Source of the DNA: Candidatus Micrarchaeota archaeon
Lineage (GTDB): Archaea; Micrarchaeota; Micrarchaeia; Norongarragalinales; UBA8480
NCBI GenBank assembly: GCA_021812145.1
Contig: JAKAOM010000003.1
Coordinates: forward strand, 11,737 to 75,736
DNA length: 64,000 nt
Direction of reading: 5' to 3'
Shown: one piece after another, positions 1 to 64,000 of the stretch
Numbering within the stretch: position 1 is the first letter of the stretch
Layout: every line of letters starts with the position of its first letter
Notes under the pieces: generated by a model
The model's database searches: none
Seen by the model: the letters and a program-made list of their open reading frames with translations, nothing else
Told to the model about the DNA's origin: nothing
Program-made: the position numbers and the translations under genes

Positions 1-2
1 GA

Positions 3-2393
3 ATGCTTGTAGATTTCGTAGGGATTAAAAACAGCAATGGCACTTACACCACAGCGCTGGTTGCAGGCGAGAATTACTCTTTTGATTTTTATCTGGCCAG
101 GAGCGGGGCCGAAAGCGTTGGTTTGTATGTAAGAATTGGAGGAAGCGGAGGTTTTGATGGCGGTTCTATAAACGCCGGCGGTTTTTCAGGAAGTGGAGTT
201 GGTGTTGAATCCGGTGGTTTTTTGAGCGATCCCCAGCCTGAATGCGTTGATTTGAATTCATCCTATCAAGACAATGCAAAATGGGTTGAGCTTGTTTTCC
301 CCTCCAGCAGTCAGGATGTTCTAGTTCCCTTTACCGTTCAGTCCAACTTTTCAGGACAGCTTCAGGTTTTTTACCGAGGTTTTGGCTTGAAGGACGGCTT
401 TTATTCAAGAGAGCCTCAGGATCAGTTTTTGGGAGGTAATTTTTCATCCCCTTCTATTGCCGAGTGCTACGCTCAAACTTTGGAAAAGGATTTTCTGGTT
501 ATCCAGCCTAACGTTACCTCTTCCAATCAGAGTGGAACCGTTTTCTTCAATTCCTCCTCTTATCAGAATGGGGATTATGTTTTTTACAAGCAGGGGGTTG
601 GAATTTCAAGCGCCAGCGGAAGCTTGAATTATTCAATGCAAGCCGACCCTGTAATGCCTGGAGATGTATTCAATTTAAGCCTGGAGCACGACGCTAACTG
701 CAATATATTGGTTGGAAACTTCAGCGGGGCAGACTCTGGCTGTTTTACCTATAACAACAGCAATGGATTCGTGGCTTTCATCGCTTCCCCGTTGAACAAG
801 AATTGCCCTGTTAAGGTTGAAGGCAACAGTTTTATTGACTCTTCAGGGCCTGTGTCAAGCGTTACCGCCCTTTTGAAGCTTGGAGCCACCTGTAATGTCA
901 ATGTTGGTGGGTATGCTAGCTTCACGGTTAATTTGGCTAGCATTCCTAGTTTTTATCTTCTTCCTCAAACCAGCGATTGGAATGGAGGCCCTGGCTTGAA
1001 TTATCTTGAAAGCGAGTTGCAGGGTTCGAGAGTTTTAAACGTAAACGGGTTTAACTTTTCATTCTCCTCTCCGGGAGTTCAGGCTTTCCAGTGGAGCGGC
1101 AACGGCACTTTAAGCGTTGGGGAGAACGGCTTGGAAATTTCATCTCAAACCTATTCATCCAACGGATCTTCTTTTCTCGCTTCAGGCAACAGCATTATAG
1201 GATCTATTCAGAATTCCTGCAGCGACCAGTTTTGCTGCGCTTCAGGCTGGTGCCAGAACTCAACCTTCAATTCAATGCTTTCATTTTTCAATTCAAGCGT
1301 TTCTTCTCTTGCAAATCAAACTGTATTCAGAAGAGGTTCGGGTCTTCCCTTTGACTATTTTTACCCTTCTTCAAACGCTAGTTTTTACACGGTTGCTCAG
1401 TTAAGCCAGGGCGTTTCCAATGGCTGCGGAGGCAAACCAGGAGTTTTTTCAGTGTCGCTTTCGTCTTTTAACGGAAGCAATTGGACTTTGGCTTTAAACC
1501 CGTTAAACCTTTCCACAAGCTTGAACGAAAACTGTAATTCAACCCAGCTTTGCGGTTTCATAAGCGGTTTGAACGGATGCGTGCAATCTTCATCCAACTC
1601 AACTCCCCTTACCTTAGACCAGCTTCAAAAGCTTACCTTCAATCTTGTCAATTGCATGTACCCTGTATTTCACGGCGCTCCTGTATGCTATGCTTACTAC
1701 AGCGCTTTCTTCCCAAGAATAGAGCTTGGAATTATCACCTCAACTTCTTCTTTAACGCCTGGAGAAAACGTGGCTTCAAAGCTTAGAAATTCTTTATTCC
1801 AGGCTAGCAACGTTAATTTTGACTTGTTCAAGAATTTCGGCCAGAATACTCTAGACTGCAACATTCCCGTTGACTTTCCGACTGCTCTTGTAACCAAAAC
1901 TGTTTCATCATCTTTATGCGCTTCGTCTCAAACTCCGCCAGCCCCAGCGCCAAGCCAAAATTCAGTGCCTTCTGGATGCAGCGCTGAAAAAACAGCTACG
2001 CAGGACAGTTCTATAGCTAAGTTTTTCTCCACTCTAGCTCAGGGAAGCCAGGGCAACGCTGTCTTCAACTCGTTGAATTCCCTTGTGGCGGTCTACTGCA
2101 CTTCTGGAACTGCTGTATGCTGCACTCCCAAGCAGGGTTCGATTCTGCTCAGCGTTAAGGACAATCAGATTTACCTGATGATCGCGTGGGGGGTTAACGC
2201 GAATTGCAACCCTGTATTTCCATTGACCAGCGGAAGTCTTTCAAGCCTTTGCAATTGGGGCACGAGCATTGGAGGTGCTTTGATGAGCTACATGTCTTCC
2301 AACGGCGCTGACTTTGAGATGAGTTTGTCCAGCACTGACTTCGCTCCAAATTCTCCTTCTTCAACACCTGCTAAATCGTCTACTTCTAAGTAA
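3..2393 (+). CDS. Secreted Ser/Asn/Gly/Cys-rich surface protein (5' end may lie outside window)
   Basis: 796-aa ORF open from the window edge. It has dozens of N-x-S/T sequons, many Cys and no TM helix. Function is unknown. Confidence 0.6.
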   Translation: MLVDFVGIKNSNGTYTTALVAGENYSFDFYLARSGAESVGLYVRIGGSGGFDGGSINAGGFSGSGVGVESGGFLSDPQPECVDLNSSYQDNAKWVELVFPSSSQDVLVPFTVQSNFSGQLQVFYRGFGLKDGFYSREPQDQFLGGNFSSPSIAECYAQTLEKDFLVIQPNVTSSNQSGTVFFNSSSYQNGDYVFYKQGVGISSASGSLNYSMQADPVMPGDVFNLSLEHDANCNILVGNFSGADSGCFTYNNSNGFVAFIASPLNKNCPVKVEGNSFIDSSGPVSSVTALLKLGATCNVNVGGYASFTVNLASIPSFYLLPQTSDWNGGPGLNYLESELQGSRVLNVNGFNFSFSSPGVQAFQWSGNGTLSVGENGLEISSQTYSSNGSSFLASGNSIIGSIQNSCSDQFCCASGWCQNSTFNSMLSFFNSSVSSLANQTVFRRGSGLPFDYFYPSSNASFYTVAQLSQGVSNGCGGKPGVFSVSLSSFNGSNWTLALNPLNLSTSLNENCNSTQLCGFISGLNGCVQSSSNSTPLTLDQLQKLTFNLVNCMYPVFHGAPVCYAYYSAFFPRIELGIITSTSSLTPGENVASKLRNSLFQASNVNFDLFKNFGQNTLDCNIPVDFPTALVTKTVSSSLCASSQTPPAPAPSQNSVPSGCSAEKTATQDSSIAKFFSTLAQGSQGNAVFNSLNSLVAVYCTSGTAVCCTPKQGSILLSVKDNQIYLMIAWGVNANCNPVFPLTSGSLSSLCNWGTSIGGALMSYMSSNGADFEMSLSSTDFAPNSPSSTPAKSSTSK

Positions 2394-2452
2394 GTGTTGA
2401 ATTAAGAAAAAGCCATTCTGGAGGGTTTTGTACGAAGGGAATAGAATTTTGT

Positions 2453-3160
2453 TTAGTTCTGATTTTTGTTTTTTATAAGCTCGTCGTCGGCCCTTTTAAG
2501 CGCCTGCATTGAATCGTTGTTTATTTCGGAAACACCGTAGGTTATGCTTGAATTTGTTTTGCTAAGCGTTTTTTCCTTTATTCTCGCTATTATCTTTTCA
2601 GCTTCTACCTGGCTTGTCTCAGGCATTATCACCAGGAACTCGTCTCCTCCGAACCTTCCCATAAAATCGGTTTTTCTCAGGCTTTCTTTTATTTTTTCAG
2701 CCACTTCCCTAAGCTTTTCATCTCCTTTCAAATGCCCGTTCTTGTCGTTGAATTTCTTGAAATCGTCCAAGTCTATCATTACCACTGAACCGCTCTTGGT
2801 TTTTTCAAGTGTTTTTTCTATCCTCCCCCTGCTCAGCGTTTGTGTTAAGTGGTCAGTGCTAGCCTCTTTTTCAAGGCTTTCCATAACTTCGGCTGAATCC
2901 ATCGCCTCCTTGAATTTTAATGCTGCCTTTCTGAATGCTTGAATGTGGTTTTCGTTTAGATCCTCTTTTTGCAGCAGGATTGTTCCGTCTGGGGTGGATA
3001 GCGCTGATTGGGTTATTATTATTGAAGCGTGGGGGCAGGCTGCGAATTTTTTTTCATAGTTGCAGTCCGTGCAGTGTGTTTTGCATTGTATTTCCTTTTT
3101 ATGCTCGCAGTACACTGCAGCTTCGTTTTCGCATTGACTGCATTTCATTTTGTTTTCCAC
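2453..3160 (-). CDS. GGDEF-domain diguanylate cyclase with Cys/His-rich N-terminal zinc-finger-like region
   Basis: Motifs DHLTQTLSRG, IDLDDFKKFND..GHLKGD and GRFGGDEFLVIM are present. RKTD lies 5 residues before GGDEF (RxxD I-site). The N-terminus reads CSQC..CEH..CKTHCTDC..CPH. Confidence 0.8.
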   Translation of the reverse strand: MENKMKCSQCENEAAVYCEHKKEIQCKTHCTDCNYEKKFAACPHASIIITQSALSTPDGTILLQKEDLNENHIQAFRKAALKFKEAMDSAEVMESLEKEASTDHLTQTLSRGRIEKTLEKTKSGSVVMIDLDDFKKFNDKNGHLKGDEKLREVAEKIKESLRKTDFMGRFGGDEFLVIMPETSQVEAEKIIARIKEKTLSKTNSSITYGVSEINNDSMQALKRADDELIKNKNQN

Positions 3161-3225
3161 GTTTTTTCCAAGGTTTTATGTTTAGTTTGAGTTTTTTAAT
3201 AATTTAAAAGTAAAAAAATAAAAAT

Positions 3226-3249
3226 AGCGCGGGTGTTTTTTCCCGCGCT
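3226..3249 (-). terminator. GC-rich hairpin followed by a T-run (minus strand) downstream of ftsZ
   Basis: AGCGCGGG-N8-CCCGCGCT is a perfect 8-bp stem. On the minus strand it is followed by TATTTTTATTTTTTT. Confidence 0.5.
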
Positions 3250-3260
3250 TTGTTTTGTTT

Positions 3261-4322
3261 TTAGAACTGAACTGACTGCATTTGGTATGGGGCGGTTTCC
3301 TTTGACTTCGAGGTTTGGCCTCCTACCAATTGGTCGCTGTTTACTCCGGTTAGAACCGCGGTAACCTGAACAGAGTCTCCCTGGTCTTCGGTTATTCTGG
3401 CTCCCCATTTCACGTAGGCGTGGTCGTCGAAGTTGTTGGTTATTCCCTCTCCGATCTTTACAGCGTCTCCAAGGCTAAGCGATTTGGAGTTTCCTGATAT
3501 TAGGATAAGGGCTCCTTTCGCTCCGGCGGTTTCGACGTCAAGCAGCGGGTGCGATAGGGTTGAGTCTATTGCGTCCTGCACCTTGTTTGACCCTTTTCCC
3601 TCCCCGACGCTTATCATTGAAACGTCACCGGTTGAAACTATCATTTTTACGTCGGCGAAGTCGATGTTCATAAGGCTTGGAAGCATTATAGTGTCTGATA
3701 TTCCCTTGACGCTTTTTGACAGAAGAGTGTCGGCTACCTGGAATGCCTGGTTCATTGGAAGGTTTGGAACATAGCTTACCAACTTGTTGTTGTCAACTAT
3801 GATTACCGTGTCGCAGGCTTTTCTCATCTGTTCCAATCCCCAGTCGGCTTTTTCAAGTCTCGCTCTTTCAAGTGCGAACGGGAAGGTGACGACTCCTATA
3901 GTTATAGCTCCTATTTTTTTCGCCACTTCAGCCACTACTGGGGCGGCTCCTGTTCCGGTTCCTCCTCCCAGTCCTGTTGTGACGAATACAAGCTCGCTTC
4001 CGTCAAGTGATTCAGCTATGTTTTCTCTTGCTCCTTCGGCTGCTCTTTGCCCGACTTCAGGGTAGCCTCCAGCTCCCATTCCCTTTGTTATGCTGGCGCC
4101 TATAAGCATTTTCTTGTCGGCGTTTATTTGTTTCAAATGATTAGCATCGGTGTTTATCGCTATTGTTTTAGCGCTTTGTATTCCCATTGATTTGAGTCTG
4201 TGCACTGTGTTGGTGCCTCCTCCTCCTACTCCAACGACGGAGATTTTTATTTCCTCTGGCTTGAACTCTCTTTTTTGAGCGGATTGAGAGTTTTGAAGAG
4301 CGCTTGCAATCAAACTTTCCAT
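3261..4322 (-). CDS. ftsZ: Cell division GTPase FtsZ (paralog A)
   Basis: Tubulin signature [21 protein letters not shown]-terminal [18 protein letters not shown] and DTVIIVDNNKL. Confidence 0.95.
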   Translation of the reverse strand: MESLIASALQNSQSAQKREFKPEEIKISVVGVGGGGTNTVHRLKSMGIQSAKTIAINTDANHLKQINADKKMLIGASITKGMGAGGYPEVGQRAAEGARENIAESLDGSELVFVTTGLGGGTGTGAAPVVAEVAKKIGAITIGVVTFPFALERARLEKADWGLEQMRKACDTVIIVDNNKLVSYVPNLPMNQAFQVADTLLSKSVKGISDTIMLPSLMNIDFADVKMIVSTGDVSMISVGEGKGSNKVQDAIDSTLSHPLLDVETAGAKGALILISGNSKSLSLGDAVKIGEGITNNFDDHAYVKWGARITEDQGDSVQVTAVLTGVNSDQLVGGQTSKSKETAPYQMQSVQF

Positions 4323-4416
4323 TTATATCACCTTATTATTTTTTTTCGGAAAGCTTCCAACAACTAACCCTTGAAATTCGCTTTCCTTTGGTGGGTTTTT
4401 AAAAAAATAAAAAATC

Positions 4417-5490
4417 TTATCCTATAACTTCAATGTCGTAGCCAGGCTCTCTCTCCACTTTTTTTTCAACATGGCCTACTATGTTGGAGCTTTTGACTCC
4501 GGTGACTATGGCGGTTATTTCTATCTTGCCGTCGAATTCAGGCACCAGTCTGGCTCCCCATTTCACGTTGGCGTCTACGTCCATTCTCTCTGTTATCAAT
4601 TCTCCTGCTTTTATCGCATCTCCCAGGGTTAGGTCAGCTCCTCCAGCAATGTGGATTATGGCTCCCTTTGCTCCTTCGAAGTCAACGTCAAGAAGCCTGT
4701 TTTTCAGAACTCCTTCAACCGCGTCTTCTACTTTTGAAGCTCCCTTTCCTGTTCCGACTGCTATCATTCCAACATCTCCGTGGCCCATGATGGCTCTGAC
4801 GTCGGCGAAGTCGATGTTTACAAGAGAAGGCTGTGTTATGGTGAATACAAGCCCTCCGATTGCTTTTCCGAGTATTTCGTCAGCAACCAAGAACGCCTGG
4901 TTCATTGGAAGGTTTGGAACTATTTGAACCAACCTGTTGTTGTCAAGTATTATTACCGAATCTGCTATTTGCCTTAGCCTGTTTATTCCCTCGTCTGCTT
5001 TTCTCACCCTTGCTCTTTCCAAAGCGAACGGGTAGGTTACCATTGCGACTACTATAGCTCCCTGCTCTTTTGCCACTTCTGCAACTATTGGGGCGGCTCC
5101 TGTTCCGGTTCCTCCTCCCATTCCTGCAGTCAAGAAGACCAAGTGTGATCCTTTCAAAGCTTCTTCAATTGCACCTCTGTCAACCTCAGCGCATTTTGCC
5201 CCGACTTCAGGAAACCCTCCGGCGCCAAGTCCTTTTGTGATGCTTTTTCCTATCAATATTTTCTTGATGCTGTCGTCAAGTATTTGGAAGTGCTGTTTGT
5301 CTGTGTTTACTGCGATTAAATCGGCTCCTTTTATTCCGATTTTTTTAAGTCTGTTTACGGTGTTGTTTCCTCCTCCTCCGACTCCGACTACGTTTATTTT
5401 AATCTGATCCGTGTCGTTGTTGTTTGACGCGCTGGAAGAGTAGTTTTTTGACAGCGCGCTTTTGACGATATCGTCCATCATGTTGTCCAT
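4417..5490 (-). CDS. ftsZ: Cell division GTPase FtsZ (paralog B)
   Basis: [38 protein letters not shown]. It is clearly paralogous to 3261..4322. Confidence 0.95.
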
Positions 5491-5669
5491 TTATAAAATC
5501 ACCTTAAATGTTAATGTATTTTTTTTATAGGATAACATTTAAAAGCTTTTTGTTGTTAAAAATATATTAAAAATTTTAAAAATGGTTTTTCATATCATTT
5601 TTTGAATTTTTTATTTTTTTTGATATTTTTATATATTGTTGAATATTTTTTTAAATGGTGGTTTTAAAA

Positions 5670-5837
5670 ATGGCGGATTCGGAAAGTTTTCTTTTGACCG
5701 TTCCAGTTGACTGGAATTTGAACATTTACGCTACCGACAAGAGGAAATTCGGAAGCATTCAGGACTATGTTAGAGAGCTGATAAGACGAGACATAGAAGC
5801 TTTTGAAAAAGAAGAGAACAACAACAAGAAGGCGTAA
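5670..5837 (+). CDS. Small ribbon-helix-helix-like protein (CopG/ParD-like C-terminal motif), function uncertain
   Basis: The ATG at 5670 gives MADSESF... The motif SIQDYVRELIRRDIEAFEKEE resembles RHH antitoxin/regulator helices. No partner toxin is present. Confidence 0.35.
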   Translation: MADSESFLLTVPVDWNLNIYATDKRKFGSIQDYVRELIRRDIEAFEKEENNNKKA

Positions 5838-5909
5838 TTTTAATTTTTTCATAGGTAAAATTCTTATTTTATTTCCTGAAAAGAAAAAAAATAGTGCTTA
5901 AATAAAAAT

Positions 5910-8900
5910 TCACAAATACTGTGATAATTGGAATTGCTGTTGCGGTTCTTTCTTGAACGTGTCGTCTATTTCTTTTTTTATGAGTTCAAGCCTCTGCTGA
6001 AGGTATTTTGGAGTATTGTACTGCGCCGCTATTTTTTGCGACACTTCCATGTATTTTTCTATTCCCCCTTTGTTTATGGTAAGTATTATTTTTCCCCCGC
6101 ATTTTTCGCATTTTCCCTTTAGCGGAGGTCTTCTGTAGTGGTTGTTGCAGTCGACGCACCTGAATTCCTGGGATCCGAACGAGTGGAGGTTTCCGTACAA
6201 GTCGGGAAGGAAGTGCGACGTTATTATTTTTTCAACCGCCTTTGAAAGATTAACCGCCTTTATTTTTTTCATCAATTCAATCTCCGCGTTTATTTTTTCG
6301 TTCATGTTTTCGAATTTAACGTAGCTTGTTGTCGTGGGACCTTCGAATTCTGTTTCGTGAGTGTATCTTATTCCTTTGAAAGGTTCGTCTTTCAGTTTGT
6401 CGTTTATTGTTTTTATCTTCACGTCCGAAGGGTTGATGTTTTGAAGCGTTGCTTCGTAGAATTCAAGAGGGTAGCTGTCGCACACGTCCATCGCGTAAAC
6501 CTCGTCGTCTACCTCCATAGGATTAAGGTTTGTTGTTAGTATGAGCGGCGCGTCCATCTGCCCTCCTCTCGTTGTCGGCAGGTAGGATTTTGAAAAGTTG
6601 AGAAGCGCGTCAAGCATTAGCATCGAGCCGGCCTCGTCACCGTCCGCGTTTCTTCTTATCGCGCAGTGAAGGTAGGGGTGGGCTATTATCCCCCTTATTT
6701 TTGTGAATCCGATTATTCTTGTAACCACCCCTGCGCTTATGTGCGGGGCTATAGTTATCATGTACTGCCCTATAACGTCCTGAATAGTATTCGCGTTGTA
6801 GAATCTTGAAAGGTTGTACTGGTATTCTAAAAGATCGTCGACGAATTTAGTTATTTTCAGCAGGTACTCTGCAGTGTATTCAGACACTATGACGTCCTGC
6901 GGGTTTAGCTCTATCACCTGATCTGTGTTTTCAATCGGCTTTCCGTTTGCGTCTTCCGAGTAGCCCAGCTCTTTTATCTTTTCAACGCTTGTCCCGGTCT
7001 CTTTTATTTTGAAGTGCGTAGCGGGTATTTCCATCGCGTCGAGTCTTATCGTTCCGTCCCTGAAAACGCTTAAATCGTATTTGGCTCTCAGCACTCCCTT
7101 TTCAAGTCTTTCAGCTATTTTGTCCCTTGATATCAACCCTTCCACTCCCTTTATTTCAGGCGGGATGAACGCTGTTTTTTTGAATGCCTTTTCCAGCTCT
7201 GCCTTTAGGTTCACGATCTGCTCTCCGTGCGATGCTGTTTCGGTTTCGCATTTAGGGCATTTTTTTGATTGGGTTATTACCCCGCATTTTGGGCATTTCC
7301 TCGTCTCTATAGTGGGCTTCTGGCAGTTTAGGCAGGTTTGCTGGCTTGTTTGCTGTTTGCATTGCGGGCAAATCCTGTAGGCGATGTCTACCGTTACGCT
7401 TTCTTTTTTCGTCAGGCTTCTCGCCTTGCCTCCTGTTTTTCCCATCGGGAAAAGCACGTGCACCGGCGGCTTCATTTTTCTTTCCTTCGCCTTTTCAGGC
7501 CTTCCCATGCTGGCGCCTATGTAAATGCCGGTCTTCTTCATTATTTTAATCCCGCTGGCTTTTTCCAGAATTGCAATCGAGTCCTGCTCTTCTATTTCAA
7601 TTATTTTTTTTGAGTTTATTTTGTTTCCCTCAAGAACGCCTAGAGTGTTGAGAAGCGCGAGCGCGTGGTCTTTTTGTATTATTGTTTCTTCCAGCTGCAG
7701 GTGGGGTATATTAAGCGTTTCAAGGATTTCTTCAACTCCCTTTTTTATTTTCAATTCCCTGAAGTCGAACCATTCGAAGCGCATGTTGGAATTTTTTTCA
7801 AGGTGTTCAGCCAGTTTTTTTATTTCTTCTACCGTTAGATCGTGCCATTTGTAAGTATATTTAGGCGCCAGCGGAATTCCTTTTTTTGCAATTTCAAACG
7901 CCTCTGCAAAGTTCATTTTTTTTATTTCTTCAATTGTTTTTTTGACTCCGTTTTTTTCAAGAACCTGAATATACCATTCGTCGCACCAGCTTGCCGGTGC
8001 AAGAGGATGGTTTGCTTTTAGAAAATCCCCATAATTTACAAGCAAGTCCCCTAGGCTCAGTATTTCAGCAACTTCTTTTTTCGTTTTTTCCGCCTCCTCT
8101 ATTGTGTTTATTGTCTTGACCTCCCCTGATTTGGTTTTAATCGTGGGGCCGTCTATCGTGGTGCAGGGAGTGAGCGTGCATGCCTTTCCCGGCCTTTCTA
8201 TTTTCATCTGCGTTCCTATTACTGGAAATTCTTCGAGTATTATCATTGTTGCCGGGTTTATCGCTTTTGCTGCTATCCCTGTGAATCTGGTTCTCCCGTA
8301 TCTGAGAGTGAACCCTCCCTTTGTCATAGGATAGGAGAATATCGGCCTGCCTGCGACTATCTCGTTCAGATATTTTTCAACCGGTTTTATTTTTGTTTTT
8401 GATTCTTCTGTTTTTGCAACTTTTACTATTTTTTCAATCCATTTCCAATCCAGTCCGAAATTTTTGGATATTTTTATGACTTTGAGCGCTTTAAGGCATA
8501 TCCCCTCGCTTATAACCAAGCACATTCCCCCTCTTACCTTGTTTGTTTCAACATTGAGCGTGTTCTGATGCACCGAAACTTCATAATCCTCTGTTGGCTC
8601 TCCTGTTATACACACGCTGCAGCTTGAAATCACGTGCTTTACCTCTTCTTCAGTTGGGTTGTATTGTCCGACTCTTGTCCTTGCAGCGTAGAGGTTCGTT
8701 TCTTCAGCGTATCTTTCAAGCTCTCCTTCGGTTGGCCTGTAATTAGAGATTCCCAGCTTTATTCTGCAATAATCTGTTAATATAACCGAGAATGCCTGTC
8801 CTGTTCCACCAGCTCCTCTTATAGGCCCTGAAAAGTATATTGCAGCGTACTCGCTGCCGTCCGGGTTTTTTTTTATTTCCACCTTGGAAATTCCTTCGAT

Positions 8901-9242
8901 TGGCGCGCTCACCACCGCTTCTGTGAAAAGCGCCAGACCGGTCCTAACCGCCTGCTCTAAAAGCTGCTGTTTTTCACCCTGCATTATTTTTTGGTTTATT
9001 ATCAAATCCGTTACGCTTTTTATTATCTCCTCCCTTGGTTTTTCTTTCATTTCCCTTATGTAAACGCTGACTCCTGCTGGTCCTACTAGCCCTTCCACTC
9101 TTGAGGCAAGGTCCTGCGTTGGAATAACCTCGACGTGGCTTGCCGCGTCTAGTCCTTTTGCCCTTGCCTTTTCCGCTATCGAGTAGAGCTTTTTCACCTG
9201 CGCGCTTATTTCTTCAGAATAAATTGCTTCTTTCATTTTCAA
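5910..9242 (-). CDS. polC: DNA polymerase II (PolD) large subunit DP2
   Basis: 1110 aa with a typical DP2 N-terminus, Cys clusters (CPQC..CLNC, CPKCG..CPKC, CVDC..CEKCGG) and conserved blocks (GRPEKA, HPYLH, RRNADGDE). The track start is TTG at 9242; an ATG at 9236 is also possible. Confidence 0.95.
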   Translation of the reverse strand: MKMKEAIYSEEISAQVKKLYSIAEKARAKGLDAASHVEVIPTQDLASRVEGLVGPAGVSVYIREMKEKPREEIIKSVTDLIINQKIMQGEKQQLLEQAVRTGLALFTEAVVSAPIEGISKVEIKKNPDGSEYAAIYFSGPIRGAGGTGQAFSVILTDYCRIKLGISNYRPTEGELERYAEETNLYAARTRVGQYNPTEEEVKHVISSCSVCITGEPTEDYEVSVHQNTLNVETNKVRGGMCLVISEGICLKALKVIKISKNFGLDWKWIEKIVKVAKTEESKTKIKPVEKYLNEIVAGRPIFSYPMTKGGFTLRYGRTRFTGIAAKAINPATMIILEEFPVIGTQMKIERPGKACTLTPCTTIDGPTIKTKSGEVKTINTIEEAEKTKKEVAEILSLGDLLVNYGDFLKANHPLAPASWCDEWYIQVLEKNGVKKTIEEIKKMNFAEAFEIAKKGIPLAPKYTYKWHDLTVEEIKKLAEHLEKNSNMRFEWFDFRELKIKKGVEEILETLNIPHLQLEETIIQKDHALALLNTLGVLEGNKINSKKIIEIEEQDSIAILEKASGIKIMKKTGIYIGASMGRPEKAKERKMKPPVHVLFPMGKTGGKARSLTKKESVTVDIAYRICPQCKQQTSQQTCLNCQKPTIETRKCPKCGVITQSKKCPKCETETASHGEQIVNLKAELEKAFKKTAFIPPEIKGVEGLISRDKIAERLEKGVLRAKYDLSVFRDGTIRLDAMEIPATHFKIKETGTSVEKIKELGYSEDANGKPIENTDQVIELNPQDVIVSEYTAEYLLKITKFVDDLLEYQYNLSRFYNANTIQDVIGQYMITIAPHISAGVVTRIIGFTKIRGIIAHPYLHCAIRRNADGDEAGSMLMLDALLNFSKSYLPTTRGGQMDAPLILTTNLNPMEVDDEVYAMDVCDSYPLEFYEATLQNINPSDVKIKTINDKLKDEPFKGIRYTHETEFEGPTTTSYVKFENMNEKINAEIELMKKIKAVNLSKAVEKIITSHFLPDLYGNLHSFGSQEFRCVDCNNHYRRPPLKGKCEKCGGKIILTINKGGIEKYMEVSQKIAAQYNTPKYLQQRLELIKKEIDDTFKKEPQQQFQLSQYL

Positions 9243-10712
9243 TCATTTTTCAATATTTTCATCCGCCGCGAATTTTTCTATCTTAAGTATTCCCGTTCTC
9301 ATGTCATATATCGGCACTTCTCCCGGGCTTGGCGTTAACCCTCTCTTTATTTGGTTGCTTGTCGTTTTCTGCCAGCAGCCGCTGTTTACTACCGTGGTTC
9401 CCCTGTATTCCGCGTACCCCTTTTTGTGTATGTCCCCGAAGTGCATCACGTCCGGAATTTTGTCGTTGTCTATAACCATTTCAGAACCAGCGGGAACTAT
9501 AGGAGGTTTTGACCCGTATATAGGGTTCAACAGTCTTCTTTTCAGCATTTCAATAGCTGTTTTCTGCGGGCTTGTAAATCCGTCGCTTGCTTCCTGAATG
9601 TTTGATATGAGAGAATATTGCGAAGCTCCGTGATAAAGCAGCACTTTGATTCCGTGTATTTCAACAAATCCCGGATTGTTTATGAAGTGAAGATTTGAAT
9701 ATCCTTTTACAGATTTTATGTACTCGTCGTCTATTCTAGTCTGCGGTTCTGAAAGTCTCGAAGCGTCGTGGTTGCCTGGAGTTAGAATAACTTCTATGTA
9801 TTCGGGAATGCTTTTAAGGAACTCGCCCAGTATTTCGTACTGAAGGTAGATGTCGTTGTTTTCAAGGTCTTTTTCCTGCTCAGGGTAAGTTCCAATCCCG
9901 TCCACCAAATCTCCGGCTATTGTTATGTATTTTATTTTTTCATATGCCTTGTTTTCGGTCTTTCCGTTTAGAAACGATATGAACTTGGTGAACTCTTTCT
10001 TCATGAACAGCTTGCTTCCTATGTGAATGTCCGATATCATGGCCAGGCTTATGTCCTCCTCTGTTGTTTTTTTCTGCTTGTAGGGAATGTCGGGCCAGGT
10101 TATCGCTTCTATTATGAACAGGTCTTTTGACTGCTTTCCGTCTATAGCTATCACCTCGTCTGGGATGACCTGCCTAGCGCTTTCCATTATTTTAGAGTCT
10201 TTTCCTGCGAAGCATGTCAAAGTGTCTTCCTCGTCTTCTATTTCTATTATCATGTGTCCGTTCTTGGTTTGTTTTTTCGATTTGACCATTCCAATAACCC
10301 TTGTTTTTGCAAGGGTTTTCTTTGCTTTTTCTATTGTCGTTAGCGGGTTTGAGTTTATTCTGGTCGCAAGAGTACCTTTTAGCTTTTTGAACCTTTCCCT
10401 GAAATATTCGACAAAATCGCCGGTAGTGCCAAGCGTTTTTTTGTTCGTGAGGCTGTCTGGATGGATTTTAATGTTTCGGTCTACTTCTTTGGCGGCTATT
10501 TTTCTGCTAGGTTCTATCACAATTATTTTTTCTTCCAAATCTTGTATTGCTTTTTCTATGTCTTTTTTTTCAAGGTAGAATGAAGAAGTGTTTTTTGAAG
10601 CGTTTTCAAGCACTCTTTCAGGGCTTTCGCTGTTCAATATAAGCTGTATTTCCTCCCTTCCCGCGATCAGCTTTTTAGCCGCGAGGAACTCCACCACTTG
10701 CTTTTCCTCCAA
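9243..10712 (-). CDS. polB: DNA polymerase II (PolD) small subunit DP1 (calcineurin-like phosphoesterase domain)
   Basis: Motifs ISDIHIGS, AGDLVDG, PGNHD, YHG and FGDIHK. It directly abuts the DP2 start, so the two are probably translationally coupled. Confidence 0.9.
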   Translation of the reverse strand: MEEKQVVEFLAAKKLIAGREEIQLILNSESPERVLENASKNTSSFYLEKKDIEKAIQDLEEKIIVIEPSRKIAAKEVDRNIKIHPDSLTNKKTLGTTGDFVEYFRERFKKLKGTLATRINSNPLTTIEKAKKTLAKTRVIGMVKSKKQTKNGHMIIEIEDEEDTLTCFAGKDSKIMESARQVIPDEVIAIDGKQSKDLFIIEAITWPDIPYKQKKTTEEDISLAMISDIHIGSKLFMKKEFTKFISFLNGKTENKAYEKIKYITIAGDLVDGIGTYPEQEKDLENNDIYLQYEILGEFLKSIPEYIEVILTPGNHDASRLSEPQTRIDDEYIKSVKGYSNLHFINNPGFVEIHGIKVLLYHGASQYSLISNIQEASDGFTSPQKTAIEMLKRRLLNPIYGSKPPIVPAGSEMVIDNDKIPDVMHFGDIHKKGYAEYRGTTVVNSGCWQKTTSNQIKRGLTPSPGEVPIYDMRTGILKIEKFAADENIEK

Positions 10713-10781
10713 ATCTGAAACCCACCTTTTCCTGGAGGATTCAATGCTTTTTTTGTTGAAATCCTCTTCTGCTTTAAAATG

Positions 10782-11042
10782 TTATTTTTTTCTGTGCTTT
10801 TCCTTAAGCATTTCGATTTCGCTGAGAATGTTCCACAAGCTTGTTCTTGCGTGCATTGGCAGGTTAACGTCGTTAACTATATCCTCCAGTGAATATGTCA
10901 TCATGCTCAAAAGCGTGGGCATGTCTTCCTGTTCGTTCATTTTCTCGCTAACGTCTTCTATTCTAGTTCTTATGTTTTTTGGTATGGAGTTGTCTTCAAT
11001 AAGATTTGAAAGCATTTGCCTTAGTGCGTCCTTTTCATTCAT
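10782..11042 (-). CDS. UPF0147-family small archaeal protein
   Basis: 86 aa. SIPKNIRTRIE and DVNLPMHARTSLWNILSEIE match my recollection of the UPF0147 repeat pattern. Confidence 0.55.
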   Translation of the reverse strand: MNEKDALRQMLSNLIEDNSIPKNIRTRIEDVSEKMNEQEDMPTLLSMMTYSLEDIVNDVNLPMHARTSLWNILSEIEMLKEKHRKK

Positions 11043-11184
11043 TTTTAACCGCCTTTTGTTTTTTTAAAGAAGTCCTGCTTTTTCCCACAATTTTTACCAC
11101 TATTTACCATTTGTTATTTATTTAATTGTTTTGATTGAAATTTTAACACCTGCAAGCTTTAACTGCTTCTTGTTTTTATGCGAG

Positions 11185-11300
11185 CGGGCCCGATGGGATT
11201 CGAACCCACGACCTTTTGCTTTCTCCTTTGATTTTAGGAGGCAACTGCTCTATTTGCTCAGTTTTAATCGCTTAAAACTTCCAAGCTGAGCTACGGGCCC
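11185..11300 (-). tRNA. tRNA-Arg(CCU) containing two putative introns (about 28 nt in the D-loop, 14 nt after position 37)
   Basis: Acceptor GGGCCCG/CGGGCCC and T-arm GTGGG-TTCGAAT-CCCAT. Removing the inserts gives a canonical D-arm (GCTC AGCTTGGTA GAGC) and anticodon loop (CTCCTAA). The locus is 116 nt against 74 nt expected for the mature tRNA. Confidence 0.75.
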
Positions 11301-11358
11301 GTGTTATTTTCTTGTAGAAAGTTTTTAATATTGTTTTTGTTTACTTTTTCTTTGATTT

Positions 11359-13311
11359 TTGATGAGTTCCACACCTTTGACTGAGTTTGGAATTGTTGTT
11401 TTCCTAGCCTTGACTGCCGGACTTATTCTGGCAAGGATTGGGATCAGTTCTAGTTTGGGATTCATATTAGTTGGATTGCTTTTGGGAGATTCAGGGCTTC
11501 ACTACCTTTCAAGCACAGGCGTTTCCGCGATTTTCGGAGAACTAGGCCTTATAATGATAATGTTTTATCTGGGGATGGAGATTAGCGTCAAGCGCCTGAA
11601 GGAAACGGGCGCTGTTTCTTTCATTCTAGTTTTGGTGGAGATGACCGTATCGTTTTTGTTCGGTTTTTTCGTTTCAAAGCTTTTCGGTTTAAGCGATTTC
11701 GAATCTTTTATAATTGGAAGCATTTTGATAGCTACCAGCACTGTTGAAGCGGTTAGTTTTATTTTTGAGAAGAACGCCGTAAAGGCTTTGGAATCTAGGA
11801 TTGCGATGTCCGGGTTGGTTATAGAAGATTTCGTTTCCATTCTGGTGCTTGTTTTCATTTCAACATTCGGCTCCACCCACCAGTTTGGGTTGGCGGTAGT
11901 AAACGGGCTAATATTTGTCTTCGCCATGTTTTTTGTAGTGAGCAGGATTTCAAAGAGACTTTTCGATGTTCTCCAGTCGTGGGGGCAGTCAAACAAAATG
12001 GTTTTGTACGCTCTAGCTATTGGCGTTGTGGTTTCTTACATAGGTTCTTTTCTTGGAGTGTCCCCTGTGCTTGGCGCTTACTTCGCAGGTTTTGCGTTGA
12101 GCGATACCAGCTACAGTGACCGGATTAAAAGGGAGCTTGGTTTCTTCAAGAACTTTTTCATTCTTTTCTTTTTTGTTAGTTTCGGAGCAAGCGTTTTGAT
12201 TCCGTCGGTCTTGACCAAAATGCTTTTGCTTGGCGTGGTACTTTTCATTGGCTACGTGATATTGAAGCTCTTGGTTTATGGTTTTTTTGGAGTGGCCCTT
12301 GGGTTGAATGTTTTAAGCTCCCTGAGCGTGGCTTCGATAACAATGAGCCTGGGGGAGTTTGGTATCATAATAGCGTCAAGCGCGGCAGCGTTAAGCCTGG
12401 GGGGAACACCTATTTTCCCAAACTCTTCTGATTTGATACTTGTAGCCTTTGTGTTGATTGTTCTGACCACCGTGGTTTCTCCGTTTATTTTTGAAAGGGT
12501 TGACGTTATAAGCGATTTGATTGTTGATTTTTACCCTGCCGGCGTTCGTGAGCATGTAAGAGGCATGGGCTTGAAAGTGAGGGATTTTGAAAAGTCGATT
12601 TCATCATCTTTTCTAAACAACGAGTGGGTTAACAGCGTTGAAAAAATGATATTGAATCTTGCAATAGCCTTTTCGATAATATACCTGAGCTTCATAGTTA
12701 ACATAGAATCCTTTCTTACCGGTTTTTCCCTTCCAATCCAGCTTTCGGTTGCGTCGCTTCTTTTGATTCTGATTGTATGGCCCATGTACCGAGTGGTGGA
12801 GGAGTTTAAGTTTCTAGTGTACAAAGTTTCTTTTTCCACTTCCAGTAGGATGTTTCCGTTGACTGACGAGAATTCTTTGATTGTTGATAGGCAAGTAAGC
12901 GATTTGTTTACCTCTTTTTTCATAAGCGCGGTAGGATTTGCCAGCGTTGTCCTTGTATACCTAGACTTTGGCTTGAATGTTTTCGCCCTTCTGATTCCAG
13001 CCGTATTTACAATGCTGGCTTTCATGTATTTTGGGAAGAGTGTTTCCAGTGTTTTCGACTATTACGGCAAGTACCAGGAGGTTTCTTTCGGAGAGGGAAG
13101 AAGCAAAAGAATAATCGCGGTTTCAGACGAGTTCGACAAGGATGAAGAGCTTCTTAAAAAACTCAACCTTACCCGAATCGAGGCTAGGGAAAAAATTCAG
13201 GACGCTTTGAGGAGCGGGGATGCCAGCAAAGCCAGACTTCTGGTACTGCAGCTGCGGGATGATGAAACCGCTTTGATGAAAACTTTTATGAAAAAACCAA
13301 AGCCGAGCTGA
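11359..13311 (+). CDS. Cation:proton antiporter (CPA/Kef-type Na+/H+ exchanger family) with extra C-terminal TM/soluble region
   Basis: 650 aa and polytopic. The N-terminus LTEFGIVVFLALTAGLILARIGISSSLGFILVGLLLG is typical of Na_H_exchanger proteins. Confidence 0.7.
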   Translation: MMSSTPLTEFGIVVFLALTAGLILARIGISSSLGFILVGLLLGDSGLHYLSSTGVSAIFGELGLIMIMFYLGMEISVKRLKETGAVSFILVLVEMTVSFLFGFFVSKLFGLSDFESFIIGSILIATSTVEAVSFIFEKNAVKALESRIAMSGLVIEDFVSILVLVFISTFGSTHQFGLAVVNGLIFVFAMFFVVSRISKRLFDVLQSWGQSNKMVLYALAIGVVVSYIGSFLGVSPVLGAYFAGFALSDTSYSDRIKRELGFFKNFFILFFFVSFGASVLIPSVLTKMLLLGVVLFIGYVILKLLVYGFFGVALGLNVLSSLSVASITMSLGEFGIIIASSAAALSLGGTPIFPNSSDLILVAFVLIVLTTVVSPFIFERVDVISDLIVDFYPAGVREHVRGMGLKVRDFEKSISSSFLNNEWVNSVEKMILNLAIAFSIIYLSFIVNIESFLTGFSLPIQLSVASLLLILIVWPMYRVVEEFKFLVYKVSFSTSSRMFPLTDENSLIVDRQVSDLFTSFFISAVGFASVVLVYLDFGLNVFALLIPAVFTMLAFMYFGKSVSSVFDYYGKYQEVSFGEGRSKRIIAVSDEFDKDEELLKKLNLTRIEAREKIQDALRSGDASKARLLVLQLRDDETALMKTFMKKPKPS

Positions 13312-13566
13312 ACGTCTTGTTTTTTTATTATTAGTCAGACGCGATCAGCTTCATCACTTGAAGAATTGAAAGGTTTAATTACAGGAGCCTCTCAAAACCT
13401 CGCTTTCAGCCAATAATCTTTCTTATCATCACTGCATCTTTTATGTTTTCAAATGTTTTTAAGCTTTTTCTGTTTTAAATAACAAAACAATTTCGTCATT
13501 GTGGAGGGTTATGATTGGCTTAAAGTGATAATTAGATAATTAACCCAGTTTCTTGTTACGTTTTAG

Positions 13567-13638
13567 TGGGCTCGCGGAGAATCGAACTCCGGATCTCCTC
13601 CGTGTGAAGGAGGCGTCTTACCACTCGACTACGAGCCC
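13567..13638 (-). tRNA. tRNA-Val(CAC)
   Basis: The reverse complement folds as GGGCTCG TA GTCG AGTGGTA AGAC G CCTCC TTCACAC GGAGG AGATC CGGAG TTCGATT CTCCG CGAGCCC A. It is 72 nt with no encoded CCA. Confidence 0.9.
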
Positions 13639-13667
13639 AAGCGCTTAAAATGCCGCGCTTGGCTGTT

Positions 13668-14054
13668 TTACTGGTTTTGTGTCTGCTCCTGTGTTTCCTG
13701 TTTAGGCTGAGCTGTTTCTTGAACCGTCTTTTCAGTTTGCGCTGGCGCCGATTCAGGCTTTGTTTCTGAATATCGTTCGCGTCTTTCATGATAGTGGCCG
13801 AACTCCCTGTTTTCCCTTCTCTGCTTCTCCCTCTGCATTTGCTGTTTTTTCTTTTCGTATATTCTCAAGTGCCTTCCGCATGCCGGGCAGTATGCAAGTT
13901 CTCTTGAAAAGAACCTTGTGTAATTCTCGTCCTGTATGTCCTTCCTGTCAGCAGGGTTTGTGAAAACCACTTTCTCTAGAAAAACAGCTTTATCTCTTCT
14001 AACGTTTTTACCGCATTTAGCACATATAACCATTCTTTCCTTTCCTCTTCCCAT
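13668..14054 (-). CDS. Ribosomal protein eS26-like zinc-ribbon protein with long Q/E/R-rich C-terminal tail
   Basis: The spacing C-x2-C..RRDKA..(35 aa)..YC-x2-C-x-H matches the eS26 architecture. The last ~55 aa are low-complexity (QQMQREKQRRENRE...QETQEQTQNQ). Confidence 0.55.
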   Translation of the reverse strand: MGRGKERMVICAKCGKNVRRDKAVFLEKVVFTNPADRKDIQDENYTRFFSRELAYCPACGRHLRIYEKKKQQMQREKQRRENREFGHYHERRERYSETKPESAPAQTEKTVQETAQPKQETQEQTQNQ

Positions 14055-14123
14055 TTCTAAACCACCTTTTTTTTCAGTTATTTTTTTGGACTGGCTTTTT
14101 ATTTAAACCTTGCCTTTTGTTTT

Positions 14124-14891
14124 TTAGGCGTTTTTTTCAAGGTTTTTTATTTTTCCAATGTTTAAACCGTTTAAAAGTACCGCTTCGCAATCGCCCACGT
14201 TAACAAGATGCTTTATTACCGGGCTTAGGCTGGACAGTTTGTGGTTGGCTTCAATTCCCCTTTTAGGTTGGTTGAACACGTTCATCCCTGTGAAATCAGA
14301 AAAGCTTGGCATTATTATAACCGTTTGTTTGCCTGTGGTTTTCCTCTCCGCGTTTCTTTTAACCTTTCCTATTACCCATACTTTTTCCTTCCACAAATAA
14401 CCGTACTCCCCGCTGAATTTTATTCCTGGATGCTCGTGGCTTATTATCAAGTAATCAGTTTGCAGTGCTTTTTCACTCGGCCACGCGTGCCCGTGCAGTA
14501 TAGCGTATGTTTTATTGTTTTCCCTCAAGAAAAGTTCTTTGACAACGCTTATTTTTTTGCTTTCTATTTTCTCTATCTGCGTGTCGTGGTTGCCCTTTAC
14601 TATTGTTATTTTCTCGCATTTTATCTTTTCCAGAAGTTGCCTGAGCGTTTGAAGGTTCAATTGGTTTGGTGTAGGCGTTCTAGTTCCAGGGGATACTATT
14701 ATATGCTTGGCGTCTCCCCCTATTATCAAATCTTCACCTGGTTTTAAAAGATTGTTTATTTTCTGTATTGTCCAGTGAAGAGGTATGTTAACACCCTTCA
14801 ACGCCAGTTCTTTTTCAACGCCTATGTGCAGGTCTGATATTATAACGTTGTTTTTTATTTTAAGCGCGGCTTGACCTGTGATGAACTTCAT
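14124..14891 (-). CDS. Metallophosphoesterase (archaeal SbcD/Mre11-related type)
   Basis: Motifs ISDLHIG, GGDAKH, GNHD, LHGH and SHEHP. Confidence 0.8.
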   Translation of the reverse strand: MKFITGQAALKIKNNVIISDLHIGVEKELALKGVNIPLHWTIQKINNLLKPGEDLIIGGDAKHIIVSPGTRTPTPNQLNLQTLRQLLEKIKCEKITIVKGNHDTQIEKIESKKISVVKELFLRENNKTYAILHGHAWPSEKALQTDYLIISHEHPGIKFSGEYGYLWKEKVWVIGKVKRNAERKTTGKQTVIIMPSFSDFTGMNVFNQPKRGIEANHKLSSLSPVIKHLVNVGDCEAVLLNGLNIGKIKNLEKNA

Positions 14892-14898
14892 TTGAGTT

Positions 14899-15210
14899 TC
14901 ATTTTTTTTTTCCTTTCTTTACTGCGCCTGTTTCCCCTATTTTTCTTTTTGTCCTGCTTATAAGAGTCATTTTGGCTCCGCATTTTGGGCAGAAGGGAAT
15001 TATACTGGCCTTTCCTCTTTCTATTATTTCCTTTTTGCATTTCTTGCATTGAAATACCTTCTCTTCTATTGTAAACTCTTCGTTTAAATCGTTGACTCCG
15101 GTTGTTTCATGCTGGTCGTAATCGTAATCACTTTCGTAGTCCATTTCCTTCTGCGATTCCTCATCTTCCTCCTCGTATTCTTTTTCCTCTTTTTCATAAT
15201 CGTCTTCCAT
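14899..15210 (-). CDS. Acidic protein with C-terminal zinc ribbon
   Basis: Contains CKKC..(14)..CPKCG. I prefer the internal ATG (MEDDYEKEE) because an A/T box (TTTTTAAAT) sits ~35 nt upstream of it, inside the longer ORF. Confidence 0.5.
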   Translation of the reverse strand: MEDDYEKEEKEYEEEDEESQKEMDYESDYDYDQHETTGVNDLNEEFTIEEKVFQCKKCKKEIIERGKASIIPFCPKCGAKMTLISRTKRKIGETGAVKKGKKK

Positions 15211-15399
15211 AAAACATCTCTCTTTTTTTTTTCTTTGCCATTTAAAAATTTTTCGCTTAACTGATTTTACACGCTCTGCCCTTACCCTCATAGATACCTT
15301 TAAATACCTCCTAGTAGAATTATTTATTTGAATTTTAAGAGGGAGTTTTGCTAAATTCCCTCTGTAAATTTTAAAAAATTTTAGAGGTTGGTGTGAAAA

Positions 15400-15555
15400 A
15401 TGGTAAGGAAACCTTTTGGTGGATACACTATTAGCTTCGGAAGCGTTTCAAACGTAACGCTTGGGCAGGTCTTTGGATCTGGAAAAGTAACTCCTAGCGA
15501 GATGACGAAGAAGCTTTGGGCTTTCGTTAAGGCAAAGAAACTTTCAAGCCAGTAA
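15400..15555 (+). CDS. Unlisted 51-aa basic protein with SWIB/MDM2-like motif
   Basis: The ATG is preceded by GAGGTTGGTG. The sequence is MVRKPFGGYTISFGSVSNVTLGQVFGSGKVTPSEMTKKLWAFVKAKKLSSQ, and TPSEMTKKLWAFVKAKKL resembles the SWIB core. It falls below the 60-aa track cutoff. Confidence 0.4.
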   Translation: MVRKPFGGYTISFGSVSNVTLGQVFGSGKVTPSEMTKKLWAFVKAKKLSSQ

Positions 15556-15621
15556 ATCGGTTTGGTATTTTCTTGATTTTTTTTATTTTTTATTTTTCTT
15601 TTTTTTTCTAATTATTGTTTT

Positions 15622-16440
15622 TCAAAACACTTCTAATTTTGTTTGCGTTTTCTGGTTCTTAATTTGCTTCTTTATCGCCTCCGTAACAGGGGTTAGAATG
15701 TAGCCTTCATCCATGTTTCCTAGCACCTCGCATTTGTCGGGGTTTGCCCAGGCGTAATAAGCGATGTACGCGCAGAAAACAGCGTCCAACCTGTCTTCGT
15801 AATCCTTGAGTTTTTGCGCTTTAAGCCTTCTTACGTTTGTTTTCAGCAGATCGTCAAGTTCGAGTTTTGTTTTGGATTTTTTAAGCCCTGCAAGAAGGCG
15901 CTGGTATTTTTCAAACGCGCTCCACCTGGATTCATAGTCCCTTTTCGGTTTTGCTTTGTAGGGAATCACTTTTTCAAGATCGAACAGCACGACCATTGAA
16001 GGGTGCGGGTATACCTCGAAGAATTTTCTTGAATTTTCGAATTTTTTAATGTACGGATCTTGCTTGAAACCTTCCTTTTCAAGAAGCTTCGATATTTCCT
16101 CCCCCCTTATCTTTCCCGACCACTGGCTTAGCCTTTTTCTATTCGAAGGGTGGGCCCCTGCGTTGTATTTTCTGAATAAATTTCCCACTATCTCCTCCGC
16201 CTTTCTTCTCCCACTCTCGTTTGGAACTATCAGCGGCGCGTCTATTGCTATGAACGAATTTTCGTTTTTTGCCTTTTCCCTTACATATTTTATAATGTCA
16301 GCATCCGAGAAAGTCAAGTCGGCGCTTATTAATTTTGATTTTGTTTTATCTCCCTCTATAACCGCTATTCCAGACCCGTTTTTTGTTGACCAGGCTAGGT
16401 CTATTCCGATAAAAAGCATAAGGTTTGACTTGTTAGTCAA
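15622..16440 (-). CDS. DUF429-like (RNase H-fold) protein
   Basis: The N-terminal FIGIDLAWSTKNGSGIAV, internal AIDAPL and C-terminal DRLDAVFCAYIA pattern is typical of DUF429. Confidence 0.55.
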   Translation of the reverse strand: MTNKSNLMLFIGIDLAWSTKNGSGIAVIEGDKTKSKLISADLTFSDADIIKYVREKAKNENSFIAIDAPLIVPNESGRRKAEEIVGNLFRKYNAGAHPSNRKRLSQWSGKIRGEEISKLLEKEGFKQDPYIKKFENSRKFFEVYPHPSMVVLFDLEKVIPYKAKPKRDYESRWSAFEKYQRLLAGLKKSKTKLELDDLLKTNVRRLKAQKLKDYEDRLDAVFCAYIAYYAWANPDKCEVLGNMDEGYILTPVTEAIKKQIKNQKTQTKLEVF

Positions 16441-16458
16441 GATTTTTAATTTTTACGT

Positions 16459-16983
16459 TTACAAAACGGATATCGCTATATACAGCAGCATGACTAGGGT
16501 TAGCGAGACTATTGCGGTAATTGTTTTTCTTGCTTGGTTTTTGTTTCTGCTGGATTCTTCAACCGCCCACCCGAATATCAGAAAATTGTAAAACGGAATT
16601 ATGCTGAATAGAAGACTGCTGAACAGGTAGGTGTGAAGTATTAAAGGAATCAGCCAGAGTGTTATCAGTCCGGCGGGAATTGAAACCAGCGCTAGGCTTA
16701 ACGCCATTGAAATGCTTGAAGCGTTGACTATATTTTCAGCCTTGTTTTCCCCTCCAAGGATTTTTGCCGCTCCAGCGCTTAGCAGTATCATTGCTATTAT
16801 AAGCGCTAGTGTTGTGATGAATTGAGTTAAGGTTTGGCTTACCGATTGGCTTGTGGTGGGAATGCTCAGTATAGCCGCGCTTGCTATAACGGCTATAATA
16901 ACCTTGGTCAGGTTGAAGTTTTTCGACAATCTGTCCAGTTGTTTTTTGTTTAAAAGTACAACTTTCAGGCTTTCTGTTTTCAT
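16459..16983 (-). CDS. Polytopic membrane protein (4-5 TM), last gene of the cyclase operon
   Basis: Hydrophobic segments run throughout. Its start overlaps the upstream cyclase stop by 4 bp. Confidence 0.5.
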   Translation of the reverse strand: MKTESLKVVLLNKKQLDRLSKNFNLTKVIIAVIASAAILSIPTTSQSVSQTLTQFITTLALIIAMILLSAGAAKILGGENKAENIVNASSISMALSLALVSIPAGLITLWLIPLILHTYLFSSLLFSIIPFYNFLIFGWAVEESSRNKNQARKTITAIVSLTLVMLLYIAISVL

Positions 16984-17864
16984 GTTTCAATCACGTGTAT
17001 TTTTACGGGTTTTTCTTTTCCCTTCACCATCTCCTTTTTTTCAATCGCCTTTATTTTCATCTTTAATTTTCTGAACGTTGAATCGGTTATTGCTATCTCC
17101 CCTGCCTTCGCCACCCCCTGCATTCTTGAAGCGGTGTTGACCGCGTCTCCTATTGCCGTGTAGTCCATCACCTTAGAACTTCCGATGTTTCCTATAACCG
17201 CTTCGCCGGTGTTTATTCCAATTCCAACGTTAAGGTTTTTCTTCTTGAACTCTCTCTGCATTTCAATTGCGGTTTGAACCGCGTTGTCCGCGTGGTTTTC
17301 ATTCTTAACCGGAGCGTTGAATATCGCCATGACTGCGTCCCCTATGAACTTGTCCACCATTCCATCGTGCTTCTGTATTATTTTCGTGGCAGTGTTGAAG
17401 TATTCGTTGAGTATTTTAACCACTTTTTCAGGCTCTGTCTTTTCAGACATCGACGTGAATCCCCTAACGTCTGAGAATAAAACTGTTATCTCCTGCCTTT
17501 CCCCTCCGAGCTTTAGCTTTCTCTGCTTCATTATCTTTCTTATAACATTGGGATTGACATATTTTTCGAACATTCCCTTCATCCTGTTCTTTTCCTCCTG
17601 CTCCTTTTTTCTTTTCTCCTCCATTTTGTCGTACGCTATGAACAGAATAAGCGGTATGAAAGTTGCTATCATTGAATATTTTTGAAAAACGTCGTTTAGC
17701 CTTCCCCCGTAGAAAGCGAACCATAGCTGCGTTGAAAATAAGAGAAGGAATGCGAGTATTGCGAGTTGCGTCGAGCTTCTTGTTTTAAGGTAGTTTCCCG
17801 CTGTTTTCATAAGGAAGTAGAGCGAGTAGGTTAGCAAAAAAAGGTAGAGGTATGTTTCTATCAT
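16980..17864 (-). CDS. Membrane-anchored class III adenylate/guanylate cyclase
   Basis: Three N-terminal TM helices followed by VLFSDVRGFT, DKFIGDAVMAIF, GIGINTGEAVIGNIG and YTAIGDAVNTASRMQ. Confidence 0.85.
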   Translation of the reverse strand: MIETYLYLFLLTYSLYFLMKTAGNYLKTRSSTQLAILAFLLLFSTQLWFAFYGGRLNDVFQKYSMIATFIPLILFIAYDKMEEKRKKEQEEKNRMKGMFEKYVNPNVIRKIMKQRKLKLGGERQEITVLFSDVRGFTSMSEKTEPEKVVKILNEYFNTATKIIQKHDGMVDKFIGDAVMAIFNAPVKNENHADNAVQTAIEMQREFKKKNLNVGIGINTGEAVIGNIGSSKVMDYTAIGDAVNTASRMQGVAKAGEIAITDSTFRKLKMKIKAIEKKEMVKGKEKPVKIHVIET

Positions 17865-19294
17865 TTGGCTTGCTTCCTTTTGGATGGTTTTCTTGTCATG
17901 AAGTAGGCTGCGCCCATTCCTCCCAAAGCCACGATTGTAGCCAGAGTCCAGAAGCTAATTCCAAGCGTTATTCCACTGCTTTGCGGCGTTGTTACAGGCG
18001 ACTGCGCTTGATTTGAAGGTACTGCTATTGTGTTCACCATGTAGGCTGCAAAAACGCTTAATCCCGTAGAACTGAACGTTATAGTGTAGTAATCCCCGTT
18101 GTCTTGAATTGAATAATTCAAAAGCTCTATGCTCCCATCATGGTTTCTGAACAGCTCCATATCATTTAGGGATATAGAATCTCCTTCAAGCGATTCTTTG
18201 GAAACGTTAATCGAGAAGGTCGCGTTTTGTATGTTTTCGTCGCTTAAATTTTGATCTATCTGTATTATGAACAGAGGTTGGGATAGGGTGAAGTTTCTTG
18301 TTTCTGCAATTTTTTCAAAACCAGTTGAGTTTGTTTCATTCTCCCTTGTCATGTTGAAGTAGAATTCGGTAACATTCTTCTTTATTGAAACGTTCATGTC
18401 CACCACTCCGACGATCGTGGAGTTGTGCAGCCTTACATTGAAACCCCTTATTTCGAGATTTTTTCCATTCAGATAAGATGTTTCGTTGTCTATTGTTATG
18501 CTCTGATTTGTAGAGTTGAAGTTCATTGACACTGTCTCGTATTCCAGGGATTTGAGGAGAAGCCTTAGCTTTTCAATAAATAGGCTTAACTCTTCAGGGT
18601 TCTGTTGCGCCAGTATTACGTCGAGCCTTTCGTTTATCCGGTTAGAATCAAGAGGGTAGATTTTGGTGATGTTGTCGATGTATTGAGCTGTTATCTGTCT
18701 TGATTCGTTTGCTATATAAACCCACACCAATTGCTTTTGGCTGTCATATTCTGACTGAAGAATCGTCTTTTGCTGCGCTATAGTGCTGTTTAGCGTGAGA
18801 AGTTCCTGCATGCACTGGCTTGCGTTTTGCGAGTTTGCTACAACCTGTTCTGATGACGATTGCAGTTCTTGGTCAAGCTGGCCTGTTAGGTTTTGAGCGT
18901 AATTATTAAATTGAACCACTTTGTTGACGGCAATATCTACGCTGTTGGCGTTAAGTGTTGGGAAAGTGTATTCGCCGATTTGTTCAAGCGTTTGGTTGAA
19001 GGGATGTACTGCAAAACCGCACTGCAAGCTTTGGTTATAGAACGCTTCGTCGATGACTGAAACCGCGCTTTGAATATCCTGCCGTTCGGTTATAAGGGTT
19101 GTCGCCAGCATTTTTTGAACTCCCGCCTGGTCGTAGTGGAACAATTGTTCTGTTAGGAATATCATGCTCTGGTTTTGAAATTGGCTTGTAGTCTGGATTT
19201 GAATTGCAGTTGGTTCTGTTGGCATTGCTATCAGCAGAGCGCCTGTCACTAATGATGCTAAGATTGAAACCAATAGCAATATTTTCCCGTTCAT
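17861..19294 (-). CDS. Extracytoplasmic N-glycosylation-rich protein with signal peptide and C-terminal TM anchor
   Basis: N-terminal MNGKILLLVSILASLVTGALLIA and C-terminal WTLATIVALGGMGAAYFMTRKPSKRK, with many N-x-S/T sequons. Its stop overlaps the cyclase start by 4 bp. Confidence 0.6.
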   Translation of the reverse strand: MNGKILLLVSILASLVTGALLIAMPTEPTAIQIQTTSQFQNQSMIFLTEQLFHYDQAGVQKMLATTLITERQDIQSAVSVIDEAFYNQSLQCGFAVHPFNQTLEQIGEYTFPTLNANSVDIAVNKVVQFNNYAQNLTGQLDQELQSSSEQVVANSQNASQCMQELLTLNSTIAQQKTILQSEYDSQKQLVWVYIANESRQITAQYIDNITKIYPLDSNRINERLDVILAQQNPEELSLFIEKLRLLLKSLEYETVSMNFNSTNQSITIDNETSYLNGKNLEIRGFNVRLHNSTIVGVVDMNVSIKKNVTEFYFNMTRENETNSTGFEKIAETRNFTLSQPLFIIQIDQNLSDENIQNATFSINVSKESLEGDSISLNDMELFRNHDGSIELLNYSIQDNGDYYTITFSSTGLSVFAAYMVNTIAVPSNQAQSPVTTPQSSGITLGISFWTLATIVALGGMGAAYFMTRKPSKRKQAK

Positions 19295-19398
19295 CCCAAC
19301 TTATATATAATCAGCTATGATTTTTAATGGTTTTGGACTGTCAAACCCTCAATTGCGTTTCACGAGTGTGAAACTAGACTAGTATTTTCTTTTGAGCT

Positions 19399-19671
19399 TC
19401 AGCTTATGTTAAAACTCGCGTTGTTTAGGGTTTGATTCAATTCATTTGTTATATTGTCTATCTGTCCTAACGTTTGGTTTATCTGATCTGTAAGATTGTT
19501 TATGTCGTTTACCACTTGAGTTTGATTCGGATTAAGATTTGCGGTATTAAGATTTCCACTTGAATTTTGACTATTCTGAGTGCTGCTGGAATTCAGCGGG
19601 TTGAAGTAAATTAACCCTCCTATTATTACAAGGATTATTATTATAATTCCAGCTATCATGTAGTTTTTCAT
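19399..19671 (-). CDS. Small N/Q-rich membrane-anchored protein
   Basis: N-terminal TM helix (AGIIIIILVIIGGLIYF) followed by N/Q/T-rich repeats. Confidence 0.45.
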   Translation of the reverse strand: MKNYMIAGIIIIILVIIGGLIYFNPLNSSSTQNSQNSSGNLNTANLNPNQTQVVNDINNLTDQINQTLGQIDNITNELNQTLNNASFNIS

Positions 19672-19702
19672 TCAAACACCTTTTTTAATTCTTAATTTTA
19701 AT

Positions 19703-19734
19703 GAAAGGAGGGGTTTAAAAACCCTTCTCCTTTC
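19703..19734 (-). terminator. Imperfect hairpin downstream of 19752..20654
   Basis: GAAAGGAGGGGTTT-AAAA-ACCCTTCTCCTTTC, flanked by T-runs on the minus strand. Confidence 0.4.
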
Positions 19735-19751
19735 ACCGTGCTTTGACTTGC

Positions 19752-20654
19752 CTAACCTGTTTCGTTTCCGGTGTTGTTTTCACTGACTGACTCGTTTGCT
19801 GTGGCGTTCAAGCCGCTGTTTGTTTGGTTTGCGGTTTCGTTTTCCTGCACTGAGCTGTTTTCCTGAGCCGAGACGTTTTCGGGTTGGTGGGTTTCAGCTT
19901 CCATGTTCCAATGCATTGGAGGTTCATGATTAACAACTCTAATCATGTCGTCTCTGAAATTTGAAAGCATATCCCTGAACCTGAACATTAATCTAGCTGC
20001 CTCGCTCACGTATTCTCCAGGCCCATTGCCCGAGGTTACAGTAGAGTTTGTTTCGTTCAACTGCAACTGAATCTGGGTGAACTCGCTTTGCAGCGCGGTC
20101 ACGTTCATTCCGTCTGATTTCATTTGGCTTAGAATGGTTTGTATTCTGTCCATCAAGCCACCCGCAACTTCAACAGTGTCTCTTATCTTGTTTTGCTCGT
20201 AGGTTAAAACCTCGTTGTTCACAGAGTCTCTTATGTCTGAAAACTCGTGGTACATCTGGTTTGTGTAGTTCCTTATTTCGGTAAGGTTTCCGTTCTGTAT
20301 TGAATTGTTAAGGTTTTGCTCTATCTGCATTATGTTTGAAATTGACTCGTTCAAACCGGTTGTTGGAATTCCCTCCTTTTCAAGTCTTGCTTCTATACTC
20401 TGAAGCTTTTCCAAAGCGTTTTGAAGCCCGTTATTTACCATATTGGACATTCTTTCACGCTCCTGACTTGTTAGATTAAACCTATCCATTTCTGAATTCA
20501 TCATTGTTCCATTCGTCAGGTTTGAGGTAAAGTTGGTATTATTCCTATAACTTATCAGCATTCCTTGATTCATGCCGCTTCCCATGCTAGTCGGAAACGC
20601 GGTTACCGCGCCGATAGGCAGGATGAAAAGCAGGGCAAGTAAAATTTTGTTCAT
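19752..20654 (-). CDS. Secreted Asn-rich, probably coiled-coil protein
   Basis: Signal peptide MNKILLALLFILPIGAVTA followed by N/Q/E-rich helical segments with many sequons. Confidence 0.55.
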   Translation of the reverse strand: MNKILLALLFILPIGAVTAFPTSMGSGMNQGMLISYRNNTNFTSNLTNGTMMNSEMDRFNLTSQERERMSNMVNNGLQNALEKLQSIEARLEKEGIPTTGLNESISNIMQIEQNLNNSIQNGNLTEIRNYTNQMYHEFSDIRDSVNNEVLTYEQNKIRDTVEVAGGLMDRIQTILSQMKSDGMNVTALQSEFTQIQLQLNETNSTVTSGNGPGEYVSEAARLMFRFRDMLSNFRDDMIRVVNHEPPMHWNMEAETHQPENVSAQENSSVQENETANQTNSGLNATANESVSENNTGNETG

Positions 20655-20917
20655 TTTTTATCACCTTTTTTCTTAGAAAGTGTTGATTTTCAAAATTTCA
20701 AAAAACAAAAACTTTGAAAAAAAACATTTTCTTCATTTTTGAATGTTGTTTGAGTTTTTTGTTCTTTATAAATATTCTTAAAAGAAAGCTTTAACCGAAC
20801 CTTTTCAATGCTTTGTTTTAACTTTTTAAACTTTAGAAATATTTTTCTGCCTTTTTTATGGCTTAGATGCCCTCCGATTTTTAAAAAAAGCGTTTTAAAC
20901 CCTGTTTTTTGAATTTT

Positions 20918-21898
20918 TTACTTTCTCGTCATTTCGACCCGATATTTCTGTATTTCTAGCTTTTTTATGACACTGCTTATTCTTTTCATGTTTTTTATAG
21001 TTAGGACATAGTAAGTATTTTTACTTGGATCGTATCCTTTTTTGTAGTAATTATTTATTCCAACGTTGTATGCTTTAAGCGCTTCTTTCAACTGCCACCA
21101 TTCCGGCTGCCTGTTGAAGAAGGCTCTCCTTTCCTTCATTTCCTTTGCTATTTGAGGGGTGTTTTTGTACAAGTTTTTCTTAATCCAGTTGATGTACGTC
21201 AATCCCGCCTTCATGTTCAAAATAGGGTTTGTTTCGTACTCCCTGACTGGCAGTGACTCAATTAAACCCTCATTTATCATGCCTTTTATTGTTTGGGTTT
21301 GAAGTCCCATCAGACCGAAAGCCGAAGCGCTGCTTTCAGCTTTTGGATTGTACGAGCTTTCTGTTTGTATTATTGCATGTATCAAAAGAGGTGGAATGTT
21401 GTACTCGTGAGCAAGCTTTCTTACAATGCTTCTGTACGCTAGAAAGTTTCTTTCAAGAATTCTCTCGTTGATTTTATGCTGCATTTCCTCCAAACCTGGC
21501 TTAATTTTCACTTCAACTGCAGGATGTCTAAGCTCGTTGCCTGTTTCAATGCTGGCCACCACTTGAGGGTGTTTTAAATCAACAATAGGCGGTTTGACTT
21601 GTTTAATAATACTAATAGATTCAGTTTGGTTGACTTCAGGCTTTTTTACCATCTGTGTTTGAATTTTCGTTTCTTTAAGCGGCGGGTTAGACTGCTGTAC
21701 TCTTGCTGGCGTTGCAAGCGTGGCAAGCAAAAGCAAGGTTGAAATGAATTTTTTAGCTTTCCCTCCCGATGTTCTTTCCCTTCCCATTGTAAGAACCTGA
21801 TTTTTAGCCAAATAGTCTTGAACCGATGTTCTGGCAGTTTTAATCTCTTCAGGTTTTTTACTGAACCTTTCAACTTTTTGATTTTCGAACAATTCCAT
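20918..21898 (-). CDS. SLT-domain lytic transglycosylase-like protein, membrane-anchored
   Basis: LIHAIIQTESSYNPKAESSASAFGLMGLQ matches the SLT catalytic E-S..(GLMQ) block, and the TM helix is FISTLLLLATLATPA. The start may be the internal MGRERTSGG. Confidence 0.7.
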   Translation of the reverse strand: MELFENQKVERFSKKPEEIKTARTSVQDYLAKNQVLTMGRERTSGGKAKKFISTLLLLATLATPARVQQSNPPLKETKIQTQMVKKPEVNQTESISIIKQVKPPIVDLKHPQVVASIETGNELRHPAVEVKIKPGLEEMQHKINERILERNFLAYRSIVRKLAHEYNIPPLLIHAIIQTESSYNPKAESSASAFGLMGLQTQTIKGMINEGLIESLPVREYETNPILNMKAGLTYINWIKKNLYKNTPQIAKEMKERRAFFNRQPEWWQLKEALKAYNVGINNYYKKGYDPSKNTYYVLTIKNMKRISSVIKKLEIQKYRVEMTRK

Positions 21899-22020
21899 CT
21901 ATTTTTAAAGAACGTTTAATATTTTTTAATCCTTCTTTCAATGTTTTTTACGTTTTCTTTTTAAAAGGGTTTAAGAAACATTTAAAACTCTTAATGTTTT
22001 GAGTTTAAGCGGTAGTAAAA

Positions 22021-22653
22021 ATGAAAAACGAGAATTTTGATTTAATCCTGATCATACTATCCATTTTGCTTGTTTTCGCATTCTACTCGCTTCTTCCTGC
22101 AAGCATTGCCTTGCATTGGAATTACCTGAACGTTCCTGATTTTTACGCTGGAAAAATCTGGCTTTTTATTTTCCCTGTCTTGATGATAATAGCCTTCCTC
22201 GTCATGCGCAAGTTCCCGCATGTCAGAGACTTGAAAAAGGCCCATGAGTTTGTCAATCTTCACTACTCTGATTTCGTATCGCTTGTTATACTCTTTCTTT
22301 TATACGTCGAAGGAGTGCTTCTTCTAAGCAATCTCTACTTCTACCCCTTCAGCATTTCCGACTTTTTACTTCCGGCTTTTTCAGTTTTCTTCTACTGGAG
22401 CGGGAAGAACATGCCCTACCTTAAGAGAAATCACTGGATAGGGATTAGAACCCCCTGGACTGTGGCAAGTGACAGGGTTTGGAAGGATACGCATAATGAA
22501 GGGAAGAAGCTTTTCAAGATTTTAAGCCTTATATTCATGCTTTCACTTTTCATTTCAAACCCCGTTTACCAGTGGATTGTAGTTTTGACTTCTTTGCTGG
22601 TGGTTGGATTTGTCTTGATTTTATTTTCATTTTTTGACGCTAGCTCAAAATAG
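22021..22653 (+). CDS. SdpI/YhfL-family membrane protein (DUF1648 + SdpI)
   Basis: The motif HWIGIRTPWTVASDRVWKDTHNEGKKLF together with the TM layout is typical of the SdpI family. Confidence 0.7.
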   Translation: MKNENFDLILIILSILLVFAFYSLLPASIALHWNYLNVPDFYAGKIWLFIFPVLMIIAFLVMRKFPHVRDLKKAHEFVNLHYSDFVSLVILFLLYVEGVLLLSNLYFYPFSISDFLLPAFSVFFYWSGKNMPYLKRNHWIGIRTPWTVASDRVWKDTHNEGKKLFKILSLIFMLSLFISNPVYQWIVVLTSLLVVGFVLILFSFFDASSK

Positions 22654-22691
22654 GGAAGTATTGTTTTAAAATATAAAAAAAGGTGGTTTGG

Positions 22692-23048
22692 ATGGATTTT
22701 CAAGTTGTTACTTTGAACTATGTTCCCGGAAAGAAAATTGTTAAAAATTTCGGCTCTACTTTCGGAATAGTCGTCAGAAGCAGGGGGATTGGTGGAAACA
22801 TTGTAGCTGGTCTGAGAAGCCTTTTTGGAGGGGAGATCAAGGAATACAGTGAAATGCTTTCTGAAGCAAGGGAACATGCCATTCAAAGATTGGTGGAGAA
22901 TGCAAAGAACCTTGGCGCCAACGCGGTGGTTGACATGCGTTTCGACTCTTCTGATATAGGCAGAACAATGACTGAAGTGGTAGCGTACGGAACTGCAGTT
23001 CTGGTTGAGGATGATTCAAGCAAGCCACAAAATGTCTCGCTTAGATAA
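22692..23048 (+). CDS. YbjQ/UPF0145 family protein
   Basis: GGEIKEYSEMLSEAREHAIQRLVENAKNLGANAVVDMRFDSS...VVAYGTAV. An AGGTGG lies 7 nt upstream of the ATG at 22692. Confidence 0.8.
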   Translation: MDFQVVTLNYVPGKKIVKNFGSTFGIVVRSRGIGGNIVAGLRSLFGGEIKEYSEMLSEAREHAIQRLVENAKNLGANAVVDMRFDSSDIGRTMTEVVAYGTAVLVEDDSSKPQNVSLR

Positions 23049-23094
23049 TTGCTAAATACGTAAATTGCGGTCTAAACGTATTTGGGGTTAAAAA

Positions 23095-23622
23095 TTATTT
23101 TAGCAGTTTTTCTCTTTTTTTTATTTCTTCTTCAAACTCTCTTTCAAGTTTTGTTAGATACAGCTCGTGCATGTGCCTTGCTATCTGCTTGACCCACTTC
23201 CTGTCGAACCCTTCCCATTTTTCAATTGTTTTTTCCCTTAAATCAGGGTTTGTTGGCAGGGTCATTTTTTCTGTTTTTTCTATCCTATCTCCGAATATTT
23301 GTTTTATTGTCTCTTCTGTTTCTTCTAATGTTGGTTTTTGTTTTCCAGTCTTGCTTCTTATCTTCTTCATCATCCAAAGCGCTTCCTGCATTGTGGCTGG
23401 CTGTATTTTGTTTTCAGGCGTTTGTATGAATTTTATCATTTCTGGTTTTATTATGGTTGTTTTCGGCTTTTCTATTTTAGGGTTTTTTTCAAACGGCTTC
23501 ATTGAGTGAGGGTTTATTAGTCTAACTTTTTTTCTATCTTTTATCTTCCTGCCGTAAGCGTCGTAAAGCTCTGCTTTAGATTGTTGTTTCTCAACACGAT
23601 TGAATTGTATTACCTTTCCCAT
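23095..23622 (-). CDS. Lys/Glu-rich hypothetical protein
   Basis: 175-aa ORF with no recognisable motif. Confidence 0.45.
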   Translation of the reverse strand: MGKVIQFNRVEKQQSKAELYDAYGRKIKDRKKVRLINPHSMKPFEKNPKIEKPKTTIIKPEMIKFIQTPENKIQPATMQEALWMMKKIRSKTGKQKPTLEETEETIKQIFGDRIEKTEKMTLPTNPDLREKTIEKWEGFDRKWVKQIARHMHELYLTKLEREFEEEIKKREKLLK

Positions 23623-23728
23623 ATCTGTTTTTTTATTTCAGTTAATATTTTTAACTGTTTTCGCCTTTTACAGAAATATAGCAGACGTGCTGAAGGTGTG
23701 ATATCAGGGGCTTTTACCTTCAACCAGT

Positions 23729-24019
23729 CTAAAAATCGTCGTTTAAAAGGAAAACTCCTATGGCAGTGAAAACCACTCCAAGCCCTATGTCTATAAGCAT
23801 TCCTTCAACAAGCGCTGTGTTGGTAAGGTTTGCAACGTCTTGGGTTGCCTGAAGCTGGGCTTGCTGTGTTGTTGTTAGCGTGGTTGAAATGCTTTTAAGA
23901 GCGCTAATCTGGTAATTAAGATTGGCTGAAACTGTTAAATATTGATTCCCTTGATAAACGCCTACTGCCAAAATCATAACCCCAAAAAGAAGAGCAGCGA
24001 TTCCAATTGATTTCTTCAT
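23729..24019 (-). CDS. Small protein with N- and C-terminal TM helices
   Basis: MKKSIGIAALLFGVMILAVGV ... GLGVVFTAIGVFLL. Confidence 0.45.
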   Translation of the reverse strand: MKKSIGIAALLFGVMILAVGVYQGNQYLTVSANLNYQISALKSISTTLTTTQQAQLQATQDVANLTNTALVEGMLIDIGLGVVFTAIGVFLLNDDF

Positions 24020-24156
24020 TTATTCTACCACCTTTTTTTTGTCATTCAATTCTTTCATAATTATGCGGCTGTGGGACATAAGTCGTTCATTAACCCGCAT
24101 AACAACAAGTAATATTTAAACGGTTATTTAAAACTTGCCTTTTTTTTCACGCTGGC

Positions 24157-24190
24157 AACGCCGGCGGAGTGGGGTGCCAAGATTAATAAA
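24157..24190 (+). promoter_or_regulatory. Conserved motif copy a (AACGCCGGCGGAGTGGGGTG) plus TATA-like box ATTAATAAA, 24 nt upstream of the tnpB ATG
   Basis: Member of a 6-copy motif family (see findings). It follows a T7 run, and the motif-to-TATA offset is 25 bp. Confidence 0.5.
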
Positions 24191-24213
24191 CTCAAGTCAA
24201 CTTCAGTTAAATT

Positions 24214-25479
24214 ATGAAGGTTTATAAAACTTTAATTCAGAAGAACGCTCCTTCCAAAAGAGTGGAAGGTTTAATGAATTGTTTTAAAGAAATGGTGAAT
24301 TACAGCGTTAAAATTGCTTTAAACGAGAAGATAACTTCTAGGAATGCTTTGTCGAAAAGAGTTTATAAAAAGTTAAGCGGGAATTTTAAAGTTCCTAGCT
24401 ATTATTACGTGGAGAGCGTGAACAAAGCAATCGGAATAATCAAGAATTATAACAAGGTTTTGAGGAAAAGAGAAAACAAGAAGACTAGAGAAAAAAAAGA
24501 AGGATTTAAAAAAATTTTGTGGAAGGATTTAAGAAAACCTATTGTCAGAAAGCCTTTCCTCTCTTCTTACTTCGGCTTTAAAATCAAAAACAATCAATTA
24601 TTAATTCCTGTTGGCGTGAGGGATTTCGAAACGATTCCTTTGAATGATTATGTTCAATCTAAGCTTGAAGAAGAAGTTGAGGTGAGGAGTTTTACCATAA
24701 CGCCCAACAAGCTTTGTTTAACTATTGGCAAAACATTCAAACCAGTAGAGTGTTTAAACACTTTAGGTGTGGACAGAAACCTAAACAATGTTACAGTTGG
24801 AAATGAGAGTCACCACCTCGCTTTCGACTTGTCTTTAATTCCCAAAATAAAGAAAAGATATAGAAACAAACTGAAACACTTTCACAGAAACGATGTTAGG
24901 ATTAGAAGAAAGCTTTTCAGCAAGTATGGAAAAAGGGCATCCAATAGGGTAAAGCAGGTTTTGCATAAAACTTCGAAAATGATTGTTGAAAACGCTCTTC
25001 AAAGCAGGGAAGCTTTAGTTTTGGAGAATATTAAAGGTTTGAAAGATATTACTTTTAAAGGAGACGGCAAAAGCAAAAAGAAGAGGTTTTCTTTTCACAA
25101 CGCTTTCCCTTACTTTATGCTCGCCCAACAGTTAAAATACAAAGCTGAGTGGGATGGTTTGCAGATAATTCAGTTGTCAAGAAAGGAAACTAGAAACTCA
25201 AGCGTTCAGTGTTCGGTATGTGAGTGTGAAACTCGAATAGTTCCAGAACGGTTGGTTTTCTGCGAGAATTGCGGTTCTTTGTTTGATAGGGATGTGAATG
25301 CTTCGTTTAATATTGCGAAGCGGGGTCGGACAAGGCTGAAACGATCCTTCATTAATGAAAAAGGCTCTTCAGGTGAAGCGATGGTACTGGAACCCAATGA
25401 CCTTACAAAAGTAGGCGAGGCAGTCCAGCCAGTTGATGAGGAGAAGGAGTTTAAATCAAAAACATTAAACTGTTTTTGA
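24214..25479 (+). CDS. tnpB: TnpB-like (IS200/IS605 OrfB, RuvC + zinc ribbon) RNA-guided-nuclease-family protein; no tnpA present
   Basis: LGVDRNLNN (RuvC-I D), ALVLENIKGLK (RuvC-II E), CSVCECE..(11)..CENCG zinc ribbon and FDRDVNASFNIAKRG (RuvC-III D). Confidence 0.85.
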   Translation: MKVYKTLIQKNAPSKRVEGLMNCFKEMVNYSVKIALNEKITSRNALSKRVYKKLSGNFKVPSYYYVESVNKAIGIIKNYNKVLRKRENKKTREKKEGFKKILWKDLRKPIVRKPFLSSYFGFKIKNNQLLIPVGVRDFETIPLNDYVQSKLEEEVEVRSFTITPNKLCLTIGKTFKPVECLNTLGVDRNLNNVTVGNESHHLAFDLSLIPKIKKRYRNKLKHFHRNDVRIRRKLFSKYGKRASNRVKQVLHKTSKMIVENALQSREALVLENIKGLKDITFKGDGKSKKKRFSFHNAFPYFMLAQQLKYKAEWDGLQIIQLSRKETRNSSVQCSVCECETRIVPERLVFCENCGSLFDRDVNASFNIAKRGRTRLKRSFINEKGSSGEAMVLEPNDLTKVGEAVQPVDEEKEFKSKTLNCF

Positions 25480-25480
25480 C

Positions 25481-25810
25481 TTATTTACCAAAGCCATAAT
25501 CGTGCATTGGATTCTTCTTTCTCTTCATAAGCTCCTTCTGTATTTCCTTCAAATTGTCGTTTATGGCAAGGTTTGGCTCTCTGCTTGTTGTTTTTGCAAA
25601 AACCCTACCTCCTTTTTTAAGAGTCACTCCAGTCTCTATCTCGTAGTTTTCTTTCTTGCTGTGCAAGTTTACCTTAACGTGAACGTTTACGCTTTCGATT
25701 TCAATGCTTTTAACCTTTCCAATGGCGGCAGCTATTTTTTCTTTTATCGATTCAGAGTAGATAGTCCTGTCTCCAGTTATGTTTATTCTTTCAATCAAAT
25801 CAGAGTCCAT
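25481..25810 (-). CDS. HPF/RaiA (S30EA)-like ribosome-associated inhibitor homolog
   Basis: By eye the 109 aa align with bacterial HPF: INITG-----SIKEKIAAAIGKV, VNVHVKVNL, then LAINDNLKEIQKELMKRKK against AAIDGLIDKLARQLTKHKDK. Confidence 0.5.
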   Translation of the reverse strand: MDSDLIERINITGDRTIYSESIKEKIAAAIGKVKSIEIESVNVHVKVNLHSKKENYEIETGVTLKKGGRVFAKTTSREPNLAINDNLKEIQKELMKRKKNPMHDYGFGK

Positions 25811-25852
25811 AAATCATTTTTAAACACAATGATTTTTAAATGTTTTTAGTTT

Positions 25853-27145
25853 TCAAAGCGCAGGCAACAGGTTTATAATTATTATAACAAGAACGACTAG
25901 GCTTGCAAGCGATGTAAGCCTTGCCGCGGTCTTCTTTCCTTTCTTCTCCTTCAACTCCTCGTACATTAGCCTAGCCCCGTCAGTGATGTAAAGCGGGAGG
26001 ATGTTTATCACCGCTATAGAAATGCTTAACAGCACTATCCATTCAAGCGTTGTAGAAACACTGTTAATAAGCCACCCTGGAATGAAATAGAAACTTGCTA
26101 TAAAGTTAGCTCCCGATATGCCCAGAAAACCTTTTTGCATGAAAGTGGCGTTAAGGTTTTCTCCGTTAACCGTTACAGGAACAACCTCCCCTTTAACCGT
26201 TGCAGAGGTAAGGTTGGCGAGTTCTTGGATGTTTGTTATCTGCGTGTTGTTGAACGAAGTTATGACGTCGCCGCTTTTCAGAAAAAAGCTTGCAGTCGTG
26301 TTGGGCATAACCTGCTCAACCACCACTCCTTTTGATTGATTGTTGTAGAAAAGCATGAATGGTATTGTTATAATAGTGAAAACTACGAAAAGGTAGAAGT
26401 TTGCAGCGCTGCCTGCTATCAAAGCCCTTCTTTTGTTGTTGATTGTTGTTTGCGACAACTTTTTTTCGTCAGGCTCCACGAACGCGGCTATTGGAATGAA
26501 AGAAAGCAGAACAACCCCGCTGTTTTTTATTTTGATCTTTTCAATGGAGAACAAGAGAGCGTGAAACGCCTCGTGACTAACTATAATAAGTATTATCGCG
26601 ATTAAAGCCTCCCCTGGAATTGTAACGAAGGGAATTGCCAGAGTGGCTCCGGCTTGAGTGGAATGAGCGAAAAGTATTGCGTACGCGTTTGACCCCATCA
26701 AAGCAACCCCCATCAACGCCAAACCCCCTATCAATCCAGAAACAAGCACCAGAATTGAAGGGTTGTTCAATTCAAGAAGCGCTAAAAAAATAATGAAAAG
26801 AGTGGTGTAAACATAGAATTTTTTAGAATTTCCAAAAACATAGTAAGAATATGCCGGGCCGAAGCTTATGGCAAGGCCTAAATCAGTAAGTTTCTTGATT
26901 AATTTTTCATGCTTCAAAGCCAGCCTCTTGATTTTTTCCAACCCCTTCTCTGTCCTTTTGATATTTAAAAGCAGGTAATAATTTTCGGTGTTGAAGGCAA
27001 TGCTGAGAGTAACGCTGCAAGCCACCATAACAATAAGCACTAAAATGAGCTTTTCCAGAAAGTCAATCCTTGAAAAAGCAACGGCGAAAAAAATCAACAC
27101 TAACGCAACGAAAGCAACGAAACTCGCAGTTCTTTTAGAATTCAT
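25853..27145 (-). CDS. Site-2 protease-type (M50) membrane metalloprotease with PDZ-like insert
   Basis: HEAFHALL (HExxH) lies in a TM helix and NILPLYITDGARL matches NxxPxxxxDG. The protein is polytopic. Confidence 0.75.
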   Translation of the reverse strand: MNSKRTASFVAFVALVLIFFAVAFSRIDFLEKLILVLIVMVACSVTLSIAFNTENYYLLLNIKRTEKGLEKIKRLALKHEKLIKKLTDLGLAISFGPAYSYYVFGNSKKFYVYTTLFIIFLALLELNNPSILVLVSGLIGGLALMGVALMGSNAYAILFAHSTQAGATLAIPFVTIPGEALIAIILIIVSHEAFHALLFSIEKIKIKNSGVVLLSFIPIAAFVEPDEKKLSQTTINNKRRALIAGSAANFYLFVVFTIITIPFMLFYNNQSKGVVVEQVMPNTTASFFLKSGDVITSFNNTQITNIQELANLTSATVKGEVVPVTVNGENLNATFMQKGFLGISGANFIASFYFIPGWLINSVSTTLEWIVLLSISIAVINILPLYITDGARLMYEELKEKKGKKTAARLTSLASLVVLVIIIINLLPAL

Positions 27146-27296
27146 TTTTTTAACCTGCTCAACTCTTTATTGTATTTAACGAACAGACAATTTTTTAACC
27201 CTCTATGTTAAAAAACCTTTTTTGTCTGTTTTGGAAAAGGTTTTAAATACGCTCTTTTAAAGATTTTAATCATTCCAATTACAAAAGGTGCTGGCA

Positions 27297-27656
27297 ATGG
27301 ATTGCGAAGTTTGCGGAAAAAGAGAAGCGGTCGCGATAGCAATAGTGGACGGCGCTAGACTCAACGTTTGCGAAACCTGTCTTAAATTCGGAAGGCTTGA
27401 AAAAAAACTATTTGATGAAAACCCCGAGCGCGGTTTTGACTCTGGTCAAACGGAGCTTGTCCTGATAGATGGCTACGGTCGGGTTTTAAGCGCGGCCAGG
27501 CTAGGCAAAAAAATGACTGTTCAAGATTTGTGCAAAAAATTGAATATCAGCGAAAGGGATATTGAAAAATTCGAAAGCGAATCGCTTAAGCCTATTGAAA
27601 AGATAGCTCGAAAGCTTGAAAGAGAATTGAACGTGAAGATTCTCGTAGAGGAATGA
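27297..27656 (+). CDS. Archaeal MBF1-like protein (zinc ribbon + Cro/C1 HTH)
   Basis: MDCEVCGK...VCETC, then LSAARLGKKMTVQDLCKKLNISERDIEKFESE. Confidence 0.75.
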   Translation: MDCEVCGKREAVAIAIVDGARLNVCETCLKFGRLEKKLFDENPERGFDSGQTELVLIDGYGRVLSAARLGKKMTVQDLCKKLNISERDIEKFESESLKPIEKIARKLERELNVKILVEE

Positions 27657-27706
27657 ATAGTGCCGGGCATATATATTTTTAAATATTAACCTGTTATTTA
27701 TCTTCA

Positions 27707-28099
27707 ATGAATTTCAAAGGTCAAAGCGCTGTTGAATACCTTCTGCTTGCCGGCGGAGTGATTGTCTTCGTTGTTATAGCAGTAGTGTTGGTAAAAAACG
27801 TTGTCTTAACCCCCACTCAAAATGTTACTTCAAATCTTTCAAATCAAATAACAAATTATATTAACGCTTCAAACCAGACTGGCGTTTTTGCAATTCCCAC
27901 TTCAATTCAAAGCAGTAGCTACAGTTTTTCAAACATTGGCGGAGGAAGCGCTGGCGGTTTAAACGGGTCCGCATCTTCAGGAGTGGTCATGAACAGCACA
28001 AACTATGAGTTTACTAGCGCTTACATTACTTACCAACCTATTGGTTTAATAAAGAGCAGCGACTACGCTTTATGCGCTGGCCCTGCTTGCACTGGGTGA
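27707..28099 (+). CDS. Archaeal type IV pilin-like protein (class III signal peptide)
   Basis: MNFKG|QSAVEYLLLAGGVIVFVVIAVVLV, a KGQ cleavage motif with Glu at +5 and a hydrophobic helix. Confidence 0.65.
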   Translation: MNFKGQSAVEYLLLAGGVIVFVVIAVVLVKNVVLTPTQNVTSNLSNQITNYINASNQTGVFAIPTSIQSSSYSFSNIGGGSAGGLNGSASSGVVMNSTNYEFTSAYITYQPIGLIKSSDYALCAGPACTG

Positions 28100-28104
28100 T
28101 TTCA

Positions 28105-28926
28105 ATGGATTTTAAGAATTTTAAGGAAAGTTTCAAGCGCCTTGCGCTTTTGAGTGTTTTTATTTTATCGTTTATAGGCTTTGCAAGCGCTTCAATGCCT
28201 GCATTGATTGGTTTTCAGGGAACTTTAACAGACAAAAATGGCGTTGCGCTTAACGGCAGCGTTTCAATAACTTTCAATATCTACACTTCATCTTCTGGCG
28301 GAACTTCAATTTACAATGAAACCGACTCAGTAACAGCAAGTAACGGTTTGGTAAGTGTTTTAATCGGAGCCAACAATCCATTAACTTCTCTCTCCTTCAA
28401 CCAACCTTACTACCTTGGCGTTAATGTTAATAACGACGGTGAGATGGCCCCCAGGCTCGCCTTGAGCGACGCTCCTTACGCTTTCAACTCAATAACAGCT
28501 GTTAATTCGACTTATTCCAACAGTTCGGTAAACGCGAGCTACTCTTCAACCGCGAACAACTCTGCCTTTCTCGGTGGTGTTGCTGCTAGCAGTTATGTTC
28601 AGAGTGGTAGTAGTCCTTCTTTCAGCGGTTTGACTATAACCGGCAGCGCTTCAATCGGAGGTCACACGCCATGGACAAACGCAACCTGTTCCTGGACTAG
28701 CCTATCCACCTCACCTACTATTCCAGCTAATGGAGGATATGGCACGGCAACTGCTTCATGCAATTCTGGATTCACAGCAATAAGTGGCGAGTGCACTGCA
28801 GGCCTATCTGTAAATATGACTATAGCTGGATTTTATCCTAATTCAGGAGGGTGGTCGTGCTTTTTTTACAATCCCGCTTCTACAAGTGGAGTTGGCGCAG
28901 CTGAAGCTTTGTGCTGCCCAAGTTAA
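28105..28926 (+). CDS. Secreted protein with fibre-like N-terminal domain and Cys-rich C-terminus
   Basis: The internal ATG gives MDFKNFKESFKRLALLSVFILSFIGFASA, a signal peptide. The IGFQGTLTDKNGVALNGS...YYLGVNV...PRLALSDAPYAF pattern is seen in tail-fibre-like proteins. Confidence 0.55.
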   Translation: MDFKNFKESFKRLALLSVFILSFIGFASASMPALIGFQGTLTDKNGVALNGSVSITFNIYTSSSGGTSIYNETDSVTASNGLVSVLIGANNPLTSLSFNQPYYLGVNVNNDGEMAPRLALSDAPYAFNSITAVNSTYSNSSVNASYSSTANNSAFLGGVAASSYVQSGSSPSFSGLTITGSASIGGHTPWTNATCSWTSLSTSPTIPANGGYGTATASCNSGFTAISGECTAGLSVNMTIAGFYPNSGGWSCFFYNPASTSGVGAAEALCCPS

Positions 28927-28981
28927 TAAATAGTAGCTATTTTAATTGTTGTTGCTAACGTTGACATGCAATTTATATTTG

Positions 28982-29311
28982 GTGATTAGTGAAAAAACGG
29001 AAGGCAATTTAAGTAGTTTTGCGTTCTTTTTACTTCTATGAGTGTTGGAAGTGCAGTGTATGAACATGACAGGAGATGCTATAATTACCGCAAAACCAGT
29101 ATGTCAAAGCTTGATAAAAGCAGGTTAAGCGCATTGAAGGCTGCTTGAGTTTTGATAAAGAAAGATTTCATAAGTATTATGGAATTAACAAACAAAATTA
29201 TTCTGACTACATTAAAGAAATGGAGTTCTGATTCAACCACAGAAAAGAACCACTTTATCCATTACTAATCCAGCATAATACTCCAATTTGCTCCTAAAAT
29301 TCACTAATCAC
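28982..29311 (+). mobile_element. Decayed IS1595-family element / MITE with 12-bp perfect terminal inverted repeats
   Basis: GTGATTAGTGAA (28982-28993) and TTCACTAATCAC (29300-29311). The interior reads IEGCLSFDKERFHKYYGINKQNYSDYIKEMEF*FNHRKEPLYPLL, an IS1595 transposase C-terminal signature with an in-frame stop. Confidence 0.6.
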
Positions 29312-29312
29312 A

Positions 29313-29530
29313 TTATATTTTATAACTGCTACCCACATGCTTCTTTTTTTCGCTGTTGTGTTTTTCCTCGCTTCCTACCGCGTAGATTTTGTCTATTCTA
29401 GCCCCTCCGCTGACGTGGAATTTGGCTGATTTTGCAAAGACTTTTCAGTAGGGGTTCTCGAGTTTTGCTTTTCTTGTTTTTTTAATGAAGTTTTTGGCTG
29501 TTTTTCTCGTGTGGTTGTCGTATTTTTGAA
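29313..29530 (-). pseudogene. 3' fragment of a paralog of 29880..30926
   Basis: The reverse complement encodes ...ENPY*KVFAKSAKFHVSGGARIDKIYAVGSEEKH, against RFHVSGGARIDKIYAGGSEEKH at the C-terminus of the intact gene. It has an internal stop and abuts the IS remnant. Confidence 0.5.
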
Positions 29531-29879
29531 GATTTACTTTTTGCGAGACATACTGCTTTATAACTTTCTCTAATAATACTTGATGTTGCTATTATCATAA
29601 ATTTAAATGTTTAAAATACTTCAGTATAATGAAGTAAATTACATATTTTAGTTCAATATATTGAATTATTTTTGACTAGTTTAAACCATATTATAGCCAT
29701 ATTTTACATCATTCACAAGAAAAGTAAAAGAAAGCCTTCTGTGAATAAATCTTGCAGCAGTTGAATTCCATTTTTTTATAAATCCATTTTATCGCATTTT
29801 TATGTGATTATAGTGCTTTTCAAAAAATTTATTTTAAGTACCTCCAGCGTGTTTTTAACACATTCAACGTTAAATCTGC

Positions 29880-30926
29880 TTATTTTTGATAGACGTATGA
29901 CACTGCGATTCCCAGGCCTCTGTGTTTCTCCTCACTTCCTCCTGCATAGATTTTGTCTATCCTCGCCCCACCGCTTACGTGAAATCTGAGTGTGTCCTCT
30001 GGTTTTCTTCCCAGAAGTTGGAAGTATTCTTCAATGCCGAATTTCCTTCCTTTGTAGAGTTTTTTGATAAGACTCCTGTTTTTATTTTTGAATCTTTGGA
30101 ACGCGCCTGGCTTGTTGTCTATGCTTCCTTGCAGAAGCCTCCATTTTAGTTTTTCTCCATCAATCATATTTTTAGTCAGTTCTTGAAATTCTGACAGTTT
30201 TTTTGTAAGCTTTTCGTTCTCTTTTTCGTTCTTATGCGTTGCGCTTATGATTTCTCCGTTTTTATCTCTTTTTATGTCCATATCTGATTTTTTGAACAAA
30301 GATTCGGTGTGGTAAAGTCTTTCCATAGCTATTCTTTCCTGAGTTTTTTTAGGCAGTCTGAGAAAGCTTTTTTCATCCTTTAGTTTGACGTTGAATTTTT
30401 CCTCTATGTAACTCTTGAATTCAGCGTTTTTGAACAGCATTTTGTTAAGATCCTGTATAGGGCTGTGCGTTCTTATTTCAAGTCCTTTGTATCTTCCCAT
30501 AAATGCGGAGAAACCGTTAACCACCGTTTCTCCAATAGTTTTGGCATGATCTAGGTGTTGTTTTCTAAGTTCGTGTGCTATGCGCACGTCTTTTACCTTT
30601 ACATCAGGATCTACTGTTAACTGATATAAGGTTAGTTTGTCTCCTTTTTTGTCCATCCTTTCTTTAATGTTACCATATCCTATATGTTCACTCCAGGATG
30701 GTTTGAAGTCTTTTGTTATTATCCCGCTCATTTGTCCTATGACTTTTTCCTGTTTTCCCTCTCTTTGGTTCAATACTGCAACGAATTCTATCCCGTCGTT
30801 TACCCTGTTTTTTAATTCTTTTTCATCTACCTTCCGGTCCCACCTGCTATTTATCAATTTTTTAATACCTTCAATGTCCTTTTCCTCTGCCTTTCTGAAT
30901 CTTATATCGCTAGCGGATATTTCCAT
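29880..30926 (-). CDS. Hypothetical protein, possibly with an N-terminal GNAT-like acetyltransferase domain
   Basis: The N-terminus IRFRKAEEKDIEGIKKLINS resembles GNAT starts. The remaining 348 aa are not recognisable. Confidence 0.35.
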   Translation of the reverse strand: MEISASDIRFRKAEEKDIEGIKKLINSRWDRKVDEKELKNRVNDGIEFVAVLNQREGKQEKVIGQMSGIITKDFKPSWSEHIGYGNIKERMDKKGDKLTLYQLTVDPDVKVKDVRIAHELRKQHLDHAKTIGETVVNGFSAFMGRYKGLEIRTHSPIQDLNKMLFKNAEFKSYIEEKFNVKLKDEKSFLRLPKKTQERIAMERLYHTESLFKKSDMDIKRDKNGEIISATHKNEKENEKLTKKLSEFQELTKNMIDGEKLKWRLLQGSIDNKPGAFQRFKNKNRSLIKKLYKGRKFGIEEYFQLLGRKPEDTLRFHVSGGARIDKIYAGGSEEKHRGLGIAVSYVYQK

Positions 30927-30959
30927 ACTTTTGTTAGGACTATTAAAGTTTTAAAGGGT

Positions 30960-31604
30960 TTATGCTCTGGCAGTTATGAAATTTGGCCGTATTGTTTGAG
31001 TGTCAAAGAGAACTGCTTTTTTGAACATTAGAGACGCCACCTTAACAACTTTTGTGTTTCCTATCATTTCAACCCCTTCTTTTTTGTGCACGTGACCGCA
31101 GAAGTTGAGCAAGGGTTGATATTTTTCTATTATTTCTTTTATTGAAGTGCTTCCGATGTGCATTCCCCTCTCTTCATCAAACACTCCAAAGGGCGGGGTG
31201 TGGGTTACAAGAATTGTTTTACCTCCTTTTGCCTTTTGAAACAGTTTTTCCAGGCCATTGTATATTTCGCTCTCGCTTTTCTCGTTCACTGTGTGGAACG
31301 GCCCGCGCGGGCTGGAGCCGAACCCTATGAATGTGAATTCTTGAATCCTTCTTACTTCATTGTCTATGCTCACTCCTTTTTTTCTGAAGTATTCCTGCAG
31401 TTCTGGGTTTTCGTTGTTTCCGTTTATTGTCAGAGTTTTTTCAGGCTTCGTTATATCAAGCATTCTTTCAGCGTAGTCCACCGAATCAACGGCAGAATCA
31501 CCCAATATAAGCGTTAAGTCTGGATTGTTCTCCTTTTCGATAATTTCAAGAGTTTCAAGCGCTTCCTCTTCTGAGTGAAGATCAGATGCAGCAAGTATTT
31601 TCAT
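30960..31604 (-). CDS. Calcineurin-like metallophosphoesterase
   Basis: ASDLHSEE, LGDSAVD, NGNNE, VTHTPP and CGHVH. Confidence 0.8.
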   Translation of the reverse strand: MKILAASDLHSEEEALETLEIIEKENNPDLTLILGDSAVDSVDYAERMLDITKPEKTLTINGNNENPELQEYFRKKGVSIDNEVRRIQEFTFIGFGSSPRGPFHTVNEKSESEIYNGLEKLFQKAKGGKTILVTHTPPFGVFDEERGMHIGSTSIKEIIEKYQPLLNFCGHVHKKEGVEMIGNTKVVKVASLMFKKAVLFDTQTIRPNFITARA

Positions 31605-31606
31605 TA

Positions 31607-32002
31607 TTACAACCTTTCTTTTGATGCTTCAAACTCTTTGATTATGTTTTTGTCATAGGTTGCTATTTTTGATTGCGTTGTAAGCGCTAGATGAACTATC
31701 GAAGCGTCTATGAAGCTTAGCTTGTGTCTTTGTTTTTCAAATATTTTGATAGTGCTTTCAAAATCGTAGTAATCGAGGTGGTATATTTCAACATTTTCAG
31801 TGCTTTTGATTGCTTCAATAAATGATATCGCTTTTTGTAATCCTGCTTTATTGTTGAGAACTGTTGCTGTTTCGTTAACAACATAATCGCTTATAAGTTG
31901 TGTTTCCATTTCAATCTTTTTCATTTCTGAAATCGCCTGTTGGTGAAAGGCGTCATCTTCGTGTAAGAGCGCTACCAAAAAGGAGGTGTCAATTATTATC
32001 AT
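31607..32002 (-). CDS. vapC: PIN-domain toxin (VapC-like)
   Basis: MIIIDTSFLVALL.., with later acidic residues (SDYVVNE, SFIDAS). It overlaps the upstream antitoxin gene by 4 bp. Confidence 0.8.
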   Translation of the reverse strand: MIIIDTSFLVALLHEDDAFHQQAISEMKKIEMETQLISDYVVNETATVLNNKAGLQKAISFIEAIKSTENVEIYHLDYYDFESTIKIFEKQRHKLSFIDASIVHLALTTQSKIATYDKNIIKEFEASKERL

Positions 32003-32232
32003 TTATATATCACTTCATCTACGTTTGTGCTTAGATTCTTTCCTCCTCCTTTGAATTTGATTTTTTCATACGCTTCAAGAAGGCTTTTATACTTCTTTTT
32101 GGTTTCTGTCTCTTTTCCAAACATCATAAGGTTGCGTATTGCTTCAGCCGTGCTGAGATTATGCTGTATTGCATAATCATGTATAATATGCCTTGTTTTT
32201 TCATCCACGCCGCGTATTGTATAAGTGCTCAT
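31999..32232 (-). CDS. vapB: VapB-type antitoxin (RHH-like)
   Basis: The 77 aa begin MSTYTIRGVDEKTRHIIHDYAIQHNLSTAEAIRNLM, a beta-strand plus two helices. It is coupled to the PIN gene. Confidence 0.6.
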   Translation of the reverse strand: MSTYTIRGVDEKTRHIIHDYAIQHNLSTAEAIRNLMMFGKETETKKKYKSLLEAYEKIKFKGGGKNLSTNVDEVIYK

Positions 32233-32269
32233 GCTGATATTATTTAAAAACTTAAACTTTTAAATGTTT

Positions 32270-32285
32270 GTATTACGTGTAATAC
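32270..32285. other. 16-bp palindrome GTATTAC-GT-GTAATAC in the 60-bp spacer where strand codon bias flips
   Basis: Read directly from the sequence. It is the only obvious structured element between 32232 and 32293. Confidence 0.5.
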
Positions 32286-32292
32286 TGTTGTT

Positions 32293-33015
32293 TCAGCTTC
32301 CGAGTATGCTTTGAAGCTGGGCTGGGGATTGGACTCCCACGTAAATCTTGCCGTTAATGAAAAAAGTAGGGGTTCCCTGCACTCCTAGATTTCTCCCAGT
32401 CTGAGTATCCTGCATCACGCTGCTGTTGTACTTTCCGCTTTCAAGACAGGAGTTAAACTCGCTTGAATTCAACCCAAGGTTCAAGGCATATTTTTCCAGA
32501 TTGGTAACGCTCGCCCAACCGCTGTTCTCCCCGCCCTGATGCGAATACAGATAATTATGATAATTCCAGTACTGCCCCTGATCGCCTGCGCAGCGAGCGG
32601 CTTCGGCAGCGCTTAAAGAGTCAGGGCCTATAAGAACAAAATCCCTGAAAGCGAAAACAGCCTTTCCCGAATTCACATAATTCATTATTGTTTGTTCAGA
32701 TTCGTTGTAGAAAAGCCCGCAGTAAACGCACTGATAATCGGCGAATTCTACAATCTGGTTTGGAGCCGAAGCGTTTCCAATGTAATCGCTCCCAAGAGGA
32801 ACGACTAAACCCTTGCTGGTTGTGTTTTGGCCTGAATTAACGGTTGTTGAATTGTTCTGGCTTGAAGCGTAAACATTTAAATTCCCGTTAGAATTCAGCT
32901 GGCCTGTGCTAACAACCGAGTTTGAAATAACCCCCGCCCCGTAAATAATAGCCACTGAAATCAAAACCGCTGCTACTATCACTGCAATCCAAGTGTAATC
33001 TTTTCCCTCTTTCAT
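32293..33015 (-). CDS. DsbA-like thiol:disulfide oxidoreductase, membrane-anchored
   Basis: EFADYQCVYCGLF (CxxC), an N-terminal TM helix and C-terminal GVQGTPTFFINGK. Confidence 0.8.
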   Translation of the reverse strand: MKEGKDYTWIAVIVAAVLISVAIIYGAGVISNSVVSTGQLNSNGNLNVYASSQNNSTTVNSGQNTTSKGLVVPLGSDYIGNASAPNQIVEFADYQCVYCGLFYNESEQTIMNYVNSGKAVFAFRDFVLIGPDSLSAAEAARCAGDQGQYWNYHNYLYSHQGGENSGWASVTNLEKYALNLGLNSSEFNSCLESGKYNSSVMQDTQTGRNLGVQGTPTFFINGKIYVGVQSPAQLQSILGS

Positions 33016-33078
33016 GCTTTTAACATTTTGAACGGATTGTTTAAATTCCTTTTGATTGATTTTGAACGAAAAGCGGTT

Positions 33079-33567
33079 TTAGGCATAGCCGACCCTGCAA
33101 GATTCGCAGTTAGCGTCTATTTTATTTGACGTTAGATAAATGGAAACTAGAAGCAGGAGAATGGTAGCTGCTTTTATCTCAGATGAATATTTTGAAAGTA
33201 TAAGCATTCCCGGAAGGCCTATGAAGGAAATGAGGAAAACCGCGCAGGCAGTGCAGGTTGCCACCCCTGTAACCCCTGCTATCAACCCTGCCATGAAAGC
33301 GCTCAAACCTCCCACCACTCCCCTTTTCGAAATTCTCCCAATAACGTCGAAAGAATACAGTTGAAGAGTCAAACTCAAAGCGAAAAGAATTGAAACGATT
33401 AGAATGAAAGCATAATCCAACCCGGTGATTGTATTAGACGCGTTCAATGGATTGTAGGGAATCGTGGTCAAGGCAAGATAAAAAAGAATCGCTGAAACAA
33501 CCGCTATTATTATTGAAATCGAAAGATATTTTAGGTTGGAACAGCATTTTTTTATGTTATTTAGCAT
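33079..33567 (-). CDS. 4-TM membrane protein with CxxC pairs (candidate redox partner of the DsbA-like protein)
   Basis: ATCTACAVF lies within TM3, CESC is C-terminal and a CC pair sits near the N-terminus. It is adjacent to the dsbA-like gene on the same strand. Confidence 0.45.
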   Translation of the reverse strand: MLNNIKKCCSNLKYLSISIIIAVVSAILFYLALTTIPYNPLNASNTITGLDYAFILIVSILFALSLTLQLYSFDVIGRISKRGVVGGLSAFMAGLIAGVTGVATCTACAVFLISFIGLPGMLILSKYSSEIKAATILLLLVSIYLTSNKIDANCESCRVGYA

Positions 33568-33901
33568 ACTTCTTCATGAAATCCTTTATGAAAGGAAGAG
33601 TGTATTTTTTACCTTCAAGAGCCTCATACATAAGGTAAAGCCACACAACAAGGAAAACTACTCCGAAAACAAAGCTTAAAAACCAAATTATAACCTGAGT
33701 GAATGGAATGAATGAAATTAAAAATTCGATTATCCTAAGAACAATCCACACAACAAGGAAAACAACGCTTACAACAATCGACTGAATAGAGTGAAATTTT
33801 ACAAAATCGTCATCCTCCTTGAAAACAAGCATTAAAATCCCGCTTAAAACAAGCAAAACGTAAGAAGCGGCCGCCAAAACATTGCTATCTCCTTTTTTCA
33901 T
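33557..33901 (-). CDS. DUF4870-like small membrane protein
   Basis: LAAASYVLLVLSGILMLVFKEDDDFVKFHSIQSIV is the family's signature N-terminus. Confidence 0.5.
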   Translation of the reverse strand: MKKGDSNVLAAASYVLLVLSGILMLVFKEDDDFVKFHSIQSIVVSVVFLVVWIVLRIIEFLISFIPFTQVIIWFLSFVFGVVFLVVWLYLMYEALEGKKYTLPFIKDFMKKYAK

Positions 33902-34029
33902 AACTTCACAATAACGTTTTAAATGCTTTTAAAACTTTCCTTTTGAAGAATCTTTTTTTTCAAATACCAAAAAGATTAAAAAGGATTCAAGAGAATTTTC
34001 TAAAAAATCCAAAAGGTTTGCAAAAGCGA

Positions 34030-37000
34030 ATGAAAACAAAAGGCCAAGGCGCTCTCGAATATATATTATTACTAGCCGGCGTTTTGCTTGTAGTTGCAAT
34101 AGTGGTGGTGATACTTAAAAGCATTGTTTTAGCGCCTGCTTACCAGAACGTCAATTCCTCAAACGCGGTTCTTTCAGACCTTGAAAACGTCAACATTGCA
34201 TTGCCATCAAACAGCTTGTTTTACATTAGTTTTCCTGGCGGCCCTTTAAGTCTAACTTCAGGCCAGGCGGTATTGTTCGTTAATAATAACGACACGGCCC
34301 AAAACCTTACTGTTCTAAACCCAGACGGAAGCACCTACTATACATCAACACTGCAGCCGGGCCAGAACGTAACGCTAACCTTCACAAATTCAGGCAACTA
34401 CCAAGCTTCTTTCACAGGTTCAAGCGGAGTTCAAACCATAACCGTTTCAGGAGGTTCAACCCCCCCATCAAGCAACTGCGCGCCGCCAGCAACAGGAAAT
34501 TGGGTGGTAAGTGGAAGCGTGGTTTGCAGCAGTACCACCATAATATTAAATGGAAGTTTGATAGTGAACTCTGGAAACAGCATTTCTCTTAACAGTGTAA
34601 CGCTTCAAATCAACGACTCGTCAGGAGTGGGAATAAACATAAACGGAGGAAGCGCGAACATTCAAAGCAGCGTCATAAACAATTACACTTCAACCACATT
34701 CAACTTCACAGTAGCCAGCGGTTCAAACTTCACTCTTCAAGGCTCGACAATAAGCGGTTTGAACACAGGAGTGGCTTTTCTAGTCGAATCAAACAACGCT
34801 CAAATAATATCAAACACAATTCAAGGTGACTACGCTTTAACCGTTTTCAACGCTACCAACGATATAATACAAGGCAACACTCTTCAAGGCAACACAAGAG
34901 GGCTTTACCTTGTAAACTCAAGCTACGATACGATTTCAGGAAACAACATTCAATCCAATTCTGGAAGCCTTTTTGTGAATTTTAATGGCGCAAGTCTAAT
35001 CGGAACCAGCGCTGGAAACGTTTACAGCCAAAACACTTTCAACAACCTGCCCTCTGGCACCGACTTAATAATTGGCGCTACAAACGGGGATTCAGTAAAA
35101 TACAACACGTTTGAAAACTCACAAAATGGTTTAGAAGTAGGCATTAACCAGAACATGCTTATAACCGAAAATCAATTCACAAACCTCGAACAGGTTGGAA
35201 TAACCCTTATCTATGAAGACTCTGCAAACACTGTAACTTCAAACACCTTCAGCAACGTTGGGCAGGGAATTTCAATTCAAGACTCTTACGGAGATATAAC
35301 CGTTCAATCAAACACGTTCACCAACAGCAGCGCGGTTTATGTTACAAACTCCACCTCAGATAATGTAATCTCGAACACGTTCAACCTTTACCCAGGCCAA
35401 ACAGGAGTGTTATACTCCAGCAACACCGCTAACCTTCTTGTAAACTCAAACACTGTCAATAACGGGGACTACGGCTTCAACGGACCTGTGGGAGGAGGAA
35501 GCAATTTTTCAAACATAACCATATCAAACAACGTTTTTTCAGGCCAGGCGGTGGACGCTATACACCTGTATAACATTGAAAACTCCACAATAACCGGAAA
35601 TACAATCTACAATTCAGCAGGCTATGGAATCGACGTTTTCGGAAGCAACAACTCTAATATTTCAGGCAACACAATCCAGAACAGCACTACTTTGGACGTT
35701 CAGGTTACCTACAATTCAGGTTGTTCCTCCCCATCAAATAACACGCTGATTCAGTCAAACAACTTCTCTTTCGGAGTTTTCCGCTCAACAACAGACAGCG
35801 CTGTAAACGACGTTGGCGTCTGCTCTGACTGCAACAATTCAGGTTCAGGAACTATCACAAGCATTCTTCAAAACCTGCCTAACAATAATTCAATAACCGT
35901 AAGTCAAGAAACCTGCCCGACCCCGCCAAGCTCAGGTTGCCCTTACGTAGAAACTTCAACCAACGGAGATTGGACGTATCAAGGAGGGACAATCCTGGGT
36001 TTGGTTACACCCTACCTTGCCGCCTGGAGGACAGAAAAACTCTACAACACCGGCGCTTCTACCAATCTGTCTGTTATGATTCATGAAATCCCTTCGGAAA
36101 CCGGCTATTACAATGGGTTTAAGCTTTTGGTTGTGGACCACCCCACCGGGCAAGCCTTCTTTAACCAAGATGAGGATTCAACTCCCTTAATTGTAAACAA
36201 TCCTTTGAATGTTTTGAACTGCACTGACTCCTACGATAGGAATTGCCTGCCCCAGATTCAAAATAACGAGTTCTCATTCCTTCAAGGTAAGTCCGCAATT
36301 CAAGGCTTTACAATCCTAAACCAGCAGAACGCGGCCCAAAACGCTTGGTTCTCCCCGATCAACTTTTCAAATCCACTACAACTCAATGATTGGATTCAGC
36401 TAACCCTGCCTTCAGGATGGAAGAATGCCTCTGAAATAAAACTTTTGGTAACCGGAACCGCTACCGGCTTGAACTCTCTTGCAGAAGACTACTGGGGAGA
36501 GAACGGTTTTAACCACAATATCGTAGGGTTTTTAATTCAAAACACTCCTCTGGCAGATATTGTAAAGAAAGGCATTTACTACTTCTCGAGTTTCAGTGTT
36601 GAAGCCCAGCAGGCCGACGGTTCCTGGAAAGTTGTTGTGGGAAACAACAATTGCGTTTTGGATGACTACAAAACGTGCGCTATATCCATTCCTGTTGAAG
36701 AAGTTCAAACAGGAAGGGTTAGAATTGTTGAACCCGCCTTTGTCAACGTTATTGATTCTGTTAAAGTCGACTATACACCAAGCTTTGCCTTTGTCTCTTC
36801 CATTCTCCCTTCAAGCATTAACGCAGAAGGCATTTCTTACGCCGAGAGCAATTCAGGTCTTTTAACTAGTGAATTAACAGTTCCGGAGAACAATTTCGTT
36901 ATTGTCAATTTTACAGGACTTCCCCCAGTAAAACCTGGCTTTAAGAGAACCTATTTCCTTGACTTCAACGGCTGGTACGACCCGCAACCAATTCAGGATT

Positions 37001-37167
37001 TGAGTTTAATACAAAAAACAATAAACAGCCTTAAACTTGCCGACGCTATAAGCCAGGTTGCTTTTTTGGGCTCTCCAATTATAGAAGAGCAGATTTTCCT
37101 GAAAGCCTATCCTGAAAGCGTTATTTGCAATGTTTTCGCTTCAAAATTCTGCGTGAAAAGTGATTAA
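34030..37167 (+). CDS. Giant pilin-signal adhesin-like protein with parallel beta-helix (PbH1/NosD-like) repeats
   Basis: The ATG at 34030 gives MKTKG|QGALEYILLLAGVLLVVAIVVVIL, a class III signal peptide. More than 15 repeats of the type N-x-I-x-G-N-T/ISNN follow, then a ~430-aa C-terminal domain. Confidence 0.75.
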   Translation: MKTKGQGALEYILLLAGVLLVVAIVVVILKSIVLAPAYQNVNSSNAVLSDLENVNIALPSNSLFYISFPGGPLSLTSGQAVLFVNNNDTAQNLTVLNPDGSTYYTSTLQPGQNVTLTFTNSGNYQASFTGSSGVQTITVSGGSTPPSSNCAPPATGNWVVSGSVVCSSTTIILNGSLIVNSGNSISLNSVTLQINDSSGVGININGGSANIQSSVINNYTSTTFNFTVASGSNFTLQGSTISGLNTGVAFLVESNNAQIISNTIQGDYALTVFNATNDIIQGNTLQGNTRGLYLVNSSYDTISGNNIQSNSGSLFVNFNGASLIGTSAGNVYSQNTFNNLPSGTDLIIGATNGDSVKYNTFENSQNGLEVGINQNMLITENQFTNLEQVGITLIYEDSANTVTSNTFSNVGQGISIQDSYGDITVQSNTFTNSSAVYVTNSTSDNVISNTFNLYPGQTGVLYSSNTANLLVNSNTVNNGDYGFNGPVGGGSNFSNITISNNVFSGQAVDAIHLYNIENSTITGNTIYNSAGYGIDVFGSNNSNISGNTIQNSTTLDVQVTYNSGCSSPSNNTLIQSNNFSFGVFRSTTDSAVNDVGVCSDCNNSGSGTITSILQNLPNNNSITVSQETCPTPPSSGCPYVETSTNGDWTYQGGTILGLVTPYLAAWRTEKLYNTGASTNLSVMIHEIPSETGYYNGFKLLVVDHPTGQAFFNQDEDSTPLIVNNPLNVLNCTDSYDRNCLPQIQNNEFSFLQGKSAIQGFTILNQQNAAQNAWFSPINFSNPLQLNDWIQLTLPSGWKNASEIKLLVTGTATGLNSLAEDYWGENGFNHNIVGFLIQNTPLADIVKKGIYYFSSFSVEAQQADGSWKVVVGNNNCVLDDYKTCAISIPVEEVQTGRVRIVEPAFVNVIDSVKVDYTPSFAFVSSILPSSINAEGISYAESNSGLLTSELTVPENNFVIVNFTGLPPVKPGFKRTYFLDFNGWYDPQPIQDLSLIQKTINSLKLADAISQVAFLGSPIIEEQIFLKAYPESVICNVFASKFCVKSD

Positions 37168-37169
37168 AA

Positions 37170-37601
37170 ATGAACATAACAAGAATAACAATAGGCGTTT
37201 TCGGATTGGCAGTGCTTCTAATAGCAGTCTACTTTCTTTTCCTATCCCAAAGCCAAACCGCTCAAGGCGGGCCTTCAGCCACTACTTCAAACGTTTCAAA
37301 CCCCCTCCCTCCTTCAATGCCATCAGGGCAAACCTCCCTCCCGACAAACTCCTACACCCAATTGAACTTCTCTTTTCCAGGAGAGCAGCTTCAAGTAAAG
37401 AATTATTATGTCAAAATGCTAAACTACACTAACACCACTGCCTTTCTTCAGCTTTTAGATTCAAACCAACAAGTTTTGGGAAGCCAAACGCTGCTTTTGA
37501 ACGAGCCCTTCTCAACCACCTACTACACCGCTGTTTTGGAAAGCGTTTCAAACGGCTCGGTAAACGTCGGTGTTGAAATAAATGGGGTTGTAATCAAATA
37601 A
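37170..37601 (+). CDS. Small signal-anchored secreted protein
   Basis: ITRITIGVFGLAVLLIAVYFLFL is the TM helix. It starts 3 nt after the adhesin stop. Confidence 0.5.
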   Translation: MNITRITIGVFGLAVLLIAVYFLFLSQSQTAQGGPSATTSNVSNPLPPSMPSGQTSLPTNSYTQLNFSFPGEQLQVKNYYVKMLNYTNTTAFLQLLDSNQQVLGSQTLLLNEPFSTTYYTAVLESVSNGSVNVGVEINGVVIK

Positions 37602-37743
37602 AACTCTTGGGTAATTTTTCATAAAACAGGGTAAAAGATTAATTAGCGCGCTATAAAAAACGCAGGGTTTGAACTACTGTAAAATTTTTTCAATAGTTAG
37701 TTTTTTAAAACACCCCTGCTTTAAAATTAAATAAGGTGATGCT

Positions 37744-38085
37744 ATGATGGACGAGTTTGATAAGGCGAGAGATTTGGGATTGATTGGTTTGGGGCTTCTG
37801 GCGGTTTCAACCTCTAAATTGGTTTCCAAGGTTGACGACATGATAGCTAAAAACCAGGTTAATAAAAAAGAGGGGCAGAAACTGATAAAAACACTCAAAC
37901 AGGAGGGAGAAAACAGGAGAATGGAAGTTGAAAACCTCGTCAAAAACGAGTTGAAAGACTTCTACAAAAACGTCTTCGTTTCAAGAAAAGACTTTGAAAA
38001 ACTGGAGAAAAAAATTGAAGCGATAGAGAAAAAAATAGAGAAAAACCTGGGTAAAAACCTAAATTCAAAGAAAAGAAAAAAGTGA
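37744..38085 (+). CDS. K/E-rich helical protein (phasin-like?), directly upstream of ubiB
   Basis: 113 aa, probably coiled-coil, ending in the A-rich run AAAAGAAAAAAGTGA. Confidence 0.45.
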   Translation: MMDEFDKARDLGLIGLGLLAVSTSKLVSKVDDMIAKNQVNKKEGQKLIKTLKQEGENRRMEVENLVKNELKDFYKNVFVSRKDFEKLEKKIEAIEKKIEKNLGKNLNSKKRKK

Positions 38086-38209
38086 TTCAAAAATAGAAAT
38101 AGACTTTTTCAAGGGAAGCGTCAGGGAGTTCAAGCGTTTTCAACGCATAGTAGGCGTTTTCGTAAAATACGGTTTTGGAGGCGTTTTATCAAAAATTTCA
38201 GAACTCGGA

Positions 38210-39736
38210 GTGCACGAAAGGCAGAAAATACAAAAACTGCCTGAAGGAGTGCGGTTGAGACTGGCTTTGAACGAGCTAGGGCCAGCGTTCATAAAACTCG
38301 GCCAGCTTTTAAGCACAAGAACAGATTTCTTCCAGAAAGAAGTTGTCGACGAGCTTGAAAAACTAGATGACAACGCCGAACCATTCGACTTCTCTGAAGT
38401 TGAAAAAATCTTCAGCGAGGAAACAGGCTTGAAAATAAGCGAAGCGTTCAAAAGCTTTGAAAAAAAACCAATAGCATCAGCGTCAATAGCTCAGGTACAC
38501 AAAGCTGTTCTGAAAAACGGTTCTGTGGTAGCAGTAAAAGTTCAAAGGCCCAACGCAGAGGAAGAATTCAAGACAGACGTTGAAATTCTGAAGCAAGCCG
38601 CAACCCTCATTGAGAAATATTTCGAGGAAGCGAGAATATACAACCCCTCTTTAATGGTGGAGGAGTTCGAAAGAAGCGTAAACCGAGAGCTGGACTTTAG
38701 AGTAGAAGCTAGAAACGCGGAAAGGTTCAGGAACAACTTCAAGCAATTCAAGGACGTTCTAATTCCAAAAGTTCATTCAACTCTAAGCGGGAGGAAAATA
38801 CTTGTTCTGGACTTCGCCGAAGGTGTTTCGGCAAAGCAGCTTAAAGCATCCGCCAAAGAAAAAAAGGAGTTGGCCGAAAAAATAACCTTCCTCATAAGCA
38901 AGCAAATCTTTATCGACGGGTTCTTCAACGCCGACCCGCACCAGGGTAACTTCCTATTCACCAAAAAGAAAGTGGCGATGATAGACTTTGGAATGGTAGG
39001 TTTTGTCGACGACGAAATGAAGGAGATAATAGGAGGGTTGTACTCCAACCTGGTTCAGAAAAACCTTGACGCTTTCATGGATAATTTTGTTAAAATATCC
39101 AAAATATCAGACGAGTCGGACGTGGAAAGCTTCAAAAGCGAAATGAACGACTTCATAGAGGAATTCTACGGCGTAACGCCAAACCAGATAGAAATAGGAA
39201 GAATCTTCTTTGAGTTAAGCTCCATGGCAAGAAGATACAAAATCTCAATAAACCCGAAGTTTTTGCTTCTTGCAAAAGTATTCGTAAGCCTTGAAGGAAT
39301 GCAGAAAACCCTTGATCCAGACTTCAACATGATAGAAAACGCAAAAATCTTCATAAAAGAAGTGGCCAAAGAACAATCCAAACCTTCGAATATCGCAAAG
39401 AAAACAATGAAAAACCTATCCTCAATCCAAACCTTCCTAACAACCTTCCCGCCTAAAATAACGCAGATACTTGACAAGGCAGGCTCCGGCAAATTCAAAA
39501 TGGAGTTTGAACACGTAGGACTTGAAAAACCTGTTTACAGAATAGACCGGGCGGTAAACAAAGTCTCAATAAGCATGATAATAGCCGCGCTTCTGGTTTC
39601 AAGCTCCCTGATAATACTCGCAAAGGCAGGCCCGCTATTCGACGGTTTTTCTATTCTTGGGTTTTTTGGGCTTGCGTTGGCGTTGTTTCTAAGCTTTTGG
39701 CTGGCCACCGCAATACTTCTTGAAGGAGAATTCTAA
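38210..39736 (+). CDS. ubiB: UbiB/ABC1 (AarF) atypical kinase family protein with 2 C-terminal TM helices
   Basis: LRLALNELGPAFIKLGQLLSTRTDFF, ASIAQVHKA, FNADPHQGNF, IDFGMVG. The frame is open from 38063 and encodes a family-typical N-terminus, but the first canonical start is the GTG at 38210. Confidence 0.85.
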   Translation: MHERQKIQKLPEGVRLRLALNELGPAFIKLGQLLSTRTDFFQKEVVDELEKLDDNAEPFDFSEVEKIFSEETGLKISEAFKSFEKKPIASASIAQVHKAVLKNGSVVAVKVQRPNAEEEFKTDVEILKQAATLIEKYFEEARIYNPSLMVEEFERSVNRELDFRVEARNAERFRNNFKQFKDVLIPKVHSTLSGRKILVLDFAEGVSAKQLKASAKEKKELAEKITFLISKQIFIDGFFNADPHQGNFLFTKKKVAMIDFGMVGFVDDEMKEIIGGLYSNLVQKNLDAFMDNFVKISKISDESDVESFKSEMNDFIEEFYGVTPNQIEIGRIFFELSSMARRYKISINPKFLLLAKVFVSLEGMQKTLDPDFNMIENAKIFIKEVAKEQSKPSNIAKKTMKNLSSIQTFLTTFPPKITQILDKAGSGKFKMEFEHVGLEKPVYRIDRAVNKVSISMIIAALLVSSSLIILAKAGPLFDGFSILGFFGLALALFLSFWLATAILLEGEF

Positions 39737-40536
39737 ACCCTGCTTTTTAAACCGCTTATCTGCTTTGCAATCTCCCTAACTCCCTTAGCCCTCTGCTCGG
39801 CGAATATTATAACAAAAAGATAAGCTAAACCGCCGGCTATAAAAGCGGCAAGCATTGAAACCTCGGTTGCGAAAAAACCGTCGTAAACAGAAAGAAACAC
39901 TATAGATAGTATTGAAAAACCATACACAAATTCGAACAATCTTGTCTTGACAGTGGATATCGCAATCACAACCATGGCAAGTATAACCATGTCTATAACC
40001 AAGTCAAGCAATTCAGGAACATAACTATATATCCCGTAAGCCTGAGTGATTACTGTGTTTACAGACCCGAGCATGTAAAAGAAGGAAATAACCATTATGA
40101 TTAAAATCAATATCAAATCCATTATCTTTCTCCTATTCAATTGGACGAATATCTCGTTAATGAAAAAATACGCGGCTGCAGCCAGCATTATATGCCCCGC
40201 AAGGTTGAGAAAATCCCCTGCAAACAACGGAAGCACGTTAAACGCGAAAAGCAAATAACTAATTTCGCTCAAAATAAGAAAAATAGAAGAATAGTACGCG
40301 AAAGATAACCCCCTGCTTTTAAGCCTTATATTGTAAAGAGAAGCCGCCATCACTATAGATCCTGCAAGCAAGCCTATGAAAAAAATAATTTCAAGCAATT
40401 CGGACGGGATTACCCCTGAAAAAACGGACGCTAAAATCAAAGCCAGAATAATTCCGTACGCAAAACTGAATTTTCCCATAATTAACTTACGATTGATAAT
40501 TTTTAATATCTTTCCATTAAACGCAAAATATTTCAA
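39733..40536 (-). CDS. Polytopic membrane protein (7-8 TM)
   Basis: Hydrophobic throughout. The start may be the internal MGKFSFAYG. Confidence 0.5.
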   Translation of the reverse strand: MKYFAFNGKILKIINRKLIMGKFSFAYGIILALILASVFSGVIPSELLEIIFFIGLLAGSIVMAASLYNIRLKSRGLSFAYYSSIFLILSEISYLLFAFNVLPLFAGDFLNLAGHIMLAAAAYFFINEIFVQLNRRKIMDLILILIIMVISFFYMLGSVNTVITQAYGIYSYVPELLDLVIDMVILAMVVIAISTVKTRLFEFVYGFSILSIVFLSVYDGFFATEVSMLAAFIAGGLAYLFVIIFAEQRAKGVREIAKQISGLKSRV

Positions 40537-40547
40537 AAAGGTTAAAA

Positions 40548-41366
40548 ATGCATTCCATGGAAAAATTTAAAATGACTCACTTCTTAGCATATATGATGAA
40601 AGATAAAGGGAGCGGCTTTCAATTTGTACTCTTGGGGCTGGTTATAGCCGTTTTAGGGTCAATTCCGTACTTTTTCAGCATTATCCCAAACTCATTCTAC
40701 AACCTTTACTCAGATATAATGTTCTTACTTCTTTTAGGTTTGATACTATTAACCTTCACAAAAGTTAAAAGAACCTTTCCAAGCCTGAAATATTTCAACT
40801 ACGGAATACTGCTAATGTTCATAGCAACAATATTCAGGCTATTCTCAGATTTAGGTATTATACCCGTCTCCTTAAGCGTGATCCTAATCGCCATAGCCTA
40901 CGTTACGATTCTGGCAAGCGCTCTGAACATTTTCTCCGACGTGTTCATCCCCAAACAATACGAGAACGCTGCCATAGCAACAATGCTTGTAATATTCATA
41001 ATAGCGCTGGCTTTTCAATTTCACTCGTTTTACTTCTCCGGAATACCCTCGCTTCAGAAAATCTACTACCTTTTAATACAACCCGCTGATTTGATAATGA
41101 TGCTTTCAACAATACTTCTCGTAATAATAATAAACTCAAAGCTTTTCCTTAAAGTGTACGGATGGCTTATTCTGGCGTTCATTCTGCTTTTCATTTCCGA
41201 CTTCTTCGGAGTTGGGAGCAGGGTGACTGTTTTGCACAACGCTTGGGATTTAAGAGACGTTTTGGTATTCATAGTATATCTGTGCTTCATAAACTTCATA
41301 AGACAGCATATAGACGTCAACCTTGAAGAATTCTTCAAGCCAGCCAAAATAATCCACAAAACCTGA
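40548..41366 (+). CDS. Polytopic membrane protein (7-8 TM), divergent from 39733..40536
   Basis: Similar in size and TM layout to its divergently transcribed neighbour. Confidence 0.5.
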   Translation: MHSMEKFKMTHFLAYMMKDKGSGFQFVLLGLVIAVLGSIPYFFSIIPNSFYNLYSDIMFLLLLGLILLTFTKVKRTFPSLKYFNYGILLMFIATIFRLFSDLGIIPVSLSVILIAIAYVTILASALNIFSDVFIPKQYENAAIATMLVIFIIALAFQFHSFYFSGIPSLQKIYYLLIQPADLIMMLSTILLVIIINSKLFLKVYGWLILAFILLFISDFFGVGSRVTVLHNAWDLRDVLVFIVYLCFINFIRQHIDVNLEEFFKPAKIIHKT

Positions 41367-41437
41367 AACCTCTCTTTTTAAGCAACTCAAAACCTAAATA
41401 AAAAAACTTAAAAACATAAAAAACTCTAAAACAGTTA

Positions 41438-42457
41438 ATGAAGCAGGCGGATTTTTTCGAAGGAATAAACGAGAAAAAAATGAGCGAAGCTCTGAAGCAA
41501 GCGCTTTCCTCAATACCTACTATTGCAAAGGCTAGCGTCAGAATAGCTGAGGACTGCGAGCCCGGTGAGATACATCTTATAATACCAAGGGGAAACATGA
41601 TACTGCACGACGCGGTCAAGGAAGCAATGTCAAATCAAGACAAAAAAGTTAAAAGAATAATAGTGCCCGTAACCCAAGTAGGGTCATACCTTCCTGGAGA
41701 GCTTGAGGAAATACTGATGCAAAAACTTGAAAAAATACCGCCAAACTCAACCCTGCACTACCTAGACGAGTGCGAAACAGGAGACAACAGCGTTCAACTA
41801 TCCAAAGCGCTTAAAAAAATAGGTGATAATTTAAAACTAAACCTAAAAATAGACTTGGTTGCAAGCCACGGAGGTTCGAAAATAACAAAAGAAAACATGA
41901 AAAAACTCAAAGAATTAAACGCCAAAATCCACCCGGTAACAGAAACCCCCTGGATGGACAACCCCCCAATAGAAGGCTACTTTTGGGCCAAGGATTTTCT
42001 CGATGTTTCAAAAATACTTGAAGGTATAAGCGAAAAAAACGCAAAAAAGATAAATAAAACGTTCAACTCGATAATGTACTCTCAGCACGATTGGGTAAAG
42101 AATAGAAAGACAAAAACGCTTAAAATAATAAGATACGACTCGCCAGAATACCTTGAAAGGCCGTTCCAAACGCTTAAAGCACTGCACAAAGCCTTCAAAA
42201 AAACCAAGCTGGACAAAAAATACCGCGTTGCCTTGGACAGAAAAAACAGGATTATATACATAAACGACAAACCTACGCGCGCAAGCCAACTTCTAGAACC
42301 CTCCCAATTAACTTCAGATATTTTCAAGAAGGAAGATCCAAACAGAAAAATAGACAAATACACCCTTCTAAGAGTCGGCCACCCCTACTCTGAAGCTGCT
42401 TTTAAATACAGAGAACAATTGTTTAACGAAATTAAAAGACTATCAATAAAAAGTTAA
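41438..42457 (+). CDS. Hypothetical protein, weak PRTase-like pattern
   Basis: KRIIVPVTQVGSYLPGEL and TLHYLDECETGDNSVQLSKAL loosely resemble the hood and PRPP-loop of type I phosphoribosyltransferases. Confidence 0.3.
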   Translation: MKQADFFEGINEKKMSEALKQALSSIPTIAKASVRIAEDCEPGEIHLIIPRGNMILHDAVKEAMSNQDKKVKRIIVPVTQVGSYLPGELEEILMQKLEKIPPNSTLHYLDECETGDNSVQLSKALKKIGDNLKLNLKIDLVASHGGSKITKENMKKLKELNAKIHPVTETPWMDNPPIEGYFWAKDFLDVSKILEGISEKNAKKINKTFNSIMYSQHDWVKNRKTKTLKIIRYDSPEYLERPFQTLKALHKAFKKTKLDKKYRVALDRKNRIIYINDKPTRASQLLEPSQLTSDIFKKEDPNRKIDKYTLLRVGHPYSEAAFKYREQLFNEIKRLSIKS

Positions 42458-42490
42458 AAAAACACAAATTTGAAACGTGAATTAAAAAAA

Positions 42491-43291
42491 ATGGAAAACC
42501 AGCAAGAAACGGCAAGAAAAATAGTAAAAAGCACGGCTGAAATACTAAAAGAAGTAAAACCTGAAGATAAAATCATATTCCTAGGAAGGGACGCCCTACC
42601 CCACTATGTCACGGCAAGAAAACTTGCTGAATCGATGAATATAGACAGAAGTCAAGTGAAGTTGGTCCAGTCAGGTAAGTTCATGCTTCAAGCAGCAAAC
42701 CACAACCCTGCTGAAAAAAGCAGCCAAAACAGGAAAAACCTTGAAAAATACCTAAAAAAGCTGGAACTTCAGAAAACAATGGAAAAAGAGGGAAAAGTAT
42801 TGATAGTGGACACTGGAATTGGAGGAACTCAGGTGAAAGCGCTTGAAAAAATAATACACCAAATGCACAAGGGAGTAAAAACCCAGAAAAAGCTGATTAT
42901 ATCATCCAACCCCTACATACAGGGGGTGGAAAAAACCGTTCCGCTTCACCTAAAAGATGAAAAAATCAAGAAAATATTTGAAAAAAGAAAGAGAAAACAA
43001 TTGAGAAAGGGTAAAGAAATCGAAGACAGCAAAAAATTGTTTGAAGAGCTAAAAGACAGACAGGAAGAATTCTATGAAAAAGCGGTGACCGACGTGCTGA
43101 GACTGGAAAACCTGCCTAAACTAACTGTGCCCATAAGCGGTTATGATAAAAAAGGAAAACCAATATATAAAGGAAAAATAGAGCCGGGAGATCCACCGCC
43201 AAACTTCCAGGAATACAAAGAATTCAACCAGAAACTCTCAGACGAGATAACAAAATATATTGGAAAAATTAAACGCTTAAAAAAAGCTTAA
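42491..43291 (+). CDS. Hypothetical protein, weak PRTase-like pattern (distant paralog of 41438..42457?)
   Basis: DKIIFLGRDALPHYVTARKLAE and GKVLIVDTGIGGTQVKALEKII resemble the PRPP-binding VLIVDD..TG.T. The ATG at 42491 is preferred over the TTG at 42470. Confidence 0.3.
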   Translation: MENQQETARKIVKSTAEILKEVKPEDKIIFLGRDALPHYVTARKLAESMNIDRSQVKLVQSGKFMLQAANHNPAEKSSQNRKNLEKYLKKLELQKTMEKEGKVLIVDTGIGGTQVKALEKIIHQMHKGVKTQKKLIISSNPYIQGVEKTVPLHLKDEKIKKIFEKRKRKQLRKGKEIEDSKKLFEELKDRQEEFYEKAVTDVLRLENLPKLTVPISGYDKKGKPIYKGKIEPGDPPPNFQEYKEFNQKLSDEITKYIGKIKRLKKA

Positions 43292-43668
43292 TTCTTGAAA
43301 ACTCCCTTAAAAGACTTACTACTTCCAAATAAACTCCTGTACCTGGAGTTAAGAGAAGAATGATACTCTGAAGCTGACCTCCTAACGTCAGGATTGCGGA
43401 ACTCGCGGCTTACATTTTTAAGAGTTTTCAAAGCGTGATCCCAAACAACCAAACTCCTGTTTTTTGAAGCAGTGCTGCTGATTTCGTTCAGTTCACGCTG
43501 AGCCAATAAAACAAGGTTGGGGTGAACCCTCCACTCCTCCTGAACAGGATTTAACTTCATAATATTTTCATGCATCTTGTCAATCTTTCTAATCTCCCTG
43601 CGCTCCCCAACAGCGCTTACATAATTCTTCAACCTTTCAAAAGCCATGGTAAAAATAGTGACGCTCAA
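43288..43668 (-). CDS. Hypothetical protein
   Basis: 126-aa ORF with T/G-ending codon bias, which fits a genuine minus-strand gene in this half of the window. Confidence 0.45.
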   Translation of the reverse strand: MSVTIFTMAFERLKNYVSAVGERREIRKIDKMHENIMKLNPVQEEWRVHPNLVLLAQRELNEISSTASKNRSLVVWDHALKTLKNVSREFRNPDVRRSASEYHSSLNSRYRSLFGSSKSFKGVFKN

Positions 43669-43718
43669 TCTTTTAAACCTTTTTCAACCCTAATAAAACA
43701 ACATTTGCAAACAAAACG

Positions 43719-43928
43719 GTGACAAGATTGAAAGAAAAAGAACGCAAACCAACCTTCAACGACGCGCCTAAACCCAACGGATTTCTAAAACACCCTTCTT
43801 TCACGCCAGACCATCCTTCTTTCATGCCTAAACCCCACGGCGTGACGCCGCAATTCCCAAAAATCGAAGTGCCAAAACCAGAAAGCGTCAACGGCTTTAA
43901 AATCAAAAAAGATTCCAACCGCAAATAA
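43719..43928 (+). CDS. Small Pro/Lys-rich hypothetical protein
   Basis: GTG start. I prefer it to the antisense 43673..43924 ORF on codon bias only. Confidence 0.3.
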   Translation: MTRLKEKERKPTFNDAPKPNGFLKHPSFTPDHPSFMPKPHGVTPQFPKIEVPKPESVNGFKIKKDSNRK

Positions 43929-43982
43929 ACATTACCCTAAAACAACCGACAATTATAAAAACAATTCAACCCCCAGAAATAA

Positions 43983-44846
43983 ATGATGTCCCTACACTTT
44001 TTAAGTCAAATAAACGAATGCAAAAACACGGACGAATTTGTAAAACTTCTAATACCCACCTTGCGAAACGGAAAAATAACCGTTAAAAGAAAACTTACAG
44101 AACAAGAAAAAAGAAAACTGAGAGCGCCAGCAGACTACGTTACCCAACTAGTATTCTATGAAAAGGGAGAAGCTAAAATACCCTTTGAGCAAAAGCACAA
44201 GATAATACTTCACTTTCAAAGAATGTACCACGGCAACAACTACAAATATCAAATGGCAGTAGGCAAATATTCAACCGCGCTTGAAAACCAGGATATGAGA
44301 GACACCTACACCGCAGATTTTATAGCCAACAGAAAACCATACAGCGGAACGGTCATAGAGAACCTCAAAATACCTATGGAAACCATAGAAAAACTAAACC
44401 CTGAAATAATAGATCGAAACGGAACGCCAGTCGCAGTCATAGAACTAACCCAGGAACAGGTAAACCGGATAACTCCCTACTCCAATGCAGGAAACTTTCT
44501 ATGGAAACTCACCGGCTACCTACGATTCCACGCAGGAGAAAAAACAGAAAAAGACAAAAAAATACTTGAATCCTACTTTAAAGGACAAAAAGACGGTGTT
44601 AAAACCTACCTCCCTGAATTCTTCGAAAAATTCATAAGATCAAACCAGAACCAATTAAAAGAAATAATAAACTCTGAAAAAACAAAGGAAAAAATAGCAG
44701 ACGAAGTATCGCGAAAATACGGCATACAACTAAGCGGGTACAAAATAGAAAGCTTCGCAAAACTAGAAAACTACCTCAAAAGAATACCAAAAACAGAAAA
44801 ACAGGCGATGCTAAAAGAAATAGAAGAAATTCAGGTAAGAAGATAA
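43983..44846 (+). CDS. Hypothetical protein (287 aa)
   Basis: No motif recognised. Its stop overlaps the start of the MazG-like gene (ATAATG). Confidence 0.5.
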   Translation: MMSLHFLSQINECKNTDEFVKLLIPTLRNGKITVKRKLTEQEKRKLRAPADYVTQLVFYEKGEAKIPFEQKHKIILHFQRMYHGNNYKYQMAVGKYSTALENQDMRDTYTADFIANRKPYSGTVIENLKIPMETIEKLNPEIIDRNGTPVAVIELTQEQVNRITPYSNAGNFLWKLTGYLRFHAGEKTEKDKKILESYFKGQKDGVKTYLPEFFEKFIRSNQNQLKEIINSEKTKEKIADEVSRKYGIQLSGYKIESFAKLENYLKRIPKTEKQAMLKEIEEIQVRR

Positions 44847-45151
44847 TGAAGAACTACAAGCTCGTAAGAGACAAAATACCTGAAATAATAAGAAAAAAAG
44901 GGTTAAAACCAATAACGCACGCCGCGTCAAAAAAAGAATACGAAACAAGACTAAGGGAAAAACTCGTAGAAGAAAGCAAGGAATTCCAGAAAAGCGGTGA
45001 AAACGAGGAACTCGCAGACATACTGGAAGTGATAAACGCGATAATAAAAACAAAGAAAACCACGATTAAAAAAATAGAGAAAATAAGAAAGCAAAAAAGA
45101 AAAGAAAGAGGATCATTCGGAAAAAAAATAATACTAAAAATAAACAGATGA
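44846..45151 (+). CDS. MazG-like all-alpha NTP pyrophosphohydrolase
   Basis: YKLVRDKIPEII...LREKLVEESKEF...EELADILEVINAI is the typical small MazG/house-cleaning NTP-PPase pattern. Confidence 0.7.
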   Translation: MKNYKLVRDKIPEIIRKKGLKPITHAASKKEYETRLREKLVEESKEFQKSGENEELADILEVINAIIKTKKTTIKKIEKIRKQKRKERGSFGKKIILKINR

Positions 45152-45214
45152 AAAATCACTCGGCGAAACAAACCGCGCTTTAACCAAATAACCGATTTTA
45201 GACATTAAAAAAGA

Positions 45215-45595
45215 TCAGCCAAAAGCCAGCCAAACAAGAATCGTCAAAACAACGCTGGAAACAAAAGAATAAATATGAATCTTCCTGGCCATAACCAAAT
45301 CCTTCAAATGACCCACTGTGCTTCCCACCTTCCCTCTCTTACCCCCAGAACCCTCAAAATCGTAAATTCCAGCCCTGGCGAAACCAGCGCAAAACTTGAA
45401 ATATCCCTGATACGCCCCTTCAAAACCAGCCATAAAAGGAAAAAAGGAAAGCCAAACCCAAAAACTACCCCTCAAAAAATAAACAAAAACAATAGCAACC
45501 AAAAAACCAACCAAACCAAGCAAATACCTCTTCCTAATCTCGTTCTTCCCAATATTGCAAACCCCTGGATTGTACAAAACCATTGATAAATACAA
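45215..45595 (-). CDS. Small membrane protein (3 TM)
   Basis: Hydrophobic segments are present. No family was assigned. Confidence 0.45.
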   Translation of the reverse strand: MYLSMVLYNPGVCNIGKNEIRKRYLLGLVGFLVAIVFVYFLRGSFWVWLSFFPFMAGFEGAYQGYFKFCAGFARAGIYDFEGSGGKRGKVGSTVGHLKDLVMARKIHIYSFVSSVVLTILVWLAFG

Positions 45596-45651
45596 CCGTT
45601 ACAACAATTTAAATGTTTGCAAAAACAGGCGAAGTCATGTAATAAACAAAT

Positions 45652-45831
45652 ATGAAACAAGAACCACCTATATTCATGCAAGATTCAAAAACATCTGAAA
45701 TACTAAAAGAAGTAAAGGAATGCATACCCCCAAAAACAAGAGTCTATATCGTAGGCGGTGCTATAAGAAACGCACTATATTTCAAAATATTCAACAAACC
45801 TCTCAAACCAACGAGGTTTTATGTAAACTGA
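45652..45831 (+). pseudogene. N-terminal fragment of a Pol-beta-type nucleotidyltransferase, truncated by an IS scar
   Basis: TRVYIVGGAIRNALYFKIFNKPLKPTR parallels FWLIGGFVYRTLASVWYGVARPVVDLD in 49630..50196. The reading frame ends before the expected DxD motif. Confidence 0.5.
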
Positions 45832-45905
45832 TAGCGTATAATATTACAGTGCTGATAAACGCTATTTACGAGCTAGGAATACAGCCAAACCTACTTAGAC
45901 TTTAA
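45798..45905 (+). mobile_element. 3'-terminal fragment of an IS related to the transposase at 62186..63376
   Basis: Encodes ..SQTNEVLCKLIAYNITVLINAIYELGIQPNLLRL*, against ..AQKNEALLKALCHNIVVLIHEINELGIPLNQ* at the C-terminus of the intact transposase. Confidence 0.55.
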
Positions 45906-45906
45906 T

Positions 45907-46299
45907 TTAGCGTGTTGGTCTTTTTGTCGAACGTTTCTCATAAAGTCGAGTTTCTGCAATATGATGTTCTCTGTCTGGAGCTACCACTCCATGAACAACT
46001 TCAAAAGCAACCGCTCGTTTACGATCTTCTAAAGGAATTTGCGATATTACCTCAGCAATGCTTGGCGCAAAGTGTCCCACTCCGTTAGGTTCATGAATAG
46101 TTTTAATTATTTTGTAAGGCTTTTGATTGATATCATACGCTATTTGTGTTAGTTTTGGGCTATATGTAAATGCACTATTGATAGGGTCTTCTTCCTCTAT
46201 GTAGCATAAATCTTTTCCTCTTCCAATTCTAATAACTGGTTTTATCCTTTTTGTAAGTTTCTTGAGATCAGCATTTGATATTTTTGGCATTCCTGACAT
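45907..46299 (-). CDS. Hypothetical protein (130 aa)
   Basis: ORF preceded by GGTGAT. No motif recognised. Confidence 0.5.
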   Translation of the reverse strand: MSGMPKISNADLKKLTKRIKPVIRIGRGKDLCYIEEEDPINSAFTYSPKLTQIAYDINQKPYKIIKTIHEPNGVGHFAPSIAEVISQIPLEDRKRAVAFEVVHGVVAPDREHHIAETRLYEKRSTKRPTR

Positions 46300-46566
46300 G
46301 TTATCACCTTATTATTAGAATTAACCTGTTTAAAAAGCTTTATTGTTGCTCAAAAAATCTTAAAAACGCTCAGAAAGTAGTTTTATAGAAGGAGTTTATG
46401 AGCAAAGCTACCTACGCTGGAGGAAAAATCAACGCTATAAAACTCGTGGAAAAGCTTGGAATAAACGAAAACATATTCAACTTCAAAGCAATAAAAAAAC
46501 TAAAAAAAAAACCAGTAATTACAACCTCGTAAAAATCAATACTAACACTAGAACAAGAAAAACAAA

Positions 46567-47160
46567 TTGACGAATACGGAAAACAAGCCAATCTTTTTCT
46601 CCTCAGGAACCCTGGAAACGCTCTTCTTCAACACGCCAATCACAGCCAAATTATCCATAATTACAGAATTAAACGCAAATAAGTTAAAAAAAGCACCACT
46701 CCAAAAACAAAAAAGCTTTAAAACCCTAACAAACACAATCCTTAAATCAATGGAAGAAACCCAAAAAATAATGAAAAACGCTGACTTAGAAAACGTAACG
46801 CTAAGACGCAAACTAATAAGCAACCTGCAAACCAAACTTGAAAAACTCGAAGCTAATCCAGAATACAATAATGAAAAAATAATAAACTGCTCAAAAAAAA
46901 TAGGCGCGGGACTCTTCCACTTGGCAAGAGACTACGGAAACAGGGAAGACTACAAAGACGCGGGAAAATACCTGCTAAAAGCAGTCAACCTAAGCGTTAA
47001 AAAAAAATCGCATACAGAAAAAGAACAAAACGAAATACTAAACATGACAAAAGCAGTGGTGGAATCATTCAACCAAACAGGACAAAAAACAAAAGCAAAA
47101 GACGCAAGCGAAATGCACAAGATAATATCATCAAGATTCAACAAAGAAAACCTAAAGTGA
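46567..47160 (+). CDS. Hypothetical K/N-rich protein
   Basis: TTG start in the track, so the true start is uncertain. Confidence 0.4.
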   Translation: MTNTENKPIFFSSGTLETLFFNTPITAKLSIITELNANKLKKAPLQKQKSFKTLTNTILKSMEETQKIMKNADLENVTLRRKLISNLQTKLEKLEANPEYNNEKIINCSKKIGAGLFHLARDYGNREDYKDAGKYLLKAVNLSVKKKSHTEKEQNEILNMTKAVVESFNQTGQKTKAKDASEMHKIISSRFNKENLK

Positions 47161-47244
47161 CTTTTACCAATTGACGGAATAAGAGACGCGTGGGAATTTG
47201 AAAACGACAAATACAACTTCTCATCCAATGAAACAAGCAAAAAA

Positions 47245-47478
47245 ATGAAAGCAAACCTCAACAAATTTGCGACAAAAATGAAAAGAATAATGAAAACGCG
47301 AGAACAAACACCTATCTTGAAAAAACCACACCTCCACCTACAAACCCACATAACAACAGGACCAAAAGAAAAAGACTTCATCACGCTAAGAGCAGAATTC
47401 AAAAACCTAGAAAACCCCTACCAACACACAGGCCTAAAACCAATCCCAATAAAAAAACCTAAAAAACCAAACATTTAA
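47245..47478 (+). CDS. Small basic hypothetical protein whose 3' end lies in direct repeat A
   Basis: Ends ..FKNLENPYQHTGLKPIPIKKPKKPNI. The peptide KNLENPYQHTGLKP recurs at 48842-48883. Confidence 0.3.
   Translation: MKANLNKFATKMKRIMKTREQTPILKKPHLHLQTHITTGPKEKDFITLRAEFKNLENPYQHTGLKPIPIKKPKKPNI
47401..47442 (+). repeat. 42-bp perfect direct repeat, copy A
   Basis: AAAAACCTAGAAAACCCCTACCAACACACAGGCCTAAAACCA, identical to 48842-48883. Confidence 0.9.
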
Positions 47479-47576
47479 ATACATAGTATACTATATAATA
47501 TTCATAAAATATACAATAGTATAATATATGATTAAAAAGTGATTTTAGAACGGATAGGGAAACTCTAAAACTGGTT

Positions 47577-48818
47577 GTGGCAGACCAGAGAAAAAAAATA
47601 GAAGAACAATACAAAAGGAACATAATCCAAAGAGAAGTAACCCCAACCATAGATCTGAAAAACCCGACAGCCCTGGCAATACTAGGAGTAAGAAGATGCG
47701 GAAAATCAACTCTATCCACGCAACTATTCAACGGGCAAGACTTCGGATACATAAACTTCGATGATGAAAGACTGCTCGGAGCGACAAAAGACGACCTGAA
47801 CACCATACTCCAAATATTCTACGAACTGTACGGAACAAAACTAGAAAACATAATACTCGACGAAATACAGGAAATCTACGGCTGGGAGCTATTCGTAAGC
47901 AGACTCAGAGACACAAAAAAAGTGATTATAACAGGCTCAAGCTCCAAACTCCTAAGCAGCGAACTATCAACACACCTAACAGGAAGACACCTAGACCTTC
48001 TACTATTCCCCTTCAGCTTCAAAGAACTGCTAAAATACAAGAAAATCGAAACCCGCCCAAACCCAACAACCGAAGAAAAAGCAGAAATAATGAAAACGCT
48101 CGAAGACTACCTAAACAACGGAGGATTCCCTGAAAGACTGACGATAGGAAAACAAATCACAAAAAACATATACGAAGACATCATAACCAAAGACGTCGTC
48201 ATACGCCACAAAATCAAACACGTGAACGACCTAAGGCAAATAGCGCGCTACATGATAGCAAACACGGCAAAAGAATTCACCTACTCCTCACTCAAAAACA
48301 TAACCAGAGTAAAAAACATGATAACCCTAACCAACTGGGTAAAATACATCGAAGAAGCATACCTCGCCTTCACAATAGAAAAATTCTCCTACAAACTCAA
48401 ACAAACAATACTAGCCCCAAAAAAAACATACAGCGTGGATAACGGAATCACAAACGAGATAAACACAGAACTAACCAACAACAAAGGAAGACTCATGGAA
48501 AACACCGTGGCGATAGAATTAATAAAAAAAAGCAAAAACCAAAGAAAATTCAACGTCTACTACTGGAAAAACCAACAGGGAAAAGAAGTAGACTTCATAA
48601 CACAACACGACAAAACACTACAACTAATACAAGTAACCAACGCCTCAAACCAAGAAAAAATACAAAAAAGAGAATACGAATCACTACTAAAAGCCTCAGA
48701 AGAACTACAATGCAACAACCTAACCATAATAACCTGGGACTACGAAAAAAACACGACAGTACAAGGAAAAAAAATAACACACACCCCACTCTGGAAATGG
48801 CTACTACAACAAGAATAA
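47577..48818 (+). CDS. AAA-family ATPase (AAA_14 + DUF4143 type)
   Basis: ILGVRRCGKSTL (Walker A), ILDEIQEIYGWELFVSRL (Walker B), C-terminal GKEVDFI. GTG start in the track. Confidence 0.8.
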   Translation: MADQRKKIEEQYKRNIIQREVTPTIDLKNPTALAILGVRRCGKSTLSTQLFNGQDFGYINFDDERLLGATKDDLNTILQIFYELYGTKLENIILDEIQEIYGWELFVSRLRDTKKVIITGSSSKLLSSELSTHLTGRHLDLLLFPFSFKELLKYKKIETRPNPTTEEKAEIMKTLEDYLNNGGFPERLTIGKQITKNIYEDIITKDVVIRHKIKHVNDLRQIARYMIANTAKEFTYSSLKNITRVKNMITLTNWVKYIEEAYLAFTIEKFSYKLKQTILAPKKTYSVDNGITNEINTELTNNKGRLMENTVAIELIKKSKNQRKFNVYYWKNQQGKEVDFITQHDKTLQLIQVTNASNQEKIQKREYESLLKASEELQCNNLTIITWDYEKNTTVQGKKITHTPLWKWLLQQE

Positions 48819-48841
48819 AAAAACTAAAAAAACCAACCTCC

Positions 48842-48883
48842 AAAAACCTAGAAAACCCCTACCAACACACAGGCCTAAAACCA
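48842..48883 (+). repeat. 42-bp perfect direct repeat, copy B
   Basis: Identical to 47401-47442. Together the two copies bracket the AAA ATPase gene. Confidence 0.9.
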
Positions 48884-48926
48884 CTCAAATAAGAATTACA
48901 CTCCTTCTAAACTTCCCATCTTTTTT

Positions 48927-48960
48927 ACGCCGGCAGTGGGGGGCGCAAAAGCTTTTAAAC
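48927..48960 (+). promoter_or_regulatory. Conserved motif copy b (ACGCCGGCAGTGGGGGGCG) plus TATA-like CTTTTAAAC
   Basis: It follows a T6 run. It lies 89 nt upstream of the ATG at 49049. Confidence 0.45.
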
Positions 48961-49048
48961 TTAAAGAGAGCAAAATATAATTACATCGCTATCATCATCC
49001 TATCCTTGAAAAAAGAGGGGGGTCATGATAGTTTAAAAACCGATTCCT

Positions 49049-49576
49049 ATGACCGAAGAAGGCATTGAACAATATATAGAACACTATAGAAAAAAACTGA
49101 GCACAGGCCAAGGCTTAGACCAGCAAAGAAATGACATAAGAAAATTCATGCACAAAATTTACAGAATCCAAAACCACAGCACCATAGAAGGAAAACAAAC
49201 ACTAGGAAAAGCAATAGACGCGCTAAACGAAAGCATACCAACACACCCAGACGCCGGAGGATCAAAAATAAGAAAAGAAACAATGACTGCCATGACAAAA
49301 CTAGCTACAATGAGCGAAACACCCTGGATAGTGCAAAAAACCCTAGACTCGCTCCTACAACACGCAGAAAACCAAAGTCAACTAACAAGACTCCACGCCC
49401 TACAACACGCCGACAACCTACTACAATCAGAACAAAACATGTTCATCCCACTCGAAAAAGACAAAAACAAAGAAAAAATACGAAACAGCGCCCTAAAACT
49501 AAGCAAAGAAACCCACGGATACATCAAAGGACAAGCCATCAAAATAGCAAAAACGAACATCCACTCATTCAATTAA
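49049..49576 (+). CDS. Hypothetical helical protein (175 aa)
   Basis: ATG start and strongly A/C-ending codons. No motif recognised. Confidence 0.5.
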   Translation: MTEEGIEQYIEHYRKKLSTGQGLDQQRNDIRKFMHKIYRIQNHSTIEGKQTLGKAIDALNESIPTHPDAGGSKIRKETMTAMTKLATMSETPWIVQKTLDSLLQHAENQSQLTRLHALQHADNLLQSEQNMFIPLEKDKNKEKIRNSALKLSKETHGYIKGQAIKIAKTNIHSFN

Positions 49577-49580
49577 ACAA

Positions 49581-49603
49581 CCACCCCCTACACTGCCAGC
49601 GTC
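49581..49603 (-). promoter_or_regulatory. Conserved motif copy e, inverted (GACGCTGGCAGTGTAGGGGGTGG on the minus strand)
   Basis: On the minus strand it is preceded by a T6 run. It lies between convergent genes, so it is probably not acting as a promoter here. Confidence 0.4.
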
Positions 49604-49629
49604 AAAAAACAGTACGCCATCAAACATTT

Positions 49630-50196
49630 TCAAGGAAAAACAGGAGTGAAACCCAACTCTCTAGCCTTACCCTCAATAAAATCATTAACAGACAAACCCT
49701 TCATCCTAGCAGCATACTCGGCAAAACCCAAATCATTAACACAAACCACCCTATCCACCAAAGCCTTAATCCCAACATTCCCTATAACTTTTCTTTGAAC
49801 ACAATCATAAGCGATCGACTGAACGTTAAGAGGAACGCCAGACAAAAAACTCTCAATACTAGGCTCCACACCACGCTTCAAAATCGAATAAACGTTATTC
49901 AAAGGAACATAATCCACAACCAAACCCCCACTCACAAGCTTAGGATTACCATACCTATTCTTCTTAACCACCCAACCCTCGGGCAAATCAAAAACATCAA
50001 CAGGCCTCTCAACCAAAAAATCCAAATCAACAACCGGCCTAGCCACCCCATACCAAACACTAGCCAAAGTCCTATAAACAAAACCACCAATCAACCAAAA
50101 ACCACCAACACAATTCCCCTCCACAACACCTAAAACATCCAAAAAAACAGAATCGTCAACACCACTCAAAAAATCACCAGTAACATCCATAAACAA
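49630..50196 (-). CDS. Pol-beta-superfamily nucleotidyltransferase-like protein with extreme Val/Gly-rich composition
   Basis: WLIGGFVYRTL..(12)..VVDLDFLV fits the GG-x-x-R ... DxD NTase pattern. 34 of 188 residues are Val, and the coding strand is very A-poor. Confidence 0.5.
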   Translation of the reverse strand: MFMDVTGDFLSGVDDSVFLDVLGVVEGNCVGGFWLIGGFVYRTLASVWYGVARPVVDLDFLVERPVDVFDLPEGWVVKKNRYGNPKLVSGGLVVDYVPLNNVYSILKRGVEPSIESFLSGVPLNVQSIAYDCVQRKVIGNVGIKALVDRVVCVNDLGFAEYAARMKGLSVNDFIEGKARELGFTPVFP

Positions 50197-50277
50197 ACAA
50201 CTAAAACAAACAAAAATAAAAAACCAACACCCTCAAAAAAACAAACAAACACTAAAACAATATAAATAATCTAAACT

Positions 50278-50307
50278 CTAAATAGTAGTATCTCCTCTAC
50301 TATTTAG
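50278..50307. repeat. 11-bp perfect inverted repeat with 8-nt spacer
   Basis: CTAAATAGTAG-TATCTCCT-CTACTATTTAG. Confidence 0.85.
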
Positions 50308-50352
50308 TTATAATGGTAGCGACAAAACCGACAAAACCTCAGAGGTAAAAAT

Positions 50353-50414
50353 TGCGGGATAGTGCGGGATTCTGCGGGATACTCTAAACACTTTTGCGGG
50401 ATACTCTGCGGGAT
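50353..50414 (+). repeat. Iteron-like array: TGCGGGAT x5
   Basis: Copies start at 50353, 50363, 50373, 50395 and 50407. The first three are spaced exactly 10 bp apart, and copies 3 and 4 share CTGCGGGATACTCT / TTGCGGGATACTCT. Confidence 0.85.
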
Positions 50415-50418
50415 TCTC

Positions 50419-50438
50419 GACCCCAAACTGCCGGCATA
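50419..50438 (-). promoter_or_regulatory. Conserved motif copy f, inverted (GCCGGCAGTTTGGGGTC on the minus strand)
   Basis: This is the reverse complement of GACCCCAAACTGCCGGC. It directly abuts the iteron array. Confidence 0.4.
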
Positions 50439-50480
50439 ACCTCAGTAGGATTACATTTTAAAATCATTTAATACCATAGA

Positions 50481-52337
50481 ATGTTGAAGATGAGCAAGCA
50501 GTATAACCGATGCCAGAGGCATGGGTGTCACAACAGGGTTTCAAAGAAATGCAGGTTTTGCGGCAGGCTTTTCTGCGGTTATCACAGCACTCCAACACTT
50601 TGCTTAAATCCTAGAATGGTTCAAGAGGTCAAACAGTCGGATTATGAAAGGTATAAGAAGTATAACGAGGATTGGGATAGAAGGGACGGCCACCCCTGTA
50701 TGAAATACACTGAGTGGTGGAACTCAAACTATGAAAAAAACAAGGACTTGAAGTACGAGCAAACAAAAAAATCCCTGGACCACTTGTCACAAACACCAAC
50801 TTACAGCTTTCCAAGCAGGACAGAAATCATAAACCAGAATGAAAGCTATTACAACCCTCAAAAAGACTATAACCCGCCTTATGACAATAATCCTGAACGG
50901 GCGTACAAACCTGAGAATTATCACCCTCCAGAACGCAGCAGCAAGAATTATGAGGAAACAACCTCGAATAAGAAATTAATAACAGGGATTATTATTATAT
51001 TTTTAATTATGGTAGCAATTGCGGCTTTAACTTACTATTCCCAGAACGAGAGTTCAATAAACAAGGAAATAGGCTTGATGACTATAATAAAATGTTCTGA
51101 CAACACCACAAGCGGTTCTTGCTCTTTAAACCAGCCTTTTTACTGCAATAACGGAAAGTTGATATACAACGCTACCGAATGCGGCTGCCCTAGCAACACT
51201 ATCCTTGATTCAGGCTACTGCAGGCAGTACAAGAACTGCGCTGATTACACTAAAAGCGGTAACTGCTCTCAAACCAAACCATTATTCTGCTTTGATGGAA
51301 ACTTAACTGACAACGCTTCAACATGCGGTTGCGGGCCTGGTCAAATAGCTGATGGCGAAGATTGCAGACCAGTCATAAACTGCTCTGACGGAACTCCTGA
51401 CACGCAATGCTCAACAAACCAACCTTACTATTGTTTTAATGGAACTCTGGAACAAAAAGCGTCTTTATGCGGCTGCCCTGCATACCTGCAACAAAATGGA
51501 GATAACTGCACCAACCCCTACCCGTCTGACACAACGCGCTCATACTCATGGGAGTACGGAGGAAACACATATCAAATATCACTAAACCTTAGCAGCGATC
51601 TAGCAGCACAACTCGACCTAATACCAAATACTTACACAACAACCTTAGAACAGTATTTCAACTCCATAATAAACAACACCTACCAACAACTAGCAATCAA
51701 CGACATCATAAAACAAACAACTGGAAACGGAGACTATCAACTATTAAACGCGCTGGCCATGGTTCAAACCCTACCCTACGATTACACCTCCTACCAAAAC
51801 AGCGTTTTAAACCCCTCGCTGTCAGAAGCAAGATACCCTTACAGAACGCTGTATGATCAGACAGGTGTTTGCGAAGACAAAAGCCTTCTAGGCGCGGCGA
51901 TAGCAGAGCAGATGGGCTACGGCGTAGCATTATTTCAATACACTGCAGAAAACCATATGGCGCTAGGAATAAAATGCCCTACAGAACTCTCAAACTACAA
52001 CTCAGGATACTGCTTCCTAGAAATGACTACTCCCTGCAGCAAACTAACTTACAACGAAGGAAACTACACAGGAGGAATACAACTAACAAGCACGCCACAA
52101 ATAATAGTAATATCGGACGGAAAGAGCCTATCCTATCAAACAGTAGAAAACGCTATAACAGAAATAAACAACTACAAACAAGCATCAGACATGATGAGTC
52201 AACTACAAAACGAGATTTCAACATCCAACGTAAACCTCTACGATCCAAACAGCGTAAATCAATACAACGCTCTAGTAGACCAATACAACTACTATGTTAA
52301 AGTGTACAACACATTCAACAGCTGCAACACAACGTGA
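50481..52337 (+). CDS. AN1-like zinc finger / TM / 3x six-Cys repeat / transglutaminase-like (Cys-His) domain protein
   Basis: CQRHGCHNRVSKKCRFCGRLFCGYH, TM helix ITGIIIIFLIMVAIAALTYY, three ~48-aa repeats (C.D.T..G.CS...P.YC.NG.L...A..CGCP) and GVCEDKSLLGAAIAEQMGYGVALFQYTAENHMALG. Confidence 0.55.
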   Translation: MLKMSKQYNRCQRHGCHNRVSKKCRFCGRLFCGYHSTPTLCLNPRMVQEVKQSDYERYKKYNEDWDRRDGHPCMKYTEWWNSNYEKNKDLKYEQTKKSLDHLSQTPTYSFPSRTEIINQNESYYNPQKDYNPPYDNNPERAYKPENYHPPERSSKNYEETTSNKKLITGIIIIFLIMVAIAALTYYSQNESSINKEIGLMTIIKCSDNTTSGSCSLNQPFYCNNGKLIYNATECGCPSNTILDSGYCRQYKNCADYTKSGNCSQTKPLFCFDGNLTDNASTCGCGPGQIADGEDCRPVINCSDGTPDTQCSTNQPYYCFNGTLEQKASLCGCPAYLQQNGDNCTNPYPSDTTRSYSWEYGGNTYQISLNLSSDLAAQLDLIPNTYTTTLEQYFNSIINNTYQQLAINDIIKQTTGNGDYQLLNALAMVQTLPYDYTSYQNSVLNPSLSEARYPYRTLYDQTGVCEDKSLLGAAIAEQMGYGVALFQYTAENHMALGIKCPTELSNYNSGYCFLEMTTPCSKLTYNEGNYTGGIQLTSTPQIIVISDGKSLSYQTVENAITEINNYKQASDMMSQLQNEISTSNVNLYDPNSVNQYNALVDQYNYYVKVYNTFNSCNTT

Positions 52338-52341
52338 TTAT

Positions 52342-52923
52342 ATGCCAGACTTTAATTATTGGTCAAAAAGAGCAAAAAAATATGAAGATCCACTCTTTCA
52401 ATGGCTACTTTACGATCGTGTGCAAAATAAACTATTAACTTTTATAAAAACAAAACAGGAACCTAAGAAAATAATTGATATTGGTTGTGGAACTGGACGT
52501 TTACTGCGTAAAATAGAAAAAATATGGCCAAAAGCACAACTTATAGGTATTGACCCATCAGAAGGAATGATAGAAAAAGCAAAAAAACTCACGCCAAAAG
52601 CAAAATTTTACATTGCGAGGGCAGAATCTATACCACTACCTGATAATTCAGTTGACATGATTTTAAGCACACTTTCATTTCATCACTGGTCAGACCAACC
52701 TCAGGGAGTAAGCGAAATATGGCGAGTTTTGAAACCAAAAGGCCGATTATACATAGCAAATAAAACACTCCCAATATCTTTAAAACTATATTATATTTTA
52801 AAAGGAAAACCATACTACAAAGCAAAAAATATATTCAGTAAAGCTGGATTTAAAATAGAAATTAAAAAAATAAACTATATCTATATATTATTTAGAATAG
52901 AAATGATTATTGGAAAAAAATAA
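52342..52923 (+). CDS. Class I SAM-dependent methyltransferase
   Basis: IIDIGCGTGRLL (motif I), LIGIDPSEGMI, VDMILSTLSFHHW, LKPKGRLYIA. The ATG at 52342 is preferred over the upstream overlapping start. Confidence 0.85.
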   Translation: MPDFNYWSKRAKKYEDPLFQWLLYDRVQNKLLTFIKTKQEPKKIIDIGCGTGRLLRKIEKIWPKAQLIGIDPSEGMIEKAKKLTPKAKFYIARAESIPLPDNSVDMILSTLSFHHWSDQPQGVSEIWRVLKPKGRLYIANKTLPISLKLYYILKGKPYYKAKNIFSKAGFKIEIKKINYIYILFRIEMIIGKK

Positions 52924-53065
52924 AAAAGGTTACATTGTAAAAAGTAAACAATGAAAGATAAAAAAATTATATAAAATATGTTAAAGAATTTTCCTTATTT
53001 TTGGCGAATATTTTTTTAGAACATTCGAGTTCCGTTAAGTATTTAAATGTTGTTAAATAAACCAT

Positions 53066-53302
53066 TTGTTAGATTATGTTATGGTTGTAAATAATATGGA
53101 GTTACCACAAGTTAATATTATTGTAACTATTGTTTTAATTATTATCGTTGCCGGCATTACATATTTTGTGCAGCAAAACAGTTATGTGTCAAATATTTCA
53201 GCATTACAATTACAACAGAATAATTATATATTAAATATTTCAAATTTACAATCACAACTTAGTCAAACACAAAATCAACTACAAGCTTCAGTCAATAAAT
53301 GA
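53066..53302 (+). CDS. Small signal-anchored N/Q-rich protein
   Basis: TM helix VNIIVTIVLIIIVAGITYFV followed by Q/N/L repeats. It lies in a very AT-rich segment. Confidence 0.4.
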   Translation: MLDYVMVVNNMELPQVNIIVTIVLIIIVAGITYFVQQNSYVSNISALQLQQNNYILNISNLQSQLSQTQNQLQASVNK

Positions 53303-53349
53303 AAAATTTAATTATATACATTAGGCTATAATTTTTAGGTGTATTAAAT

Positions 53350-53694
53350 ATGGAAGAGAATATTGTTTTTGAATACATAAAATCAAAAAAAGAAATTACA
53401 TTTGTAGAATTGGAAGATTTTTGCAAAGAAAATAAATTTATAGAAGAAGACAAATACTTCCACTTATTAACTTTTAAAGAATACCAAAATGTGATTGCAT
53501 GGGAAAGTAAGAATAAGAAACTTATAGATATTACAACTTCATTACTAAACTCTAAAAAAATATCATTTAAAAGTTGTGGTATGTTTTTTTATCTAACAGA
53601 TGGCGTAGGTTTAGATATGCCAATAGCTAAAAAATTAAAAAATTATAAAGAACCACATTGGATACCATGCCTAATTTATGCAAATGTTGAATAA
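53350..53694 (+). CDS. Hypothetical protein (114 aa)
   Basis: ORF in the AT-rich island with no recognisable motif. Confidence 0.45.
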   Translation: MEENIVFEYIKSKKEITFVELEDFCKENKFIEEDKYFHLLTFKEYQNVIAWESKNKKLIDITTSLLNSKKISFKSCGMFFYLTDGVGLDMPIAKKLKNYKEPHWIPCLIYANVE

Positions 53695-54074
53695 AGTTAT
53701 CAAATGTTATAAATACTGTTAAATATTAAATATACTCTTTTTGAGAAAAACAAATACCTCTTGATGAAAAAGTGAAAGTTTTTAAAGTCAGGCTAGTTTT
53801 AATACTATAAGGGTGATTTGTTTTTTATGGCGCGTAAGAAAGAGAGTGTTTTAAGTTTTATTAAAAATAGGAGATTGTTATAGTTAGGGCTTAGTTTTTG
53901 GATAGGAGTTAGTTTGATGAGCATTTTTAATGTTTGGAAGATCAGCACTGATAAAAACGCGCTTTCTTATTCTTGGATCATGTTTTTCATCTCCGTAGTA
54001 GCCATCATTTTAGGCGGTTTTTACTGGGTTACTACAAATAAAAAATAATTCAACGTTAAATCAGAAAAAGAAAT

Positions 54075-54536
54075 CTAGTATTTTCCTTTGATTACGAAAA
54101 ACGAGCCTCGGATCGTTCCCGCCAGTTTGGATTTTTGCCTGGCGAACTTGAACTTTCCCAGCTCTTTTGGCACTTCCATTCCTTCAGAAAGCTTGAACCC
54201 GACAGCCCGCTTTTTAGGATCGTCAATCGTGTAAAGAACATTAACCCCAAGGCCGTCTTCGTAAAACACGTACGACCATTTGATGTTTTCCACTTGAAAA
54301 CTTGATGTTTCCAAAGGTTTTGCCGCGAATTCAATACCACGCTCTTCTTTCAATATTTTTTTAACATAATCAAGGGTCTTCCGGCCTTCTTTAGCAGGAA
54401 CAACAGTGAATTTATGATTGTACTTATTCATAAAATAACGGGCTTCATTGGCACGCAAGCCAGCAAGCGCTCTTGCCACAGGCGAGGATTCCAAGCCGAC
54501 AGTGGACACGTTCTTAAAATCAACTTCATACGCCAT
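54075..54536 (-). CDS. Hypothetical protein (153 aa)
   Basis: The internal ATG (MAYEVDF) is preceded by GGGTGG. Confidence 0.5.
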   Translation of the reverse strand: MAYEVDFKNVSTVGLESSPVARALAGLRANEARYFMNKYNHKFTVVPAKEGRKTLDYVKKILKEERGIEFAAKPLETSSFQVENIKWSYVFYEDGLGVNVLYTIDDPKKRAVGFKLSEGMEVPKELGKFKFARQKSKLAGTIRGSFFVIKGKY

Positions 54537-54704
54537 TTTCAACCACCCTTTATTTTTTTTAGGATTAAGGTATAAACAAACCAAGTATATATAATTATGT
54601 TTTTTTACTTACCCACAACCGTTCTAATAGTTTTCTTCATCTTCCTAGCATTCTTCCTACAAGAAGAAACCTTCCTTGAACTCTTCTTTCATTTACCTTA
54701 TTTT

Positions 54705-55457
54705 TTATGAAGGTTTGATCACGTTTTTGATTTCTTTTTCTTTGAAGCCAAGTTTTTTCAACTCTTTGAGTGTTTCAGAATGCGTTGTAACTTTTCTTTT
54801 TATTTCTGAGTACTTCTCTTTAATCATCTCTTTTTCATCAAGCTTTTGTAGTTTTTTAGTTATCGGCAAGGTTAAACCGTACTTTTTTTCCAGGTCCTCT
54901 AGCTGATTGTAAAGAGCACCGTAAAAAGGGCGTGTTCCGCTTTGATTCTCGCATTCTTTCAGTATAACATTCCAGTCGATTGTCGAACCGCGGATAATCA
55001 AATAAATATCATTAACGTCATCAGGACGTTCGGTGACGCCTTTAAAAAGAATCACATCTTCATTTGAAACTATCCTAACAGATAGTTTACCATAAACTTC
55101 GAGAAGCTGAGAACGTCGAACAATGCTTTTTGAGAGTTTAAGCGCGCCGCATACCGTTTCTATAAACAAGTCGAACCTGAAACCGTTCTTTTCAAGAAAA
55201 TTCGCCTCCATTCTACGGTAAGGCGTTTCGACTCTGACCGGCTCTTTAAAGCCCATCCGCCCTATGGCTTTTGTAAAAACGTCAAAATCCTTTGAGTTTT
55301 TTAGAATCAAGTCAAGATCCTTGGTAGCCGTTTTCTGGTCTCTGAACGCCATCGCGCCCCCTCCAACCATAAACACTTCCACACTTTCTTTCAGTAACCC
55401 TCCTATCTGCTTGAAAACCTCGTTCAAGTCGTCCTTTGTAAAACTTTTTCTAATCAT
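54705..55457 (-). CDS. Nucleotidyltransferase-fold protein, AbiEii-like toxin candidate
   Basis: VFMVGGGAMAFRDQKTATKDLDLIL fits the GG..(R)..DxD NTase core. Its start overlaps the upstream regulator stop by 4 bp. Confidence 0.5.
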   Translation of the reverse strand: MIRKSFTKDDLNEVFKQIGGLLKESVEVFMVGGGAMAFRDQKTATKDLDLILKNSKDFDVFTKAIGRMGFKEPVRVETPYRRMEANFLEKNGFRFDLFIETVCGALKLSKSIVRRSQLLEVYGKLSVRIVSNEDVILFKGVTERPDDVNDIYLIIRGSTIDWNVILKECENQSGTRPFYGALYNQLEDLEKKYGLTLPITKKLQKLDEKEMIKEKYSEIKRKVTTHSETLKELKKLGFKEKEIKNVIKPS

Positions 55458-56413
55458 CTTAACTCCAACTTCATTTTATCGTAAAACGCTACCTTTCTTC
55501 TTGTCTCATCAAACTCTTGCGCCACACCATACTCTTCTGCAATTTTTTTAAGTCTTTGAATGTTAAACCTGCCCTCATTCTTAGCAAAAAACAATTCAAG
55601 AACCAGAAGATCCTGCTGTTTAAGCTTGGCTAGCAAGAGAGCGTGAGCAAAAAAATCTTCTATAGTTAGCTCTTCTTTTTTCTCATCAAGATTGAAGTAA
55701 TAATCCCTGAACGAGGTTAGCGTTGCTTCCAAGCCTTTCTTGGCAAGCGCGCTCACACCGGTTTCAGAAAAGAACTCCGGAACTTTACCAGCAGTAGTTC
55801 TAACAATCGCGTGCTTTCTAACCCTAACCGAAGCGTTTTCAACACCCTCAAGCTTTTGCTGAATTAACAATTGAATATTATCAGCATAAGAAATCGCGAA
55901 CGAGTACACCAAACTATCTGAAACAATAATGGAATTGTTCTTCTTTTGAATCAAGCCCGCGCCTTCAAGCCTTCGCAAAACCTTGTAAAGAGTCGTTTTA
56001 GAACAACCAGCTTCTTTTAAAAGAACTTCCATGCTGGTTCCCTCCTCTTTTCCAAAACCCAGAACACCAAGCATTGAACCCTGATGGTGTGATATTATCT
56101 GATGCGCGTCTCCAATGGCGCTGACCAAAACGCTCAAAGCAAAACCTGAAAGAAAACCTTCTATATTAGAGCCAGGCCTTGAATCTGAAAGGATTTTGAA
56201 AGTTTGAGCATGCCCGGCAATAGAAAGTCTCACTGTTTTTCTAACCCCCTGCTTTTCTGTTAACACCAAACCTTTCTCATTTAAGTCTTTTAAAACGCGT
56301 GACAAAAAACTTCTCTTAACGCCCAACCGCCATGCCAAAGCTCCAGCCGACCACTCTTTCTGGCAAACCAACCGAAGAACCCTAATCTCTATTTCACTTA
56401 ATTTAAACTTCAT
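55454..56413 (-). CDS. Double winged-helix transcriptional regulator, AbiEi-like antitoxin candidate
   Basis: Two wHTH segments: AGALAWRLGVKRSFLSRVLKDLNEKGLV and LLKEAGCSKTTLYKVLRRLEGAGLI. Confidence 0.55.
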   Translation of the reverse strand: MKFKLSEIEIRVLRLVCQKEWSAGALAWRLGVKRSFLSRVLKDLNEKGLVLTEKQGVRKTVRLSIAGHAQTFKILSDSRPGSNIEGFLSGFALSVLVSAIGDAHQIISHHQGSMLGVLGFGKEEGTSMEVLLKEAGCSKTTLYKVLRRLEGAGLIQKKNNSIIVSDSLVYSFAISYADNIQLLIQQKLEGVENASVRVRKHAIVRTTAGKVPEFFSETGVSALAKKGLEATLTSFRDYYFNLDEKKEELTIEDFFAHALLLAKLKQQDLLVLELFFAKNEGRFNIQRLKKIAEEYGVAQEFDETRRKVAFYDKMKLELR

Positions 56414-56604
56414 ATATTAAAATTAGTTAATAATACATTAATAAAGTTAACTATTATTTATAAAAAACATTTATAAATGTTTATATTGCAATATATATTT
56501 GTTGGAGATAACTGCAGTTTTTTACTGAAGTGAAAAACCCTGTCTTTTGAATAGCAAACATTTAAATACTTAATTAATTATTAATATATTAGAGGGCGAT
56601 TAAC

Positions 56605-56787
56605 ATGACAAACCTATATTTTAAAGGAGTTGGAATCGGGCTTGTAATAGCTTGGGTTACAACCTTCCTAGCTTACTGGCTGCAAAGCAAGGGAATAAAG
56701 CACACAAAAATTCCCATACCAACCGCGCTCATACTGTTAGAGATAGTGTTAAGCGTGATATTCCTCGCAGTATCATTTTTAACATAA
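56605..56787 (+). CDS. Small 2-TM membrane protein upstream of arsR-family gene
   Basis: 60 aa with two hydrophobic helices. It ends 12 nt before the arsR-like start. Confidence 0.4.
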   Translation: MTNLYFKGVGIGLVIAWVTTFLAYWLQSKGIKHTKIPIPTALILLEIVLSVIFLAVSFLT

Positions 56788-56798
56788 CGTGATAATCA

Positions 56799-57107
56799 AT
56801 GGGAACAGTGTGGAAGGCTTTAGCAGACGACAGCCGCAGACAAGTTTTGCTCATGCTCATAGAAGGCGAGATGACCCCCAGCGAAATGGCAGCCAAGTTT
56901 AACTTCACCATGCCGGCCCTATCCACCCACCTAAAAATTCTAAGAGACGCTGGACTAATAGTAGAACGCAGGGAGGGAAAGAGAAGGCTCTACTCGCTAA
57001 ACGCCAACGGCATGAACGAACTATTCGAATTCGTGGACTCGTTCTGGGCCTACCCGCTGCACAACCTAAAAAACTACTTCAAAGGCAGAGCGAAACACAA
57101 GGAATGA
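56799..57107 (+). CDS. ArsR/SmtB-family winged-helix regulator
   Basis: ALADDSRRQVLLML..GEMTPSEMAAKFNFTMPALSTHLKILRDAGLIVERREGKRRLYSL. Confidence 0.85.
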   Translation: MGTVWKALADDSRRQVLLMLIEGEMTPSEMAAKFNFTMPALSTHLKILRDAGLIVERREGKRRLYSLNANGMNELFEFVDSFWAYPLHNLKNYFKGRAKHKE

Positions 57108-57240
57108 TTTTTCTCTAAAGGCAGCGAATTACAAGAAAAACCACAAAAAATATGGAATTTCAAGAAAAAACCATACGAATGAATGAAGTTTTAAAAAAAA
57201 ATAATTACAAAAAAATGATTTAACGCCGGCAGTGAGGGGT
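57051..57240 (+). repeat. Repeat R1 (~190 bp): last 57 nt of the arsR-like gene plus downstream region ending in motif copy c
   Basis: Near-identical to 61145-61338 apart from a few substitutions and A-run length changes. The left part also matches 59290-59391. Confidence 0.85.
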
Positions 57241-57256
57241 TGAAAGATTTATAAAC
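57222..57256 (+). promoter_or_regulatory. Conserved motif copy c (AACGCCGGCAGTGAGGGGT) plus TATA-like ATTTATAAAC
   Basis: The motif-to-TATA offset is 25 bp. It lies 82 nt upstream of the ATG at 57338. Confidence 0.5.
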
Positions 57257-57337
57257 ACTGAAAAGTAGATTTATAATAACGAAGAGAGGCCCTCATCTCT
57301 TTTTGCATGCCTCTGCCCTTGAAAAAGGTGAACATGT

Positions 57338-57652
57338 ATGAATACATACGCTGAAATTAAAATAAAAAGCAGGATATCCGAAAACCTGGCCACGCGAGAG
57401 TCAGCCGACAGCTTCTTTAACACGATAGAAAAACTACGCGCAGAAAAAATAATCGTCAACTTCTCAGGTGTGACGTTCATGTCAAGATCTTTCGCCCACC
57501 AGTACCTAACAAGAGAGAAAGAATCAAACAAACAGATAACAAACACTCACGAGCCAAAAGAAGTTAAAAAAATGCTTGAATTGGTAAAAGAATCAAAAAA
57601 CGCTCCTGCCATACACTTCAACACAGGCAGGATAGCCGCCCTGCATTTGTAA
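57338..57652 (+). CDS. STAS-like DUF4325-type protein
   Basis: LATRESADSFFNTIEKL...KIIVNFSGVTFMSRSFAHQYL matches the DUF4325 pattern (tR..a......v.lDF.gV..is.SFadE). Confidence 0.5.
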   Translation: MNTYAEIKIKSRISENLATRESADSFFNTIEKLRAEKIIVNFSGVTFMSRSFAHQYLTREKESNKQITNTHEPKEVKKMLELVKESKNAPAIHFNTGRIAALHL

Positions 57653-57812
57653 AAATCTTCCATGAAATCTAAACCACAAACTAAAACAGGAAAAGTTTCA
57701 AAAAACTACCTCAAAAAGCTTGAGAGGATACGCAAGGGAAAGTTCACAAGAGTGAAAAGCTTCGCAAAACAATACAAAAACCAGCATTAAACGATAAATT
57801 AATTTTTTATTT

Positions 57813-57986
57813 TTACCAGTACGCCTTGTTGGCCCAGATGAAAAAACCTATCAATACAATCAAAACTAAAAATAACACCATCACCGCGCTCAACCCTATA
57901 TACCACCAAATCGCTGGAAAAGCGACGACTATTGCTATTGCAGTGAGGATGAATTGAGCTTTTTTGCCAGGATCATCATTTAACAT
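57813..57986 (-). CDS. Unlisted 57-aa 2-TM protein
   Basis: MLNDDPGKKAQFILTAIAIVVAFPAIWWYIGLSAVMVLFLVLIVLIGFFIWANKAYW. It falls below the track cutoff. Confidence 0.3.
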   Translation of the reverse strand: MLNDDPGKKAQFILTAIAIVVAFPAIWWYIGLSAVMVLFLVLIVLIGFFIWANKAYW

Positions 57987-58141
57987 TTTTCAACAAACAA
58001 ATTATGGTTGAATATATTAAAAATGTTTTTACACCGCTTAACAAATATACACAAGTAAGAAACACTCTAAGCTTTGGATTTAATAGCAAAAATATAATAA
58101 ACACAAACAACATAACTATTATTTGTAAGGTGATGCTATTC

Positions 58142-58375
58142 ATGAAGAGATATTTTAGAGTGATCATAGAAAAGGATGAGGACGGGGTTTACATTGCAAC
58201 AGTGCCTGAACTGCCTGGATGCGTTTCTGACGGCAAAACAAGAAGGGAAGCGCTTACAAACGTCAAGGAAGCAATATCAGGCTATCTGGAAACACTAAAA
58301 GACATGAATTGGACTATGCCTAAAATTGTAGGGGTGGACAGGGTGCTGGTGAACGTAAATGCCGCACCTGCCTAA
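58142..58375 (+). CDS. hicB: HicB-family antitoxin
   Basis: YFRVIIEKDEDGVYIATVPELPGCVSDGKTRREALTNVKEAISGYLE. Confidence 0.8.
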   Translation: MKRYFRVIIEKDEDGVYIATVPELPGCVSDGKTRREALTNVKEAISGYLETLKDMNWTMPKIVGVDRVLVNVNAAPA

Positions 58376-58580
58376 CGTTTCCGCCTCTAAAGTCATAAAA
58401 GCCCTTTGCAAGATAGGCTATGTTTTCAACAGGCAGAAAGGAAGCCACATAATACTAGTAAACCCAGAAAGACACAAAATAGCCGTAATTCCAAACCGCA
58501 AGGAAATACCCACAGGAACGCTAAGAGCAATAATAAACGAAGCAGGCCTCACGGTTGAAGAATTCCTAAAACTATTATAA
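58359..58580 (+). CDS. hicA: HicA-family mRNA-interferase toxin
   Basis: SASKVIKALCKIGYVFNRQKGSHIILVNP...IPNRKEIPTGTLRAIINEAGLTVEEF. It overlaps hicB by 17 nt. Confidence 0.85.
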   Translation: MPHLPNVSASKVIKALCKIGYVFNRQKGSHIILVNPERHKIAVIPNRKEIPTGTLRAIINEAGLTVEEFLKLL

Positions 58581-58587
58581 AAATAAT

Positions 58588-58642
58588 TTACACAAGTAAG
58601 AAAAACTCGGTTCTTATAAAAAAAGAGGCTTTGTGTAAGTAA
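58588..58642 (+). repeat. 55-nt imperfect-palindrome element X1 downstream of hicA
   Basis: TTACACAAG ... CTTTGTGTAA form 9 bp with one bulged T. About 70% identical and colinear to 62088-62142. Confidence 0.6.
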
Positions 58643-58678
58643 TTCAGAAAATCGGTGATTACTTGCACAGAAAAGCGA

Positions 58679-59206
58679 TTATTTAAGCAGGTTTTTCATT
58701 ACTTCTGGCATGGATTGTTTCACCTGTTTTTTGACCTGCAATTTAGTGAACAGGTCTTTGAGTTCTTGCTCGTTATCTGCTTCTATTTCAAGTGATGGGC
58801 GATATTTTTCTATATCCTCAATGAACACGCGGTTTTTTCCTAACTGGTACTGCCACCCTTGCCGTGAAAATTCAAACCCAAAATCAAAATCTTTGCCTAA
58901 CTCTTTTTCAATAAAATTCAGCGCTTCTTTTTCAGTATCAAATTCTTTCCTTAAGGCGACTTTGTCTATTTTGCCTATCTTTTGAAACTCGGTCTTTTTT
59001 CTAACCAGGATAACGTTTTTTGTGTTCCAGTTGTTTTTGGAAAGAACTCGCACTCTTAAGAAGTCGTCCGTTAGATTGTATGTTTCTTTCCTGGGAACAA
59101 AAATTATGTCTTTAAAGGCATAATTGCTTTTGAAAACGCCGCCAAGACCCTCAACTTTTTGCCGAGCAATTTCAACACTTTCTATTATCCCCCTGCCTTC
59201 AATCAT
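58679..59206 (-). CDS. CYTH-like (class IV adenylate cyclase / triphosphatase fold) protein
   Basis: DDFLRVRV, then RQGWQYQLGKNRVFIEDIEKYRPSLEIEA, resembles CyaB/CYTH (alRiR ... K.R..y....v.lD.v.glG.f.EiE). Confidence 0.45.
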   Translation of the reverse strand: MIEGRGIIESVEIARQKVEGLGGVFKSNYAFKDIIFVPRKETYNLTDDFLRVRVLSKNNWNTKNVILVRKKTEFQKIGKIDKVALRKEFDTEKEALNFIEKELGKDFDFGFEFSRQGWQYQLGKNRVFIEDIEKYRPSLEIEADNEQELKDLFTKLQVKKQVKQSMPEVMKNLLK

Positions 59207-59289
59207 ACAAATATTTTGGGTAAGGAAGTTTAATTAAAGTTTAGAACTGTACACTTTTCCCTCATGGCTCCCCCCTTGCATCACTCCGG

Positions 59290-59391
59290 AACGGCATGAA
59301 CGAACTATTCGAATTCATAGACGCGTTCTGGGCTTACCCCCTGCACAACCTAAAAAACTACTTCAAAGGCAGAGTGAAACACGAAGACTAA
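59290..59391 (+). pseudogene. Orphan copy of the arsR-like gene 3' end (repeat R2)
   Basis: Encodes NGMNELFEFIDAFWAYPLHNLKNYFKGRVKHED*, against NGMNELFEFVDSFWAYPLHNLKNYFKGRAKHKE* in 56799..57107. No upstream HTH part is present. Confidence 0.8.
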
Positions 59392-59485
59392 AAAATAGCA
59401 AAACTAAAAAAACCTGAACGGAAAACCTTAAATACAACCTTAATCTTAAAATAAGAAAGTAAGAATTATAGAAAAGGTGATTCAA

Positions 59486-59761
59486 ATGAACGTGGAGATG
59501 ATAAGAATGTCTTCAAAAGGCCAGATAGTGATACCTCAAGACATAAGGCAGTATGTCAGCGCGGGAGAAGGAACGGCTTTCGCCGTCATAGGAAGCAAGG
59601 ACACCATAGTGCTTAAAAAGATAGAAATGCCTTCCAAAGAATCTCTAATAAAAGAACTCAAAACAATGGCTGAAGAAGGAAGCAGAAGAATGAAAAAACT
59701 AGGCATAAAAGAAGAAAACGTCAACTCAATCATACACAAAAGAAGGTTAAAACAGCAATGA
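59486..59761 (+). CDS. AbrB/SpoVT-family antitoxin
   Basis: IRMSSKGQIVIPQDIRQYV. AGGTGA lies 8 nt upstream of the ATG at 59486. Confidence 0.8.
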   Translation: MNVEMIRMSSKGQIVIPQDIRQYVSAGEGTAFAVIGSKDTIVLKKIEMPSKESLIKELKTMAEEGSRRMKKLGIKEENVNSIIHKRRLKQQ

Positions 59762-60159
59762 AAGTAGTTTTCGACACCAACGTGCTTATATCATCAACAA
59801 TATTTGACAAAAGCGAAGCTCAGAAACTATTATTCAAGCTTATTCAACTTGAAATTCCAATCTTCTCATCAACGCAGATATTAGAAGAATATCAAAACGT
59901 GCTGAAAAGAGACTTCAAATACTCTGACGAAGAAACTGCAAACATCACAAAAAAGATGCTGTCCTTTCTGACACTTGTAGAATCAAATCAGAAAATCAAC
60001 CTCATAGAAGAAGACCCAGATGACAACAAAATCATTGAATGCGCTGTGGCGTCAAACTCCGATTTTATCGCCACCTACGACCCGCACCTGATCAAAATCA
60101 AGAAATATTGCGAAATAAGAATAATAACGCCCACAGATATGAGAAGATTGCTAAAATAG
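59758..60159 (+). CDS. PIN-domain toxin
   Basis: MKVVFDTNVLISS.., later EDPDDNKIIECA and FIATYD. 4-bp overlap with the antitoxin gene. Confidence 0.85.
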   Translation: MKVVFDTNVLISSTIFDKSEAQKLLFKLIQLEIPIFSSTQILEEYQNVLKRDFKYSDEETANITKKMLSFLTLVESNQKINLIEEDPDDNKIIECAVASNSDFIATYDPHLIKIKKYCEIRIITPTDMRRLLK

Positions 60160-60193
60160 AAACGCACTCGCGTAGTAAATAAGCGCAAACTTT

Positions 60194-60224
60194 ACAAAAA
60201 CATGGAATTTCAAGCAAAACCATG
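60194..60224 (+). repeat. Short copy (R2') of the central hairpin of repeat R
   Basis: ACAAAAACATGGAATTTCAAGCAAAACCATG, against ACAAAAAATATGGAATTTCAAGAAAAAACCATA in R1. Confidence 0.6.
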
Positions 60225-60300
60225 CTAAATAATTGTTGCTTTTTGGGTTTTAATGCATAATTTTTTAATCCAGTTCGATTCTAATATTTGATGATTTGTT

Positions 60301-60639
60301 ATGGTTGAAGTTAGGAATAAGAGAAGTGGTGTTGATGAGGCTGCGTATTTGAACGCTGCTCATTTGAAGCTTGCCGGCGCTGATCATAAGGTTATAGCTA
60401 ATTATTTGAACGCGAGGCATGGCCATGAGAGTATTGCCCTGGCGTTGCACAAGGTTGGTTTTGGCGAGGAAAAGATAATTTCGGCGTTGAACCAGAAAGA
60501 GCTTGGCCTGACCAACGCTGACAAAGCGAGAAGCTTAAGCATGCTCGTTGATAATTACAAGGACTTGCGTTTTAAAAAGATAGGAAAGGAGATAGAAAAA
60601 CTTAAAACCAAGCGGGTTTCAGGTTTAAAGCAAAGGTGA
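60301..60639 (+). CDS. Orphan protein, paralog 1 of a tandem pair
   Basis: YLNAAHLKLAGADHKVIANYLNARHGHESIALALHKVGFGEEKIISALNQKELGLTN aligns with the next ORF. Confidence 0.5.
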   Translation: MVEVRNKRSGVDEAAYLNAAHLKLAGADHKVIANYLNARHGHESIALALHKVGFGEEKIISALNQKELGLTNADKARSLSMLVDNYKDLRFKKIGKEIEKLKTKRVSGLKQR

Positions 60640-60645
60640 TTGTTT

Positions 60646-61089
60646 ATGGCGAGAGGCGGGATAGATGAATCGTTTTTTAGAGGTTTTGGTAAGCGTAATG
60701 TTGATCCTTTGGAACACTCACCGCGCGGCTCTGGCACCAAAGCTGAGAAAGCTTTTCACTCGCCGGAGGACGAGCATGACTTGAAGAAAATGGAGCTTAA
60801 AAAAATAAACTCGACACTAGACGCGTCCCATCTTAAAGCTGTCGGAGCTAATCACAAAATGATAGCCGCTTTTTTGAACATGAAGTACGGCCACGAGTAC
60901 ATTCCCTGGGCGTTGTACAAAGCAGGTTTCAGCGAAAGAAAAATCATCTCGGCAATAAACCAAAGAAAACTAGGGCTAAGCAACACAGAAAAAATGAGAA
61001 GCCTACACAAACTACGCACCGACTGGTACCTACCACTAGAAAAAATAGACAAAGAAATAAGAAAACTAGGACGACAAAACCAACCATAA
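60646..61089 (+). CDS. Orphan protein, paralog 2 of a tandem pair
   Basis: LDASHLKAVGANHKMIAAFLNMKYGHEYIPWALYKAGFSERKIISAINQRKLGLSN. It has an extra ~45-aa N-terminus. Confidence 0.5.
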   Translation: MARGGIDESFFRGFGKRNVDPLEHSPRGSGTKAEKAFHSPEDEHDLKKMELKKINSTLDASHLKAVGANHKMIAAFLNMKYGHEYIPWALYKAGFSERKIISAINQRKLGLSNTEKMRSLHKLRTDWYLPLEKIDKEIRKLGRQNQP

Positions 61090-61144
61090 AAAAAAGATTT
61101 TAGTTCATACTAAAAAAACACTCGTTTTTGAGAAAAAAGAGAAT

Positions 61145-61338
61145 TACCCGCCACACAACCTAAAAAACTACTTCAAAGGCAGAGTGAAACACAAAGAATG
61201 ATTTTTATCTAAAGGCAGCGAATTCCAATAAAAAACCACCAAAAATATGGAATTTCAAGAAAAAATCATACGAATGAATTAAGTTTTAAAAAAAAAATAA
61301 TTACAAAAAAAATGCTTTAACGCCGGCAGTGTGGGGTG
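61145..61338 (+). repeat. Repeat R3 (~194 bp): 18-codon arsR-like 3' remnant plus downstream region ending in motif copy d
   Basis: YPPHNLKNYFKGRVKHKE* followed by sequence colinear with 57108-57240. Confidence 0.85.
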
Positions 61339-61354
61339 CTAGGATTTAAATATT
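61319..61354 (+). promoter_or_regulatory. Conserved motif copy d (AACGCCGGCAGTGTGGGGTG) plus TATA-like ATTTAAATATT
   Basis: The offset is 25 bp. The box lies ~24-30 nt upstream of the ATG at 61376. Confidence 0.5.
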
Positions 61355-61375
61355 GTTTAATATATCTAAATTCAG

Positions 61376-61720
61376 ATGATAAAAGATATGAGTGTGACTG
61401 AACAAGCCTCAAAAGATATATTTATATACTTTAATGATATAAGTATAACTATGAAACAACAGCAAATTCAAATAATGCACTCGCCCACTCTAAACACGGT
61501 TTTGATGGTTGAAAAAACGCTTCAAGACTCAAAACAGGTAATAAAAGTGTCAGAACTGAAAAGAAGGCTTCCAAGACAGGTGATGCACAACACCCTTCTT
61601 CAAATACTAGACTATCTTCAGGAAAGCGGAAAAATACTCGTAACAACCAAAGGGGTTGTCTGGACCTACACCCCTCAAAACGTTATGGAAAAACTAAAGA
61701 GAGGGGGGCTAGAACTTTGA
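61376..61720 (+). CDS. Winged-helix-like small protein, candidate antitoxin/regulator
   Basis: VIKVSELKRRLPRQVMHNTLLQILDYLQESGKILVTTKGVVW. It overlaps the next gene by 4 bp, and the start is uncertain (internal ATGs exist). Confidence 0.45.
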   Translation: MIKDMSVTEQASKDIFIYFNDISITMKQQQIQIMHSPTLNTVLMVEKTLQDSKQVIKVSELKRRLPRQVMHNTLLQILDYLQESGKILVTTKGVVWTYTPQNVMEKLKRGGLEL

Positions 61721-62073
61721 AAACAATCAAGGTCATTCTTAAAAGCCAGGCAAGGAAAGAATATGAAACACTATCCAAACTTGTGCAGGAGCAGAGAAAA
61801 GAAGGCAAAACAAACTCAGAAGAAATCCAGCTCCTGAAATCAATAGACAAAAAAGTGGAAATACTAAAATACAACCCGGCGTACGGGAAAAACATACCTA
61901 AAAAGCTAATTCCAAACACGCTTGACGTCGACAACCTATTCAGACTAGAGCTAACCAACTACTGGAGGATGCTCTACACCATAAGAACAAACGAGGTTGA
62001 AATAATAAGCTTCGTATTATACATAATCGATCACCCAACATACGACAAAATGTTCGGATACAAAAAACGCTAA
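61717..62073 (+). CDS. RelE/ParE-superfamily toxin-like protein
   Basis: The C-terminal FRLELTNYWRMLYTIRTNEVEIISFVLYIIDHPTYDKMF resembles the RelE/YoeB core (yR.iY.i..n.v.i....i..H..Y). Confidence 0.5.
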   Translation: MKTIKVILKSQARKEYETLSKLVQEQRKEGKTNSEEIQLLKSIDKKVEILKYNPAYGKNIPKKLIPNTLDVDNLFRLELTNYWRMLYTIRTNEVEIISFVLYIIDHPTYDKMFGYKKR

Positions 62074-62087
62074 AAACCTAAAACAGT

Positions 62088-62142
62088 TTATACAAGTAAA
62101 CAACTAGCTTTTGAGAAAAAAACGGCTTTGTGCATAAAGTAA
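62088..62142 (+). repeat. 55-nt imperfect-palindrome element X2 downstream of the RelE-like gene
   Basis: TTATACAAGTAAACAACTAGCTTTTGAGAAAAAAACGGCTTTGTGCATAAAGTAA. Colinear with X1 (58588-58642). Confidence 0.6.
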
Positions 62143-62176
62143 AACTTTGTACACAACTTTAAGACTTTGTACACAA
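62125..62176 (+). repeat. Three direct repeats (G/A)CTTTGT(G/A)CA(T/C)AA at ~20-bp spacing next to the transposase 3' end
   Basis: GCTTTGTGCATAA (62125), ACTTTGTACACAA (62144) and ACTTTGTACACAA (62164). Confidence 0.7.
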
Positions 62177-62185
62177 GAATTTTTT

Positions 62186-63376
62186 TTATTGGTTTAGGGG
62201 TATTCCTAGCTCGTTGATTTCGTGGATTAGGACTACTATGTTGTGGCATAGGGCTTTTAGTAGGGCTTCGTTTTTTTGAGCGGTTTCGTCTTTGCTTCTT
62301 ATTAGATCTGTGAATTTGCTTTTGATCATGCTGAATGTGGCTTCCACATTGCTTCTTAAGTGGTAGTGTTTCAGGAATTCTTCTCTGTTGAAAGTGAAGT
62401 AGTTGAACATTTTTCTCCATATGAAGCCTCTTCCAGTAGTTTTTATTGACACGTTGGTTTTGAACGGTATGTATGCTGTGCCTCCTATACTATCAATGAA
62501 AGAGTAATTGTCTGAGGCGTGGTAGCCTTTGTCTGCTGATACTTCCTGTATGTTGAATCCGTTGTTCAGGGTTTTTTGTGTTAAAGGTATGAAATAAGGG
62601 TTATCTGGGCTCGCTCCTCTTCCAACGTCCACAGCGGTTATTATGTTGGTTTTGACTCCCACGCACACATGCATTTTAACCCACTCATGTTCTTGGTCGG
62701 TTTCATGCTTTTCCTTGCAGTACTCGCTAAAACGGGTTGTTCTGAAACCGCTTGAGTCTATGGCGAAGCTGGTTTCCACGCTTTTTAAAGGCAGGGATGA
62801 AAGGGTTATTAGCTGTTGTATTACAGGGGTTAGGCTTTCTTTTCTCATGTACTTGCTTACGGCGCTGAAACTCCATGCTTTTTTCACGTAATTCTTATCT
62901 TTTGCATCCCTTAGATCGCTCATGAACCTTCTTAACGAGAACATTGTGTACACTTTGAGTGTTGAGGCGAAAACCGCGTCTCTTGTTGAAACTTTAGGCC
63001 TGCCTAATGCTTGCTCTGGCTCTTCTATACTATTGCATAAGTCTGAAAGCAGTTTAAGGAAAACCTCTTTTTCCTGCGTTTGGCTTTGGTTGTAGGCGCT
63101 CCAGTTTTGCGGGTATGTAGGTCTTTTGAATTCAAAAACTTCGTTTTTCCCATAGGCTTTGAGTATTATCGTTCTAACAGCGTGAATGTGCTTGCATATA
63201 TTGCCGTTTGTTTCAAAGTCCTGGCACGTGCAGGTGAACCTGTCGTCTTTCTGCCTTACTATGTAGTTTCTGCCTGGATTGCTTTTGCTTGGAACGTTCC
63301 ACTCTCCATCATGCCTTCTCTGTATGTGAGCATGCCTTGCAAGCCACCTTCCTCTTTCCTCTCTCCTATCCACCAA
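62186..63376 (-). CDS. DDE transposase (IS4/IS5-like) with N-terminal SWIM zinc finger
   Basis: CTCQDFETNGNICKHIHAV (SWIM CxCxnCxH), AIDSSGF, VSADKGYHASDNYSFI, VEATFSMIKSKF. Its codon bias is opposite to neighbouring minus-strand genes. Confidence 0.8.
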   Translation of the reverse strand: MVDRREERGRWLARHAHIQRRHDGEWNVPSKSNPGRNYIVRQKDDRFTCTCQDFETNGNICKHIHAVRTIILKAYGKNEVFEFKRPTYPQNWSAYNQSQTQEKEVFLKLLSDLCNSIEEPEQALGRPKVSTRDAVFASTLKVYTMFSLRRFMSDLRDAKDKNYVKKAWSFSAVSKYMRKESLTPVIQQLITLSSLPLKSVETSFAIDSSGFRTTRFSEYCKEKHETDQEHEWVKMHVCVGVKTNIITAVDVGRGASPDNPYFIPLTQKTLNNGFNIQEVSADKGYHASDNYSFIDSIGGTAYIPFKTNVSIKTTGRGFIWRKMFNYFTFNREEFLKHYHLRSNVEATFSMIKSKFTDLIRSKDETAQKNEALLKALCHNIVVLIHEINELGIPLNQ

Positions 63377-63412
63377 AAATCATCTTTTCTTAAACACCTC
63401 AGCCCATTTGTG

Positions 63413-63500
63413 TTCTACTTAGAATAAGGAAGGTCAAATATATAAGTCTTTCTACTTAGAATAAATTAGGAGAAGATTTAAATATCTTTCTACTTAGAAT
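63413..63500 (+). repeat. Three copies of the palindromic 13-mer TTCTACTTAGAAT at 37/38-bp spacing
   Basis: Copies at 63413, 63450 and 63488; each contains TTCTA-CT-TAGAA. They lie between the transposase start and the small + strand ORF. Confidence 0.85.
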
Positions 63501-63508
63501 TTAAAGCT

Positions 63509-63676
63509 ATGAAAACAATAGGAGTTTTCAAGGTAAAAGTTCACCCCTCGACAGACAAGAAAAAGCTAAGCGATGGAAACGTCAAAAACTACGAGTATGG
63601 CAGCGTTAGCTTAAGAAACCCTATACTGACAGAATACATAGGAAAAGAAGTAGTGGTAAAAGTACTAAAAACATAA
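63509..63676 (+). CDS. Unlisted 55-aa DUF2080-like (putative transposon-encoded) protein
   Basis: MKTIGVFKVKVHPSTDKKKLSDGNVKNYEYGSVSLRNPILTEYIGKEVVVKVLKT. The ending ..EYIGKEVVVKVL recalls archaeal DUF2080 proteins. Confidence 0.4.
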   Translation: MKTIGVFKVKVHPSTDKKKLSDGNVKNYEYGSVSLRNPILTEYIGKEVVVKVLKT

Positions 63677-63732
63677 AAATAAATTAGACAAACAGAAAAT
63701 CTTAATAACTAATCACCTTTCAATAAATAGCA

Positions 63733-64000
63733 ATGGAATCCTCTAGAAAGGAACATCATAATAAACTGGTTGAATCTAAAAAAATTGGCCCGCTTAAAAT
63801 TATTCAATGGATATTAACTATTCTTGCCCTTCTAATTTTTATTAGTTTACTAACAACTTCCGTTTTATCAGCATTTTTCTTCCTTTTAATCGCCATAGTA
63901 ATATATCCTGACTTTAACAAGTTATTAACCAAATATTTCAATATAAAACTTTCAAGGCCTTTACGAATCGCTCTGATTATAATTTTGTTTTTTGCTTCTT
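63733..64000 (+). CDS. Membrane protein, 5' part (runs off the window)
   Basis: The ATG at 63733 opens a frame that stays open to the window end. TM helices: IIQWILTILALLIFISLL and AFFFLLIAIVIY. Confidence 0.4.
   Translation, partial: MESSRKEHHNKLVESKKIGPLKIIQWILTILALLIFISLLTTSVLSAFFFLLIAIVIYPDFNKLLTKYFNIKLSRPLRIALIIILFFAS

Follow-up and report, generated by a model that had tools for sequence, protein, structure and literature searches.

Regulatory sites that directly abut the upstream side of the BRE are familiar from several archaeal promoters, among them those of Ptr2 in Methanocaldococcus and TFB-RF1 in Pyrococcus and the ara-box in Sulfolobus. The described system most similar to the one considered here is the 20-nt GvpE UAS, which immediately precedes the BRE of haloarchaeal gvp (gas-vesicle) promoters (PMC2241852). 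The GvpE UAS and a 19-base GC-rich motif that we analyzed in Candidatus Micrarchaeota, AACGCCGGCAGTGNGGGGT, share the layout of a conserved element of ~20 nt placed directly before the BRE, at fixed spacing and orientation, and in a subset of promoters only. The Micrarchaeota motif differs in that it is unrelated in sequence and lacks the two repeated 8-nt portions or dyad, its candidate regulon is made up of mobile and accessory genes and takes in an insertion element's own promoter, and its host is an uncultured Micrarchaeota. While BRE-adjacent elements are well known in other archaea, no such element is described for this lineage. Promoters borne on insertion sequences (ISs) offer a further comparison, in that one form of the Micrarchaeota promoter module lies inside a tnpB element and drives its sole gene and others precede unrelated host or accessory genes; however, the copies not linked to tnpB have no flanking IS ends, so that a plain IS insertion ahead of a gene does not account for them.

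Gene regulation in DPANN archaea such as Micrarchaeota is almost entirely unexplored, and a sharply defined 19-bp element common to an insertion-element promoter, a DNA methyltransferase gene, a toxin-antitoxin-like operon and other island genes would define a first candidate regulon of the mobile part of the genome. Here, we examine the motif in a contiguous stretch of 64,000 nucleotides (hereafter the window) and in related contigs, and weigh explanations for its distribution. A regulatory site specific to the lineage is the most likely reading of the motif, in preference to a transposon end or a recombination site.

Motif copies and promoter geometry

The preliminary description had reported a six-copy motif, and the repeat is real: five copies with at most three mismatches to AACGCCGGCAGTGNGGGGT occur in the window against 0.00 expected from shuffles, and the sixth carries four mismatches. 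At that looser threshold, block shuffles yield 0.15 matches per window, and this minus-strand copy, weak alone, is plausible in its context. Matches with five mismatches fall within coding regions, have no TATA box and look like chance. Five further copies lie beyond the window: this genome and a related MAG have two each, and the fifth is located 3.9 kb after its end. The copies and their promoter elements are as follows.

24148–24156, plus strand: additional 5′ half-site CACGCTGGC, which repeats the first 9 nt of the motif in tandem and is preceded by a T run at 24139–24147
24157–24175, plus strand: motif copy AACGCCGGCGGAGTGGGGT in the tnpB-A promoter, 2 mismatches
24176–24190, plus strand: spacer GCCAAGA and TATA box TTAATAAA; tnpB ATG at 24214
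48926–48944, plus strand: motif copy TACGCCGGCAGTGGGGGGC, 2 mismatches, upstream of a 175-aa gene (49049–49576)
48945–48960, plus strand: spacer GCAAAAGC and TATA box TTTTAAAC, followed by a ~70-nt leader that includes a further TATA-like box and an SD-like GAGGGGGG
49585–49603, minus strand: weak inverted copy GACGCTGGCAGTGTAGGGG, 4 mismatches, with an upstream T run and a TATA-like TTTAATTG (49570–49577) 7 nt downstream
50420–50438, minus strand: degenerate inverted copy TATGCCGGCAGTTTGGGGT, 3 mismatches; on its own strand iterons come next and there is no TATA box
57222–57240, plus strand: perfect copy upstream of a STAS-like (DUF4325) gene (57338–57652)
57241–57255, plus strand: spacer TGAAAGA and TATA box TTTATAAA
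61319–61337, plus strand: perfect copy upstream of a two-gene operon (61376–61720 and 61717–62073)
61338–61352, plus strand: spacer GCTAGGA and TATA box TTTAAATA; ATG at 61376
L127:9944, same genome: perfect copy at a second tnpB paralog (tnpB-B), positioned as in tnpB-A
L132:2152, minus strand: copy 3.9 kb beyond the window end
L129:12423, related MAG: good match upstream of a D12 DNA methyltransferase gene
Related MAG: diverged copy upstream of tnpB-C

Across the copies, positions 5, 7–9 and 16–18 are invariant, positions 2–4, 10 and 11 each deviate in one copy, position 14 accepts all four bases and the ends (positions 1 and 19) are loose, a substitution profile that looks like that of a protein-binding site. 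The only dyad is the 6-bp GCCGGC, and alignment of the flanks is possible only within subfamilies of copies.

The relation of the motif to the TATA box is close to uniform. Within the ~105 kb of lineage DNA examined, in which ten sites underlie the enrichment at accessory genes, a TATA box starts 7–8 nt past the motif end in 7 of 10 copies, TATA-like boxes are likewise placed in two more, and motif orientation relative to the box is the same in all seven TATA-linked copies. In the window, the boxes at 24183, 57248 and 61345 start 7 nt after the motif end and that at 48953 starts 8 nt after it (26–27 nt from the motif start), which bears out the constant offset originally noted for the plus-strand copies. 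A TTWWWAW start is expected by chance within a 3-nt window with a probability of 0.018 per site, and four such placements in four sites would occur with a probability of ~1e-7 if the copies were independent, which is not fully true. The T/A-rich run said to precede each plus-strand copy fared less uniformly: T runs are clear at 24139–24147 and 48921–48925, but the copies at 57222 and 61319 have only TTT after A-rich sequence.

The spacers between motif and TATA box (GCCAAGA, GCAAAAGC, TGAAAGA, GCTAGGA, GCGAATA and GCAAAGA) are BRE-like, so that a purine- or A-rich BRE directly precedes the box as in archaeal BRE/TATA promoters; generic promoters of the lineage are likewise enriched in A at −7 to −3 relative to the start of the box. 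Exactly 31 nt separate the TATA start from the ATG of tnpB-A (24214), of tnpB-B and of the gene at 61376, and TATA starts across 130 lineage genes peak at −30/−31. The 31-nt spacing is the general leaderless geometry of the lineage, and the motif promoters display the fixed TATA-to-start-codon distance of leaderless archaeal promoters, in agreement with the leaderless-type transcripts that had been proposed for the ATGs at 24214 and 61376. The motif, on the other hand, is not part of that general geometry. In 56 TATA-aligned lineage promoters the positions corresponding to it are unconserved, and it is confined to promoters of accessory genes; with no conservation of the motif in ordinary TATA-aligned promoters, a general promoter element was rejected. 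A conserved element of ~20 nt that abuts the BRE at fixed spacing and orientation in a promoter subset only matches the layout of a GvpE-UAS-like UAS or operator.

We favor, with a probability of roughly 0.6, the explanation that the motif is the binding site of a putative factor acting beside TFB/TBP, carried within a portable promoter module of ~45 bp. The module would read, in order, a T/A run (in some copies), AACGCCGGCAGTGNGGGGT, a purine-rich BRE of 7–8 nt and the TATA box; its orientation follows that of the box, and it has leaderless spacing and marks a small promoter subclass of mobile and accessory genes. A sequence-specific DNA-binding protein would occupy the 19-mer, immediately next to the BRE-bound TFB on its upstream side, and would aid or impede recruitment of TBP/TFB; the predicted location of the site, at about −38 to −56 relative to the start of transcription, would favor activation. 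The motif-bearing genes would then form a "mobilome" regulon, and the module may spread as a unit, both inside the inverted-repeat-bounded tnpB element and by recombination in a hypervariable island, which would account for orphan copies that point into convergent genes. Points against this explanation include a dyad limited to GCCGGC, which is unusual for dimeric wHTH regulators, and the two or three copies that have no convincing downstream gene. Of the roles raised in the preliminary description, both an operator for a dedicated regulator and a portable promoter module find support in the abutment of the motif on BRE/TATA, its fixed spacing and orientation, the leaderless or short-leader genes that it precedes, its absence from generic promoters and its recurrence with unrelated flanks and in a second MAG. 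The regulatory-site reading is a sequence-based prediction for an uncultured organism, and the 19-mer could serve as direct bait for the putative regulator; candidate binders encoded nearby are an ArsR protein (56799–57107), a TrmB-like protein (55454–56413) and the product of 61376–61720. The motif also helps to locate promoters and leaderless start codons in these genomes, and its case illustrates how tnpB elements may carry a promoter module with them.

Genomic distribution of the motif

The genes behind motif promoters comprise three tnpB genes, the D12 DNA methyltransferase gene, a putative toxin-antitoxin operon, the STAS-like gene and other island genes. No core gene carries the motif, including those in 21 kb of core genes of a close relative, and the empty tnpB site in that relative is also free of it. 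The principal elements surrounding the copies are the following.

24067–25495, plus strand: tnpB-A element, 1429 bp, with the motif internal and the tnpB ORF at 24214–25479
24067–24084 and 25478–25495: 18-bp terminal inverted repeats of tnpB-A, flanked by a 10-bp direct repeat (8/10 identical)
57006–57221, plus strand: 3′ end of an ArsR-family gene and intergenic DNA, repeated at 61140–61318 (~89% identity) and partly at 59290–59387

In all three tnpB elements examined, the motif occupies the same internal position, 72–90 nt inside the left inverted repeat; in tnpB-A, the extra half-site begins 81 nt inside that repeat. This half-site, CACGCTGGC, is common to tnpB-A and the tnpB-C copy of the other MAG. 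A possible stem, CGCTGGC-AAC-GCCGGCG, exists only in tnpB-A; tnpB-C has a weaker form and tnpB-B has none. The TnpB proteins of the two MAGs are only 74% identical, and yet the motif is kept in both. Comparison with the flanks of other tnpB copies, as had been recommended, showed the motif before tnpB-B and tnpB-C; a more distant tnpB (contig L146) has neither motif nor inverted repeats.

The remaining copies in the window lie in an island whose content differs between strains (L139/L140 vs the window) and which contains duplicated gene 3′ ends (59290–59387, 61140–61197 and 47400–47445/48841–48886). The copy at 57222 shows no difference among the strain contigs L138, L139 and L140. Two to three of the ten copies have no convincing downstream gene (the minus-strand copies ending at 49603 and 50438 and the copy 3.9 kb beyond the window), one of them in inverted orientation with respect to its nearest TATA box. 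The 49585–49603 copy sits between convergent genes, with no convincing gene downstream. On the plus strand, the 50420–50438 copy ends 16 nt before the TATA box (50455–50463) of a 618-aa gene (50481–52337). The two inverted copies do bracket an ORF (49630–50196) and five WATCCCGCA iterons (50353–50415), as first described, but the NTase label given to that ORF is unsupported by Pfam, NCBIfam, PHROGs and PDB. The statement that all copies mark boundaries of accessory cassettes holds insofar as they lie in accessory DNA; the association with boundaries is only loose, and several cassettes between 57.3 and 61.3 kb have no motif. Searches of Pfam, PHROGs, NCBIfam and PDB returned nothing for most island proteins, including the supposed wHTH and RelE-like proteins, and a search for terminal inverted repeats around an IS4-like transposase found none that were convincing.

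In wider searches, ACGCCGGCAGTGNGGGG gave chance matches in GC-rich bacteria of a genome collection and one Aenigmatarchaeota contig without promoter context, and a scan of a viral collection for the motif gave chance matches only. In metagenomes, TTTWACGCCGGCAGTGNGGGG had no match and CGCCGGCAGTGNGGGGN{8,10}TTWWWAW had five, all judged to be chance (two in bacterial-looking ORFs, one in a GC-rich contig and two that are one sequence). None of these scans was exhaustive, as the motif-bearing JGI contig L139 was not returned. Three other Micrarchaeota loci reached through ArsR homologs have no motif, and no mention of the motif sequence or of the assembly was found in the literature.

Alternative explanations

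One rival explanation is that the ~45-bp segment is simply one strong promoter copied by recombination or by a tnpB element, with no dedicated regulator and with the 19-mer kept by recent descent or serving as a generic upstream or insulating element (through extended TFB/TBP contact or DNA structure). Island and tnpB promoters are alike beyond the motif: the 23 nt past the 57222 motif agree at 20/23 positions with the tnpB-C promoter of the related MAG, the 61319 copy with its flanks is 24/24 identical to the tnpB-B promoter TTTAACGCCGGCAGTGTGGGGTGC, four copies have the identical TATA variant TTWATAAAC, and the flanks of the 175-aa gene match the 5′ coding region of tnpB-B in a 14-nt exact stretch and a 19/20 stretch. 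From the BRE/TATA similarity it follows that the fixed spacing may partly reflect common descent of the module rather than selection, and passive spread fits the orphan copies between convergent genes. We nevertheless regard copying without a regulator as unlikely, since substitutions are uneven (the 19-mer is near-invariant except at positions 1, 14 and 19, and BRE/TATA and flanks vary freely), since the motif is retained across the protein divergence between the two MAGs and before unrelated genes, and since generic promoters do without such an element. Less probable still is that the 19-mer, with its GCCGGC core, is a crossover point at which promoters and cassettes are swapped in the island, whether by a site-specific process or through anchoring by microhomology. 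The partners of flank homology do change at the motif: the copies at 57222 and 61319 have ~200 nt in common upstream and not downstream, the ArsR 3′-end repeat stops at or just past the motif, and the downstream side of one copy and the motif edge of the other are common with tnpB-C and tnpB-B, respectively. Strain differences and duplicated gene 3′ ends in the island point the same way, and crossovers there would exchange the upstream context and the downstream cassettes, thereby explaining the change of partners, the orphan copies and the presence of the module in both tnpB elements and the island. Against this, among the ORFs of the ~22-kb island (47–69.5 kb) that were covered by Pfam scans or precomputed hits, no integrase or recombinase was found apart from one IS4-type DDE transposase; there is no inverted-repeat or attC-like hairpin architecture; sites are fewer than cassettes, with several operons and zero motif copies in the 4 kb from 57240 to 61319; and the copies inside tnpB elements lie at no junction. 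The ArsR 3′ fragment at 59290, a diverged allele without the motif, points to ordinary homologous recombination anchored in genes. On whether presence/absence polymorphisms are bounded by the site the picture is mixed: flank homologies switch at the motif, and strain contigs break at other repeats. The recombination core site proposed in the preliminary description is not supported, and there is only a slim chance that the motif belongs to an integrase-independent or yet-unrecognized cassette-shuffling system of DPANN archaea.

Two readings that tie the 19-mer to TnpB itself are weaker again. That it is a terminal or sub-terminal left-end recognition sequence of tnpB elements, with the other copies as relics of decayed elements, is very improbable. 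As at the left end of IS200/IS605 (IS1341-type) elements, the motif lies upstream of tnpB in the three elements examined, at one internal position, and short tnpB-like fragments flank the 175-aa gene. Unlike such an end, it is non-terminal and has no conserved sub-terminal hairpin. The real element ends are the inverted repeats with their 9–10-bp target duplications, and the repeat consensus is restricted to the termini of the tnpB elements and does not occur around other motif copies. Seven of ten copies are not tnpB-linked and have neither an inverted-repeat relic nor a tnpB pseudogene nearby, tblastn of the island found no tnpB remnants, and the distant tnpB of L146 has neither motif nor repeats; the left-end role suggested at the outset is refuted. 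Hardly credible is the alternative in which the 19-mer is a target of RNA-guided TnpB, or of a nuclease-dead TnpB-like regulator, that reads TTTA plus ~18 nt. With its ~19 nt and a TTT(A/T) in front, the motif looks like a target with its TAM, and tnpB is present in the genome, but the likeness goes no further; a partial copy, complementary or identical, occurs neither beside a tnpB 3′ end nor in an ncRNA-like context, half-motif matches (≤2 mismatches) are either known copies or isolated, several of them inside genes, Rfam identifies tRNA only, and free variation at just one position (14) is more in keeping with protein contacts than with base pairing.

Several known architectures were also compared. 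Like integron attC sites, the motif is a short repeat in an array of small, toxin-antitoxin-rich accessory cassettes at which flank homologies change; however, no integrase was found, the R''-L''/L'-R' inverted-repeat structure is missing, there is not one site per cassette, and attC sites mark cassette 3′ ends whereas the motif is promoter-linked on the 5′ side of genes. ORB and mini-ORB sites combine a short dyad with a GGGGT G-string, and the motif is similar in its length of ~20 nt, its short dyad, its 3′ GGGGT and the location of one copy beside an iteron cluster. It differs in dyad sequence and spacing, in having no adjacent orc1/cdc6 and no inverted pair around an AT-rich unwinding region, and in that most copies abut TATA boxes of genes; an origin recognition box was rejected, as the copies flank genes and no Orc1/Cdc6 domain appears among the island ORFs scanned or precomputed. 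Also rejected were a tRNA-derived att site (the sole tRNA is at 13566), an opposite-strand terminator, and a MITE or TIR element around each copy, the inverted-repeat consensus being found at tnpB element ends only.

IS200/IS605 elements are by definition devoid of inverted repeats and target duplications (PMC13565253, PMC4810608). The tnpB elements described here, whose ends match GGCTTTGGGACAWAARTC, have 18-bp inverted repeats and 9–10-bp target duplications, and are in both respects atypical for that family.

Motif sites and promoter architecture

We read the motif, a GC-rich 19-nt sequence upstream of TATA boxes, as a lineage-specific factor-binding element that would form the 5' half of a portable BRE/TATA promoter module, a reading to which we assign a probability of about 0.6. 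Searched as AACGCCGGCAGTGNGGGGT with at most three mismatches, it occurs at five sites in the window, none being expected from 100 shuffles of the window:

24157, plus strand
48926, plus strand
57222, plus strand
61319, plus strand
50420-50438, minus strand

Each of the four plus-strand copies is followed, after 7 or 8 nt, by the start of a TATA box (TTAATAAA, TTTTAAAC, TTTATAAA, TTTAAATA), and the ATGs at 24214 and 61376 each lie 31 nt from the TATA start. With sites, spacing and ATG distances all recovered, the preliminary description of copies, boxes and start codons proved correct, save that the sixth of its six copies (49585-49603, minus strand) has four mismatches to AACGCCGGCAGTGNGGGGT and is weak on its own, since block shuffles at up to four mismatches yield 0.15 sites per window. 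Window matches with five mismatches lie inside coding sequence, without TATA boxes, and were treated as chance.

Genes were called crudely in the window and three related loci (L127, L129, L133), and the upstream regions of these 130 genes were aligned. TATA-like heptamers show a sharp maximum at -30/-31 relative to the start codon, the predicted signature of leaderless transcripts, and 56 of the 130 genes have one between -40 and -22; because of this peak, leaderless mRNAs seem to predominate in this lineage of Micrarchaeota. For some genes the start seems to have been called too far 3', as with the L129 methyltransferase (12531, vs a GTG near 12481-12490). Positions immediately 5' of the aligned TATA boxes are A-rich, as a BRE would be; no conservation was found further upstream, at the motif's place, in these TATA-aligned promoters, among which the motif occurs in accessory-gene promoters only. 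Since the 7-8-nt spacers past the motif (GCCAAGA, TGAAAGA, GCAAAGA etc.) fit a BRE, the motif would span ~-38 to -56 from the inferred start, directly 5' of the place of TFB binding. The motif-bearing genes 49049 and 57338 differ in having ~70-nt leaders, together with an SD-like sequence and another TATA-like box. On these sequence grounds, the motif-linked sites are predicted promoters.

Ptr2 and TFB-RF1 sites and the ara-box are among the archaeal elements that abut the BRE. The motif would work like such upstream activating sequences, although it has no sequence in common with them, and is here a candidate regulator-binding site. The 20-nt GvpE UAS is the clearest such case (PMC2241852).

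Genes behind the motif and its distribution

Ten motif copies are known in ~105 kb of the lineage. The genes behind motif promoters are:

tnpB (Pfam PF07282), three copies: tnpB-A in the window (ORF 24214-25479), its paralog tnpB-B (L127) and tnpB-C (L129)
D12 methyltransferase gene, L129 contig
57338, STAS-like DUF4325 protein gene
49049, gene for a 175-aa protein without assigned function
two-gene operon, toxin-antitoxin-like in look, for which no family match was found
618-aa cysteine-rich protein gene, possible only: motif inverted, 16 nt upstream of a TATA box

The motif was found neither at core genes of L127, L129 and the window up to 47 kb (ribosomal-protein, FtsZ, tRNA-synthetase and others) nor in 21 kb of core genes from a close relative, whose FtsZ falls in the same 90% cluster.

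In the same genome, tnpB-B (protein 87% identical) has a perfect motif in the same place as tnpB-A, its promoter running T run, AACGCCGGCAGTGTGGGGT, GCGAATA, TTAATAAA, with the ATG 31 nt past the TATA start. In a related MAG (GCA_964388435.1), tnpB-C (74% identical) follows a diverged motif, GACGCTGGCAACACTGGCAAGATAGGGT, then TGGAAGA TTTATAAA, and a second, good copy on that contig, CGCGCCGGCAGTGCGGGGT, then GCAAAGA TTTTTAAG, lies upstream of the D12 gene. A Logan contig reaching 5.5 kb past the window adds GACGCCGGCAGTGGGGGGG, then TGCTAAGG, then TTTGAATA, with convergent genes on either side. Behind this orphan copy, ~3.9 kb beyond the window end, a 41-aa GTG ORF (L132, 2094-1969, minus strand) begins 31 nt past a TATA-like box, the lineage's leaderless spacing, and overlaps the 3' end of the convergent 326-aa gene, and could encode a small protein or mark an antisense transcript.

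The genome, viral and metagenome collections scanned, incomplete for the lineage in that the motif-bearing JGI contig L139 was not among the matches, yielded chance matches only. Nor was the motif found in ArsR-containing loci from three further Micrarchaeota (GC 0.41-0.51), in which the ArsR gene adjoins a copper ATPase or other genes. For these reasons the motif seems restricted to a narrow clade, with no tie to ArsR. The host genome is that of a low-GC (~0.40) DPANN-type archaeon, and exact protein matches assign the window to MAG GCA_027320585.1 as well as to ENA/Logan assemblies from that organism. Labels read Micrarchaeota/Micrarchaeaceae for close homologs of the window's ArsR-family protein and 'Marsarchaeota' for members of the host's FtsZ cluster; the window holds a single tRNA (Rfam and ARAGORN).

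The tnpB elements

Alignment of the three tnpB loci delimits elements of ~1.43 kb:

window, 24067-25495
L127, 9862-11296
L129, 9829-11282

Each ends in 18-bp inverted repeats (GGCTKTGGGACAWAARTC), outside which lie direct repeats of 9-10 bp (perfect, CATCAATGC, in L129; 8/10 in the window; 7/9 in L127); the close relative's FtsZ-phosphorylase intergenic region is without the element. Inverted repeats and target duplication conflict with the definition of IS200/IS605/IS1341 elements, which lack both (PMC13565253, PMC4810608), and suggest that the tnpB gene is carried by a non-autonomous element of DDE type that moves by cut-and-paste. The motif starts 72-90 nt inward of the left repeat and is thus part of an internal tnpB promoter; comparison with the flanks of the other tnpB copies, as earlier proposed, found it internally in the L127 and L129 elements too. 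The repeat consensus was found nowhere but at tnpB element ends, and tblastn found no tnpB remnants in the hypervariable accessory region from 47 kb to past the window end (the island), so that a role as the left end of TnpB-type elements is rejected. A more distant tnpB (L146; 59% identity across roughly half its length) has neither motif nor inverted repeats.

Copying, recombination and the island

Some of the promoters have more than the 19-mer in common: past the motif at 57222, 20 of 23 nt agree with the tnpB-C promoter; the 61319 copy agrees with tnpB-B at 24/24 nt; and the 48926 flanks hold two stretches resembling the tnpB-B 5' coding region, one of 14 nt matching exactly and one matching at 19/20. 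Sites 57222 and 61319 also have ~200 nt upstream in common (ArsR gene 3' end and intergenic sequence) and diverge right past the motif. Because so much is shared, the module has apparently been copied as a unit, flank homologies switching partner at the motif. Around 48926 the tnpB-B-like matches (48899-48912 and ~49022-49040) lie on either side in permuted order, the 19/20 match including a dead ATG ATA GTT TAA, a hint that this promoter may derive from a rearranged tnpB 5' region.

Unit copying is also what purely passive spread, with no factor, would leave. Substitutions within the module, however, are uneven: motif positions 5, 7-9 and 16-18 are unchanged in 10/10 copies, each of positions 2-4, 10 and 11 differs in a single copy, all four bases occur at position 14 among the ten, and BRE/TATA vary within functional limits. 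Since the pattern in the 19-mer looks like that of a protein-binding site, a factor-binding site in a portable module is favoured over passive copying. Partner switching would suit a site-specific recombination site, the core site proposed earlier, but this is unlikely and found no support: the scanned or precomputed island ORFs include no integrase or recombinase and, as their sole transposition gene, that of an IS4-type DDE transposase; hairpin architecture is lacking in the motif; and long stretches holding several operons have no copy. The motif failed the tests for an IS200/IS605 end, attC site, MITE, origin box and guide-RNA target; for the last of these, neither the surroundings of tnpB 3' ends nor non-coding sequence held a complementary or duplicate half-motif. 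The operator and portable-promoter roles raised in the preliminary description explain the data best, given a motif that abuts BRE/TATA, is confined to accessory-gene promoters and is copied with its module, which would mark mobile and accessory genes, including by a promoter inside tnpB elements.

The island is hypervariable; it begins at 47 kb and extends to 69.5 kb or further. Its genes (47000-64000, and contig L147 to ~69.5 kb) include:

AAA_14/DUF4143 ATPase
DUF6036 nucleotidyltransferase with TrmB-like regulator
ArsR
STAS-like gene
HicAB
AbrB-like/PIN-like pair (no family match)
CYTH-like gene
IS4-type transposase

Fragments of the ArsR 3' end at 61140-61197 and 59290-59387 (the latter from a diverged allele and lacking the motif), a 46-nt repeat (47400-47445 / 48841-48886) on either side of the ATPase gene, and gene content past the STAS gene that differs between strains (strain contigs L139/L140 carry other genes there) fit homologous recombination anchored in conserved genes.

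Directly past the degenerate motif copy, upstream of ORF 49630-50196, lie five WATCCCGCA iterons (50353-50415, minus strand; spaced 10-22 nt apart; unique in the window, 0.57 expected); no replication protein was recognisable nearby, the 618-aa neighbour being a cysteine-rich membrane protein. Two related ~58-nt inverted-repeat elements (58586-58645 and 62085-62141; TTACACAAG ... CTTTGTGTAA) stand just past the HicA and RelE-like genes, with looser relatives in L139 and at 61097-61140. The right arm of these elements, GGCTTTGTG.., is similar to the tnpB element terminal repeat; possible roles are as terminators, MITE-like relics or cassette-end sites. A 38-nt tandem repeat (63413-63500; 2.3 copies, TTCTACTTAGAAT in each) separates the IS4-type transposase gene from a 55-aa ORF. 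Tandem paralogous genes at 60301-60639 and 60640-61089 (112 and 149 aa, no known domain) belong to a lineage-specific multi-copy island family, since a third paralog occurs in strain variants (L139/L140 ends).

What the first reader, a model, noticed from the sequence alone, without database searches (positions are those of the whole stretch)
32233..32292. Abrupt flip of strand-specific synonymous-codon bias at ~32.25 kb: replication landmark or inversion breakpoint
Left of 32,232, minus-strand genes (GGDEF, both ftsZ, polD, cyclase, phosphoesterases, vapBC) use mostly A/C-ending codons (ATA, ACA, GCA, GGA, CTA, AAC, TTC). Plus-strand genes there (3..2393, 11359..13311, tnpB, pilin-like genes) use T/G-ending codons (GTT, ATT, GCT, GGT, TTG, AAT, GAT).

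Right of 32,293 the rule inverts. Minus-strand genes (dsbA-like, 33557, 39733, 43288, 49630, 55454) are T/G-ending. Plus-strand genes (adhesin, ubiB, mazG-like, AAA ATPase) are A/C-ending. Silent sites on the + strand are therefore G+T-rich on the left and A+C-rich on the right regardless of gene orientation, which is the signature of a mutational strand asymmetry.

The flip falls within a 60-bp spacer that contains the palindrome GTATTACGTGTAATAC. Majority gene orientation flips at the same place (minus on the left, plus on the right). Under the usual rule that the leading strand is G/T-rich, this is a fork-convergence (terminus, dif-like) point. The gene-orientation bias instead looks like divergence from an origin. 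That conflict is itself unusual. The transposase at 62186..63376 (minus strand, A/C-ending) violates the local rule, as expected for a recent insertion.
Basis: partly seen in the sequence, partly recalled or inferred. Interest (0 to 1): 0.7.

Follow-up and report, generated by a model that had tools for sequence, protein, structure and literature searches.

The report
Replication-direction switch in an archaeal chromosome
At about 32.3 kb the two DNA strands of this uncultivated archaeon swap their mutational bias whichever way the genes point, which most likely marks where two replication forks meet, a known kind of landmark with some odd details.

Summary
The flip is real. At four-fold degenerate sites the + strand AT skew is -0.29/-0.14 (plus/minus genes) left of 32.25 kb and +0.22/+0.33 right of it. 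A single change-point falls at 32.15-32.45 kb. Two-fold codons, Ile codons and intergenic DNA flip too. It is not gene-specific codon usage, an assembly chimera or an inversion: three assemblies share the junction and gene order across it is conserved in five genomes. The 16-bp palindrome belongs to the vapBC promoter/operator. It travels with that cassette and is absent where vapBC is absent, so it is not dif or ORB.

Two caveats apply. G versus C at four-fold sites does not flip (+ strand C>G on both sides). The gene-orientation bias is weak (about 57% and 70%).

In relatives the same switch lies about 3 kb away, after the 348-aa gene, with no rearrangement. There is no Orc1/Cdc6, Xer, ORB array or sizeable spacer at the switch.

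Best reading (about 0.5): a boundary between oppositely replicated domains with convergent, terminus-type polarity. This is a new instance of a known kind. An origin with reversed polarity and a non-replicative domain boundary are not excluded.

A separate 3.8-kb hyper-skewed block (46.5-50.3 kb) is the strangest feature in the window.

The parts
1..32232 (.). Left compositional domain. The + strand is T-rich at silent and intergenic sites whatever the gene orientation. It continues at least 6.7 kb beyond the window start.
   Evidence: The profile is a flat plateau (theta about -0.5). The extension is seen in L034. The same polarity is present in relatives R2, R3 and R4.
32233..32292 (-). 60-bp spacer holding the vapBC promoter: a TATA-like element (about 32252-32262) and the operator-like palindrome GTATTACGTGTAATAC (32271-32286). 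The estimated position of the switch falls here or just to its right.
   Evidence: Sequence. The palindrome plus TATA is conserved upstream of vapB in L016, L017 and L018 and absent in L014 and L020, which lack vapBC. Change-point.
31607..32232 (-). vapBC toxin-antitoxin cassette (PIN toxin 31607-32002, antitoxin 32003-32232). It is the last left-type unit and is present or absent among relatives.
   Evidence: Pfam PIN and DUF6290. Absent from L014 and L020.
29880..31604 (-). 348-aa conserved gene and metallophosphoesterase. These genes carry left-type codon usage only in this genome. In four relatives their orthologues carry right-type usage.
   Evidence: Sense A68/T50 here versus A112/T257 in relatives (p=2e-7). 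A/G-ending codons 137/44 versus 384/330 (p=5e-8). They are also the most divergent copies at protein level.
32293..33901 (-). DsbA-like, 162-aa and DUF4870 genes: the first right-type genes. They are minus-strand genes with T/G-ending codons, the same as in all relatives.
   Evidence: There is no difference from relatives (p=0.4-1).
32293..64000 (.). Right compositional domain. The + strand is A-rich (and C>G) at silent and intergenic sites whatever the gene orientation. It is heterogeneous in strength.
28927..29879 (.). Scar region: an IS1595-type transposase remnant (29121-29270), a duplicated 3' end of the 348-aa gene (29319-29429) and a 320-bp AT-rich stretch. It is homologous in position to the variable island where the switch lies in L014 and L020.
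46463..50282 (.). Hyper-skewed block inside the right domain. The + strand is 70-85% A+C, and silent sites are almost free of T and G in genes of both orientations.

Best explanation
The flip marks a boundary between two chromosomal domains that are replicated in opposite directions, with the polarity of converging forks (a terminus-type switch).

Shown:
- The strand bias at silent and non-coding sites reverses at about 32.3 kb independently of gene orientation.
- It does so without any rearrangement.
- The two flanking domains keep their polarity in several related species.

Inferred:
- The cause is replication-associated mutational asymmetry. The strand that serves as lagging-strand template is single-stranded for longer and accumulates C>T and A>G changes, so it becomes T- and keto-rich.
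- On that reading the + strand is the 'leading' strand on the left and the - strand on the right, so forks move toward the junction.

The exact position is not set by a conserved sequence. In this genome the switch lies between dsbA and the vapBC promoter. In relatives it lies about 3 kb further on, after the 348-aa gene, beside a variable island of toxin-antitoxin, defence and IS genes. The sharp edge in this genome may be sharpened by a recombination junction at that point.
For: 1. The AT skew at four-fold sites, the two-fold Y and R codons, the Ile codons and the intergenic DNA all reverse at 32.15-32.6 kb in genes of both orientations.
2. It is not gene-specific codon usage. Orthologues of the metallophosphoesterase and the 348-aa gene have the opposite codon class in four relatives, while dsbA and its neighbours do not differ.
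3. It is not an artefact. The junction is identical in the 335,887-bp contig, in a Logan contig and in contig DAHVKZ010000004.1.
4. There is no inversion. Synteny across the junction holds in five genomes.
5. The left-domain polarity is conserved in R2, R3 and R4. The right-domain polarity is conserved in L014, L018 and L020. Same-orientation genes on the two sides of the switch differ in L014 (p=3e-8) and in L020 (p=2e-8). Silent sites are saturated at these distances (about 80% nucleotide identity), so both domains are at their own equilibrium.
6. The polarity is convergent. Keto/T-rich strands converge, and GTTG counts are 194 (+) vs 109 (-) on the left and 87 (+) vs 248 (-) on the right. 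This matches the oriC-to-dif direction of these words in Thermococcales (PMC2958812). A DPANN archaeon is reported to have a bacterial-type cumulative GC skew with cdc6 at the origin (PMC5905446).
7. In L016 every gene is T>A and G>C on its sense strand. In this lineage the exposed, non-template strand therefore becomes keto-rich, which supports reading the keto-rich strand as the exposed one.
8. There is no room for an origin. The spacer is 60 bp here, the stop codons are adjacent in L014, and there is no Orc1/Cdc6 or repeat array nearby.
Against: 1. G vs C at four-fold sites does not reverse in this genome or in R3. By the classical GC-skew criterion the whole window lies in one replichore, and cumulative GC skew falls monotonically.
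2. With this polarity most genes in the window, including polD, both ftsZ genes and a tRNA, would be head-on to replication.
3. In Thermococcales termination regions are broad and origins are sharp (PMC2958812). Here the left edge is sharp.
4. No dif site or Xer recombinase was found (and the Pfam scans).
5. Only 64 kb plus about 12 kb of flanks of the chromosome could be read, so the global skew pattern is unknown.
Confidence: 0.5

Rival explanations
1. It is a replication origin, and in this lineage the leading strand is A-rich (reversed AT polarity). Genes diverge from it, as expected for co-orientation with replication.
For: Most genes point away from the junction (about 57% on the left, about 70% on the right). 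polD, both ftsZ genes and tRNA-Val would then be co-directional. polD lies close to oriC in Pyrococcus (my own knowledge). The left edge of the switch is sharp, as at archaeal origins (PMC2958812). AT-skew polarity is known to vary between taxa (PMC3269012).
Against: The spacer at the switch is 60 bp and is taken up by the vapBC promoter. In L014 the switch falls at adjacent convergent stop codons. No ORB-like repeats, unwinding element or Orc1/Cdc6 lie within 30 kb here or within 10 kb in relatives (and the Pfam calls). The position shifts by 3 kb between genomes without rearrangement. The polarity is opposite to that at mapped or cdc6-anchored archaeal origins (PMC2958812, PMC5905446). It would also be opposite to the sense-strand bias seen in L016. 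The orientation bias is statistically weak.
Confidence: 0.12
2. The window lies within a single replichore, as the unchanged G/C skew suggests. The A/T flip would then be a boundary between two long compositional domains of another, unknown cause, for example domain-wide transcription or exposure effects or different repair regimes.
For: The four-fold GC skew on the + strand is negative on both sides, here and in R3. Cumulative GC skew shows no inflection. The genome clearly has local strand-asymmetric domains unrelated to a replichore switch: the hyper-skewed block 46463-50282, and the M50 sub-domain, which is conserved in R2.
Against: Every other measure (4F A/T, two-fold Y, two-fold R, Ile, intergenic) would then be reversed over at least 39 kb on the left, which needs more special pleading than one non-flipping component. 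In relative R2 the GC skew does mirror across the two domains. No known process acts on both gene orientations over tens of kb except replication.
Confidence: 0.18
3. The sharp step is a homologous-recombination junction that joins DNA of two related lineages whose replication boundary lay at slightly different places. The true present-day boundary is nearby but need not be at 32.25 kb.
For: To the right of the junction the window is closest to L014 (DsbA 84%, DUF4870 86%). To the left its proteins are the most divergent of all genomes (55-68% versus 63-85% among relatives). Homologous recombination is reported in a DPANN population (PMC5905446). This explains a step sharper than expected for unconstrained fork merging.
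Against: Faster divergence on the left is equally expected if those genes changed mutational regime. No donor lineage with left-type metallophosphoesterase and 348-aa genes was found. This refines the main explanation rather than replacing it.
Confidence: 0.12
4. It is an artefact: a chimeric assembly, a recent inversion breakpoint, or expression-linked codon usage that happens to correlate with orientation.
For: A/C-ending codons are also the Watson-Crick-decoded 'optimal' codons, and ftsZ shows the most extreme C-ending preference. Minority-orientation genes are more hydrophobic (r=-0.4).
Against: Three assemblies agree. Synteny holds in five genomes. The class effect survives the hydrophobicity control. 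Intergenic DNA flips. Toxin-antitoxin and regulator genes follow the strand rule. Orthologues change class between genomes.
Confidence: 0.03

Closest known systems
Skew switch at the replication terminus (dif region) of bacteria and of Methanosphaera stadtmanae
   Same: A downward jump of T-A/keto skew and of G/T-rich polar words on the reference strand. The switch is independent of gene orientation and is flanked by variable, mobile-element-rich DNA (PMC2958812; bacterial cases from my own knowledge).
   Different: No dif site, Xer gene or fork-trap element was found. G/C at four-fold sites does not switch. The position drifts by about 3 kb between related species. The local majority of genes would be head-on.
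Strand-specific codon usage in bacteria with strong replication bias (Borrelia, Chlamydia, Lawsonia)
   Same: Genes fall into two codon-usage classes according to the strand on which they lie (PMC2671203, PMC2089121).
   Different: Here the organism is an archaeon with PolD. The asymmetry is carried mainly by A/T and by transitions at two-fold sites, not by G/C.
Cumulative-skew origin/terminus pattern in the DPANN archaeon 'Candidatus Forterrea' and in Thermococcales
   Same: Archaea with a bacterial-type polarity switch. The origin is anchored by cdc6 and is sharp (PMC5905446, PMC2958812).
   Different: Those cases are defined by GC skew over whole genomes. Here only a fragment could be read, and the GC skew is the one component that does not switch.
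Archaeal oriC (ORB/mini-ORB repeats around an AT-rich unwinding element, usually next to orc1/cdc6)
   Same: A sharp polarity switch with genes diverging from it.
   Different: The polarity is opposite. There are no repeats, no adequate spacer and no orc1/cdc6.
VapB/AbrB-type antitoxin operator palindromes in toxin-antitoxin promoters
   Same: A short perfect inverted repeat (7-2-7) overlapping the promoter of the TA operon and co-inherited with the cassette.
   Different: Binding by the antitoxin was not tested. This explains the palindrome, not the skew flip.

Membership tests
Replichore boundary (origin or terminus) defined by strand compositional asymmetry | Silent-site and non-coding skew changes sign at one point, independently of gene orientation | tested here: met
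   for A/T, two-fold, Ile and intergenic sites.
Replichore boundary (origin or terminus) defined by strand compositional asymmetry | GC skew changes sign at the same point | tested here: not met
   4F GC skew is -0.11 to -0.17 in all four classes. The same holds in R3. It is mirrored only in R2.
Replichore boundary (origin or terminus) defined by strand compositional asymmetry | The switch is an extremum of the whole-chromosome cumulative skew and of marker frequency | not testable with these tools
   Only the window plus about 12 kb of flanks could be read. No read data were available.
Replication terminus | Keto/T-rich (leading-type) strands and G/T-rich polar words converge on the site | tested here: met
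   Polarity calibrated on PMC2958812.
Xer/dif site | A 28-bp site made of 11-bp imperfect inverted repeats around a 6-bp spacer, in non-coding DNA at the switch | tested here: not met
   The palindrome is 7-2-7. No 11-6-11 repeat lies in the support interval apart from AT-rich promoter sequence. The best match to the P. abyssi dif is 16/22, equal to shuffled sequence.
Xer/dif site | A XerA-type tyrosine recombinase is encoded in the genome | not testable with these tools
   None is present in the window (Pfam).
Archaeal oriC | An intergenic region with an AT-rich unwinding element flanked by repeated ORB or mini-ORB elements | tested here: not met
   The spacer is 60 bp and holds the vapBC promoter. 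No repeat family lies at the switch. In L014 the switch falls at adjacent stop codons.
Archaeal oriC | An adjacent orc1/cdc6 gene | tested here: not met
   No Orc1/Cdc6 domain was found in any scanned ORF of the window or of the L020 flank.
Inversion breakpoint | Gene order or orientation across the point differs from that in related genomes | tested here: not met
   Collinear in L014, L016, L018 and L020. L018 and L020 continue collinear to window 23.7-28.9 kb.
Toxin-antitoxin promoter operator (for the palindrome only) | An inverted repeat overlapping the TA promoter and co-inherited with the cassette | tested here: met
   Conserved arms with a variable centre in L016, L017 and L018. Absent together with vapBC in L014 and L020. 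Protein binding was not tested.

The most novel reading that the evidence does not exclude
The archaeon has a site-limited, polar fork-arrest or termination point, something not known in archaea. Forks coming from the right would never pass 32.25 kb. This would give a flat, fully polarised left domain, a step at the site, and a graded right domain in which merging positions are spread over 32-44 kb. In the same genome, a 3.8-kb block (46.5-50.3 kb) would be kept persistently single-stranded on one strand, by a D-loop-like or long antisense transcription unit starting at the repeat-rich region at 50.28-50.42 kb. That exposure would drive strand-specific deamination strong enough to rewrite protein composition.
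Probability: 0.1. Interest if true: 0.8.

Novelty: new member of a known kind. Interest (0 to 1): 0.42.

Why it matters
Replication landmarks are almost unknown for uncultivated small-genome archaea, and most archaea show no usable GC skew. This lineage carries a strong silent-site asymmetry that is readable from A/T and two-fold codons. That asymmetry could be used to map replication domains, to check assemblies of these MAGs, and to ask whether archaeal forks merge at defined places.

The case is also a caution. The standard cumulative GC-skew test would have missed this switch entirely. If the terminus reading holds, most genes in this region, including polD and ftsZ, are transcribed head-on to replication, which would be unusual.

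Tried and rejected
- **Walking along the 335,887-bp source contig.** Look-ups return at most 10 kb of flank and only for window-encoded proteins. Only about 5.5 kb on the right (L019) and 6.7 kb on the left (L034) were gained. The GGDEF protein was not on record.
- **dif search.** The 11-bp-arm inverted-repeat scan and the match to the P. abyssi dif were at chance level. A look-alike at 61344-61371 was dropped because its score does not exceed shuffles.
- **ORB or iteron search around the flip.** Only promoter-like TTTAAATG motifs and a gene-fragment duplication turned up.
- **Step versus ramp.** The data cannot discriminate between them.
- **'Fossil terminus' idea.** The idea was that the left domain had recently changed replication direction, with GC relaxed and AT not yet. 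It was rejected because two-fold transition sites are fully mirrored and because R3 shows the same non-flipping GC skew.
- **Membrane-protein or expression confound.** There is a partial effect only; the strand class remains significant.
- **Hyper-skewed block as a virus or plasmid.** No PHROG or Pfam support. The only IMG/VR hit to the TGCGGGAT array is an unrelated 68% GC contig.
- **Rfam and tRNA scans.** They found only tRNA-Val at 13566-13638.

Full report
**What the window is**

The window is archaeal chromosome. Pfam-supported genes include:
- the PolD small and large subunits (9243-10712 and 5910-9242, minus strand) and two FtsZ genes (3261-5490, minus);
- a class-III-signal-peptide beta-helix protein (33943-37167, plus) and an ABC1/UbiB kinase;
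- many toxin-antitoxin, regulator and IS genes.

The only RNA gene found is tRNA-Val at 13566-13638.

The window belongs to a 335,887-bp NCBI/ENA contig. The same DNA occurs in a Logan contig that is 100% identical over 25371-40401. It also occurs in contig DAHVKZ010000004.1 of GCA_027320585.1, which is 99.986% identical over 1-14322. By its coordinates that contig runs on to window position 40401. The closest relative's record is labelled Candidatus Marsarchaeota by its submitters. Several genes have CPR/DPANN-type homologues. I did not resolve the taxonomy.

Yes. At four-fold degenerate sites the + strand AT skew is -0.29 and -0.14 in plus- and minus-strand genes left of 32,232. It is +0.22 and +0.33 in plus- and minus-strand genes right of 32,293.

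A one-change-point model for A versus T places the change between 32,386 and 32,398. The support interval is 32,194-32,608 and the likelihood-ratio statistic is 220. A logistic model that also uses two-fold, Ile and intergenic sites, with separate intercepts per site class, gives 32,150-32,450.

The reversal is seen in every four-fold family and in every two-fold amino acid. For example, ATA is 0.67/0.65 of Ile codons in left-minus/right-plus genes but 0.34/0.43 in left-plus/right-minus genes.

Non-coding DNA reverses too. Of the intergenic segments, 20 of 21 on the left are T>A on the + strand and 22 of 27 on the right are A>T.

**Could it be gene-specific codon usage?**

A/C-ending codons are also the Watson-Crick-decoded codons favoured by translational selection. 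ftsZ is the most extreme C-ending gene. Minority-orientation genes are more hydrophobic (r = -0.4).

Four results argue against this explanation:
- After controlling for hydrophobicity, the orientation-by-side class still predicts the A/C-ending fraction (t about 6).
- Low-expression toxin-antitoxin and regulator genes obey the strand rule on both strands.
- Intergenic DNA flips.
- Orthologues change class between genomes.

On the last point, the metallophosphoesterase (30960-31604) and the 348-aa gene (29880-30926) have sense A68/T50 and A/G-ending 137/44 in the window. In four relatives the figures are A112/T257 and 384/330 (p = 2e-7 and 5e-8). The three genes just right of the junction do not differ from their orthologues (p = 0.4-1).

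**Caveats to the observation**

First, G versus C at four-fold sites does not flip. The + strand is C>G by 0.11-0.17 in all four classes. This holds with or without the anomalous regions, and gene-bootstrap intervals exclude a positive value on the left.

Decomposed, the left domain is mainly pyrimidine-rich on the + strand. The right domain is mainly amino-rich (A+C). The A/T components therefore add, and the G/C components stay equal in sign. Two-fold sites, which can change only by transitions, are mirror-symmetric.

Second, a step and ramps of up to 16 kb fit equally well. The profile is a flat plateau (theta about -0.5) from 0 to 32 kb. It then jumps by about 0.7, and the right side is heterogeneous and rises to a peak of 1.74 at 48-50 kb.

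Third, the orientation bias is modest. L034 shows two giant plus-strand genes just left of the window. With these included, about 57% of left-domain coding length is on the minus strand. About 70% of the right domain is on the plus strand (my tally).

**What the palindrome is**

GTATTAC-GT-GTAATAC lies directly upstream of a TATA-like element, about 25 nt before the leaderless start of the vapB antitoxin. The same arms, with a variable 2-nt centre (AC, AT, AA), and the same TATA element precede vapB in L016, L017 and L018. They are absent from L014 and L020. In those two genomes the vapBC cassette is missing and dsbA is followed within 3-14 nt by the metallophosphoesterase gene.

The palindrome is therefore part of the mobile vapBC promoter/operator. 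It is not a chromosomal landmark. Archaeal dif is an 11-6-11 inverted repeat (PMC2958812). Neither an inverted-repeat scan nor a match to the P. abyssi dif gave anything above shuffled controls.

**Rearrangement and assembly error**

The gene order is UbiB, beta-helix protein, DUF4870, 162-aa gene, DsbA, (vapBC), metallophosphoesterase, 348-aa gene. This order is conserved in L014 (DsbA 84% identical), L016 (71%) and L018 (73%). L020 (74%) keeps the order from DUF4870 through the 348-aa gene, but has unrelated genes in place of the beta-helix protein and UbiB.

L018 and L020 continue collinear with the window's left flank: the pilin-like genes at 27.7-28.9 kb, the M50 peptidase and the 23729-24019 gene. 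Three assemblies contain the junction.

An inversion breakpoint and a chimera are therefore excluded. The 950-bp gap at 28.9-29.9 kb is a scar holding an IS1595 transposase remnant and a duplicated 3' end of the 348-aa gene.

**The switch in relatives**

The left-domain polarity (window-orientation + strand T-rich in genes of both orientations) is present in three further species around ftsZ and polD:
- R2 (L022-L024): minority genes have AT4 of 0.61-0.68, with n up to 741.
- R3 (L030).
- R4 (L031).

The right-domain polarity is present in L014, L018 and L020.

In L014 and L020 the switch lies after the 348-aa gene. In L014 it falls at two adjacent convergent stop codons (12051/12053). In L020 it falls in a 300-bp spacer. 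Same-orientation genes on the two sides differ with p = 3e-8 (L014) and 2e-8 (L020).

The landmark is therefore old and stable to within a few kb across species that are only about 80% identical in nucleotide sequence. It is not tied to a sequence. It sits beside a variable island of AbiEii, PIN, AAA_14 and IS genes.

L016 is different. All of its genes are T>A and G>C on their own sense strand. That gives the sign of the transcription-type (exposed-strand) bias in this lineage.

**Mechanism and polarity**

Both domains are at compositional equilibrium but with opposite sign, and nothing is rearranged. The simplest cause is that they are replicated in opposite directions.

The strand that becomes T- and keto-rich is expected to be the one exposed as lagging-strand template. 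This follows from established deamination chemistry, and the sense-strand bias in L016 agrees.

That strand is + on the left and - on the right, so forks converge on the junction. GTTG and TGGT are G/T-rich words that are enriched on the leading strand and point from oriC to dif in Thermococcales (PMC2958812). They point toward 32.25 kb from both sides (GTTG: 194 on + vs 109 on - left of the junction; 87 vs 248 right of it).

An origin is further disfavoured by anatomy. The spacer is a 60-bp promoter here, there is no spacer in L014, and there are no ORB-like repeats. No Orc1/Cdc6 lies within 30 kb here or in the L020 flank (Pfam calls). I therefore favour a terminus-type switch, at about 0.5.

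**What does not fit**

- The G/C skew does not flip. This is shared with R3, while R2 mirrors.
- Most local genes, including polD, ftsZ and the tRNA, would be head-on to replication.
- The left edge is sharp, whereas termination in Thermococcales is broad (PMC2958812).

The sharpness may reflect a recombination junction. Right of the switch the window is closest to L014 (84-86%). Left of it, its proteins are the most divergent of all genomes (55-68% versus 63-85% among relatives). A change of mutational regime would produce the same pattern.

A reading in which the window lies in one replichore and the A/T flip has another cause cannot be excluded (0.18). It requires five independent measures to be anomalous over at least 39 kb, instead of one.

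**Comparison with what is known**

Strand-specific codon usage and skew switches at origin and terminus are well known in bacteria (PMC2671203, PMC2089121, PMC3269012). They are also documented in some archaea, including a DPANN archaeon (PMC5905446, PMC7111523, PMC2958812).

This is a new instance. Its distinctive details are that the signal is carried by A/T and two-fold transitions, that G/C is constant, and that the position drifts among relatives. It is not a dif site, not an oriC and not an inversion junction by the defining features I could test.

**Seen in passing**

Inside the right domain, 46463-50282 is 70-85% A+C on the + strand. Silent sites are almost free of T and G in the plus-strand AAA_14/DUF4143 gene (A82 C45 G21 T3). 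The same is true of the minus-strand gene 49630-50196 (+ strand A64 C16 G3 T0).

That minus-strand gene is real, with 77 homologues. Its protein has 49% V+G+F+L+W+C against 29-32% in homologues. The pressure therefore acted in place and was strong enough to change amino acids.

The block ends at the promoter/5' leader of that gene. Next to it lie a perfect 11-bp inverted repeat (50278-50307) and five direct TGCGGGAT copies (50353-50414; 1.06 expected in the whole window). I could not explain it. There is no viral or plasmid signal.

Noticed in passing
window 46463-50282 (weaker: 41288-45812): Hyper-skewed block. The + strand is 70-85% A+C. Silent sites are nearly free of T and G in genes of both orientations and in non-coding DNA. 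The minus-strand gene 49630-50196 (77 homologues) has its protein shifted to 49% V+G+F+L+W+C against about 30% in homologues. The direction is the same as the surrounding domain but about four times stronger.
   Followed up: partly
window 50278-50414: A perfect 11-bp inverted repeat (CTAAATAGTAG-8-CTACTATTTAG) is followed by five direct copies of TGCGGGAT at 10-22-bp spacing (1.06 expected in the whole window). It lies exactly at the right edge of the hyper-skewed block and upstream of gene 50481-52337. It could be an iteron-like or regulator-binding array. The only IMG/VR match is an unrelated high-GC contig.
   Followed up: partly
window 47400-47445 and 48841-48886: A 46-nt direct repeat (98% identical) brackets the AAA_14/DUF4143 ATPase gene. 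This suggests a recent insertion or duplication within the hyper-skewed block.
   Followed up: no
whole window; L018 and L030: G vs C at four-fold sites is C>G on the + strand on both sides of the switch, in this genome and in relative R3. It mirrors across the switch in relative R2. No mechanism was found. A balance between depurination and deamination on the exposed strand is one idea.
   Followed up: partly
window 23729-27145; L020 17451-19559: The M50 peptidase and the neighbouring small gene carry right-type skew inside the left domain. Their orthologues in R2 do the same, so this is a conserved local exception, possibly linked to membrane-protein codon usage.
   Followed up: partly
window 24214-25479: A TnpB (Cas12f1-like TNB domain) gene is absent from the syntenic stretch of L020. 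The Logan contig L001 ends inside it. It is a lineage-specific insertion.
   Followed up: no
window 28927-29879: Scar region: an IS1595-type transposase remnant (29121-29270; 72% to residues 147-196 of the L014 transposase), a duplicated 3' end of the 348-aa gene (29319-29429) and a 320-bp AT-rich stretch. In relatives this position holds an AbiEii toxin-antitoxin pair and other island genes.
   Followed up: yes
window 40401: Two independent assemblies (Logan contig L001 and DAHVKZ010000004.1 of GCA_027320585.1) both end exactly at window position 40401. This points to a repeat or a strain-variable junction there.
   Followed up: no
window 52294-53694: A low-GC island (GC about 0.29, GC3 0.17-0.19) contains a SAM-dependent methyltransferase. 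It is probably recently acquired DNA.
   Followed up: no
L016 (whole locus): In relative R4 all genes of the syntenic right-domain stretch are T>A and G>C on their own sense strand. The skew there follows transcription, not position, although R4's ftsZ/polD region (L031) does show a strand effect.
   Followed up: partly
window 38210-39736: The ABC1/UbiB kinase has its best matches among species-representative genomes in bacteria (33-38% identity: Desulfuromonadales, Endomicrobiales and others). This suggests an inter-domain transfer, or that the lineage is missing from that collection.
   Followed up: no
window 61344-61371: ATTTAAATATTGTTTAATATATCTAAAT has a right arm matching 10 of 11 bases of the P. 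abyssi dif arm. The full-site score is no better than in shuffled sequence, so it is treated as chance.
   Followed up: yes

Follow-up and report, generated by a model that had tools for sequence, protein, structure and literature searches.

What purpose is served by a tight cluster of short direct repeats and a palindrome between two divergent genes of a small archaeal genome, and which protein would read it? The stretch of DNA analysed here, referred to as the window (64,000 nucleotides), comes from a small archaeal MAG of 757 kb in 26 contigs that is 78% complete, and it contains, inside 62 bp, five 8-bp direct repeats of the sequence TGCGGGAT, with an 11-bp palindrome 46 bp off (Table 1). 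A preliminary description had noted the phasing of the repeats, which are spaced by 10, 10, 22 and 12, the lengthening of copies 3 and 4 to (C/T)TGCGGGATACTCT, the palindrome with its N8 centre, an inverted GCCGGCAGT..GGGGT copy and the divergent flanking genes P0001 (minus strand) and P0002 (plus strand), all of which we found as it described them. The palindrome is perfect, and its arms (CTAAATAGTAG, 50278-50288, and CTACTATTTAG, 50297-50307) have a single occurrence in the 757-kb assembly.

The repeat occurs six times in the window against 1.06 expected, a number reached by none of 100 shuffles, and ten times in the 757-kb genome (both strands), where composition predicts about 13; five of the ten copies are those of the array. 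Outside the array, its count is at or below the prediction from composition, so that there is no regulon-like spread. The region is non-coding as far as open reading frames of at least 50 aa are concerned (none in 50197-50480; over the array, no frame is longer than one of 40 aa that starts with TTG), an Rfam search over the window returned tRNA only, and a TATA-like ATATAAATAAT lies within the leader at 50260-50270. All five repeats are perfect and rich in G and T, although mutation drives the neutral sequence of this strand down to about 12-25% G+T, and their intact state under such pressure speaks for ongoing use or for a loss that is recent.

Table 1. Positions of the array, its surroundings and its counterparts (window coordinates unless a contig is named)
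Feature	Position	Strand	Remarks
Second copy of the junction motif, GCTGGCAGTGTAGGGGG	49584..49603	-	
P0001, 186-aa nucleotidyltransferase-like protein	49630..50190	-	GG...DxD pattern of Pol-beta-type nucleotidyltransferase
A/C-rich intergenic leader, upstream of the minus-strand P0001 gene	50197..50277	.	G+T fraction 0.12-0.14
Hairpin (palindrome)	50278..50307	.	11-bp arms, 8-nt centre TATCTCCT
Conserved spacer GGTAGCGACAAAACC(GACAAAACC)TCAGAGGTAAAAAT	50315..50352	+	Alignment with G402
Array of five direct TGCGGGAT repeats	50353..50414	+	Starts 50353, 50363, 50373, 50395, 50407
Inverted GCCGGCAGT(N)GGGGT cassette-junction/promoter motif	50420..50437	-	84% complementary to 48925-48943
P0002, 618-aa protein: zinc finger, TM helix, Cys-rich repeats, transglutaminase-like part	50481..52337	+	
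Second module in the source genome, outside the window	C8:87.95-88.15 kb		
Form Y gene of the source genome	C8:86020-87954		
Sister modules, congeneric genomes	G402 contig C1; G356 contigs C49, C66, C56, C7		
Sister modules, metagenome contigs	L462, L463, L483, L485		

Sister modules and their common layout

A DNA search with 38.0-57.9 kb of the window against two congeneric genomes (G402 and G356) gave one short non-coding match, in which 50202-50352 aligns with contig C1 of G402. The G402 module has an A/C-rich leader as in the window, a palindrome altered on both arms and the same spacer as the window (GGTAGCGACAAAACCG ... CTCAGAGGTAAAAAT), and its array has the spacing 10, 10, 10, 22, 12 with the core TGCACGAT where the window has TGCGGGAT. 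Four of the five aligned copies are changed at the same two positions, the counterpart of window copy 3 is a degenerate TGCACTAT, and one extra copy is found at the 5' end. Some of the spacers between repeats (AG, TT/TC) are kept while the core changes in concert. From G402, further modules were traced via conserved sequence pieces and proteins, which brought the number of homologous modules beyond the window copy to 11, from the same genus and from metagenome contigs, and thus to 12 in all. One congeneric protein carries the NCBI label 'Candidatus Marsarchaeota'. Searches for the window repeat itself were uninformative: an exact TGCGGGAT-array search of 401 genomes of the phylum gave chance double matches only, one of them inside an ABC-ATPase gene, an overly permissive pattern run on viral, metagenome and genome collections gave only unrelated tandem repeats, mostly coding, and scanning viral contigs for 15-mers of the conserved spacer yielded nothing beyond chance matches.

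The modules have a common layout, which consists of a hairpin, a spacer ending in AGAGGTAAAA and then 5-8 direct repeats, with a long A-rich leader beside the hairpin in every module and a fixed orientation of the array relative to the gene. The distance from the AGAGG anchor to the first repeat is 11-12 nt in seven of the eight modules measured and 19 nt in the module of the Y gene of the source genome. The repeats are typically spaced by 10, 10, (10), 22 and 11-12 whatever the core, and the core differs from module to module: TGCGGGAT, TGCACGAT, TGCAC(G/A)AG, (G/T)GCACGC, TACACGAT, TACACGC, TGAACGAT, GGCACGAT, TGGGCAAG and TGTC(C/T)AACG, with GGGCAAGT also among the module-specific repeat sequences. 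The hairpin stems vary yet stay complementary, since 58 of 64 loop-proximal pairs are Watson-Crick in the eight modules compared; their dyad symmetry is kept through at least three unrelated stem sequences, and the centre contains CTCC in every one of the eight. The approximately helical period, the invariant cores beside variable spacers and the concerted change of the cores point to protein-binding iterons on double-stranded DNA. Replication slippage, which can yield short tandem-like units, is scarcely credible as a neutral origin of such repeats, given that perfect cores stand against differing spacers, that the geometry is kept across 12 modules with different cores, and that the cores are rich in G and T although the mutational bias runs strongly the other way.

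The neighbours of the sister modules are diverse and include radA, toxin-antitoxin pairs and SecD-like genes. Three contigs of G356 (C26, C56 and C29) each start with the 3' end of a gene of type Y or X (see below), with a second Y copy at the start of C56. Contigs of MAGs from this genus hence break at modules, which are probably under-counted.

Probable partner proteins and their recognition helices

Nine of the 11 sister modules adjoin a convergent gene for one of two forms of protein, and their arrays begin at its stop codon or no more than ~45 bp away from it. Form X (231-261 aa; P0035-P0038) combines a multi-pass, hydrophobic N-terminus with a charged linker and, at the C-terminus, a winged helix (wHTH) that is DeoR/MarR-like. 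Form Y (600-655 aa; the source genome, G356-C56, P0040 and P0042) has TM helices in a hydrophobic N-terminus, a P-loop ATPase and then an X-type linker and wHTH, and these last two parts are all that X and Y have in common (53% identity, E 2e-32). About half of the modules carry X, which is without an ATPase. The ATPase of Y matches DUF87/HerA (3.5e-12) and, weakly, FtsK_SpoIIIE (E 6e-5) and TrwB; its best PDB match is HerA, and its best NCBIfam match is the DNA-translocating ATPase CedD (9.6e-17), at a score of 60.8 that is far below the cut-off of 600 bits. In an order-level sample of 68 genomes, X and the wHTH-bearing Y are restricted to the genus of the source genome, and distant relatives of Y have a different terminal domain and no arrays; by eye, this domain resembles a DUF559/Vsr-type nuclease. 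One Y-type gene (L484) is also without an array. The repeat cores were not found in the promoters of X or Y and are confined to the arrays. The neighbours scanned around the modules included no channel, integrase or Rep gene, and a search for mobile-element hallmarks near Y found none.

We then compared the recognition helix of the wHTH with the repeat core in about nine helix-repeat pairs. The helix VSKR(T/A)AVYD, present in X of G402 and L462 and in Y of L483, goes with TGCAC(G/A), so that this pairing of helix and core is found with Y as well as with X, and CSKRTAVRD (G356-C49) goes with (G/T)GCACGC. Two helices are paired with TACACG, namely VSNRTAVTD (L463), which is nearest to the G402 type, and VSNKTAVSD (G356-C56), which is nearest to the C49 type; a Lys-to-Asn change in the helix is accordingly matched by a G-to-A change at repeat position 2 twice, in separate backgrounds. 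More distant helices are found with other cores: VGKVTAVSE (L485) with TGAACGAT, VSKQTAINY (G356-C66) with TGGGCAAG (GGGCAAG), and VDRRTVDRY (Y of the source genome) with TGTCYAACG. This co-variation, although from a small sample, is what direct readout by the recognition helix predicts, and it points to this helix as the element that would set repeat specificity. The preliminary description had taken the cluster for phased iterons and a palindrome of the kind found at replication origins, at multi-site regulators and at recombinase arm sites. Of this, the protein-binding part is supported by the conserved geometry, the module-specific cores and the helix co-variation, whereas the origin and arm-site models are not (see below). 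We consider it highly probable, from these sequence comparisons, that the window array would be a cis-acting binding site of an X/Y-type winged helix.

The position of the arrays behind X and Y genes also allows for a role at the RNA level, in which array and hairpin would form the 3' UTR of X or Y with a terminator, the window copy being one such 3' UTR left stranded. The gene strand indeed reads stop codon, array, hairpin and T-rich run, the hairpin stems co-vary, and in the window a T-rich run follows the hairpin on the minus strand, where a terminator scan flags the hairpin as terminator-like. However, the RNA of either strand folds no better than shuffles (z -1.0 and +0.5), and the ~10-bp period together with the co-variation with a DNA-binding helix points to double-stranded DNA, which makes a function as RNA very improbable. 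The hairpin may additionally be a terminator.

The orphan copy in the window and its genomic setting

Unlike most sister arrays, the window array has no X or Y gene beside it, and the two genes that do flank it, P0001 and P0002, are missing from the relatives that have the module, neither being conserved in the family. A search of the assembly for a cognate wHTH, by tblastn and with a wHTH profile, found Y alone, and since the array of this Y is different from that of the window, binding is not assignable to any protein of the source genome. P0002 sits where sister modules have the wHTH gene, and the homology between the window and G402 stops a few bases past the last repeat, where the inverted GCCGGCAGT..GGGGT motif begins; the motif at 50420-50437 itself falls in the gap of the G402 alignment. 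The preliminary description had counted this motif as a part of the cluster, which does not hold, as it is missing from all homologous modules. It has eight copies in the source genome and two in G356, and it usually lies at cassette boundaries, where a TATA-like box follows after ~10 nt. The copy at 50420-50437 is apparently the breakpoint where the partner gene was replaced. With the partner gene absent and replaced exactly at the junction motif, the window copy is an orphan module. The second minus-strand copy of the motif and the copy at 50420-50437 bracket P0001, the leader, the hairpin and the array, which suggests that the bracketed segment was moved or cut as a cassette and that this parted the array from its gene.

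A second orphan array, with the core GGCACGAT, was found on contig C7 of G356, where a small wHTH gene and a possible toxin come next, a pair that looks toxin-antitoxin-like by eye. As this array resembles the one beside the X gene on contig C49, arrays may be served in trans. The window orphan would then either be served in trans by a protein from the unassembled 22% of the genome or be a recently stranded relic.

Could the array instead serve the genes that flank it now, as an operator or upstream activating site by which a local regulator acts on the divergent promoters of P0001 and P0002? It lies in their divergent intergenic region, upstream of the P0001 promoter, with the TATA-like box of P0002 (50454-50465) ~40-100 bp further downstream, and regulators of the ribbon-helix-helix and wHTH types typically bind short phased repeats. 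This reading is nevertheless improbable, because the sister modules have wholly different neighbours and neither P0001 nor P0002, the array is downstream of a convergent gene in nine of 11 sister modules and not in a promoter, and the cores are missing from X and Y promoters, with no regulon-like spread of the 8-mer. The genes themselves give no link to the array. P0001 has no Pfam or NCBIfam match, and compared with its homologues it is recoded to favour Val, Gly and Phe. The homologues elsewhere have housekeeping neighbours and no arrays, for which reason we rejected P0001 as a module part. P0002 has a single family match, a weak one to the transglutaminase-like DUF553 (E 0.009), and no orthologue was found in the family, for which reason a link to the array was rejected as well.

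Mutational bias in the genome is very strong and strand-specific, whatever the direction of the genes, and the G+T content of the plus strand, 12-25% to the left of the module, jumps to 40-50% at ~50.27-50.34 kb. Such a jump raises the question of whether an integrated plasmid or virus has its replication origin in the module, X or Y being the initiator. Iterons, a palindrome and a long A-rich tract are the classic origin layout, iteron-binding initiators use winged helices, and the skew peaks immediately to the left of the module, at which it falls off sharply. On the other hand, the skew changes in magnitude and not in sign, the same bias runs on across the module in G402 and G356, and the DNA right of the module is a stack of accessory cassettes (PADLOC and Pfam matches), so that the jump is explained by old resident DNA meeting younger, unskewed DNA. 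Furthermore, no Rep, primase or helicase/MCM-type family was detected among the neighbours scanned in the window or in the sister modules, and X and Y are membrane proteins. We therefore regard the origin model as quite improbable. The replication-origin proposal of the preliminary description fails on the same points, the module being multi-copy in the chromosome; both an iteron-type origin, for want of an adjacent Rep gene and a skew sign reversal, and an archaeal oriC, which would have ORB elements beside orc1/cdc6, were rejected. The single orc1/cdc6 (Cdc6_C match) lies on another contig, C6.

The proposal of recombinase arm sites fared no better, since no tyrosine recombinase (PF00589) was detectable in the 78%-complete assembly and none was found beside the sister modules examined; att arm sites of a tyrosine recombinase, which would need a cognate integrase, were consequently rejected. 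A partition centromere of the parS/parC type was also considered, and the modules have no adjacent operon of a partition NTPase and a centromere-binding protein; among the neighbours scanned, no ParA, ParM or ParB family was found.

Proposed docking at the membrane and known systems

Taken together, we lean towards an account in which the module is specific to the genus, is bound by a wHTH and is a docking or loading site for a membrane-bound DNA-handling complex, the window copy being an orphan of this kind. The TGCGGGAT array, spacer and hairpin would be one copy of this cis-acting DNA module, and its repeats would be binding sites, one per helical turn and on the same face of the DNA, for the C-terminal winged helix of X or Y, with the repeat sequence of each module matched to its own recognition helix. 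The array would dock or load the membrane complex and so mark which DNA is to be held or pumped, by analogy with TraB/clt of Streptomyces; in the window, the partner gene would have been cut away exactly at the cassette-junction motif to leave the orphan. Translocation or transfer of DNA may be proposed as a role by this analogy. As X is without an ATPase, a pump function cannot hold for X-type modules alone.

The absence of a motor from X, which combines TM helices with a wHTH, speaks for the main rival explanation, that of membrane tethering or partition, in which X or Y would bind the array and anchor the DNA in a centromere-like manner. In its favour, the arrays adjoin the gene of the presumed binding protein, like parS or parC sites, matching orphan arrays exist elsewhere in the chromosome (the GGCACGAT array on contig C7 of G356, which resembles that of C49), and one module lies beside a gene whose translation has, by eye, an ScpA-like N-terminus. 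The modules have no linked segregation ATPase of ParA or other type, though, and several specificities in one 0.9-Mb genome, in variable cassette-rich regions, would be odd for segregation. A tethering or partition role thus appears to us rather unlikely.

The family of wHTH/iteron modules, restricted to this genus of archaea and laid out like TraB/clt, is previously undescribed. To our knowledge, little is known of DNA exchange in DPANN-type archaea, with their very small genomes, and Y with its recognition repeats behind the gene would be a candidate machine, open to direct testing, by which they handle or transfer DNA. Helices and repeats in their matched sets would form a natural specificity series, and in genome annotation, a class of odd intergenic repeat arrays is accounted for by the module.

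Several known systems share parts of this arrangement. In the FtsK gamma/KOPS system, the C-terminal wHTH of a membrane-anchored hexameric pump reads an oriented 8-bp motif, but KOPS are dispersed over the chromosome and skewed towards dif, whereas the sites of the X/Y modules are clustered in one array of ~60-90 bp beside the gene. Iteron plasmid origins also have phased, replicon-specific repeats that co-evolve with a winged-helix protein encoded next to them, as well as an A-rich tract and a palindrome. They differ in that the modules have no Rep-like initiator and no skew sign reversal, that the partners are membrane proteins, and that the repeats are 8 bp at a 10-bp period as compared with ~17-22 bp at a 22-bp period. 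Short direct-repeat arrays beside the gene of their binding protein are further known from R1 parC/ParR, pSK41 parC, pSK1 par and RacA/ram. X could tether DNA to the membrane in a similar way, yet the modules have no partition ATPase or actin-like partner, and the binding domain is a wHTH as opposed to a ribbon-helix-helix. From the archaea, the Ced system comes closest to the motor, in that CedD, a TM-anchored HerA/VirB4-like ATPase needed for DNA import in Sulfolobales (PMC11868833), is the best curated family match of Y, although at 60.8 against a 600-bit cut-off. CedD is not described with a wHTH or recognition repeats (PMC11868833), and the surroundings of the modules showed no CedA-like channel gene.

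Closest to the modules among known systems is TraB/clt of Streptomyces plasmids (pSVH1, pJV1, pIJ101 and pWTY27). The clt loci consist of plasmid-specific direct 8-bp repeats that are recognised by the corresponding TraB (PMC4447253); they are non-coding, span ~50-180 bp with 7-9-bp direct repeats and, usually, inverted repeats, and adjoin or overlap the 3' end of traB/traA (PMC3583192, PMC4447253). According to PMC3583192, which cites Vogelmann et al. 2011 on this point, TraB reads clt via helix alpha-3 of its C-terminal wHTH. The modules resemble this system in their module-specific short direct repeats, which are present in several copies and accompanied by inverted repeats, in the order of domains in Y (TM, ATPase, wHTH) and in the placement of the array beside the 3' end of the partner gene, which is seen in nine of 11 sister modules and not at the window copy. 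They differ in that the host is an archaeon, that the ATPase of Y scores best with the HerA/CedD clade while TraB belongs to the FtsK/SpoIIIE clade, that about half of the modules have the ATPase-less X, and that the modules are chromosomal and multi-copy. A tentative possibility is, hence, that the modules form an archaeal counterpart of TraB/clt, in which HerA/CedD-like ATPases with a swappable wHTH would recognise their own 8-bp arrays and move double-stranded DNA between cells or mobilise chromosome segments, X and the orphan arrays being competing or additional docking points. If so, the pairing of Lys/Asn in the helix with G/A in the repeat would amount to a readable recognition code, and the modules would represent a second, independent invention of the TraB/clt principle.

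A motif family upstream of accessory genes

The junction motif at which the homology of the window array ends belongs to a family conserved across the genus, with the consensus (TTCACGCTGG..)ACGCCGGCAGTG-N-GGGGTGC-N-AAGATTTA(A/T)A. A TATA-like box lies about 10 nt downstream of the core, and the likeness among copies stops directly past this box. The genes behind the motif include tnpB, toxin-antitoxin genes and other accessory genes, together with one, named by eye, that is probably a Dam-type methylase. The motif may serve as a site of upstream activation, of cassette recombination, or of both.

Coordinates of the motifs, repeats and loci described (window numbering unless a contig is named)
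Feature	Location	Detail
GGGGTGC-type motif, window	24157-24190, 48925-48960, 49584-49603, 50420-50437, 57222-57260, 61319-61357	
Same, elsewhere in the genome	C8:79142; C10:16810	
Same, congeneric genome G356	C4:16559; C12:8772	
Direct repeat	47400-47445 and 48841-48886	46 nt, 98% identity
AACCTCAGAGG	50327-50338	
AACCTCAGTAGG	50437-50449	
Tandem duplication	53171-53254	42 nt, 74% identity
TTTATGCACA x3	C8:88590-88650 (~76.85-76.91 kb, outside the window)	spacing ~21-22 bp
Gene divergent from X, congeneric genome G402	L340 2977-3636 (contig C1)	
G356 contigs starting at Y/X-type 3′ ends	C56:3-1421, C26:3-1463, C29:26-166	
Distant Y ATPase relatives	L477 (G115:C17), L478 (G371:C9), L479 (G338:C73)	27-34% identity

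Strand composition and repeats around the array

Strand-specific composition bias is very strong, regardless of gene direction, both at 33000-50340 of the window and in the whole genome. Approaching 50.27 kb, the G+T fraction of the + strand declines gradually over 33000-50340 from about 0.45 to 0.12-0.25, and past this point it abruptly returns to 0.4-0.5. In the whole-genome view, contig C26 has a comparable jump at about 60.2 kb, adjoining a low-GC island. The bias recodes proteins; the nucleotidyltransferase-like protein P0001 is rich in Val/Gly at places where its homologues carry Lys, Glu or Ile.

The array plus junction motif is flanked by a short direct repeat, AACCTCAGAGG and AACCTCAGTAGG, with an A/T-rich, TATA-like sequence after each copy. 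The pair may be the scar of a duplication or may have arisen by chance. Between the two 46-nt repeats lies an AAA_14/DUF4143 ATPase gene; its match in PADLOC is to PDC-S01, a candidate defence family (E 1.7e-99). On contigs C49 and C66 of G356, genes that look by eye like DUF4143-type ATPases are likewise neighbours of the X modules.

To the right of the methyltransferase gene is an AT-rich island, which contains the tandem duplication. The unrelated AT-rich metagenome contigs L196 and L108 carry intergenic-looking arrays (e.g., TGCGGGATGACAATGTGGAG x4, with inverted ATCCCGCA ahead), which look iteron-like and have no evident kinship to the window module.

Module neighbours and relatives of the Y ATPase

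Just past the Y module of the window's own genome, the TTTATGCACA direct repeats sit upstream of a 164-aa gene that has a paralogue 1 kb further along. In G402, the product of the gene divergent from X has an N-terminal part that reads by eye as ScpA-like (..NPWDIDLSEITEKY..). The first sequence on each of three G356 contigs is precisely the 3′ end of a Y- or X-type gene. Assemblies are thus broken by the repeated module, and modules are probably under-counted in MAGs.

The three ATPases listed as distant relatives of Y end in a different C-terminal domain where Y has its winged helix; judged by eye, this domain looks like a DUF559/Vsr-type endonuclease. No array lies downstream of the ATPase at these three loci. 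Because these relatives combine another C-terminal domain with the absence of arrays, the pairing of winged helix and array looks like the result of a domain swap on a HerA-plus-effector scaffold.
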